A stretch of 34,816 nt of DNA, taken from the sequence record DRR378314_1717; one strand, written 5' to 3'. Position 1 is the stretch's first letter. Every line of letters starts with the position of its first letter. The position numbers were made by a program, and so were the translations under genes. Below the pieces are notes generated by a model. The model did not search any database. It saw only the letters and a program-made list of their open reading frames with translations, and had not been told where the DNA came from. Of this stretch, positions 1 to 34,816 are shown piece by piece.

Positions 1-11
1 CTCTGTTGTTC

Positions 12-40
12 TTGCCAGCGGGTCCCTTTTAACGCATGAT
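12..40 (+). promoter_or_regulatory. putative sigma70 promoter of the replication initiator gene
   Basis: TTGCCA (12-17), a 17-bp spacer, then CATGAT (35-40). A small hairpin CGAAG-AAAA-CTTCG (51-64) follows in the leader. Confidence 0.5.
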
Positions 41-75
41 AGGTCAAGATCGAAGAAAACTTCGGCGGGCAGGGC

Positions 76-1263
76 ATGAGCAGGCAAAATAAGATGGATG
101 ATATTCCGAAAGAGCGGCTGACCGGTGCTTTGCGCCGTGGGTCAGTCAAAAAGCATGTTGCGGCGATTCATGTTTCAGGCAAACTGACGCTCTTGCAGCG
201 CAAGTTGAGCAATGTGTTATTGCTGAACGCTTATGACACGCTGACCACAGGTCAGGTGCATATGATCGACGCCCGCACCCTATGTCTGATGATTGGATAT
301 AATTCCAACGACATGGATACCCTGAAAGCCAGTCTGCGCGGGCTGGCCGAGACAGTTGCCGAATGGGATATGCTTGACGATCAGGGGCAGCAGGAATGGG
401 GGGTGTCCAGCTTGCTGAGCTATGCGCGGTTGAAAGGCGGTGTTTGCGAATATGCCTATTCGCCTGCGCTGGCTGCGAAATTGAACGATCCGGCAGTGTT
501 TGCGCTGATCAACCTGAACATTCAGCGCCGATTTACCTCTGGCCACGCACTTGCACTGTATGAAAATTGCTACCGGTTCATTCGTACCGGCAGCACAGGC
601 TGGTGGTCTCTGGATTTGTTCCGCCGTCTGATGGGTGTTGAGGACAGCGAATATTACGCCATCTACAAACATCTGAATGCCAAGATCATCAAAACGGCGG
701 TAGCCGAAGTGAACAAGACGTCGAATATTGTCGTAACACCAGAGATCCGAAAACGGGGCAGGGCGGTCACCGATATTCGTTTCAAGATCCGAGAAAATCC
801 ACAACTGGCGATTCTGGATCTGGATGACGGTACCGGTGTGCGCAGGTCCGATGTTTATAGCCGCTTGCAGGGGCTGGGTGTCAGTGACCGTCTGGCACGC
901 CAGTGGATCGCACAACATGGCGAAGAACATGTCGCCGAAAAAATCGCCTATGTGAACCAGCAGCGCAACGTGAAGAACCCGGTCGGATATCTTTCTGCGG
1001 CGCTAAGGGACGGTTTCACGGCTGAGGCAAAACCACCCGCTGTGTCGACATCACGCGCCAAAGATCTGGAGCGGATTCGGGATCTTGTGGCCTCTCGCAC
1101 ACCGACCCAACGTGATGCGGATCGGCGATTGTTCATGTCCCAGATTGAATCACCAGATGCTCGTGCCGATTTTGAGCGCCACGGCTGGATGTCCGCGCTG
1201 AATACAGTCTCTATCAAGGCATTTTGGCAAGAAATAGTGCCCGATGATTTCGAAAGCCCCTGA
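76..1263 (+). CDS. repB: plasmid replication initiator protein, Rep_3 family (RepB-type of Rhodobacterales)
   Basis: 395 aa with tandem winged-helix Rep_3-like segments (KLTLLQRKLSNVLLLNA; FTSGHALALYE...SLDLFRRLMGV...YKHLNAKIIKTAVAEVN...KRGRAVTDIRF) and a C-terminal KNPVGYL motif. Alternative start at 94. Confidence 0.85.
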   Translation: MSRQNKMDDIPKERLTGALRRGSVKKHVAAIHVSGKLTLLQRKLSNVLLLNAYDTLTTGQVHMIDARTLCLMIGYNSNDMDTLKASLRGLAETVAEWDMLDDQGQQEWGVSSLLSYARLKGGVCEYAYSPALAAKLNDPAVFALINLNIQRRFTSGHALALYENCYRFIRTGSTGWWSLDLFRRLMGVEDSEYYAIYKHLNAKIIKTAVAEVNKTSNIVVTPEIRKRGRAVTDIRFKIRENPQLAILDLDDGTGVRRSDVYSRLQGLGVSDRLARQWIAQHGEEHVAEKIAYVNQQRNVKNPVGYLSAALRDGFTAEAKPPAVSTSRAKDLERIRDLVASRTPTQRDADRRLFMSQIESPDARADFERHGWMSALNTVSIKAFWQEIVPDDFESP

Positions 1264-1292
1264 CGGCGTTTGTTCCGCAGGTCAGGGTGCGA

Positions 1293-1763
1293 TCAGTCCT
1301 TGAACACCGCGAGACCAAGCCATTCGGTCACCACCGCCGGGGTTTTCTCGCCTTCAATCTCTATCGTCAGGAGATTGGTGCGCAGCAGGTCGGTCGCGCT
1401 GCGGGCCTTGACTTCCTTCAGGGTGAACCGACCCCGCAACCGGCTACCCGCACGAACCGGCATCAGGAATCGGGTTTTGTTCATCCCATAGTTGATGCCC
1501 ATCACCTGCCCGGGCAACATGGCGAAACAGTCATAGGCGAAGCGGCTGGCCAGCGACAATGTCAGGAATCCATGTGCGATTGTGCCGCCAAAAGGTGTCT
1601 CTGACGCGGCTCTTTCTGGGTCTGTGTGAATCCACTGTGTGTCCTGCGTGGTTTCGGCAAACTGATCAATCATCGGCTGATCTACGGTGATCCAATTGGA
1701 AACACCAACTTCAGTGCCGATGTTTTTCTCGGCATCGGCGAGGGCGGTTTGGAGGGAGGACAT
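1293..1763 (-). CDS. MaoC-family (R)-specific enoyl-CoA hydratase/dehydratase (NodN-like)
   Basis: Hydratase-2 motif FAETTQDTQWIHTDPERA...IAHGFLTLSL. Start placed at ATG 1763 (MSSLQ...) behind an AGGAGA RBS; the track's longer N-terminus overlaps the upstream gene. Confidence 0.9.
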   Translation of the reverse strand: MSSLQTALADAEKNIGTEVGVSNWITVDQPMIDQFAETTQDTQWIHTDPERAASETPFGGTIAHGFLTLSLASRFAYDCFAMLPGQVMGINYGMNKTRFLMPVRAGSRLRGRFTLKEVKARSATDLLRTNLLTIEIEGEKTPAVVTEWLGLAVFKD

Positions 1764-1774
1764 GGGTGGTCTCC

Positions 1775-2779
1775 TTATGAAGGGTCTGCGGCAACGCGCA
1801 CCATACGCTTGCCCTTGTTTTCGCCGGCCAGCAGACCGACCAAGGCTTGGGGTGCGTTTTCCAACCCGTCTACGATGTCTTCGGTCACCTTGATCTGGCC
1901 AGTGCTGATCCAGTGCTGCATGGCGCGAATACATTTTGCGTCATTGTGGGCGAAATCCATCACAATGAACCCTTCCATCTTCAGCCGTTTCACTACGATC
2001 ACACCGGGCAGGTTGCGCGGCCCGGCTGGCGCATCGGTGTCATATTGGCTGATTGCCCCGCAACAGACGACGCGCCCTTTCTCATTCATGAAGTTTAAGG
2101 ATGACTCGAGAATTTTACCTCCTACATTGTCGAAATAGACATCAACACCATTGGGGCAGGTCGCGGCCAGTTTCTTACTTAACCCCGCCTCGCGATAGTC
2201 GATGCAGGCATCAAAACCCAATTCACGCTCGACCCACTTACATTTTTCTTGCCCGCCTGCGATGCCAACAACCCGGCAGCCAAGCGCTTTGGCAATCTGC
2301 CCCACGTAACCGCCCACCGATCCCGCTGCCGCGGAAACCAGAACAGTTTCGCCAGCAACGGGATTTCCGACCGATAGCAGACCGTGATAGGCGGTTTTTC
2401 CAGCAATGCCATAAACAGACATCAGGTGGGAAAGCGTCTCTACCTTGGGCAGTTTCTGCACCTTATGGCCGGGAGCAGTGACGTAATCAGACCAAGTCGC
2501 TTCGGCGGCGACAATGTCGCCAACGGCAATCCTTGGGCTATTGGAGTCCATGACCTCGCAAATGGCATAGGTCGGCATCGCATCCCCGGCCTGAACGGCC
2601 GCGCGATAGGTTGCCCCCTTCATCCAGGACCGATTGGCGGCGTCAATTGACATCAGTATCACCCGCAACAGAACTTCGCCCTCCTCGGCAATGGGCATTT
2701 CAGTCTCTGACAAGGCGAAATGGCTTTCTGTCAGGGCATCAGTGGGCAATTCGGTGATCGTGATCTGGCGGTTTTGCAT
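1775..2779 (-). CDS. NADP-dependent oxidoreductase, MDR family (PTGR/CurA-like alkenal/alkenone reductase)
   Basis: 334 aa; GETVLVSAAAGSVG, GVDVYFDNVGG, CGAISQY and GENKGK motifs. Confidence 0.9.
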   Translation of the reverse strand: MQNRQITITELPTDALTESHFALSETEMPIAEEGEVLLRVILMSIDAANRSWMKGATYRAAVQAGDAMPTYAICEVMDSNSPRIAVGDIVAAEATWSDYVTAPGHKVQKLPKVETLSHLMSVYGIAGKTAYHGLLSVGNPVAGETVLVSAAAGSVGGYVGQIAKALGCRVVGIAGGQEKCKWVERELGFDACIDYREAGLSKKLAATCPNGVDVYFDNVGGKILESSLNFMNEKGRVVCCGAISQYDTDAPAGPRNLPGVIVVKRLKMEGFIVMDFAHNDAKCIRAMQHWISTGQIKVTEDIVDGLENAPQALVGLLAGENKGKRMVRVAADPS

Positions 2780-2819
2780 GGGATATGTCCTATTGGATTG
2801 AAACAGAGGAAGGTCTGAT

Positions 2820-3476
2820 ATGAACGAGGCACGGCAGCACAGGTTTAAACCGGCGAAAGGTGCGGCGGATTTGCTGCTGATCCGGCATGGCGAAACCCAA
2901 GCAGCGGTCCGTGGTAAGAGTTTTCCGATGATCGAAGGGCAGGGCGATCCGGCATTGCGCCCCGAGGGGGAAGCGCAGGCGATTGCCGTTGCGGAACGGC
3001 TGAAAACCGAGTCTATCTCGGCGATTTACGTCACGACCATGCAGCGCACGCATCAGACGGCGGCACCTTTGGCGCGGCATCTGGGATTGGTGCCCAAGGT
3101 TGAGCGCGACCTGCGCGAGGTGTTTCTGGGGGATTGGGACGGCGGTGAATTCCGGTTTCGCGCTGCCGAAAATGATCCGGCGATCCTGCGGGCGCGCGCC
3201 CAACAGGAATGGGGTGAATTGCCCGGTGCGGAAACCACGGCGCAGTTGCAGACGCGGGTGCGGGCCGGATTGCTGCGGATCGCACAGGCGCATCCTGACG
3301 AGCTGGTTGCGGTTGTTGTGCATGGTGGTGTGATTGCCGCCGCTTTGGCCATCGCCACGGGCTCGCCCGCCTTTGCCTTTAACGGTGCGGACAACGGATC
3401 GATCAGCCGTCTGGTGATCCGGGACGGGGAAATGACCCTGCGAGGATTTAATGATGTCTGGCATTTGCGGACCTAG
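2820..3476 (+). CDS. histidine phosphatase (phosphoglycerate-mutase superfamily)
   Basis: LIRHGET, RTHQTA, LREV and VVHGGVI motifs; GAGGAAGG RBS. Confidence 0.9.
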   Translation: MNEARQHRFKPAKGAADLLLIRHGETQAAVRGKSFPMIEGQGDPALRPEGEAQAIAVAERLKTESISAIYVTTMQRTHQTAAPLARHLGLVPKVERDLREVFLGDWDGGEFRFRAAENDPAILRARAQQEWGELPGAETTAQLQTRVRAGLLRIAQAHPDELVAVVVHGGVIAAALAIATGSPAFAFNGADNGSISRLVIRDGEMTLRGFNDVWHLRT

Positions 3477-3484
3477 ACCCATGG

Positions 3485-4486
3485 TTAATCCATCGTGACC
3501 ACCACCTTGCCCAGTACCTTTCGATCTGACAGCAGTTTCAACGCATCACCCGCCTGCGACAGCGGGTAGCTGGCAGAGATGCGGGGCCTGATTTTACCCT
3601 CGCTGTAAAGACGGAACAGATCCCCCATATTTTCATGGTGGTTCTTGGGTTCACGGGCGGTATGGGCCCCCCAGAAGACACCGACAATCTGGCATCCTTT
3701 CAGCAATGTCAGGTTGAGTGGGATTTTGGGAATGCCAGCCGGGAACCCGACAACTAAGTAGCGGCCTTTCCACGCAAGGGCACGCACCGCCGGTTCAGCG
3801 TAATCCCCGCCAACAGCGTCATAAACTACATCAACGCCGTCACCGCCCGCCAGTTTCTTGATCTCGTTCGAGAGCTCTTTCTGCGTGGCGCGGTCCGACA
3901 TATCGCGGGCATAGATAATGGTCTCATCCGCCCCAAGGTCGCGGCAGAATTGCGCCTTTTCCTCAGAAGAAACGGCTGCAATCACACGTGCCCCTGCGGC
4001 TTTGGCCAGTTCGATGGCGGCAACGCCAACGCCCCCTGCGGCACCCAGAACAAGCAGGGATTCTCCCTTTTGGATTTCGGCGCGATCCTTAAGTGCATGA
4101 TGCGAGGTGCCATAGGTGAGGACAAAACAGGATGCCTCATCATAGGGCATATTGTCAGGGATTTTGATTACGCGCGCAGCCTCGGCCACCAGATGTGTTG
4201 CAAAGCCGCCAAAGCCGGTCATCGCCAGAACACGATCACCAATCGCCAGATTAGAGACACCTTCACCCAGGGCCTCAACCTCGCCTGCGATCTCTCCACC
4301 GGGGGCGAAAGGGCGGGCTGGTTTCATCTGATACAAATCGCGAATGATTAAGGTATCGGGGAAGTTCACGCCCGCCGCATGAACCTTGATGCGCACCTGA
4401 TTTTTACCCGGTTCGGGTTTGGCCATGTCTTCCAGTACCAAGGTTTCCGGCCCGCCGACTTCTTTGCTTAGCATCGCTTTCATCAT
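3485..4486 (-). CDS. NADPH:quinone oxidoreductase family protein (MDR, zeta-crystallin-like)
   Basis: AAGVNFPD, LVLGAAGGVG, DVVYDAVGG and GKVVV motifs; 333 aa. Confidence 0.9.
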   Translation of the reverse strand: MMKAMLSKEVGGPETLVLEDMAKPEPGKNQVRIKVHAAGVNFPDTLIIRDLYQMKPARPFAPGGEIAGEVEALGEGVSNLAIGDRVLAMTGFGGFATHLVAEAARVIKIPDNMPYDEASCFVLTYGTSHHALKDRAEIQKGESLLVLGAAGGVGVAAIELAKAAGARVIAAVSSEEKAQFCRDLGADETIIYARDMSDRATQKELSNEIKKLAGGDGVDVVYDAVGGDYAEPAVRALAWKGRYLVVGFPAGIPKIPLNLTLLKGCQIVGVFWGAHTAREPKNHHENMGDLFRLYSEGKIRPRISASYPLSQAGDALKLLSDRKVLGKVVVTMD

Positions 4487-4557
4487 CTTTTCCCCCCAGT
4501 GGCTTTGCGTGAAAGTGGGACGTGGCGTCGTGACTTGTCAATCGCAATTCGGGCCGT

Positions 4558-4576
4558 CATTCTGCACAGCGGAATG
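4558..4576. promoter_or_regulatory. palindromic operator candidate (copy 1) in a divergent promoter region
   Basis: CATTCTGC-ACA-GCGGAATG with 7/8 symmetry; related copies at 13442 and 31772. Confidence 0.6.
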
Positions 4577-4620
4577 GATGTCCGCAAATTGACGTGACGT
4601 CTTTAGGGAGGAATTTGAGA

Positions 4621-5787
4621 ATGACCGTGAACCCGACAGATGAATTCCGCGCCGAGCTGCGCAGCTGGCTGGAGGAGAACTGTCCACCAGAAATGCGTGA
4701 TGGTGCAATGACCGAGGACGGTATTTGCTGGGGGGGTAAAAACTGGGTTTTCACTTCTGATGCGCAAAAGCTCTGGCTCGATCGCTGTGCGGCGAAAGGC
4801 TATACCGTGCCGACCTGGCCTGTTGACTATGGTGGGGCCGGTTTGACGCGGGAGCAGGAGAAGATTTTCCACGAGGAAATGGCTGCGATCAATGCGCGGA
4901 TTCCCTTGCAGAGCTTTGGCATCTGGATGTTGGGGCCGGCCTTGCTGCACTTTGGATCACATGAACAAAAGCTGCATTATCTGCCACCGATTGCGCGGGG
5001 CGAAATTCGCTGGTGTCAGGGCTATTCGGAACCGGGGGCGGGCTCTGATCTGGCAAATGTCCAGACCAGAGGCGAAGATAAGGGGGATTACTGGCTAATC
5101 AACGGGCAGAAAATCTGGACCTCTTATGCGGATCAGGCAGATTGGATTTTTGCCCTTGTCAGAACGGATAAGGACGCTCCCAAACACAAGGGAATTTCAT
5201 TCCTGCTCTGTGATATGGAACAAGCTGGCGTCGAAACCCGACCCATCAAGATGATTTCGGGGATCTCGCCGTTTTGCGAGACGTTTTTTACCGATGCAAA
5301 AATTCCCAAGGAACAGATTGTCGGAACAGAGAACCGCGGCTGGGATGTTGCGAAATACCTGCTGACCCACGAGCGCGAGATGATTTCAGGCGGGGGTGCG
5401 GGTCTGTCCGGCGGTGGGCGTGCCCTGGGCGCGGTGATCGCTGATACGATGGACGAAATGGATGCCACCCTTCGTGCGGATGCGATGCGTTGCGAGGTTG
5501 ACGCGCTGGCGATTGGCCTCACGCTGGAACGTTACAAAGATCAGTCCGAGGCGGGGCAGGGCGCGGGGGATGCATCTGCGATGTTGAAATACATGGGCAC
5601 CGAATTGAACAAACAGCGGCATGAATTGATGATGTCTGCCGGTGGGTCGGACGCGCTTGAGTGGGACGGGCCACTTGGCAACCGCGCGGGCGACTGGCTG
5701 CGCACCAAGGCGAATTCTATTGAAGGCGGCACAAGTGAGGTGATGTTGTCGATTGTATCACGACGGGTATTGGGGTTGCCGGCATGA
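4621..5787 (+). CDS. acyl-CoA dehydrogenase, catalytic subunit of a probable heteromeric pair (PimC/FadE-like)
   Basis: WCQGYSEPGAGSDLA, NGQKIWTS, LTHERE and SIEGGTSEV motifs. ATG 4621 follows a GGGAGG RBS. Confidence 0.9.
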   Translation: MTVNPTDEFRAELRSWLEENCPPEMRDGAMTEDGICWGGKNWVFTSDAQKLWLDRCAAKGYTVPTWPVDYGGAGLTREQEKIFHEEMAAINARIPLQSFGIWMLGPALLHFGSHEQKLHYLPPIARGEIRWCQGYSEPGAGSDLANVQTRGEDKGDYWLINGQKIWTSYADQADWIFALVRTDKDAPKHKGISFLLCDMEQAGVETRPIKMISGISPFCETFFTDAKIPKEQIVGTENRGWDVAKYLLTHEREMISGGGAGLSGGGRALGAVIADTMDEMDATLRADAMRCEVDALAIGLTLERYKDQSEAGQGAGDASAMLKYMGTELNKQRHELMMSAGGSDALEWDGPLGNRAGDWLRTKANSIEGGTSEVMLSIVSRRVLGLPA

Positions 5788-6899
5788 AGAAACTTGTACT
5801 GACCGAAGAAGAGACGATGCTGGCCGATATGGCGCGCGGTTTTCTGGATGGCGCTGCCCCCGTGTCCAAGTTCCGCGAAATGCGTGATGCGGGCCAGACC
5901 TTTGACCGCGCTTTGTGGAAGGAAATGGCGGATATGGGCTGGGCCGGTGTGCTGGTCCCAGAGGATGCCGGTGGTTCCGATATGGGGTTTGCAGCGGCCA
6001 ACGTGATCGCGCAGGAAATGGGCAAGACCTTGGCGGTTTCGCCATTTCTGTCCAGCGCGGTGATTGCTGCGACAGCGTTGAAACAAGTCTCTGATGTGCG
6101 GGCCAGAGACGCATTGGCAAAGATTGCATCCGGTGATTTGACCTACGCGTTGGCTGTGGATGAGGGGATCAAGTTTGACCCTGAAGGCACGGAAATGGAA
6201 GCACGCTCAGACGGCAATGGTTTCCGGATGAACGGGAAGAAACAGTTCGTGGTAGATGGGGCGCTTGCCGATCGTCTGTTGGTGCTGGCCAGCACTGAAA
6301 ATGGGCTGACCTTGTTTGATATTCCAAGCGATCGTGCCGGAGTCGAGCGCAAGGCCAGCAATATGATCGATGCCCGGGATGCGGCGCGGATTACCTTTGA
6401 CGATGTTGAAGCAACGGGTGACGATGTGCTGGGTGCAGTGGATTGCGCGATGGATGTTTTGAAACCGGCGTTGCAGGCAGGACAAGCGGCCTTGGCCGCA
6501 GAAATGTCCGGCCTGTCTGCCGGGGCGTTTGGCATGACCGTTGAATATCTGAAGGAACGCAAACAATTCGGTGTGGAAATCGGTCGTTTTCAGGCGCTGC
6601 AACATCGCGCCGCGCATCTGTGGTGCGAGATCGAGGTGACAGCCTCTGCAGTTTTGAACGCGGGCCGGATGCTCGACAATGATCCGCAAAACGCAGAGCT
6701 TGCAGTGTCGCTGGCCAAGGCCCGTGCCACGGACACGGCAAAATTGGCCGTCATCGAAGGTGTGCAGATGCATGGTGGGATCGGTATGACGGATGCCTTT
6801 GATATGGGGTTTTATATGAAACGTGCCCGTGTGGGTGCAGAATGGCTGGGGGATTATTCCTATCACGCCGAAAAGGTCGCAGCAGCGAGAGGGTTTTAA
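5784..6899 (+). CDS. acyl-CoA dehydrogenase, partner subunit (PimD-like)
   Basis: YLKERKQFGVEIGRFQALQH and QMHGGIGMT motifs; degenerate N-terminal FAD motif (ALAVDE). ATGA overlap with the upstream ACAD. Confidence 0.88.
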   Translation: MKKLVLTEEETMLADMARGFLDGAAPVSKFREMRDAGQTFDRALWKEMADMGWAGVLVPEDAGGSDMGFAAANVIAQEMGKTLAVSPFLSSAVIAATALKQVSDVRARDALAKIASGDLTYALAVDEGIKFDPEGTEMEARSDGNGFRMNGKKQFVVDGALADRLLVLASTENGLTLFDIPSDRAGVERKASNMIDARDAARITFDDVEATGDDVLGAVDCAMDVLKPALQAGQAALAAEMSGLSAGAFGMTVEYLKERKQFGVEIGRFQALQHRAAHLWCEIEVTASAVLNAGRMLDNDPQNAELAVSLAKARATDTAKLAVIEGVQMHGGIGMTDAFDMGFYMKRARVGAEWLGDYSYHAEKVAAARGF

Positions 6900-6900
6900 G

Positions 6901-7722
6901 ATGGATATTCAATCACTGTTTGGATTGGAGGGCAAAGTGGCCTTGGTCACAGGGGGTGCCACCGGCATTGGCCGTATGGCCTGCGAGGCGCTGGTGCGTG
7001 CGGGGGCGACCGTGTTGATGGCAAGTCGCAAAGGCGATGCTTGCGAAGCGGTCGCGGCAGAGTTGAACGCATTGGGCGCATCCGGCAATGCGATTGGGTT
7101 TGGCGGCGATGTTGGCAGCGAGGCTGGCGTTGATGCGCTGGTCGCGGCGGTCCAGGAACGGACCGACAGGCTTGATATCCTGATGAACAACGCGGGCATC
7201 ACCTGGGGTGCGCCGCTGGGACAGTTCCCGCATCAGGCTTGGGAAAAGGTGATGAACGTCAATGTGGCGGGTATGTTTGATCTGACGCAAAAACTGTTAC
7301 CGATGCTGATCGCCGGGGCCAGCGTCGATGATCCGGCGCGGGTGATCAATGTCGGCTCTGTTATGGGTGAACGGGAAATGGGCGACGGGGCCTATTCCTA
7401 TTCCATGTCCAAAGCGGCGGTGCATCATATGACGCGTATTCTGGGCAAGGAACTGGCGGGCAAACATATCACTGTGAACGCACTGGCACCGGGGCCATTC
7501 GTGTCCAGAATGACGGCTTTTGCCACCCATGATGAAGGCACCCGTGAGAAAGTGGGCAAGGATGTGCCTATCGGGCGCGTCGGACGCGACGAGGATATCG
7601 CGGGCTGCATGTTGTTCCTCTGTGGGCGCGGTGGGGCTTATGTGACCGGGGCGATTGTGCCTGTTTCTGGTGGTATCAATGTGATGTCAGGGCCAAACAT
7701 CTTTGAACAGGCGCTGCACTGA
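6901..7722 (+). CDS. short-chain dehydrogenase/reductase (RhlG-like oxoacyl reductase)
   Basis: TGGATGIG, NNAG and YSMSK motifs; start ATG 6901 (MDIQSLF). Confidence 0.9.
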   Translation: MDIQSLFGLEGKVALVTGGATGIGRMACEALVRAGATVLMASRKGDACEAVAAELNALGASGNAIGFGGDVGSEAGVDALVAAVQERTDRLDILMNNAGITWGAPLGQFPHQAWEKVMNVNVAGMFDLTQKLLPMLIAGASVDDPARVINVGSVMGEREMGDGAYSYSMSKAAVHHMTRILGKELAGKHITVNALAPGPFVSRMTAFATHDEGTREKVGKDVPIGRVGRDEDIAGCMLFLCGRGGAYVTGAIVPVSGGINVMSGPNIFEQALH

Positions 7723-8648
7723 TGGCCGGTATTTCATTTGAAGGGCGGGTGGCCATTGTCACCGGTGCGGGCACAGGATTGGGGCGCAGCCATGCCTTGG
7801 GTCTGGCGCAGCGTGGTGCGAAGGTTGTTGTGAACGATCTGGGTGTGTCGCGAGATGGCACGGGTTCATCCTCCGAAGCGGCAGAGGCGGTTGTGGCAGA
7901 GATCAAGGCGATGGGTGGTGATGCCATGGCCCATGGCTGTGATGTGTCCGATGAGGCTGGCGTGAACGACATGGTGGCACAGGCGATGGACGCCTGGGGC
8001 CGTGTCGATATTGCGGTGAACAACGCGGGTATCCTGCGCGACAAGACATTCGCCAAGATGGGGATGGCCGATTTCCGCAAGGTGGTTGATGTGCATCTGA
8101 TCGGGTCGGCGAATGTGGCGCACGCCTGCTGGCCGATTATGCGGGAACAGAAATACGGGCGTATTGTTTTTACGGCCTCCGGTTCAGGGCTTTATGGCAA
8201 TTTTGGTCAATCCAACTATGGCGCGGCCAAGGCGGCGATGATGGGGTTGATGAATGTGCTGCATCTGGAAGGGGCGCGGGACAATATCCGCGTGAATACA
8301 CTTGCACCAACGGCGGCCACTCGAATGACCGAAGAGCTGTTGCCGCCCGAAGCTGCAGCGCTGCTTGCGCCCGAAACGATCACGCCGGGGTTGCTTTATC
8401 TGGTGAGTGAAGACGCTCCAAGCCGGTTTATCATGGGTGCGGGGGCGGGAAGTTTTGCCCAGACCCGTGTGTACGAAACTCAGGGCATCACGCTGCTGGA
8501 TGGCGATAACACGCCCGAGGCGATTGCGGCCCGTTTTGCCGATTTGAACGATCCCGAAGGTCAGGAAGACATGCAAGACGCGTTCAGCCAGACCAAGAAA
8601 TATGCACTCAATGCAGCTAATGCCCGTGGCCTCAAGCTGGATTGGTAA
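7722..8648 (+). CDS. SDR of the MFE-2/HSD17B4-type (3R)-hydroxyacyl-CoA dehydrogenase group
   Basis: TGAGTGLG, VVVNDLG, NNAGILRD and GLYGNFGQSNYGAAK motifs. TGATG overlap with the previous gene. Confidence 0.88.
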   Translation: MAGISFEGRVAIVTGAGTGLGRSHALGLAQRGAKVVVNDLGVSRDGTGSSSEAAEAVVAEIKAMGGDAMAHGCDVSDEAGVNDMVAQAMDAWGRVDIAVNNAGILRDKTFAKMGMADFRKVVDVHLIGSANVAHACWPIMREQKYGRIVFTASGSGLYGNFGQSNYGAAKAAMMGLMNVLHLEGARDNIRVNTLAPTAATRMTEELLPPEAAALLAPETITPGLLYLVSEDAPSRFIMGAGAGSFAQTRVYETQGITLLDGDNTPEAIAARFADLNDPEGQEDMQDAFSQTKKYALNAANARGLKLDW

Positions 8649-8669
8649 ACGGATTTAAGGAGAAAACAC

Positions 8670-9866
8670 ATGCGTGACGCAGTCATCGTTTCCACAGCAC
8701 GAACCCCCATCGGCAAGGCCTACCGGGGCGCTTTCAACAACACCACGCCACAGGAACTGGCAGGCCATGCAATTGCCCATGCCGTCAAGCGCGCGGGCGT
8801 TGATCCGAGCGCAGTACAGGATGTGATCCTTGGCGCGGCACTGCAACAGGGACATTCGGCAGGCAATATTGCGCGCCAAGCCGCGGTGCGCGCGGGCCTG
8901 CCAGTCAGCGTTGCGGGCATGTCACTGGACCGTCAATGTGCATCCGGCATGATGGCCATTGCCACAGCGGCCAAGCAGGTTGTGATGGACGGTATGGATG
9001 TTGTTGTTGGTGGCGGTGTTGAATCGATTTCGATGGTACAGACGCCTGAGATGCGTGTGAAGGCTGACAAATGGCTGATGGAGCACAAGCCCGAGATCTA
9101 CATGTCGATGCTGGAAACAGCTGAAACTGTGGCCGAGCGTTATAACGTCAGCCGCGAGCGGCAGGATGAATATGCGGCCCGCTCGCAAGAGTTGACCCAT
9201 CTGGCACAGGAAGCGGGCAAGTTTGATGATGAGATTGTACCGCTGACATCAACCATGTTGATGCAGGACCGCGAGACCAAGGAAATTTCTTCCCATGAGG
9301 TGACGCTGGAGAAGGACGAGGGCAACCGTCCCGGCACCTCCGCTGAAAATCTGGCCGGGCTGAAGCCGGTGCATCAGGATGGTATCCACATCAAGGAAGG
9401 TAAATTCATTACCGCTGGTAATGCCTCGCAACTGTCAGACGGTGCATCGGCCAGTGTTGTGATGGAAGCCAAGGCTGCCGAAAAAGCGGGGCTTGCGCCG
9501 CTGGGCCGCTACGTCGGCGTGATGGCCGCAGGGTGCGAGCCGGACGAGATGGGCATTGGCCCGATCCATGCTGTGCCACCTTTGCTTAAGGCACATGGGT
9601 TGACGATGGATGATATTGGCCTGTGGGAGCTGAACGAAGCCTTCGCTGTTCAGGTGATCCAGTCGCGTGATGTGCTGGGCATCCCCGACGAATTGCTGAA
9701 CGTCAACGGTGGTGCGATTTCCATCGGTCACCCTTATGGCATGTCCGGCGCGCGGATGGTGGGCCACGCCTTGATCGAAGGCAAACGCCGTGGCGCAAAA
9801 TATGTCGTCTGCACCATGTGTGTAGGCGGCGGCATGGGCGCGGCTGGGCTTTTCGAGGTTTTGTAA
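8670..9866 (+). CDS. acetyl-CoA C-acyltransferase (3-ketoacyl-CoA thiolase, PimB-like)
   Basis: Catalytic motifs DRQCASG, NEAF, GHPYG and CVGGGMG; N-terminus [26 protein letters not shown]. Confidence 0.93.
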
Positions 9867-9888
9867 GACGTGCAATTTGCGAATAAAC

Positions 9889-9908
9889 GGGGCGGTTTTA
9901 GCCGCCCC
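9889..9908 (+). terminator. intra-operon GC-rich stem-loop (weak terminator or mRNA-stabilising hairpin)
   Basis: GGGGCGG-TTTTAG-CCGCCCC just after the thiolase stop, with only a poor U tail. Confidence 0.5.
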
Positions 9909-9941
9909 CTTACGGTTAACATGAACCTAACTGGAGGCTCT

Positions 9942-10934
9942 ATGGCCCGCGACGATTCACATCTTCCCAAAGCGCTGCAAGGGTTGCGCATTCCTTTGAT
10001 CGCCTCGCCCTTGTTTATCATTTCGGTGCCGAAACTGGTGATTGCACAATGTAAGGCGGGCATCGTCGGTTCGTTTCCGGCGTTGAACGCGCGGGAAGGG
10101 GCGGGGGAACATCCGCTGCTTGATACATGGCTGACCGAGATCCGCGAAGAGCTGGACCGCCATAACCAGGCAAACCCCGACAGCCCTGCCGCGCCCTATG
10201 CGGTGAACCAGATTGTGCATCGTTCAAACGAACGTCTTGAACGCGATCTGGAGATCTGTGTGAAACACGAGGTGCCGATCTGGATCACCAGCCTGGGTGC
10301 GCGGGTCGAGGTGAACGAGGCGGCGCATTCCTGCGGCGGGATCGTGATGCATGACATCATCAACAACCGTTTTGCAAAAAAGGCGATTGAAAAGGGCGCG
10401 GATGGGCTGGTCGCTGTGGCGGCTGGTGCGGGCGGGCATGCAGGGCAGCAATCGCCTTTTGCTTTGGTGCGTGAAATCCGTGAATGGTTTGACGGGCCGG
10501 TTGCGCTTTCTGGGGCGATTGCCGCAGGAGAATCCTTGCTGGGGGCCCGAGCGATGGGGGCTGATCTGGGATATACCGGGTCGCCGTTTATTGCCACGGA
10601 TGAGGCGAATGCGGATCAAGGGTATAAGGATATGATCGTCGGCTCCGGTGCCGAAGACATTGTTTATTCGTCCTTGTTCACCGGCGTTTGGGGCAACTAC
10701 CTGAAAGGATCGGTGACTGCTGCAGGCATGGACCCTGACAACCTGCCGCAAGCGGATGCCTCGTCAATGAATTTCGGGTCGGATCGTGAAAAGCCGAAAG
10801 CCTGGAAAACCATTTGGGGATCGGGGCAGGGGATTGGGGCAGTAAAATCCGTCGGTCCCGCGCATAAGATCGTGGACCGGATGGCAGATGAATATTTCGC
10901 GGCGGGCAAGAAACTGGCCGCAGAATTTTCATGA
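9942..10934 (+). CDS. nitronate monooxygenase / FabK-like FMN-dependent oxidoreductase family protein
   Basis: IASPLFIIS, GAGGHAG, LSGAIA and GADLGYTGSPFIAT motifs. ATG 9942 follows GGAGG. Confidence 0.87.
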   Translation: MARDDSHLPKALQGLRIPLIASPLFIISVPKLVIAQCKAGIVGSFPALNAREGAGEHPLLDTWLTEIREELDRHNQANPDSPAAPYAVNQIVHRSNERLERDLEICVKHEVPIWITSLGARVEVNEAAHSCGGIVMHDIINNRFAKKAIEKGADGLVAVAAGAGGHAGQQSPFALVREIREWFDGPVALSGAIAAGESLLGARAMGADLGYTGSPFIATDEANADQGYKDMIVGSGAEDIVYSSLFTGVWGNYLKGSVTAAGMDPDNLPQADASSMNFGSDREKPKAWKTIWGSGQGIGAVKSVGPAHKIVDRMADEYFAAGKKLAAEFS

Positions 10935-11581
10935 GTGAACTTTTGGTCATTCGCCACGGGCAGGCATCCTTTGGACAGGACAACTATGATGTGCTGTCCG
11001 ATTTGGGAGTTCAACAGTCTTTGGCGGTTGGTGCATTGCTGCGCGATATCGGCTGGGTGCCGGATCGATTGGTGACGGGCACGTTGAAACGACAGCGTGA
11101 TACGCTGTCATCGATGGGGTTCACCCAAACGCCCGAAGAACATGCAGGTTTCAACGAATACGACTTTGGAGACCTGCTGCATGCGCGCTTCAAAGGGGAT
11201 GTGCCTGATCTGGTCAAAGGCGAGCGCAAGACCCATTTCCGCGCGCTACGCGAAACCGTCTTTGAATGGCAGGATGCTGCGTTTGATGGCGCTTCGGAAA
11301 CATATGCCGAGTTTGCCGCAAGGGTTGAAACCGCGCGTGCCTTTGCCTGCGACACCACGGCCAAGCGGGTGCTGGTGATCTCTTCCGGTGGTGTCATCGG
11401 GCAGATGACGGCAACGGCATTGGGGGCGGGCAAACGCCAGATGATGGAATTGAATTTGCAGATCAAAAATACCGCCATGACGCGGTTCATGTTTTCCGGG
11501 GCACGGTTTGGTTTGCATGAATTCAACGCGACACCGCATTTTATGACGCCTGCGGGTGCGGACCTGCTAAGCTATAGCTGA
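10931..11581 (+). CDS. histidine phosphatase family protein
   Basis: VIRHGQASFG, RQRDT, FNEYD and ISSGGVI motifs (second His replaced by Ser); ATGA overlap. Confidence 0.88.
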   Translation: MSELLVIRHGQASFGQDNYDVLSDLGVQQSLAVGALLRDIGWVPDRLVTGTLKRQRDTLSSMGFTQTPEEHAGFNEYDFGDLLHARFKGDVPDLVKGERKTHFRALRETVFEWQDAAFDGASETYAEFAARVETARAFACDTTAKRVLVISSGGVIGQMTATALGAGKRQMMELNLQIKNTAMTRFMFSGARFGLHEFNATPHFMTPAGADLLSYS

Positions 11582-11590
11582 GGGAAGAAG

Positions 11591-12622
11591 ATGAGCGCAG
11601 ACACACAGACGTTGGATGAGGCCGCTGTCGCCGGGTATCTTAAGGAACATCTGCCCGGGTTCGCGGGGCCGATGGCGGTGACCAAGTTTCAGGGCGGGCA
11701 AAGCAACCCGACTTTCATGTTGGAAACGCCAACCAAAAATTATGTGCTGCGGCGCAAACCGCCGGGAGTTCTGTTGAAATCCGCCCATGCGGTGGACCGT
11801 GAGTTCCGGGTACAAAAGGCGCTGGAAGGATCGGAGGTGCCGGTCAGCAAGATGCACGTGCTTTGCGAGGATGATAATATCATCGGGTCGATGTTTTACG
11901 TCATGGACCATGTCCCGGGGCGCAATTTCAACGAACCTGCAATGCCAGACCTGACCCTGGCGGAGCGCGGCGGCATTACGGATGAGATGAACCGTGTGCT
12001 GGCTGCTCTGCATCAGGTTGATATCGGCGCGGTTGGTCTGGATGATTACGGCCCCGCGGGGAATTATTTCGAACGGCAGGTGGGGCGGTGGACCAAACAG
12101 TATAAAGCGTCGGAAACGCAAAGCATTCCGGCAATGGACGAGCTGATGAACCTTCTGGTCGAAGCCCGGCCTGCTGATGACGGGCAACGCACGCTGGTGC
12201 ATGGGGATTATCGGATCGACAATATGATTTTTGATGCCACGTCCACAGATTGCCGGGCGGTACTGGATTGGGAGCTGTCGACAATCGGCCACCCCTTTGC
12301 GGATCTGGCAGCTGTGATCATGCAATGGCAACTGCCTTCTGGCACCGAAGGGCGTGGGATGGGTGGCCTTGATCGTGCGGCACTTGGGCTGCCCTCGGAT
12401 GAGGAATTCATCGCCGCCTATTGCAAACGGCGGGGTCTGAAGGGTATCGACAATTTCGGCTATTACCTCGGCTTTTGCTTCTTTCGCATGGCAGGGATCA
12501 TTCAAGGCGTGTTGAAACGGGCACTGGACGGCAACGCTTCCAACCCGGAACGCGCGATGAAGGTCGGGGCTTTTGTGCCAGTCTTCGCCCAGCACGGGCT
12601 GGAGGCGCTAAAACGGGGATAA
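11591..12622 (+). CDS. APH-family phosphotransferase, ACAD10/ACAD11 N-terminal kinase-like
   Basis: GGQSNPT, LRRKPPG...SAHAVDREF, HGDYRIDN and VLDWELSTIGHP motifs. Confidence 0.9.
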   Translation: MSADTQTLDEAAVAGYLKEHLPGFAGPMAVTKFQGGQSNPTFMLETPTKNYVLRRKPPGVLLKSAHAVDREFRVQKALEGSEVPVSKMHVLCEDDNIIGSMFYVMDHVPGRNFNEPAMPDLTLAERGGITDEMNRVLAALHQVDIGAVGLDDYGPAGNYFERQVGRWTKQYKASETQSIPAMDELMNLLVEARPADDGQRTLVHGDYRIDNMIFDATSTDCRAVLDWELSTIGHPFADLAAVIMQWQLPSGTEGRGMGGLDRAALGLPSDEEFIAAYCKRRGLKGIDNFGYYLGFCFFRMAGIIQGVLKRALDGNASNPERAMKVGAFVPVFAQHGLEALKRG

Positions 12623-12626
12623 GAAT

Positions 12627-13442
12627 GTGATGGACGACCTTCAGATCAGCGCGGATGACATGAAAGACCGTAATTTCGTCACCGCCTTGGCGCGTGGGCT
12701 GGAGTTGCTGCGGTGTTTCCGCCCCGGTGAGGTTTCCCTCAGCAACTCGGACTTGTCAGAGCGCACGGGTCTGCCGAAAGCCACGATCTTTCGATTGACC
12801 CACACGCTGTGTGCGCTTGACTATCTTGTGGCCGATACCCGCGCAGGGACCTATCGCTTAAGTGCCGGTGTGCTGCATCTTGGATTCAGCGTGCTGTCAG
12901 CGATCGATATTGGTGAGCGGGCGCAATTTGAAATGCGCCAGTTGCGCGATGGGCCGAACAGTTACATCACCGTCGCCCTTGGAGAGCAGCATCAGCTGGA
13001 TGTGATCTATCTGGTGACCTGTAACTCGCACGAAGGTGTTGCACTTTCGATCCGGGTGGGCACCCGCCTGCCGCTGTTTGATTCAGGAATGGGTCAGGCG
13101 ATTCTGGTGGGGATGCAGGATGATGCCCGAGAGGCGGTTTTTGAAATTGCCGGTCGTGAAAGCAGCCAGCGAGAAGCGGACGGGCGTGCCCGGTTTGCGG
13201 AGGCCAAATCCTTCTACGAGGTTAATGGCTTCTGCACCGGCTACGGAACCTGGCGGTCGGATGTAAACGGCATTGCCGTGCCGGTCTTCTCTTTGGGTGG
13301 GGCACGGGTTTACGGGTTGAACGTCGGAGGGCCGTCGTTTCATGTAAAACCGAAACAACTTGAAAACGTATATGCACCACGTCTGATAAAAGCTGGCGAA
13401 GCACTTAGTGTTCGCATCGGTGAAGAGCCTCGCGGTCAGTAG
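12627..13442 (+). CDS. IclR-family transcriptional regulator
   Basis: N-terminal HTH FVTALARGLELL...LSERTGLPKATIFRLTHTL; C-terminal GTRLP...SGMG and GIAVPV. Start GTG 12627 or ATG 12630. Confidence 0.93.
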   Translation: MMDDLQISADDMKDRNFVTALARGLELLRCFRPGEVSLSNSDLSERTGLPKATIFRLTHTLCALDYLVADTRAGTYRLSAGVLHLGFSVLSAIDIGERAQFEMRQLRDGPNSYITVALGEQHQLDVIYLVTCNSHEGVALSIRVGTRLPLFDSGMGQAILVGMQDDAREAVFEIAGRESSQREADGRARFAEAKSFYEVNGFCTGYGTWRSDVNGIAVPVFSLGGARVYGLNVGGPSFHVKPKQLENVYAPRLIKAGEALSVRIGEEPRGQ

Positions 13443-13458
13443 TTTCGCAGAGCGGAAT
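13442..13458. promoter_or_regulatory. palindromic operator candidate (copy 2) at the start of the intergenic region before the ABC transporter
   Basis: GTTTCGC-AGA-GCGGAAT; right half-site identical to copy 1. Confidence 0.45.
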
Positions 13459-13810
13459 TCGGCGCGGTTAAATTCTGTCGATTCCCGTATTCCGTGTCTG
13501 GTTTTTTGGCGCTGCCTCTGGCGCGATTGTACTGCCAGCCCGACATGCGAATGATGTCGATTTGCGGCAGGTATTGTGTGAGTGAAATTGCTTTATTCAT
13601 ATAAATCATGGGATTGCGGATATTCTCCGAAATCACTCTTGCCTGTATCGATTTTTCCGGCGCTGAATTATATCGCTGATTTTCCCAAAATTACGCAGGG
13701 GAACAGATCACCTGTCCTCTTGACTTTGTCAGGGGGTGTGCAACTCTTTCTCCATCTAACAAGACCCCGAAAATATGAACTGGGGCGTGCTAAATCCTTG
13801 GGAGGAACAC

Positions 13811-15055
13811 ATGAAAAATCTAACGAAACTGGGCGTGGTTTCTGCGCTTTCGCTGGTCATTGGCGCTTCCGCTGCTTTTGCCGAAAACATCAAGATCGCT
13901 TTTATTGATCCCCTGTCTGGCCCCTTTGCCAGTACCGGCACAAACGGTCTGCACCAGTTTGAATTTGCCGCCGACCATATGGTCAATGAAAAGGGTGGCG
14001 TGTTGGGAGGCACAAACTTTGAAATCGTCGCTTTCGACAATAAGATCAGCCCGAAAGAATCCCTGATCCAGCTTCAGGTCGCGATTGACCAGGGCATCCG
14101 GTACATTGCACAGGGCAATAGCTCTGGTGTGGCGAACGCGCTGACCGAGGCGATTGACAAGCACAACAAGCGCAACCCGGACAGCCGTGTTTTGTTTCTG
14201 AACTATGCGGCGGTTGATCCTGCCCTGACAAATGAGAAGTGTAATTTCTGGCACTTCCGCTTTGACGCCAATGCCGACATCAAGATGGACGCGCTGACAG
14301 ATGTCATGGCTGCTGATGAGAACATGAAGAAAGTCTATATCATCGGTCAGGACTATTCCTTTGGTAAGGCTGTGGCTGCTGCCGCGGTTTCAAACCTGGC
14401 CAGCAAACGTTCCGACGTTGAGATTGTGGGCAATGAATTGCACCCGATTGGCAAGGTTAAGGACTTTACACCCTATTCACGCAAGATCGTCGCCTCTGGT
14501 GCGGATGCGGTGATTACCGGTAACTGGGGTGCTGACATGCTGGGTTTGGGCAAGTCGGTTATCGAAAACGGTTTTGATGGGCCTATCTACACCTATTACG
14601 CTGCCGGTTCCGGGATCACAGCGGCCTTTGGTGAAAGTGCAAAGGGGCGTATTCGACTGATCTCGCAGGGCGGTATCAACCCGATTGCCACCGATGAGGC
14701 GCGTGCGACATATGAAGCGTTTGAGGCAAAATACCCTGAGGGTAATATTGACCAGAGCCGCATCTTTAACGTGATCGGTATGCTGTCCCAAGCGATCGAG
14801 GCTGCTGGGACTGCGGATGATGTTGTCGCTGTGGCCAAGCAGCTTGAAGGCATGGAATATGAATCCATGTGGGGCGGTAAAGTGTTCATGCGTCCGCAGG
14901 ACCATCAAGCCATTCAGGATATGCATGTTGCCGTTCACACGGATGAAAATATCGACTTTGACTATGACCTGTCCGGCTATGGTGTTCTGACGGAGTCAAC
15001 TGTCGAGATGGCGTCGATGGACAGCCCGACGACATGTGAGATGAAGCGCCCTTAA
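13811..15055 (+). CDS. LIV-type (HAAT family) ABC transporter substrate-binding protein
   Basis: Sec signal peptide MKNLTKLGVVSALSLVIGASAAFA; IKIAFIDPLSGPFA; MRPQDHQ; GGAGG RBS before ATG 13811. Confidence 0.92.
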   Translation: MKNLTKLGVVSALSLVIGASAAFAENIKIAFIDPLSGPFASTGTNGLHQFEFAADHMVNEKGGVLGGTNFEIVAFDNKISPKESLIQLQVAIDQGIRYIAQGNSSGVANALTEAIDKHNKRNPDSRVLFLNYAAVDPALTNEKCNFWHFRFDANADIKMDALTDVMAADENMKKVYIIGQDYSFGKAVAAAAVSNLASKRSDVEIVGNELHPIGKVKDFTPYSRKIVASGADAVITGNWGADMLGLGKSVIENGFDGPIYTYYAAGSGITAAFGESAKGRIRLISQGGINPIATDEARATYEAFEAKYPEGNIDQSRIFNVIGMLSQAIEAAGTADDVVAVAKQLEGMEYESMWGGKVFMRPQDHQAIQDMHVAVHTDENIDFDYDLSGYGVLTESTVEMASMDSPTTCEMKRP

Positions 15056-15071
15056 GCGCCAATCTATATAA

Positions 15072-15100
15072 GGTCCGTCGCACGGGTTGTGCGGCGGGCC
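15072..15100 (+). promoter_or_regulatory. stem-loop after the SBP gene (differential mRNA stability or partial termination)
   Basis: GGTCCGTCGCAC-GGGTT-GTGCGGCGGGCC, a 12-bp stem with two G-U pairs. Confidence 0.6.
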
Positions 15101-15140
15101 AGATTTGCATTCTTTACCGCTTTTCCTCCAAGGGGGACCG

Positions 15141-16097
15141 ATGGAACTCATCCTCGTCAACATAATCGACGGGCTTGTGACCGGATTGCTGTTGTTCATG
15201 CTTTCGGCCGGCTTGACGCTGATCTTCTCAATGATGGGCGTTCTGAATTTCGCCCACGCCAGCTTTTACATGCTGGGTGCCTATTTTGCCTATCAGATCA
15301 GCATAGCGCTGGGATTCTGGGTTGGCCTGTTGATTGCCCCGCTGATTGTCGGGGTGATGGGTGCCGGTGTCGAACGATATGGGTTAAGGCGCGTGCATCA
15401 ATACGGTCATGTGCCCGAACTGATCTTTACCTTTGGTCTGGCATTATTGATCGAAGAACTGGTGCAGTTTATCTGGGGGAAGAACCAGATGCCCTATTCG
15501 ATCCCCGAGGTATTGGACTTCACAGCCTTTTCAATTGCCGGCAATTCGATCCCTGCGTTCAAGATTTTCATGATCTTCACCTCTGTCGGCATCTTCATCG
15601 GATTGTTGTTCATCCTGACAAAGACACGTGTCGGCATGATCATTCAGGCCGCGCTCAGCTATCCGCGCACGGTAGAGGCCTTGGGGCATAACGTGCCACT
15701 GATCTTTATGGGCGTGTTTGGTGTTGGCACCGCCTTGGCTGGTGTGGCTGGCGTGATCGCCGGGCCGGTGTTGGGCACTTTCCCGGGCATGGCCTTTGTA
15801 CTGGGCTCCATTGTGTTTGTGACCATCGTGATTGGTGGACTTGGCAGTCTTTGGGGCGCACTGGTTGCATCCCTGTTGATCGGGTGGATCACCACCTTTG
15901 CCAAATCCTATAATATTGCGATGTCGGACATTCTGAACGGACTTGGAATTGCAACGCCTGAAAACATGAGTGAAAATCCGCTGCGCGATTTATGGACAGT
16001 CACCAGCCCGCAAATTGCGGATATCCTGCCCTATATCCTGATGGTGCTGATCCTGATCTTCCGCCCGGCGGGCCTTTTCGGAAAGCGTGAATCATGA
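15141..16097 (+). CDS. LIV-type ABC transporter permease (LivH-like)
   Basis: GLTLIFSMMGVLNFAH, IGGLGS and RPAGLFG motifs; multiple TM segments; ATG 15141. Confidence 0.92.
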   Translation: MELILVNIIDGLVTGLLLFMLSAGLTLIFSMMGVLNFAHASFYMLGAYFAYQISIALGFWVGLLIAPLIVGVMGAGVERYGLRRVHQYGHVPELIFTFGLALLIEELVQFIWGKNQMPYSIPEVLDFTAFSIAGNSIPAFKIFMIFTSVGIFIGLLFILTKTRVGMIIQAALSYPRTVEALGHNVPLIFMGVFGVGTALAGVAGVIAGPVLGTFPGMAFVLGSIVFVTIVIGGLGSLWGALVASLLIGWITTFAKSYNIAMSDILNGLGIATPENMSENPLRDLWTVTSPQIADILPYILMVLILIFRPAGLFGKRES

Positions 16098-17392
16098 CCG
16101 ATCAGATCACAACAGATCCCAGCAAACCTTCCGAACGAATGCGCGCCGGGTCATTGACCCTGACGGCTGGCCCGTGGGTGGTTGCCGCCATTGCATTGAT
16201 GATCATGCCGTATATCTTCACGTCAAATTCCGCGCTGACAATCATGAACCAGATGTGGATCACGGTGATCTTTGCGCTGGCCTATAACATGTTGCTGGGG
16301 CAGGGCGGGATGCTGTCCTTTGGCCATGCGGTTTACATGGGCCTTGGCGGGTTCTTCTGCATGCACATCATGAATTACGTCGAGGACTTTGGCCTCGCGC
16401 TTCCCTTGCCGCTGCTGCCTTTGTTCGGTGGTCTATTCGGCATGGGCTTTGCGATGATTATCGGTTCCTTTTCGACCTCCGGTGCGGGTACACGCTTTGC
16501 CATGATCTCGCTTGGGGTTGGCGAATTGATTGCCGCTTGTTCAGTGATCATCGTGGCCTTCTTTGGCGGCGAAGAAGGGATCTCCGGTGACCGTACCTAT
16601 GGTCTGCCTTTCTTTGGCATCGAGTTCCTGAAGCAGATCGAGGTCTATTATCTGATCTCTTTCTGGCTGATGTTGTCGGCGCTTTTGATGTACCTGTTTT
16701 CGCGCACCCCCGTTGGCCGTATGGCAAATGCGGTACGGGACAACCCGGAGCGTGCGCAGTTCCTTGGTTACTCTGCCCGTTGGGTCCGGTTCTACAGCTT
16801 CTGTGCATCCGGCTTTTTCTGTGGCATCGCGGGCGGGCTGTTCGCCATCAGCTATGAAATCCTGACGGAAGAAAACCTGAATGCTGCTTCCTCTGGTGTG
16901 ATCCTCTTGGTGACATTCCTTGGTGGGGTTGGGTTCTTCTTTGGCCCGATCATCGGCGCAATTGTGTTCACGCTTTTGCAAACGGTCCTCAGTCTTCAGA
17001 CAGAGCTTTGGGCGATCTATGTGGGTTCGTTGTTCCTGGCCACTGTGATGTTCTTTCCCGGTGGGCTTGCCGGGTTGATGATGATGCATGTGCCGGCTGT
17101 CCGATTGGGCAAGGCCGGGGGGTTATTGGTGCCCTATTTCAAAACACTGGTGCCTGCCGCGATTGGTGTTCTGGGGATTTGCGCGCTGATCGAAATGGTT
17201 TTCCATGTTCGCCATGGTGCAACCGGTGATGTCGAAATGACCCTGTTCTGGACAACCTTTGACAGCCACACGGTACTGCCTTGGATCATTGCCGCATTGG
17301 TTGCGGTGGTGGGCATCGGCATCGCCAAAGCCACAGCACCGGGTTTGAAAGAGGCTTGGGACGAGGCGAATACCCCAGGAGGTGCATCATGA
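16094..17392 (+). CDS. LIV-type ABC transporter permease (LivM-like)
   Basis: YNMLLGQGGMLSFGHA, AVRDNPERA and LGGVGFFFGP motifs; ATGA overlap. Confidence 0.92.
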   Translation: MTDQITTDPSKPSERMRAGSLTLTAGPWVVAAIALMIMPYIFTSNSALTIMNQMWITVIFALAYNMLLGQGGMLSFGHAVYMGLGGFFCMHIMNYVEDFGLALPLPLLPLFGGLFGMGFAMIIGSFSTSGAGTRFAMISLGVGELIAACSVIIVAFFGGEEGISGDRTYGLPFFGIEFLKQIEVYYLISFWLMLSALLMYLFSRTPVGRMANAVRDNPERAQFLGYSARWVRFYSFCASGFFCGIAGGLFAISYEILTEENLNAASSGVILLVTFLGGVGFFFGPIIGAIVFTLLQTVLSLQTELWAIYVGSLFLATVMFFPGGLAGLMMMHVPAVRLGKAGGLLVPYFKTLVPAAIGVLGICALIEMVFHVRHGATGDVEMTLFWTTFDSHTVLPWIIAALVAVVGIGIAKATAPGLKEAWDEANTPGGAS

Positions 17393-18150
17393 GTGTTCCA
17401 GCACTTGAGCTGACCGGCCTTAAGAAGAGTTTTGGCAAAGCCGAGATTATTCGCGGGATCGACCTGTCAATTGGCAAGGCAGAACGTCATGCCATCATCG
17501 GCCCCAACGGCGCGGGCAAATCGACGCTGTTCAACCTGATCACTGCGCGCTTCCCGCCAACAGCGGGCACGGTGAAACTGCATGGGGAAGACCTGGCTGG
17601 TCTGGAACCCTATCAGATCAACCGCAAAGGTCTGTCACGATCATTCCAGATCACCAACATCTTTCCGGCCATGTCGGTGTTCGAGAATGTCCGTTGTGCA
17701 CTGCTTTGGGCGCAGGGATATAAATACTCCTTCTGGAATCTCGTGAACAACAGTCGCGGGTTGACCGAAGGGGCGGATGCCATCCTTGATCAAATCAACC
17801 TGCTTGAGCGCCGCAACCTGCCGGCGGGCACCCTGTCTTATGCGGAACAACGCGCCCTTGAAATCGGCATCACCATCGCCGGCGGCGCGGATGTGATCAT
17901 GCTGGATGAACCCACCGCCGGAATGAGCCATTCGGAAACCGACTATATCACCGACCTCATTATGAAGGTCACCGAAGGCAAGACTTTGATCATGGTGGAA
18001 CATGATATGGGTGTTGTCTTTGGCCTTGCTGACCGGATTTCCGTATTGGTCTATGGTGAGATTATCGCAACCAATACCCCCGAACTGGTGCGTGCGGATT
18101 CCAAGGTTCAGGAAGCCTATCTGGGTGCTGCGCTGGAGGAAGAACATTGA
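17389..18150 (+). CDS. LIV-type ABC transporter ATP-binding protein (LivG-like)
   Basis: Walker A GPNGAGKS, MLDEPTAG, EHDM and EAYLG motifs. ATG 17389 overlaps the upstream stop. Confidence 0.93.
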   Translation: MSVPALELTGLKKSFGKAEIIRGIDLSIGKAERHAIIGPNGAGKSTLFNLITARFPPTAGTVKLHGEDLAGLEPYQINRKGLSRSFQITNIFPAMSVFENVRCALLWAQGYKYSFWNLVNNSRGLTEGADAILDQINLLERRNLPAGTLSYAEQRALEIGITIAGGADVIMLDEPTAGMSHSETDYITDLIMKVTEGKTLIMVEHDMGVVFGLADRISVLVYGEIIATNTPELVRADSKVQEAYLGAALEEEH

Positions 18151-18848
18151 TCGAAGTCACAGACATGCATGCCTATTATGGCAAATCTCACATCCTGCAA
18201 GGGGTCAGCATGAACGTGCAGGAAGGCGAGATTGTTGCGCTTTTGGGTCGCAATGGCGTGGGCCGTTCAACCACCTGCAAAGCGATTATGGGGGAGGTCG
18301 AACCGCAAGGATCTGTCAGGTTCAAAGGCCAGGAGATCGCTGGCAAGAAAGCCTTTGAGATCGCCAATCTCGGGATCGGCTATGTACCGGAAAACCGAGA
18401 TATCTTTCCCGGTCTCACCACGCGGCAGAACCTGACACTGGGGTTGAAACCAGGGCAGAAGGATGGTGCGGGCCGTTGGTCGATGCAGATGATGTTCGAC
18501 ATGTTCGAGAACCTGGACAGACGCGCGGATGTAGAGGCTTCGGTGTTGTCGGGCGGGGAGCAGCAGATGTTGACCATGTGCCGGACCTTGATGGGCGATC
18601 CTGATTTCGTCATGATTGACGAACCAACCGAAGGACTTTCCCCGCAGATGGTTCAAAAGGTCGCCGAGGTGCTTAAGGCGATTGCAGAACGGGGCATCTC
18701 GACCCTATTGGTCGAACAGAAGCTGTCGATTGCCATGGACATCGCGGACCGCGTTTATGTTATGGGTCACGGGCAGGTTGTGTTTGAAGGCACACCCGCC
18801 GAGTTGAAAAGCCGGGAAGACGTGCGCAAGGAATGGCTGGAAGTTTAA
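18147..18848 (+). CDS. LIV-type ABC transporter ATP-binding protein (LivF-like)
   Basis: GRNGVGRST, LSGGEQQML and IDEPTEGL motifs. TTG start overlaps the upstream TGA. Confidence 0.92.
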   Translation: MIEVTDMHAYYGKSHILQGVSMNVQEGEIVALLGRNGVGRSTTCKAIMGEVEPQGSVRFKGQEIAGKKAFEIANLGIGYVPENRDIFPGLTTRQNLTLGLKPGQKDGAGRWSMQMMFDMFENLDRRADVEASVLSGGEQQMLTMCRTLMGDPDFVMIDEPTEGLSPQMVQKVAEVLKAIAERGISTLLVEQKLSIAMDIADRVYVMGHGQVVFEGTPAELKSREDVRKEWLEV

Positions 18849-18872
18849 GACGACCGGAAAGTGAGGGCCGCG

Positions 18873-20078
18873 ATGGGCAGGTTTGATAAATCGCGGCTGG
18901 CCCGCATCTCGGGTTGGATGCAAGGCTATATTGACCGGCAACAATTTCCGGGCTGTTCGGTACTGGTGGCGCAGGACGGTCAGGAGGTCTTCTTTGATCA
19001 GGCTGGTTTGCGTGATGTTGCCTCTGGTCTGCCGTGGGAACGCAATACGGTTGCCCGCATCTATTCGATGACCAAGCCGGTGACATCCCTTGCCATGATG
19101 ATGCTGGTTGAACGCGGGCTGGTGCATCTGGATGCACCGGTTTCTGATTTCATTCCTGCTTTTGCAGAGGCCCGATGTCTGCGGCCCGATGCCACGGATT
19201 TATCGCAAACAGAACCCTGTGCCGCGCCCAGCTTGCACCAGTTGCTAACCCATACATCGGGGTTGAGCTACTCTTTCAATCCCGGCCTTATCTCCAAGGC
19301 GATGCGCGCGGGTAAACTGGATTTCAGTCCGGGTGCGCGGACATTGGCACAAACAGTGGATGAGGTTGCCACCCTGCCTTTGGCATTCCGACCGGGCAGT
19401 CGCTGGGAGTACTCGGTTGGTATCGACATCGTTGGTCGCATGATTGAAGTGATCAGCGGCCAACCTCTCGATGTATTTTTCGAAACGGAAATACTGGGTC
19501 CGCTGGGCATGAATGAAACGCGGTTTCAGGTTCCTGCGGGTGTAGGGGATCGTTTTGCCTCGCTTTATACGCCTTTGGCGGGGGAAGCATTTGATCTGAA
19601 CGCAAAATCCGAAGGCGGGGATAGCCTGCGCCAGACTGATCATGTGGATGGCTCACCCTATCATACAACACAAATGCTATCGGGCGGTGGCGGGTTGGTA
19701 GGCACGATTGACGACTATCTGTTGTTTGCCGAAATGTTGCGTGTTGGCGGCAAGGGGTTGGTGTCACCGCAGATACTGGACTTTATGATGCGTAACCATC
19801 TGACCGGTGACATTGCGTCGATGGGCCCGGCAAGCTTTGCCGAACAACCGATGGACGGTATGGGGTTTGGGATTGGCGGGGCCGTTGTTCTGGATCCTGC
19901 GCGCGCGCGGGTGCCGGGTTCAATTGGCGATTTTTCATGGGGTGGCATGGCCTCGACCTTCTTTTGGATTGACCCGGTGCATGATCTTTCTGTGGTCTTT
20001 TTCACCCAACTGGCACCCAGCAGCTCCTATCCTGCCCGTTCGCAACTCAAGGCACTTATTCACGGGGCATTAACATGA
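18873..20078 (+). CDS. serine hydrolase of the beta-lactamase fold (family VIII esterase-like)
   Basis: SxxK motif (YSMTKP), LLTHTSG, WEYS and WGG motifs; no signal peptide. Confidence 0.88.
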   Translation: MGRFDKSRLARISGWMQGYIDRQQFPGCSVLVAQDGQEVFFDQAGLRDVASGLPWERNTVARIYSMTKPVTSLAMMMLVERGLVHLDAPVSDFIPAFAEARCLRPDATDLSQTEPCAAPSLHQLLTHTSGLSYSFNPGLISKAMRAGKLDFSPGARTLAQTVDEVATLPLAFRPGSRWEYSVGIDIVGRMIEVISGQPLDVFFETEILGPLGMNETRFQVPAGVGDRFASLYTPLAGEAFDLNAKSEGGDSLRQTDHVDGSPYHTTQMLSGGGGLVGTIDDYLLFAEMLRVGGKGLVSPQILDFMMRNHLTGDIASMGPASFAEQPMDGMGFGIGGAVVLDPARARVPGSIGDFSWGGMASTFFWIDPVHDLSVVFFTQLAPSSSYPARSQLKALIHGALT

Positions 20079-22030
20079 CGGCCAAGACTCTTTGGACTCC
20101 AACTGCGGAACGTTTTGAGGCCTCCACCATGGCGCAGTTTGAGCGGTTTGTGGGTGAAACCCGCGGGCTGGAGTTTTCTGATTACAACGCCATGTGGCGC
20201 TGGAGTATTGATGACCTTGAAGGGTTCTGGAATGCGATCTGGGATTTCTTTGATCTGCGTGCCTCTGTGCGCCCCGAAAAGCTGTTGGTCAAACGCCAGA
20301 TGCCGGACATGGAATGGGGCACGGGCGGGCGGCTGAACTATGCCGAGAATATCCTCAAACATGTTGACGGGGGGGCGGATGCACCGGCCCTGATTGTACA
20401 ATCAGAAACCTTTGGCCGGTCTGAAATGACATGGGGGCAATTGCAGGCTCAGGTGGCATCGGTTGCCAGACATCTGCGCGACATGGGGGTGCGCGAGGGC
20501 GACCGCGTTGTCGCGATCCTGCCGAACACGGAAACAGCGCTGATTGCCCTGCTTGCCACGGCAAGTATCGGCGCGGTTTGGTCCCTATGCGCGCCAGACA
20601 TGGGGCATGTGGCGATCCTTGACCGGTTCAAACAAATCGCGCCGAAGGTGTTGATTGCGCAGGATGGTTATGTCCATGGCGGCAAAACTTTGGACAGGCG
20701 CGAGGTGCTGACGCAGATTAATGCAGGCCTGCCGAGTGTGGTGCAATTTGTGACCTTGCCAGTGGTGGGCACATTGCCCGACGGCCATGTCGATTGGCAC
20801 GGCCTGACCAAGGATGACGTCCCGTTCGAGCCGGCCCAGGTTGGGTTCGAACATCCTTTGTGGATTGTTTACTCATCCGGCACCACGGGCAACCCCAAGC
20901 CGATTGTTCATGGCCATGGTGGCATCATTCTGGAGGCTGCGAAACAATCACTGCACCATGATATCAGCGCGGCAGATCGTTTTTGCTGGCTGACCTCATC
21001 AGGCTGGATCATGTGGAACGCGCAATGGATGGCGCTGGGGCAGGGTGCCTGTGTTGCGATGTTTGACGGCGCGCCGAACCATCCTGATATGGGGGTGCTA
21101 TGGCGTTTTGTTGCAGATGAAAAGCTGACCTATTTCGGGGCTGGTGCCGCCTATTTCAGCACCTGTATGAAAGCGGGGATTACCCCGCGCGAAGATGTCG
21201 ATTTATCCACCATTCGCTCGCTTGGCTCCACGGGGTCCCCCTTGTCGGGTGATGCTTATGATTGGATTTACCGTGATGTGAAAGCGGATCAATGGCTAGC
21301 GCCGATTTCCGGCGGCACCGACCTTGCCGGTGCATTTGTGCTGGGTCATCCCGGCATGCCGGTGCGTGCGGGCGAAATGCAGTGCCGTGCCCTGGGCAAT
21401 GCCACGCGGGCCTTTGATGCCTTGGGGAATGAATTGACCAGCGAGGTGGGCGAATTGGTCTGTACCGAACCGCTGCCGTCGATGCCGCTTTATTTCTGGG
21501 GGGACACAGATGGCAGCCGACTGCGCGAAAGCTACTTTGAGGATTATCCCGGCGTGTGGCGCCATGGCGATTGGATCTCGATTGACGAGACGGGGGCAAG
21601 TGTCATCTACGGGCGTTCTGACGCGACGATCAACCGGAAGGGGCTGCGCATGGGTAGTGCCGAAATCTATCAGGCGGTTGAAGGGCTGGACTGGGTGATG
21701 GATTCACTGGTTGTCGATCTGGAGTTTCTGGGCCGTGAAAGCTTTATGCCGCTGTTTGTGGTCACTGCTGAAAGCACCCCGCTCGATCAAATCCACAAGG
21801 ATGCAATTAACGCGGCCATTCGCGCGCAAGTTTCGGCGCGGTTCATTCCCAACGAGATTATCCAGATCAAGGATGTGCCACGCACCCTGTCGGGTAAGAA
21901 GCTTGAAGTTCCGGTGAAAAAGCTGTTGCTTGGCGGTGATCCGGCAAAGGTGGTCAATCGCGACAGCATGGCCAATCCCGACAGCTTTGATTTCTTTATC
22001 GCCTATGCGGACGCACGGGCCAATGCCTGA
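20075..22030 (+). CDS. acetoacetate--CoA ligase
   Basis: 651 aa; YSSGTTGNPKPIVHGHGG, GWIMWN, ISGGTD, WRHGDW, GRSDATINR and TLSGKKLEVP motifs. Confidence 0.9.
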   Translation: MTAKTLWTPTAERFEASTMAQFERFVGETRGLEFSDYNAMWRWSIDDLEGFWNAIWDFFDLRASVRPEKLLVKRQMPDMEWGTGGRLNYAENILKHVDGGADAPALIVQSETFGRSEMTWGQLQAQVASVARHLRDMGVREGDRVVAILPNTETALIALLATASIGAVWSLCAPDMGHVAILDRFKQIAPKVLIAQDGYVHGGKTLDRREVLTQINAGLPSVVQFVTLPVVGTLPDGHVDWHGLTKDDVPFEPAQVGFEHPLWIVYSSGTTGNPKPIVHGHGGIILEAAKQSLHHDISAADRFCWLTSSGWIMWNAQWMALGQGACVAMFDGAPNHPDMGVLWRFVADEKLTYFGAGAAYFSTCMKAGITPREDVDLSTIRSLGSTGSPLSGDAYDWIYRDVKADQWLAPISGGTDLAGAFVLGHPGMPVRAGEMQCRALGNATRAFDALGNELTSEVGELVCTEPLPSMPLYFWGDTDGSRLRESYFEDYPGVWRHGDWISIDETGASVIYGRSDATINRKGLRMGSAEIYQAVEGLDWVMDSLVVDLEFLGRESFMPLFVVTAESTPLDQIHKDAINAAIRAQVSARFIPNEIIQIKDVPRTLSGKKLEVPVKKLLLGGDPAKVVNRDSMANPDSFDFFIAYADARANA

Positions 22031-22039
22031 AAGTAAACC

Positions 22040-22915
22040 ATGAACCCTGCCGAAGAATTGTTGAATCTGCTGGACATTGAACAGCTTGAAGTTGACCTGT
22101 TTCGCGGTATCGGAGGGGGTGGCGAAACCACGACACGCATTTTTGGCGGGCATGTCATTGCGCAAGCGCTGATGGCCGCCTACCGCACGGTTGAGGATCG
22201 GCTGTGCCACTCCCTGCACGCCTATTTTATTCGCCCCGGTGATCCGAAAATCCCGGTGATCTATCAGGTGGACCGTGCGCGTGACGGCGGCAGTTTTACA
22301 ACACGTCGGGTTGTGGCGATCCAGCACGGTAAGCAGATTTTCAATATGTCCGCATCTTTTCACGTGGCCGAAGAGGGCTGGGAGTATCAGCATCCGATGA
22401 AAGATGTCGGATCACCCGAAGACTGGCCCAACCGCAATGATCTGCGGGCAGAGCATGTCGAAAAGCTGCCTGAAAAATACCATGCGGATTTTCTGCGGGA
22501 GCGCCCGATTGAACTGCGCGAAGTTGCCCCGCGGGATTTCTTCGAACCCGAGGTTGCAGATGATATTAATCAGCTGTGGTTCCGCATGGAGGCAGCAAAG
22601 GGCCAAAGCGCCCAGATGCAGCATTGCCTGCTGGCCTATGCCTCAGACATGAACCTGCTTGGATCGTCGCTACGGCCACATGGGTTGACCTGGTTTCAGG
22701 GCAAGGTGATGACCGCCAGCCTTGATCACGCCATGTGGTTTCATGCGCCTATCGAGTTTTCGGATTGGCATCTATATGATCTGGATGCCCCTTGGACGGG
22801 GGGCGCGCGCGGCTTTAACCGCGGATCGATCTACAGCCAAAGCGGCAAGATGGTGGCCAGCGTCGCACAGGAAGGGTTGATGCGCCCTTTGATGAAAAAC
22901 CCACCATCGGGCTGA
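22040..22915 (+). CDS. tesB: acyl-CoA thioesterase II
   Basis: IFGGHVIAQAL, HSLHAYF, RDGGSFTTRRV, YASD, SLDHAMWFH and QEGL motifs. Confidence 0.93.
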   Translation: MNPAEELLNLLDIEQLEVDLFRGIGGGGETTTRIFGGHVIAQALMAAYRTVEDRLCHSLHAYFIRPGDPKIPVIYQVDRARDGGSFTTRRVVAIQHGKQIFNMSASFHVAEEGWEYQHPMKDVGSPEDWPNRNDLRAEHVEKLPEKYHADFLRERPIELREVAPRDFFEPEVADDINQLWFRMEAAKGQSAQMQHCLLAYASDMNLLGSSLRPHGLTWFQGKVMTASLDHAMWFHAPIEFSDWHLYDLDAPWTGGARGFNRGSIYSQSGKMVASVAQEGLMRPLMKNPPSG

Positions 22916-22983
22916 GAAAATCCAGACTTGATTGGATTGGCATTCTGGGCAACCCTGTTCGCATTTAAGTACAGGGACACATT

Positions 22984-24546
22984 ATGTCAGATATCAAGAT
23001 TACCGCTCCGGTGGGCCTTTCCCCGCGCGAGAGTGATGGAAAACCAGTTAAAAACAAACCTGCGGATGTGCTGGTCATTCGCCAAATGCTGGAAGCAAAC
23101 AAAATCGGCCCGCTGGGTGACTCCAAGAAGATGGATACCGGTTTGCTGAAGGCAATTGAAAAATATCAAAAGAAGATCGGCATGAAGAAACCCGATCAAG
23201 TGATTGATCCGGGCGGGCGGACCATTCTTGCGCTTAAACCGAAATATGTGAAGGCGCTGAAAGACGCGGCCAAGGAACCGCGGGTGCGGGTCACCTTCCG
23301 TGGCAAGCAGATCGATTGTACGCAAAAGGAATTCGAAGCTGTCAAAAAGGACGTCATCAAGAATTTGACGCCCTATATGAAGTCGCTGGTTTCAAGCCAT
23401 AAAAACGCGATGAGCACCTATGAGGACTATCTAGATACCGCGATGTTGAAAGATGGTCTGCTGAACGCCGTGGCGCAGGTGATCATCATTGAAACCGGTG
23501 GCGTCACGATGCCAAAGAACAAGCTTGCGTTAAAGTCGATCTCGGCCTGTGGCAAACTTGAGCGGGCGATTTCTTCCAAGGATCTGGCGCTGATTGACGC
23601 AGCGCTACCAGAGGCGGAAAAAGCGATCAATGCGTTTCAGGCGGACCTTCTGCGGTTTCTGCGGGAGTTTACCGGGTCTGCGCAAACCACTGTTGTGGTT
23701 CTGGGCGTTACCTCGGCCGTTTGTTTTGCGGTTGTCGGCGCGCTGGCCACCCCGGTTCTGGTGGCCGGTGGCATGTCTGCCGGTGGTGCGGCTGTGACTT
23801 CGGGTGCGGGTGTCGGCATCTTACAAAGTGCGAGTCAGGAGCTGGGCAAACACGCCAGTGGCAGCAAAGTGACCGCATGGGATTCAATCAAATCAGTGGT
23901 GATTGACGGCACAATCGGTGGATTGACCGGCGGCATCGGTTCAAAGATCCCCTTGGGATGGTGTGATGATGCCGCCAAGGCTGTTGCACCGCGCCTTGCC
24001 TCCAAGGTGCCATTTATGGCCACCAAACAGCTGGAAAAATTCATCTCGAATTACCTTGCCGGTTCCGGTCAGGAAGTCATCAAATCTGCCATAAACGAGA
24101 GCGTTAAAATGCTGGGCGAGATGGTGAAAAAGGGCAAGGCCCCAACGCAAAAGGATTTTGAAAAGGCGGTTCAGAACATTCTTTACTCGGCCTTGCTGGG
24201 CGGGCTGGTCAAGAACCTTGGCAGTTTCCAGAAGAAATGGGCGTATAAGAACAAGGATATCCTACAGGGGAAAATCCTGCCTGCCCGTTGGGACAACGCG
24301 ACCAAAGGCATGGAGATTCCAAACACGCTTAAGGTCAAGATGTGGGCGGATGTCATGAACAAGGTCAGTGATAAGTCGCTTCAGGCTGGGTTTGATGCGG
24401 TAATTGCCAAGAGTTCCGGCAGCGAAAGTGACGCCAAACTTAGCAAGATCGCGGAAGAGGCATTGAAGAAAGACAAGGCTGTTCAAAAGCTGGTTGATGC
24501 CGAAATCCAAAAGGCGCTTAAGAAATATAAGGTGCCGGCAGGATAA
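22984..24546 (+). CDS. hypothetical Lys-rich protein with a peptidoglycan-binding-like N-terminus and a central hydrophobic Gly/Ala-rich segment
   Basis: 520-aa ORF filling the gap between operons, with an AGGGA RBS and a terminator. N-terminal pattern PVG..N.PADV..IRQML...AIEKYQ...PD.VIDPGGRT. Residues 229-285 contain no charged residue. Confidence 0.75.
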   Translation: MSDIKITAPVGLSPRESDGKPVKNKPADVLVIRQMLEANKIGPLGDSKKMDTGLLKAIEKYQKKIGMKKPDQVIDPGGRTILALKPKYVKALKDAAKEPRVRVTFRGKQIDCTQKEFEAVKKDVIKNLTPYMKSLVSSHKNAMSTYEDYLDTAMLKDGLLNAVAQVIIIETGGVTMPKNKLALKSISACGKLERAISSKDLALIDAALPEAEKAINAFQADLLRFLREFTGSAQTTVVVLGVTSAVCFAVVGALATPVLVAGGMSAGGAAVTSGAGVGILQSASQELGKHASGSKVTAWDSIKSVVIDGTIGGLTGGIGSKIPLGWCDDAAKAVAPRLASKVPFMATKQLEKFISNYLAGSGQEVIKSAINESVKMLGEMVKKGKAPTQKDFEKAVQNILYSALLGGLVKNLGSFQKKWAYKNKDILQGKILPARWDNATKGMEIPNTLKVKMWADVMNKVSDKSLQAGFDAVIAKSSGSESDAKLSKIAEEALKKDKAVQKLVDAEIQKALKKYKVPAG

Positions 24547-24556
24547 CCCATTTGAT

Positions 24557-24587
24557 GGGCGCGCAGTTTAAACCGCGCGCCCTTTTT
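24557..24587 (+). terminator. intrinsic terminator between convergent genes
   Basis: GGGCGCGC-AGTTTAAACC-GCGCGCCC-TTTTT, 10 bp after the stop of the 520-aa ORF. Confidence 0.8.
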
Positions 24588-24591
24588 CGTT

Positions 24592-24963
24592 CTATCCGAA
24601 CACGAAAAAACAAATTTTGTTGCCATCGGGGTCATGGGCATAGGCCCCATAAAACCGATCAGGAATACGCTGGCCCGGTGCGCCATCATTGGTGGCCCCC
24701 AGCGCAATCGCGCGGGCATGTAACGTGTCGACCTCTTCCTTGGTTGAAACGGGAAAGGCGATCATATTGCCGTTCCCCGGCGCTGGTGCTTCCTTGTTAT
24801 AGGGTTCGCAGACCGCCAGCATCGGTTCGCCCCGTTTGGTCCCCAGAAACGCAATGCGTCCCATGTCGATGACAACTTTTGCACCCTGTGTCTCAAACAG
24901 ATCCGTGTAAAAAGTCTTAGCGCGTTCCATGTCAGAAACGCCGATAGTGGTATAGCCGATCAT
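24592..24963 (-). CDS. VOC (glyoxalase/bleomycin-resistance/dioxygenase) family protein
   Basis: MIGYTTIGVSDMERAKTFY, GNGNMIAF and FYGAYAHDPDGNKI motifs. Confidence 0.9.
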   Translation of the reverse strand: MIGYTTIGVSDMERAKTFYTDLFETQGAKVVIDMGRIAFLGTKRGEPMLAVCEPYNKEAPAPGNGNMIAFPVSTKEEVDTLHARAIALGATNDGAPGQRIPDRFYGAYAHDPDGNKICFFVFG

Positions 24964-24978
24964 CCCAGGTTGCCTTCC

Positions 24979-25752
24979 TTACATTTTCTTGTCGCTGAAT
25001 TTGCGGTTCAGCTTGCGCATGCCGCCGATCCAACGGTCGTAGTCGTCGGTTTTGTTTTTCATATAGGTGCGCACTTCTTCATGTGGCAGGATCAGAAAGG
25101 TTTCCTCGCGAATGGCCTCCAGACAAATCTGCGCCACTGGTTCGGGTTCCATCATCCCGTTGATCGCTGCCACATGATCTTCATGGCCACGGGTCATTTC
25201 CGTGCGCACGGCCTGCGGGCAGAGCACAGAGACCTTTATGCCCTCGTCACCATGGGTCAGTGCGATCCATTCGGCCAGTCCTACAGCTGCGTGTTTGGTG
25301 ACCCCGTAAGAGGCGGACCCTATCTGGTTCAACAACCCGGCCGCCGAGGCGGTGTTCAGCAAATACCCGCCACCCCGTGCCGCCATCAAGGGCACCAGAT
25401 GACGCGCGGCCCAGACATGGGCCATCACATTGATATCCCATGTGCGTTGCCATTCGCTGTTGGGGGTTTCCATCCCGCCCCCCACCGCGATACCGGCATT
25501 TGACCAGTAAAGATCAATCGGCCCGATGTCGCGCTCGACATTGTCGATCATCGCTTTGATCTGCGCCTCATCTGCCACATCAACAGTATAGGCGGCACCG
25601 CCCACCGCCTCGGCAGTTTCGCCGGCACCGTCGCCGTTCATATCGACACAGACAACCTGACGGGCACCCGCCTTGGCAAAGGCCATACACAGGGCTTTGC
25701 CGATGCCGCTGGCGGCCCCGGTTACGACACAGATTTTATCTTTGATTTCCAT
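24979..25752 (-). CDS. short-chain dehydrogenase/reductase
   Basis: TGAASGIG, SNAGI, TASAAGLL and YGVTK motifs; start ATG 25752 (MEIKDK). Confidence 0.9.
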   Translation of the reverse strand: MEIKDKICVVTGAASGIGKALCMAFAKAGARQVVCVDMNGDGAGETAEAVGGAAYTVDVADEAQIKAMIDNVERDIGPIDLYWSNAGIAVGGGMETPNSEWQRTWDINVMAHVWAARHLVPLMAARGGGYLLNTASAAGLLNQIGSASYGVTKHAAVGLAEWIALTHGDEGIKVSVLCPQAVRTEMTRGHEDHVAAINGMMEPEPVAQICLEAIREETFLILPHEEVRTYMKNKTDDYDRWIGGMRKLNRKFSDKKM

Positions 25753-25756
25753 GATC

Positions 25757-26527
25757 TCAGGTCCACATGTTTGAACCGCCACAGACGGTTAACGCCTGTC
25801 CGGTCATGTATTTGCTGGCGTCTGACGCGAGGAAAACCGCAAGACCGGCAAAGTCATCCGGGTCGCCTAGCCGACGCAGGGGTATTTCCTCTTCGATGCG
25901 TTTGGCGACTTCGGGATTGTCCCAAAGTTCGCGTGCAAATTCGGTTTTCACGAGGCCGGGGCAGATGGCGTTGAACCGTATCCCTTTGGGCCCAAATTCA
26001 GCGGCCAGATTACGTACCAGCCCGATCAGCGCAAGTTTCGACATGCCGTAGGTGCCCAGCATCACCGAAGGTTTGAACGCCCCGATAGAGGAGGTAAAGG
26101 CCATTGAGCCTGCCCCTTTGGCAACCATATCGGGGGCCACCATCTGTGCCAGCCAGAGGTTGGATTGCACATTGGCGTTCATGGTTTTCTGATAGGCATC
26201 ATCGGGGATTTCCGAAGTCTTGCCATAATAGGGGTTCACACCCGCATTGCCGATGACCACATCAATGGGCCCGGCAAGTTCATGTGTTTTATCAACCAAT
26301 GCCAGCAACTGCTCTTTATAGCCGACATTGCAGGCAACCGCATGTGCGGTCCCCTTTCCCAATGCCTTGATGCCAGCGGCAGCCTCGTCCAGCTGGTCCT
26401 GTTTGCGGGCCGAGATGACAACAGTGGCACCATGTTCGGAGAGGGCGGTGGCCATGGCCAGCCCCATGCCTTTGGAGGCGCCGGTCAGCAGCGCGACCTT
26501 TCCGGTCAGATCAAACAGCGTGCTCAT
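25757..26527 (-). CDS. short-chain dehydrogenase/reductase (DHRS4-like carbonyl reductase)
   Basis: TGASKGMG, NAGVNPYYG, YGMSK and CPGLVKTEFARELW motifs. ATGA overlap with the ACAD. Confidence 0.9.
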   Translation of the reverse strand: MSTLFDLTGKVALLTGASKGMGLAMATALSEHGATVVISARKQDQLDEAAAGIKALGKGTAHAVACNVGYKEQLLALVDKTHELAGPIDVVIGNAGVNPYYGKTSEIPDDAYQKTMNANVQSNLWLAQMVAPDMVAKGAGSMAFTSSIGAFKPSVMLGTYGMSKLALIGLVRNLAAEFGPKGIRFNAICPGLVKTEFARELWDNPEVAKRIEEEIPLRRLGDPDDFAGLAVFLASDASKYMTGQALTVCGGSNMWT

Positions 26528-27840
26528 CCCATGAACCCGCCGGAACCGCGCGCCTGCGTGTCCCCTTTGATCGCATCCTGACGCGAGTTGCTGTCTTTGT
26601 AAGTCTGCACTTCGTGACGGGCAATCACGTGGTGGTGTACTTCGTCAGGGCCATCCGCATACCGCAAGGTGCGTTGCTGTGCATACATCCCGGACAGTGG
26701 CGACCACTGAGAAATACCCGTGGCCCCATGCACCTGCATGGCCTGATCAATGATATCACAGACCTGCTCCGGCACTTTAGCCTTGATCATGCTGACCCAG
26801 ATGCGGGCCTCTTTATTGCCCAGCACATCCATTGCCTTGGCCGCTTTCAGCACCAGAAGGCGCATGCATTCAATCTCGATTTTTGCGCGCGAGATCGTTT
26901 CCATGTTCTTGCCCAGATCAACGATCTTTTTACCAAAAGCGACACGGTTCAAACCGCGATCAATCATCAGGTCCAGTGCCTTTTCCGCCTGTCCGATGGA
27001 CCGCATGCAATGGTGGATGCGGCCAGGCCCAAGGCGCACTTGGCTGATTTCAAAGCCTTTGCCCTCGCCCCAAAGCATGTTGGTTTCCGGCACGCGTACA
27101 TCGGTGAATTTGATATGCATATGGCCGTGCGGCGCATCATCGTGGCCAAAGACATGCATCGGGCCAAGGATCTCCACACCGGGTGTGTCCATGGGCACAA
27201 GGATCTGGCTTTGCTGGCGGAAAGGTTCGGCGTCGGGGGAGGTTTTGACCATCACGATCATGATCTTACAGCGCGGATCACCGGCACCCGAGATATAGTA
27301 TTTCTCGCCGTTCATCACCCATTCGCCGTTTTCCAGAACAGCCGTCATGCCGATATTCTTGGCGTCTGACGAGGCGCGGTCAGGTTCTGTCATTGCAAAG
27401 GCGGAACGGATTTCGCCTGCCAGCAAGGGCTTGAGCCATTTCTCTTTCTGCTCGGGTGTGCCGATGCGTTCGAGCACCTCCATATTGCCAGTGTCCGGTG
27501 CCGAACAGTTCAGCGTTTCAGAGGCCAGCGGGTTCTTTCCCAGTTCCGCGGCGATATAGGCATAGTCAAGATTGGACAGGCCTTCGCCGGTTTCCGCATT
27601 TGGCAAAAAGAAGTTCCACAATCCTGCATCGCGGGCCTTTTGCTTGGCCGCATTCATCAGCTTCATCTGTCCCTCTGTGTGGGACCAGCGGTTTTCGCGG
27701 CCCTCACCCAGACGGTAATATTCTTCGGACATCGGATCGACGTTTTCGCGGATGTGTTTGATCACAGCGTTCAACAGCGGCTTGGCCTTATCGGACATTT
27801 CAAGGTTGTTCAGGCTGAGAGGGGAGTTCGTATCGGACAT
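26524..27840 (-). CDS. acyl-CoA dehydrogenase, ACAD10/ACAD11 / FadE2 subfamily
   Basis: GLWNFFLP, NCSAPDTGNMEVL, AMTEP...SSDA, RLGPGRIHHCMR and RYADGPDEVH motifs. ATG 27840 follows AGGAGG. Confidence 0.92.
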   Translation of the reverse strand: MSDTNSPLSLNNLEMSDKAKPLLNAVIKHIRENVDPMSEEYYRLGEGRENRWSHTEGQMKLMNAAKQKARDAGLWNFFLPNAETGEGLSNLDYAYIAAELGKNPLASETLNCSAPDTGNMEVLERIGTPEQKEKWLKPLLAGEIRSAFAMTEPDRASSDAKNIGMTAVLENGEWVMNGEKYYISGAGDPRCKIMIVMVKTSPDAEPFRQQSQILVPMDTPGVEILGPMHVFGHDDAPHGHMHIKFTDVRVPETNMLWGEGKGFEISQVRLGPGRIHHCMRSIGQAEKALDLMIDRGLNRVAFGKKIVDLGKNMETISRAKIEIECMRLLVLKAAKAMDVLGNKEARIWVSMIKAKVPEQVCDIIDQAMQVHGATGISQWSPLSGMYAQQRTLRYADGPDEVHHHVIARHEVQTYKDSNSRQDAIKGDTQARGSGGFMG

Positions 27841-27882
27841 TATTTGCCTCCTTGGCAGTTCTTTATGCACCCATGGGCGCCG

Positions 27883-28662
27883 TTATTTGTTCACCCAGTT
27901 GGGTGTGCGTTTCTCGACAAAGGCGTTTACGCCCTCTTTGAAATCTTCGGTTTTGGCCAGATCGGCGATGACCTCGCGGGAATAAGCGATACTGTCTGCC
28001 ATGCCGTCGCGGACATACATGTCGTTCAAAACCCGTTTCGTTGCTTTCACCGCTGAGGGTGAGACGCTGCACAGTTGCTCTGCCTTTTCCATGGCTTTGC
28101 CCATCAGCTCCTCATGGGGATAGACCGCATTGACACAACCCATTTCCAAGGCTTCCTGTGCAGTGATGGTGCGACCTGTGTACATCATTTCCTGCGCTGC
28201 CAGACGCCCAACATAACGGGACAGACGCTGCACACCGGAAGCTGCTGCAAAGAAGCCAACCTTGACCTCGGGTAGGGCGAACTTGGCATTTTCTGACGCC
28301 AGAATAATGTCGCAGGACAGGGCGGTTTCAAAACCGCCGCCCATGGCAAACCCGTTGACCGCCGCAATGATCGGCTTTTCCAAAGTGAAGCGAGAGGACA
28401 ACCCGGCAAAGCCCATTGGTGTCATGGTTGCACGCGCGCCCCCTGCGGCTGTCGCCTTAAGGTCATTTCCGGCGCTAAAGGCCTTGTCGCCCGCGCCGGT
28501 CAGCACCGCGACCCAAAGATCCTGATCCGCAGCAAAGGCATCCCAACAATCGGCCATCTCATTGTGCATATCCACATGCACCGCGTTATAGACATCGGGC
28601 CGGTTCATGGTGACGACCAGAATATGCCCCTTCTTTTCGGTTGTGATGAATTCGTAGCTCAT
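27883..28662 (-). CDS. enoyl-CoA hydratase/isomerase (crotonase, CaiD-like)
   Basis: AFSAGNDLK, KPIIAAVNGFAMGGGFE, LPEVKVG and AFVEKRTPNW motifs. ATG 28662 overlaps the upstream stop. Confidence 0.92.
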   Translation of the reverse strand: MSYEFITTEKKGHILVVTMNRPDVYNAVHVDMHNEMADCWDAFAADQDLWVAVLTGAGDKAFSAGNDLKATAAGGARATMTPMGFAGLSSRFTLEKPIIAAVNGFAMGGGFETALSCDIILASENAKFALPEVKVGFFAAASGVQRLSRYVGRLAAQEMMYTGRTITAQEALEMGCVNAVYPHEELMGKAMEKAEQLCSVSPSAVKATKRVLNDMYVRDGMADSIAYSREVIADLAKTEDFKEGVNAFVEKRTPNWVNK

Positions 28663-29951
28663 ACTTTCAGCCCTCCGGTGTCGATTTCTGTAAATTTGCC
28701 ACCCCCGGCAGCCAGATCGCGCAGCGTGTCGGCAGGTGCAAATGCAGCGTCTTCCGCCCCCAGTTTTTCCATGCGTTTCAGCACAGCCTGAGCGCCTACC
28801 AAATCGCCATAAAACATCGGTCCGCCCTTGTCGGCAGGCCAACCATAGCCATTGAGCCAGACCACATCGACATCAGAAGGGCGCTGCGCCTTGTTCTCTT
28901 CAAGGATTTTCACCGCTTCGTTGATCATTGGATAAATGCAGATCTCGATGATTTCATCTGCGCTCATCTTGCTGGGTTCTGCCCCTGTAATATCGCGGAT
29001 GATGCCCGCCGTCACATCTGAAGGGACGGGGCGGCGGCTTTCGTCATAATCATAGAAACCCGCTTTGGTCTTCTGCCCGCGCCGGTCCAGCTCGCATAGG
29101 GCATCGCGGATTGGATTGTCGGTCTTGGCCCCCTTGGACCAGCCGATATCAAGCCCGGCAAGATCAGACATCTGGAATGGCCCCATCTTGAAACCGAACT
29201 GGTTTAATGCCGCGTCCACATCCCAGGGCATCACACCTTGGTAGACCAGTTTATTGGCCTGAATCTGGCGGGCAAACAGAATGCGATTGCCAACAAAACC
29301 GGGGCAGACACCCACCAATGTGGCAATCTTGTTGATGTTTTTTGCCAGCGCCATGGAGGTTGCGACGACATCATCCGCCGTATGTTTGGCGCGCACAATC
29401 TCAAGCAGCTTCATCACATTGGCAGGCGAGAAGAAGTGCAGCCCAATCACGTCCTCGGGCCGTTTCGTCATGCTGGCGATGTCGTTGATATCAAGGGCCG
29501 AGGTATTGGTTGCGAGAATCGCACCGGGTTTCATCACCGCATCCAGCTCGGTGAAAATCTTGCGTTTGAGGTCCATGTTCTCAAACACCGCTTCGATCAC
29601 TAGATCGCAATCGGCCAGATCGGCGATGGATAACGTGCCCTGAAACCGGCCCATGCGGGCCTCTACCTCATCTTGCGGAAACCGGCCTTTGTCCGCAGAG
29701 CGCTGATAGTTTCCACGCACCACGGCCAACCCGCGATCAAGACCCTCTTGCGAGGTGTCCACGATTTTAACGTCAATGCCGGTAGTGGCAAAATTCATCG
29801 CAATGCCGCCGCCCATGGTACCAGCCCCAATGATACCCACGGATTTCACAGGGCGTTTGGGTGTGTTCGCATCAAGGCCCGGCACTTCCCATGCGGCAGC
29901 ACCAGCGGCGGCAAGATAGGCACCGATTTCTTGATCGTCAGGGGTATTCAT
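28659..29951 (-). CDS. 3-hydroxyacyl-CoA dehydrogenase (C-terminal part of a PimF/EHHADH-type bifunctional enzyme)
   Basis: GIIGAGTMGGGIA, IEAVFE, ATNTS, GLHFFSPA and GFVGNR motifs, with two 3HCDH C-terminal domains; no crotonase domain. Confidence 0.9.
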   Translation of the reverse strand: MNTPDDQEIGAYLAAAGAAAWEVPGLDANTPKRPVKSVGIIGAGTMGGGIAMNFATTGIDVKIVDTSQEGLDRGLAVVRGNYQRSADKGRFPQDEVEARMGRFQGTLSIADLADCDLVIEAVFENMDLKRKIFTELDAVMKPGAILATNTSALDINDIASMTKRPEDVIGLHFFSPANVMKLLEIVRAKHTADDVVATSMALAKNINKIATLVGVCPGFVGNRILFARQIQANKLVYQGVMPWDVDAALNQFGFKMGPFQMSDLAGLDIGWSKGAKTDNPIRDALCELDRRGQKTKAGFYDYDESRRPVPSDVTAGIIRDITGAEPSKMSADEIIEICIYPMINEAVKILEENKAQRPSDVDVVWLNGYGWPADKGGPMFYGDLVGAQAVLKRMEKLGAEDAAFAPADTLRDLAAGGGKFTEIDTGGLKV

Positions 29952-31654
29952 ATTTGAGCCTCTTGTTTGTCCAGACAGGCCGCGCGGATTGCACGGCGGT
30001 CGATTTTGTCAGTCGCACCACGGGTCAGCACCTCATGCTGAACCCAAAGATGCGCGGGGATTTTGAATTGGGCGAGGTGCCCGTCAAGGAACCCGGTCAT
30101 CTGTTGACTGGTGAGAGCGGCCCCGCTGCGCAGTTGCAAAGCGGCGCCAACAACTTCGCCCAGACGCGCGTCCGGCACGGAAAAGGCGACAGCCTCCAGA
30201 ACATCGGGATGGCGGTGCAGCGCGCCTTCAACATCCAGACAAGCGATATTTTCACCACCACGGATGATGATGTTTTTCTTGCGATCAAGAATGGTGATGA
30301 ACCCCTCGTCATCCAGCACCCCCAGATCCCCGGTGCGCAGCCAGCCGTCTTGTAATGTCTCTGCTGTTGCCTCCGGCTGGTTCAGGTAACAGCGCATGAT
30401 ATGCGGCCCTTTCACGGTGATTTCGCCAAGCGTCCCGTTGGGTACATTCTTGCCGTGATCATCCAATATCCGCAGCTCCTGTACAGGCGGGTGCAGTTTG
30501 CCTGCGCTTTCGGGGCGGGCGCGATAATCGTCGCCAATCATGCCGATCCCCAATGCGTTGGTTTCGGTCATGCCCCAGCCGGTGGCGACACCCGCGTTAG
30601 GAAAGGCATCAGCCAGCTGCGCCACCTGTGCAGCAGGGCGTTTCGCGCCGCCGGAACCAAGATAGTCAATGCTTGGCAGTGTCTCGCCCATCTCTTTGGC
30701 CGCTTCCATCAGTTCAGCGGATTGTGTGGGCACACCCAGAAACCGGGTGATCTGGTTATCGCGGATCAGGCGTACCGCTTCCTGCGCGTCCCATTTGTGC
30801 ATCAGGGTGATCTTGGCACCGGCGGGCAGGCTCAGCAGGAACAAAGGGTGGGTGGCGGTGACGTGAAACAAAGGGGTCACCACCAGCGCAGAGGGGCGCG
30901 GCGGATCGGGTGCATCTGGGGCAGGCGGGTCGATCAGCGGGGCGATGACTGATTGCATCAGCCAGCTGAAAACTGCGTTGACTGCGCCGCGATGGGTTTG
31001 CACCACACCTTTTGGATGTCCCGTGGTACCTGACGAATACATGACGGCAAAATCATCATCAGTGTCGATGCTGACCTCAAGCGGCTGATCATTCGCTGCA
31101 CTGTCTCGTAAATGCGAAAAGCTGTGTTCTGTCTGACATTCCCCGTCACGTACACCGATCAGGGTCAAGGCCAATGACTCCTCCAGCGGTTTAAGCCGTG
31201 CGATACGTGGCCCATCGGCGAACACCGCCTTGGCCCCACTGTCGTTCAGTGCATATTCCAGCTCTTGGGTTGTCCACCATGCATTCACAAACACCACGAC
31301 GCCACCGATGGACGAAACCGCCAGTACCAGCATCAGCAGCTCGGGATAGTTGCGCATGGCGATCGCGACCCGGTCGCCCTGACCCATTCCCAATGTGTCG
31401 CGCATGGCATGGGCCAGACGATGTACTGATCTGGTGAAATCCTCGTAAGAATAGCTTTCGCCTTCATAGGCGATATATTCCAGCTGTCCCTCGCCATGGC
31501 GTGCCCCGCCGGCAGCCATCAATGCCGGCACCGTCGGGGGGATATTGCGAAAGGCTTTGACCGTAACGCCGCGAATATCGACATTGTCCACCGCAAACAC
31601 CGGATCCGTCGTCACCACGTGGCGGACTGCTTCTTCAGGCGTCATCGCTGTCAT
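29948..31654 (-). CDS. long-chain-fatty-acid--CoA ligase (class I adenylate-forming enzyme)
   Basis: MYSSGTTGHPKGV, PLFHV, GWGMTE, WLRTGD, DRKKNIIIRGGEN and ATDK motifs. Start uncertain (ATG 31654, TTG 31663 or ATG 31645). Confidence 0.88.
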   Translation of the reverse strand: MTAMTPEEAVRHVVTTDPVFAVDNVDIRGVTVKAFRNIPPTVPALMAAGGARHGEGQLEYIAYEGESYSYEDFTRSVHRLAHAMRDTLGMGQGDRVAIAMRNYPELLMLVLAVSSIGGVVVFVNAWWTTQELEYALNDSGAKAVFADGPRIARLKPLEESLALTLIGVRDGECQTEHSFSHLRDSAANDQPLEVSIDTDDDFAVMYSSGTTGHPKGVVQTHRGAVNAVFSWLMQSVIAPLIDPPAPDAPDPPRPSALVVTPLFHVTATHPLFLLSLPAGAKITLMHKWDAQEAVRLIRDNQITRFLGVPTQSAELMEAAKEMGETLPSIDYLGSGGAKRPAAQVAQLADAFPNAGVATGWGMTETNALGIGMIGDDYRARPESAGKLHPPVQELRILDDHGKNVPNGTLGEITVKGPHIMRCYLNQPEATAETLQDGWLRTGDLGVLDDEGFITILDRKKNIIIRGGENIACLDVEGALHRHPDVLEAVAFSVPDARLGEVVGAALQLRSGAALTSQQMTGFLDGHLAQFKIPAHLWVQHEVLTRGATDKIDRRAIRAACLDKQEAQI

Positions 31655-31677
31655 TGCAGCCAAAGGTTTACGTACAT
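31651..31677 (-). other. 8-codon upstream ORF (MYVNLWLQ*) overlapping the ligase start, or a frameshifted ligase N-terminus
   Basis: Minus strand reads GGGAGGGGGAACC-ATG TAC GTA AAC CTT TGG CTG CAA TGA. The TGA overlaps the ligase ATG as ATGA. Confidence 0.5.
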
Positions 31678-31771
31678 GGTTCCCCCTCCCAAGGTAGCCT
31701 TCGGCGCTGTCGCTTCAGGGAGCGCTGCCGACTCTTTGAAGGGAGACTAGGCAGGAAACCGGCCGGTGCCA

Positions 31772-31788
31772 ATACCGCACAACGGAAC
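31772..31788. promoter_or_regulatory. palindromic operator candidate (copy 3) upstream of the leftward beta-oxidation operon
   Basis: ATACCGC-ACA-ACGGAAC, resembling copies 1 and 2. Confidence 0.45.
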
Positions 31789-31862
31789 GTCATTCCATTT
31801 TTTTCATCACTTCAATAACAAGAGGGTCGTGGTATTTTTACAATTCGGCAAGTGTGACGGCA

Positions 31863-31918
31863 GGTCATAATACGGCTCGAGGCAGGCGGGCTGTGATCGC
31901 AACACCTGTATTATGACC
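31863..31918. repeat. perfect 11-bp inverted repeat with a 34-bp spacer
   Basis: GGTCATAATAC (31863-31873) and GTATTATGACC (31908-31918). Confidence 0.85.
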
Positions 31919-32027
31919 CGGCATTTGCACTGAGTGCTGGAAAAAACGACACCTGCGTCGTAACAAGAGTAGAATTTGACCAACTCATGTTTCTACTGAT
32001 GAAAAAAACGCCAAAGGAGTGTTCTGG

Positions 32028-34816
32028 ATGGTAGCCGGCTATCCCCTCACACCCCTTCAATATAGCATGTATGCCAGTTCGGCCCTGGCAAAACGCCCCT
32101 GGGAATACGTCGAGCAGATTGTGGTGCATGTCAGCTCTGAGAGGCTGGACAGCGCGGCAATGGCGCAGGCTTGGTCTGACCTGAGCAAAGCCCATCCGGC
32201 CTTGCGTAATGTGATTGGTGAAGGGGCACAGGGAGAGCTGTTTCAGCATGCCACGCCAGTAGTTCCGATACATCCTGAGGTGCAGGATTGGCAAGGCTAC
32301 GATCCGGCAGAATGCAAGGACGCCTTGCAACGGTTTCTGGATCAGGACCGCGCGGTGGGTATTGACGCCACCAAAGCGCCGGCCTTTCGGGTTGCCCTGT
32401 TCTGGACCGGCCCATCGGACTCCATTCTGGTATGGAGCTTTCCGCATAGTTTGCTTGACGGTCGCGCCTTTGCTCCTTTGCTGGATGAGGTTTTTGGACG
32501 TTACAAGCGGATCAGGGGGGGGCAGGAATGGGGTGCGGCAGAGGCACCGGCGGACGATATGTTCGAACGCCATTGTCGGCAGGTTGCCGCCATGGATCAC
32601 ACACCGGGCGAAGATCATTTCGCGCAAAGCCTGTCTGGCTGGGAGGGCAGCGCGGGTTTGCTGGAACCGGGGGGTGCCCCAACCCGCAAGCAGGAAGTGA
32701 GCGTTGATCTCACTCTCGCTCAGACCAAGGCAATTTCGCGCTTGGCCACACAGGCGGGGGTGACCAGCAGCACGGTGGTCTCCGCGGCATGGGGGATTGT
32801 ACTGGCCCGGCTGAGCGGTCAGCCCGAGGTTGTCTTTGGCGTTACCCGCAACGGGCGGCATCTGGTCGAGGGATCAGCCAATGCCGCGGGGTGTTTTATC
32901 GCAACCGTACCAATGCGGTTGCGGCTGGATTCGGCGCTGACCCTTGGTGTTGTACTGGAACAGCTGCGGGCAGAACAGGTTGCGCTGCGCCCGTTTGAAC
33001 ACACGCCGCTGACCAACATCAGCCGCCGCCTTGGGCTGGCCCCGGGACGGTCGTTGTTTGATTCTGTTCTGATGTTTGATTTTGGTACCTTGCAGGAACA
33101 GCTTCAGTCCTTTGGCGGGGCGTGGTTGGACCGGGAGGTCACCTTGCACGAGGAGGGTGATACGCCGGTTTCCGTGGCGGCCTATATGGGCGAGCGATTG
33201 AAGATCGTTGTTGAATACGATCCCGCACAGGTGCCGGAAGGGCCGCGCCTTGCAAAGGCATTGGTGCAGTTTCTGGCGGAGTTGGAAACGGCGACGCCTG
33301 ATACCGCTTTGGCGGCATTGGGCATGCTGGCGGCCGATGAGCTGGACAGCATTTTCCAACTGGCTGGTTCACCACATGCCACCGATACATCCATCACCCC
33401 TTGCATTGAAAAATTCGAACACATTGCCGCGCAGTTTCCTGATCAGATTGCCTTGACAGGGCCAGAGGTTGAACCGCTAAGCTATGCTGCGCTTGACCGG
33501 GCGGCGGATCAACTGGCGGCAAATCTGATTGCAACCGGTGTGCAACAGGGTGATGTCATCGGCATCTGCATGGCGCGGAGTGTCGGGTTTATCACTGCCA
33601 TGCTGGCAATCTGGAAATCCGGTGCGGCTTTTGTGCCGATGGATCCGGGGTATCCGAAAGCGACATTGGACATCATCGCCCAGGACAGTGGAGCGCGCTT
33701 TGTCCTGACCGACCGGTCGGCCCCGGCGCTTGATGCACAGATCTGCGATATAGCGACGTTGAATGACAAAGACGCAGTTATGTCCGAACGGCTGGACGTG
33801 CGCGGTGATGATCTTGCCTATGTCATCTTTACATCTGGTTCGACCGGGCGGCCCAAGGGTGTCATGGTTTCCCATCGCGCCTTTGCCGCCCATGCGGCGG
33901 CGATCATCCCGCATTTCGGTTTAACCCCGCAGGATCGGGTGTTGCAGTTTGCGGCCCTTAGTTTCGATGTGGCCCTTGAAGAGGTCGTACCAACCTTGCT
34001 GAGCGGGGCAACGCTTGTCCTGCGCAGTGACGCCATGGCGCAATCCGTCCCCGAGTTTCTGAACCAATTGGAATCCTTCGAGATTACGGTCACCAATTTG
34101 CCCACCGGTTTCTGGGTTGCGTTGACAGAGGTGCTTGATGCCCATGATGGGGTCTTCCCGGCAAATGTCCGGCTGGTGGTGGTCGGTGGAGAGCGGGTGC
34201 CGCTGTCGACGTTGAAACGCTGGCGCAGCCTGTTGCCGGATGTGCGTTGGGTGAATGGCTATGGACCGACTGAAACCACAATAACATGCACCACCCATGA
34301 GGTCAGCGATGTGGATCTGGCTGGTGACACTGTGCCCATCGGCCGGCCCCTTGCGCATGCCCGCGCCTGGGTTCTGGCCAAGGACGGCAGCCTGCTGCCG
34401 CAAGGTGCCGAGGGAGAGTTGTTCATTTCCGGTCCTGCAGTTGCGCAGGGATACATCGGTGATCCTACCCGCACCGAACAGAGTTTTGTCCAAGCGCAGT
34501 TCGCGCCCGATATCGGGCGCATCTATGGCACAGGTGATCGGGTGAAATGGCAGGATGGCGTCCTGCATTATCTGGGGCGCATGGACCGTCAGATCAAATT
34601 GCGTGGTTTCCGCATTGAACCGGGTCAGATTGAGGCCGCGCTGGAGATGCAGCCCGGGGTTGATCGCGTCCATGCGGATCTGTTCACGGCACCTTCAGGT
34701 CAACAGCAGCTTGTCGCTTGGTATTCATCGGCGGGGACGGAACAATTGCCCACAGCCTCAGAGCTGCAGGTCGCTATCTCGGGTGTATTGCCGCCTCAGA
34801 TGCGGCCGGTTCTTGT
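32028..34816 (+). CDS. non-ribosomal peptide synthetase (condensation + adenylation domains), 3'-truncated by the window
   Basis: Translated by hand from ATG 32028 after AAGGAG. C domain: YPLTPLQ, HPALR, WSFPHSLLDGR. A domain: YVIFTSGSTGRPKG, SFDV, NGYGPTE, GELFISG, TGD, GRMDRQIKLRGFRIE. All are in one frame that runs off the window end, so it is absent from the ORF track. Confidence 0.93.
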   Translation, partial: MVAGYPLTPLQYSMYASSALAKRPWEYVEQIVVHVSSERLDSAAMAQAWSDLSKAHPALRNVIGEGAQGELFQHATPVVPIHPEVQDWQGYDPAECKDALQRFLDQDRAVGIDATKAPAFRVALFWTGPSDSILVWSFPHSLLDGRAFAPLLDEVFGRYKRIRGGQEWGAAEAPADDMFERHCRQVAAMDHTPGEDHFAQSLSGWEGSAGLLEPGGAPTRKQEVSVDLTLAQTKAISRLATQAGVTSSTVVSAAWGIVLARLSGQPEVVFGVTRNGRHLVEGSANAAGCFIATVPMRLRLDSALTLGVVLEQLRAEQVALRPFEHTPLTNISRRLGLAPGRSLFDSVLMFDFGTLQEQLQSFGGAWLDREVTLHEEGDTPVSVAAYMGERLKIVVEYDPAQVPEGPRLAKALVQFLAELETATPDTALAALGMLAADELDSIFQLAGSPHATDTSITPCIEKFEHIAAQFPDQIALTGPEVEPLSYAALDRAADQLAANLIATGVQQGDVIGICMARSVGFITAMLAIWKSGAAFVPMDPGYPKATLDIIAQDSGARFVLTDRSAPALDAQICDIATLNDKDAVMSERLDVRGDDLAYVIFTSGSTGRPKGVMVSHRAFAAHAAAIIPHFGLTPQDRVLQFAALSFDVALEEVVPTLLSGATLVLRSDAMAQSVPEFLNQLESFEITVTNLPTGFWVALTEVLDAHDGVFPANVRLVVVGGERVPLSTLKRWRSLLPDVRWVNGYGPTETTITCTTHEVSDVDLAGDTVPIGRPLAHARAWVLAKDGSLLPQGAEGELFISGPAVAQGYIGDPTRTEQSFVQAQFAPDIGRIYGTGDRVKWQDGVLHYLGRMDRQIKLRGFRIEPGQIEAALEMQPGVDRVHADLFTAPSGQQQLVAWYSSAGTEQLPTASELQVAISGVLPPQMRPVL

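Follow-up and report, generated by a model that had tools for sequence, protein, structure and literature searches.

A split ACAD10/11-type kinase and dehydrogenase, and a phosphatase-like neighbour, in a catabolic island of a Sulfitobacter-type plasmid

Can a kinase and a dehydrogenase whose genes are separated by 13.9 kb and lie in convergent operons on opposite strands serve a single catabolic pathway? The question is raised by sequence record DRR378314_1717, where a sequence-only reading of the window (the whole 34,816-nt stretch of DNA analysed here) had described a split ACAD10/11-type, Lva-like route for 4-hydroxy and 4-oxo acids on a plasmid-type replicon. The replicon is as described. 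A Rep_3-type plasmid replication initiator lies at 76-1263 on the plus strand (Pfam Rep3_N 70 bits, Rep3_C 55 bits), and all 12 of the 12 plasmid records matching the window were Sulfitobacter plasmids. The window is part of a Sulfitobacter-type plasmid carrying a fatty-acid-type catabolic island of about 30 kb, which is conserved across Roseobacteraceae and has a layout that recurs in 82 related loci.

The kinase gene (11591-12622, plus strand; 343 aa, Pfam APH 161 bits) starts at an ATG preceded by GAGGGAAG and is predicted to encode an APH-fold 4-hydroxyacyl-CoA kinase. The protein matched the kinase domain in the solved structures of mouse ACAD11 at 287 and 283 bits, residues 9-342 aligning with 18-355. 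Its HGDYRIDN aligned with ACAD11 HGDFKLDN, placing the Asp of HGD on D220, the catalytic Asp of the ACAD11 kinase (PMC12440821). The closest solved structure was 3dxp (366 bits over residues 3-341), a stand-alone APH-fold protein like the window's kinase, from Cupriavidus pinatubonensis according to 10.1101/2025.09.10.675409 and named a ‘putative acyl-CoA dehydrogenase’ in the PDB. Other APH scores were 160 bits for 9o56, 45 for 9fsg, the next unrelated APH protein, and 32 for the NCBIfam APH(3') model. Family and retained HGD Asp bear out the earlier assignment, and at residue level the alignments support membership of the ACAD10/11 / LvaA family.

The dehydrogenase gene (26524-27840, minus strand; 438 aa) carries three Pfam domains, Acyl-CoA_dh_N, _M and _1, and its product is a predicted ACAD10/11 / LvaC-type enzyme of the ACAD fold that would eliminate phosphate from 4-phosphoacyl-CoA. 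An AGGAGG is followed 8 nt on by the ATG start; a longer GTG frame reaches 27870. The protein matched the ACAD domain of mouse ACAD11 at 393 bits (26-423 against 374-769), human ACAD11 (2wbi) at 374 and 4hr3 at 373, whereas classical ACADs scored 125 bits or less. The Asp in RYADGPDE, already picked out in the sequence-only reading, was confirmed by alignment with RLADGPDE: its column (ACAD11 D753) holds Asp in 8v3u but Asn in 8v3v, an inactive mutant. The stretch VRLGPGRIHHCMR retains R626, H634 and R637. In ACAD11 these three lie on a helix directed towards the active site and have been put forward as the Arg/His/Arg cluster that holds the phosphate (PMC12440821). Both the Asp and the cluster were kept in 45 of the 45 ACAD family members examined in fetched loci, clade A included. 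Membership of the ACAD10/11 / LvaC family is therefore supported at residue level.

Around these two genes lies a broad set of acyl-CoA and reductase functions. The left arm, retained by a majority of the 82 related loci and assigned by Pfam, comprises a MaoC hydratase (1293-1934, minus), a CurA/PTGR-like NADPH alkenal/one reductase (1775-2779, minus; NCBIfam CurA 358 bits, LTB4 12-hydroxydehydrogenase 227 bits), a canonical HisPhos2 histidine phosphatase (2820-3476, plus) and a quinone-oxidoreductase-like MDR (3485-4486, minus; NCBIfam PIG3 239 bits). Beta-oxidation genes then precede the kinase on the plus strand: a PimC/PimD-like two-subunit ACAD (4594-5787 and 5784-6899; NCBIfam 259 and 170 bits, both below cut-offs), SDR1 (6823-7722, start uncertain), SDR2 (7722-8648) and a thiolase (8670-9866), all found with Pfam and NCBIfam, and an FMN NMO/FabK-like reductase (9870-10934; Pfam, with FabK enzymes as top PDB matches at about 60 bits).

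Downstream of the kinase, still on the plus strand, come an IclR-family regulator (12627-13442) and a LivKHMGF-type ABC importer with a binding protein, two permeases and two ATPases (13775-18848; Pfam). The binding protein has a signal peptide (N-terminus MKNLTKLGVVSALSLVIGASAAFA), and its top PDB match was 4xfk (158 bits). Next are a family VIII carboxylesterase of the beta-lactamase fold (18861-20078; Pfam Beta-lactamase 211 bits, 306 bits to esterase 7pp3 and 136 to EstB, 1ci8), in which inspection of the N-terminus by eye found no signal peptide, an acetoacetate-CoA ligase (20075-22030; NF002937 892 bits against a cut-off of 639, TIGR01217 717 against 521) and a TesB acyl-CoA thioesterase II (22040-22915; NCBIfam 272 bits against a cut-off of 481).

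The opposing minus-strand operon begins with a FadD-type acyl-CoA ligase (29948-31663), followed by a 3-hydroxyacyl-CoA dehydrogenase (28659-29951) and an enoyl-CoA hydratase (27883-28842, start uncertain), the three assigned by Pfam and NCBIfam, and then by the ACAD. SDR4 (25757-26527) shares an ATGA overlap with the ACAD stop and is translationally coupled to it; SDR3 (24979-25782) and a VOC/glyoxalase-fold protein (24592-24963) complete the operon (all Pfam). SDR4 is a candidate 4-oxoacyl-CoA reductase. The CoA ligases, cytoplasmic esterase, ABC importer and coupled SDR of the sequence-only reading are thus all in place, the ligases numbering two.

The same reading had stressed that the two halves lie in different, convergent operons. 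The layout itself is real, with a hairpin (24557-24582, plus strand; 13-nt arms, 92% complementary) and a run of TTTTT between the operons, but it is nothing unusual: in Alphaproteobacteria, kinase and ACAD genes often lie next to each other in convergent orientation. The two were convergent in 13 of the 13 related loci with the ACAD in view, separated by 1.8-3.1 kb in 10 compact loci, 6.7 kb in one and 13.4-13.6 kb in two. Even in the compact variants SDR3 or SDR4 adjoins the ACAD. In the window, a commonplace convergent pair of kinase and ACAD genes has been pushed 13.9 kb apart by inserted cargo, namely the regulator, importer, esterase, acetoacetate-CoA ligase, TesB and SDRs.

The pair also tends to occur together at the level of the genome. 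Among 301 sampled alphaproteobacterial genomes, 111 had the kinase, 102 the ACAD, 101 both and 112 either, as raw genome counts unweighted for relatedness or genome size. The ACAD was within the fetched stretch for 15 of 20 hand-picked kinase loci, and in one genome (G261) the two genes were about 385 kb apart. Three genomes (G001, G002 and G003) held exactly one kinase each, and the latter two exactly one ACAD11-type gene each. In the phylogenies, which had been proposed as a check, the kinase sat in a subclade with 99/100 support and the ACAD fell in clade A, whose members often have no kinase nearby. As the nearest non-roseobacter relatives of the kinase adjoin clade-B ACADs, kinase and ACAD differ in history.

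It is probable that both genes stay under one regulator, judging from candidate operators. The product of 12627-13442 has Pfam HTH_IclR and IclR_C domains and scored 108 bits with NCBIfam PcaR/PcaU, below the cut-off. A candidate operator, TTCTGCACAGCGGAA, one mismatch from TTCCGC-N3-GCGGAA, lies in the divergent promoter region at 4560-4574, and another, TTTCGCAGAGCGGAA, also with one mismatch, upstream of the ABC operon at 13443-13457. GC-N3-GCGGAA was kept in 49 of 54 regions orthologous to the first intergenic region and the motif in 45 of 52 orthologous to the second, the consensus having been derived from the same regions in which conservation was counted. A weaker operator-like box with two mismatches, TACCGCACAACGGAA, precedes the ligase/ACAD operon at 31773-31787; boxes at the same place in three relatives (L001, L002 and L097) had two, three and two mismatches. 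The ORFs scanned included no sigma-54 activator, and the island's regulator is of the IclR type.

The gene immediately upstream of the kinase was included in the span of the sequence-only reading, which began at 10931, but left uninterpreted. This gene, HP1 (10931-11581, plus strand; Pfam His_Phos_1 67.5 bits), encodes a protein of the histidine-phosphatase fold. Its start and the NMO stop overlap, and 10 nt separate its end from the kinase. HP1 keeps the RHG motif, but its second catalytic His is replaced by Ser (VISSGG), S152 aligning with this second, phosphate-pocket His in 9mmh. R8, H9, R54 and E76, which correspond to the RHG nucleophile, the second Arg and the acidic proton donor, were invariant across 32 orthologues. 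SSGG occurs in 64 of 67 roseobacter orthologues, and every one of the 27 HP1-like ORFs drawn from other Pseudomonadota carries [ST]SGG. The AlphaFold model had a pLDDT of 93.9, and its top Foldseek matches were histidine-family small-molecule phosphatases (TM 0.65-0.74, about 20% identity).

HP1 keeps close company with the kinase. It lay 0-16 nt upstream in 67 of the 82 related loci, and its subfamily occurred in 58 of 401 sampled Pseudomonadota genomes, 55 of which also had the kinase, the two genes being no more than 3.7 kb apart in 25 genomes. HP1 may be a third component of the pathway. The earlier remark that a small LvaB-like partner is missing stands in so far as no such ORF lies beside the kinase, where gaps of 10 and 4 nt in the HP1-kinase-IclR order leave no room for one; that place is held by HP1.

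Residue-level family membership, conservation of the island, genome co-occurrence and the shared candidate operator make a phosphorylation-elimination route for 4-hydroxyacyl-CoA, with kinase and ACAD as partners feeding beta-oxidation, the best reading of the locus, and we consider it likely. A CoA ligase would make the acyl-CoA, and an SDR, most likely the ACAD-coupled SDR4, would reduce 4-oxoacyl-CoA to 4-hydroxyacyl-CoA where needed. The APH-fold kinase would then phosphorylate the 4-hydroxyl with ATP, and the ACAD10/11-type flavoenzyme would yield 2-enoyl-CoA by a transient oxidation, elimination of the phosphate and re-reduction. The hydratase, 3-hydroxyacyl-CoA dehydrogenase and thiolase of the island would then complete beta-oxidation. 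We infer the reactions of the kinase and ACAD from homologues tested by others. The proposal of 4-hydroxy/4-oxo acid degradation thus survives as to the route; for the imported compound, levulinate, gamma-lactones and lipid-oxidation products are guesses, and the parts that the esterase, reductases, TesB and the two phosphatases might play are guessed likewise.

Comparison with characterised systems shows what is shared and what differs. Mammalian ACAD11 and ACAD10 (8v3u, 8v3v, 2wbi; PMC12440821, PMC11342911), reported to act only on 4-hydroxy/4-phosphoacyl-CoA (PMC12440821), have the same kinase fold and catalytic Asp as the window's kinase and, in common with its dehydrogenase, the ACAD fold, the R/H/R cluster and an Asp at the position of the usual catalytic Glu. 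They are, however, one fused chain instead of two genes. ACAD10 has an extra HAD domain; at that place, beside the kinase, the window has HP1. Separate ACAD10/11-like proteins are described in Burkholderia pseudomallei, Q63VL0 (kinase) and Q63VL1 (ACAD), which replace the ACAD10 domains in vitro (PMC11342911). We liken them to the window's pair by type, from that paper's description, and take them as neighbours from their consecutive accessions. As described there, purified kinase and ACAD were tested alone, and LvaB goes unmentioned.

The lvaABCDE operon of Pseudomonas putida follows the same logic of CoA ligase, SDR, kinase and ACAD-type eliminase (PMC6692424, PMC11342911, PMC12440821). LvaA reportedly shares only 29% identity with the kinase domains of ACAD10/11 (PMC11342911), and the window's kinase, at 287 bits, is far closer to them. 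As described, the P. putida system has the 12-kDa LvaB and the sigma-54 LvaR, whereas the window has no such small gene beside the kinase and an IclR-type regulator; it also differs in lying on a plasmid with an ABC importer. A parallel to HP1's position comes from the lva cluster of Pseudomonas citronellolis LA18T, described as without lvaB and with a 218-aa histidine-phosphatase-family gene adjoining the lvaA homologue (PMC6692424). Homologues of LvaC and LvaD come after this pair in a single tight cluster, unlike in the window. With 59% identity to LvaA (PMC6692424), the LA18T kinase probably belongs to a distant LvaA-like clade; its phosphatase neighbour is said to await functional analysis (PMC6692424).

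Other explanations have to be weighed against a dedicated entry route. It is rather unlikely, in our view, that the kinase and ACAD are instead a repair or salvage module for 4-hydroxyacyl-CoA side products, in an island that degrades another imported acid (for example a dicarboxylate or an oxidised lipid) by way of the PimC/PimD-like ACAD and reductases, with TesB and the phosphatases as overflow valves. The island does have a full second beta-oxidation set (PimC/PimD-like ACAD, MaoC, two SDRs and thiolase) and three ene- or carbonyl-reductases, ACAD11-type genes often stand alone, and the minimal module of the compact variants is without importer and ligases. Yet importer, esterase and ligases are inserted exactly between kinase and ACAD, suggesting one pathway, and the candidate operator is common to the kinase, importer and ACAD operons.

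The two proteins might also not be partners, the clade-A ACAD handling a substrate of its own with no kinase dedicated to it, and the kinase and HP1 serving some other phospho-intermediate. We think this improbable. Clade A keeps the Asp and phosphate cluster, the genes are 1.8-3.1 kb apart in the 10 compact loci, and G002 and G003 have a single copy of each, although no kinase lay within 8 kb of 13 of 19 clade-A ACADs, compared with 1 of the 30 clade-B ACADs, and clade-A ACADs of other Alphaproteobacteria stand alone, away from any kinase. Relatives of the window's kinase adjoin clade-B ACADs in other Pseudomonadota, and in seven loci HP1 and the kinase are accompanied by an SCP2-like gene and an SDR, with no ACAD in the stretch; the window's own ORFs include no SCP2-like gene. 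More improbable still is a lipid-alcohol kinase, for 1-O-alkylglycerol or similar, with HP1 as the matching phosphatase, which would mirror the ACAD10 kinase and HAD domains in ether-lipid salvage. A preprint reports that several prokaryotic homologues of the kinase phosphorylate chimyl alcohol (1-O-alkylglycerol) in vitro and that the ACAD10 HAD domain has phosphatase activity, and it also describes the in vitro activities as broad (10.1101/2025.09.10.675409). The tight coupling of kinase and HP1 would fit, but the ORFs scanned include no typical glycerolipid or ether-lipid family, many island genes encode acyl-CoA enzymes, and a phosphate-eliminating ACAD accompanies the kinase in 101 of 111 kinase-bearing genomes.

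The kinase and ACAD pathway has already been shown in mammals, Pseudomonas and Burkholderia. What this locus adds is HP1, a little-noticed phosphatase-like partner whose subfamily we found mentioned in a single paper, and there in passing, and which may be a third component of the route.

The kinase gene (11591-12622, plus strand; 343 aa) scores 366 bits against 3dxp and 287 bits against the mouse ACAD11 kinase domain over its whole length, with the next unrelated APH at only 45 bits. Its HGD Asp aligns with ACAD11 D220, which is named as the catalytic residue of that kinase by Rashan et al. (PMC12440821). Its closest relatives are Sulfitobacter proteins of at most 92% identity, and the closest genome reached, Sulfitobacter sp. 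M05 (G002, locus L023), shares 92% identity in the kinase and 95% in the ACAD. The ACAD (26524-27840, minus strand; 438 aa, with an ATG start 3' of AGGAGG) scores 393 bits against mouse ACAD11 and at most 125 bits against classical ACADs. The Asp of its RYADGPDE motif aligns with a position occupied by Asp in 8v3u and by Asn in 8v3v, the inactive mutant, and the R626/H634/R637 helix, proposed to hold the phosphate (PMC12440821), is retained as VRLGPGRIHHCMR. The SDR gene (25757-26527) and the stop of the ACAD gene overlap in ATGA. The ACAD10/11-type kinase, the dehydrogenase with Asp in RYADGPDE and the coupled SDR claimed by the sequence-only reading were all borne out. The observation is real, but it is an expected addition to a known pathway.

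The plasmid-type replicon proposed for this DNA is also supported: the first gene of the window encodes a Rep_3-type replication initiator (76-1263, Pfam), and 12 plasmid records, every one of them from Sulfitobacter, match a 20-kb stretch at 75-80% identity, with at least 80% of the query covered by three. Searches of Pfam, NCBIfam and PDB sequences assigned the island genes to four units. The left arm (1293-4486) carries genes for a MaoC hydratase, a CurA/PTGR-like alkenal/one reductase and a quinone-oxidoreductase-like MDR, with a canonical histidine phosphatase gene on the opposite strand. Operon 1 (4594-13442, plus strand) encodes a PimC/PimD-like two-subunit ACAD, two SDRs, a thiolase, an FMN NMO/FabK-like reductase (NMO), the histidine-phosphatase-like protein HP1, the kinase and an IclR regulator. 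Operon 2 (13775-24546, plus strand) encodes a LivKHMGF-type ABC importer, a family VIII esterase, an acetoacetate-CoA ligase whose scores exceed the NCBIfam cut-offs, TesB and a 520-aa ORF. The convergent operon (31663-24592, minus strand) contains a FadD-type ligase, a 3-hydroxyacyl-CoA dehydrogenase, an enoyl-CoA hydratase, the ACAD10/11-type ACAD, two SDRs and a VOC protein, and a hairpin with a T-run (24557-24582) separates it from operon 2. The esterase, judged by eye, lacks a signal peptide, and the importer's binding protein has one, which agrees with the cytoplasmic esterase and ABC importer first described.

The canonical histidine phosphatase (2820-3476, plus strand) is flanked by the two left-arm reductase genes, scores 150 bits against His_Phos_1, has RHGE and VVHGG motifs and is kept in most related loci. 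With HP1, it gives the island two phosphatase-fold genes. An NRPS begins at 32019-34814 (plus strand; Condensation 139 bits, AMP-binding 276 bits) and is open at the window end; the minus-strand ORFs listed over this region had no family matches. The 520-aa ORF (22984-24546, plus strand) is Lys-rich, with a Gly/Ala-rich hydrophobic centre and a lower local G+C (0.53). It had no Pfam or NCBIfam match but resembles, with scores of 0.98 and 0.96, Atlas clusters that bear the name peptidoglycan-binding protein and in which 23-56% of the members have PG_binding_1, and relatives carry a gamma-carbonic anhydrase or amidohydrolase in its place. As it is missing in relatives and resembles peptidoglycan-binding proteins, we rejected it as a pathway gene.

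A palindromic box, TTCCGC-N3-GCGGAA with one mismatch, occurs in the divergent promoter (4560-4574) and just 3' of the IclR gene (13443-13457), and the half-motif is retained in 49 of 54 and 45 of 52 orthologous intergenic regions, respectively. A weaker box with two mismatches lies 5' of the ligase/ACAD operon (31773-31787), and the related loci L001, L002 and L097 have related boxes in the same place. The box is probably the IclR operator. Because the first two regions served to define the motif, only the conservation and the third site count as independent evidence. Matches to the 12-mer GCACAGCGGAAT with up to two mismatches were not enriched across the window (6 observed, 5.1 expected); their weight lies only in placement and in conservation in relatives. 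In four sequencing runs, two of them putative RNA runs and with DNA carry-over possible, only short low-depth contigs touch the kinase, HP1, importer, SDRs and ACAD, which is too weak as RNA evidence for transcription or co-expression of the island.

The kinase and ACAD had been described as split between different, convergent operons. The convergence holds in the window, but comparison with two plasmid records and with 80 roseobacter loci centred on kinase relatives (70-92% identity) shows that the layout has been derived from a common type of convergent pair. The island gene order is kept nearly gene for gene in roseobacter loci. Among the 67 loci fetched with 9 kb or more beyond the kinase 3' end, 56 have the importer directly after the kinase unit, as in the window; in this layout the ACAD falls outside the fetched flank. 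Where the ACAD is in view it is always on the opposite strand and convergent with the kinase (13/13 loci). Ten of these loci have a gap of 1.8-3.1 kb and one a gap of 6.7 kb, and in both plasmid records the gap is 13.4-13.6 kb. The smallest version of the island has SDR1, NMO, the kinase and TesB facing SDR3 and the ACAD. On the evidence of these loci, the 'split' arose when a regulator, importer, esterase, ligase and further genes entered the space between two convergent neighbours.

The two genes also occur together across genomes. Exactly one kinase is present in each of G001, G002 and G003, and exactly one ACAD11-type gene in each of G002 and G003. Among 301 alphaproteobacterial genomes, including the unpublished G243, which entered nothing but these counts, the kinase (E at most 1e-30) was found in 111 and the ACAD (E at most 1e-70) in 102: 101 genomes have both, 10 have just the kinase, one has just the ACAD and 189 have neither; these are raw counts that ignore relatedness. 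The ACAD lay within the fetched stretch, mostly as the direct neighbour, in 15 of 20 kinase loci picked non-randomly from the top of the match list. In G261 the island kinase and ACAD are about 385 kb apart.

Both trees were built only from the fetched bacterial loci. The ACAD11-type tree (49 proteins, quick method) has two clades. Clade A (19 rows) groups the window's ACAD with the remaining roseobacter island ACADs and with 56-78%-identical orthologues from other Alphaproteobacteria; for 13 of its rows the nearest 8 kb lack a kinase, and hardly any of the island's genes lie close by. In clade B (30 rows) a kinase lies at most 8 kb away in 29, and one member scores 439 bits against ACAD11, above the 393 bits of the window's ACAD. 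In the kinase tree (60 rows, careful method) the window's kinase belongs to a 17-row subclade (support 99/100) whose non-roseobacter members adjoin clade-B ACADs. The kinase and ACAD thus have different histories, and the window's kinase and clade-A ACAD might not be partners. We consider this improbable, given the ten compact loci that keep the two genes 1.8-3.1 kb apart and the single kinase and single ACAD11-type gene of G002 and of G003; the Asp and the R/H/R residues are retained in both clades (45/45). A partnership of kinase and ACAD in roseobacters is likely.

Window-ACAD orthologues of 70-78% identity stand alone, far from a kinase, at L086-L094 in non-roseobacter Alphaproteobacteria (G088, G254, G186, G119, G290, G198, G114, G161 and G138), and the gene set of each also includes a kinase. 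In G186 and G198, where both genes were placed on one contig, the kinase adjoins a clade-B ACAD. Elsewhere in the Alphaproteobacteria, L100, L101, L103, L106, L111 and L118 have tandem kinase paralogues from different kinase subclades beside one ACAD. Kinase matches inside open frames of about 690-1220 aa (alphaproteobacterial genomes G009, G073, G107, G191, G237, G270 and G278) suggest that fused ACAD11-type kinase-ACAD genes may occur in bacteria too.

HP1 (10931-11581, plus strand) overlaps the NMO stop and ends 10 nt 5' of the kinase, and lies 0-16 nt upstream of it in 67 of 82 roseobacter loci. Its fold is that of a histidine phosphatase (Pfam 67.5 bits; model pLDDT 93.9; Foldseek small-molecule phosphatases at TM 0.65-0.74). 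R8, H9, R54 and E76 are invariant, Ser152 takes the superfamily's second-His position, and SSGG is present in 64 of the 67 roseobacter orthologues. Among 401 Pseudomonadota genomes, full-length HP1 relatives occur in 58, of which 55 also have the kinase, and the kinase in 109, a tally that is the only use made of the unpublished G663; in 25 genomes the two genes are at most 3.7 kb apart. In the loci then fetched from this sample, all 27 HP1-like ORFs have RH[GA] and [ST]SGG. The gene orders seen are HP1-ACAD-kinase-QOR, ACAD-SDR-kinase-HP1-SDR and, in stretches that lack an ACAD, HP1-SCP2-kinase-SDR. HP1-linked kinases fall in two places in the tree: a deep 18-row clade (15 linked), whose member L136 is closest to PDB 9o56, and the window's subclade (13 of 17). 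The remaining subclades, of 10 and 15 rows, have none. Rows L119-L145 were picked for HP1 adjacency, which biases the proportions but not the clustering.

HP1 is not a universal neighbour, as its profile found no match in 33 alphaproteobacterial kinase or ACAD loci (L086-L118). It is missing from the compact roseobacter variants, and a distant paralogue lies elsewhere in G001 and G003. A complex prediction for kinase and HP1, run without supplied alignments or controls, scored 0.00 and is given no weight for or against an interaction. At L128 a 111-aa SCP2-fold ORF (7599-7934, minus strand; PF02036, 77 bits) follows HP1, as in L129, L131, L134, L137, L139, L141 and L146-L148. Seven loci have it between HP1 and the kinase, and there the stretch includes an SDR and no ACAD. 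Compared by size alone, it agrees with the 12 kDa reported for LvaB.

The best reading of the island, and in our view a fairly probable one, is the known 4-hydroxyacyl-CoA phosphorylation-elimination route. A ligase would form the acyl-CoA, an SDR would reduce the 4-oxo group where needed, the kinase would produce 4-phosphoacyl-CoA and the ACAD would remove the phosphate to give 2-enoyl-CoA, with beta-oxidation completed by the island's own enzymes. Both reactions rest on homologues tested by others, including the split Burkholderia pair (PMC11342911). As the imported compound, short oxo acids, esters and oxidised lipids would agree equally well with the esterase, the above-threshold acetoacetate-CoA ligase and the three ene- or carbonyl-reductases, and literature searches pairing acetoacetyl-CoA synthetase with levulinate, or azelaic acid with roseobacters, found nothing. 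The kinase and ACAD might instead serve a repair role within a broader island, which we think unlikely. The closeness of HP1 to the kinase would also suit a lipid-alcohol kinase with HP1 as its phosphatase, which we consider very improbable.

HP1 is the part of the finding that deserves an experiment. We tentatively suggest, while thinking it somewhat more probable that we are wrong, that the HP1 subfamily, with RHG kept and Ser for the second His, is a dedicated third component of bacterial 4-hydroxyacid modules, found with both deep ACAD10/11 / LvaA-type kinase clades and controlling the pool of 4-phosphoacyl-CoA or free 4-phosphoacid. A precedent is described for the lva cluster of P. citronellolis LA18T, which has no lvaB; instead a 218-aa histidine-phosphatase-family gene adjoins the lvaA homologue, followed by the LvaC and LvaD homologues, and the authors call for its functional analysis (PMC6692424). 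We found no further paper in the searchable literature tying the HP1 family to the pathway. If the suggestion is right, HP1 would be a bacterial, non-homologous counterpart of the ACAD10 HAD domain, in LvaB's place in the gene order. It provides a directly testable idea of how cells limit 4-phosphoacyl-CoA. Two recent papers answer the same question differently for the HAD domain: Paquay et al. report that it restrains the kinase and has negligible phosphatase activity, while a preprint (10.1101/2025.09.10.675409) reports phosphatase activity on an ether-lipid phosphate.

On its own, the pair does little more than extend a pathway known from mammals, Pseudomonas and Burkholderia to roseobacter plasmids. 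It does give a probable function to unnamed 'phosphotransferase' and 'acyl-CoA dehydrogenase' genes of abundant marine bacteria. The island is a natural experiment in which a two-gene core has taken up an importer, an esterase and ligases, and this acquired cargo may point to a physiological 4-hydroxy or 4-oxo acid eaten by algae-associated bacteria.
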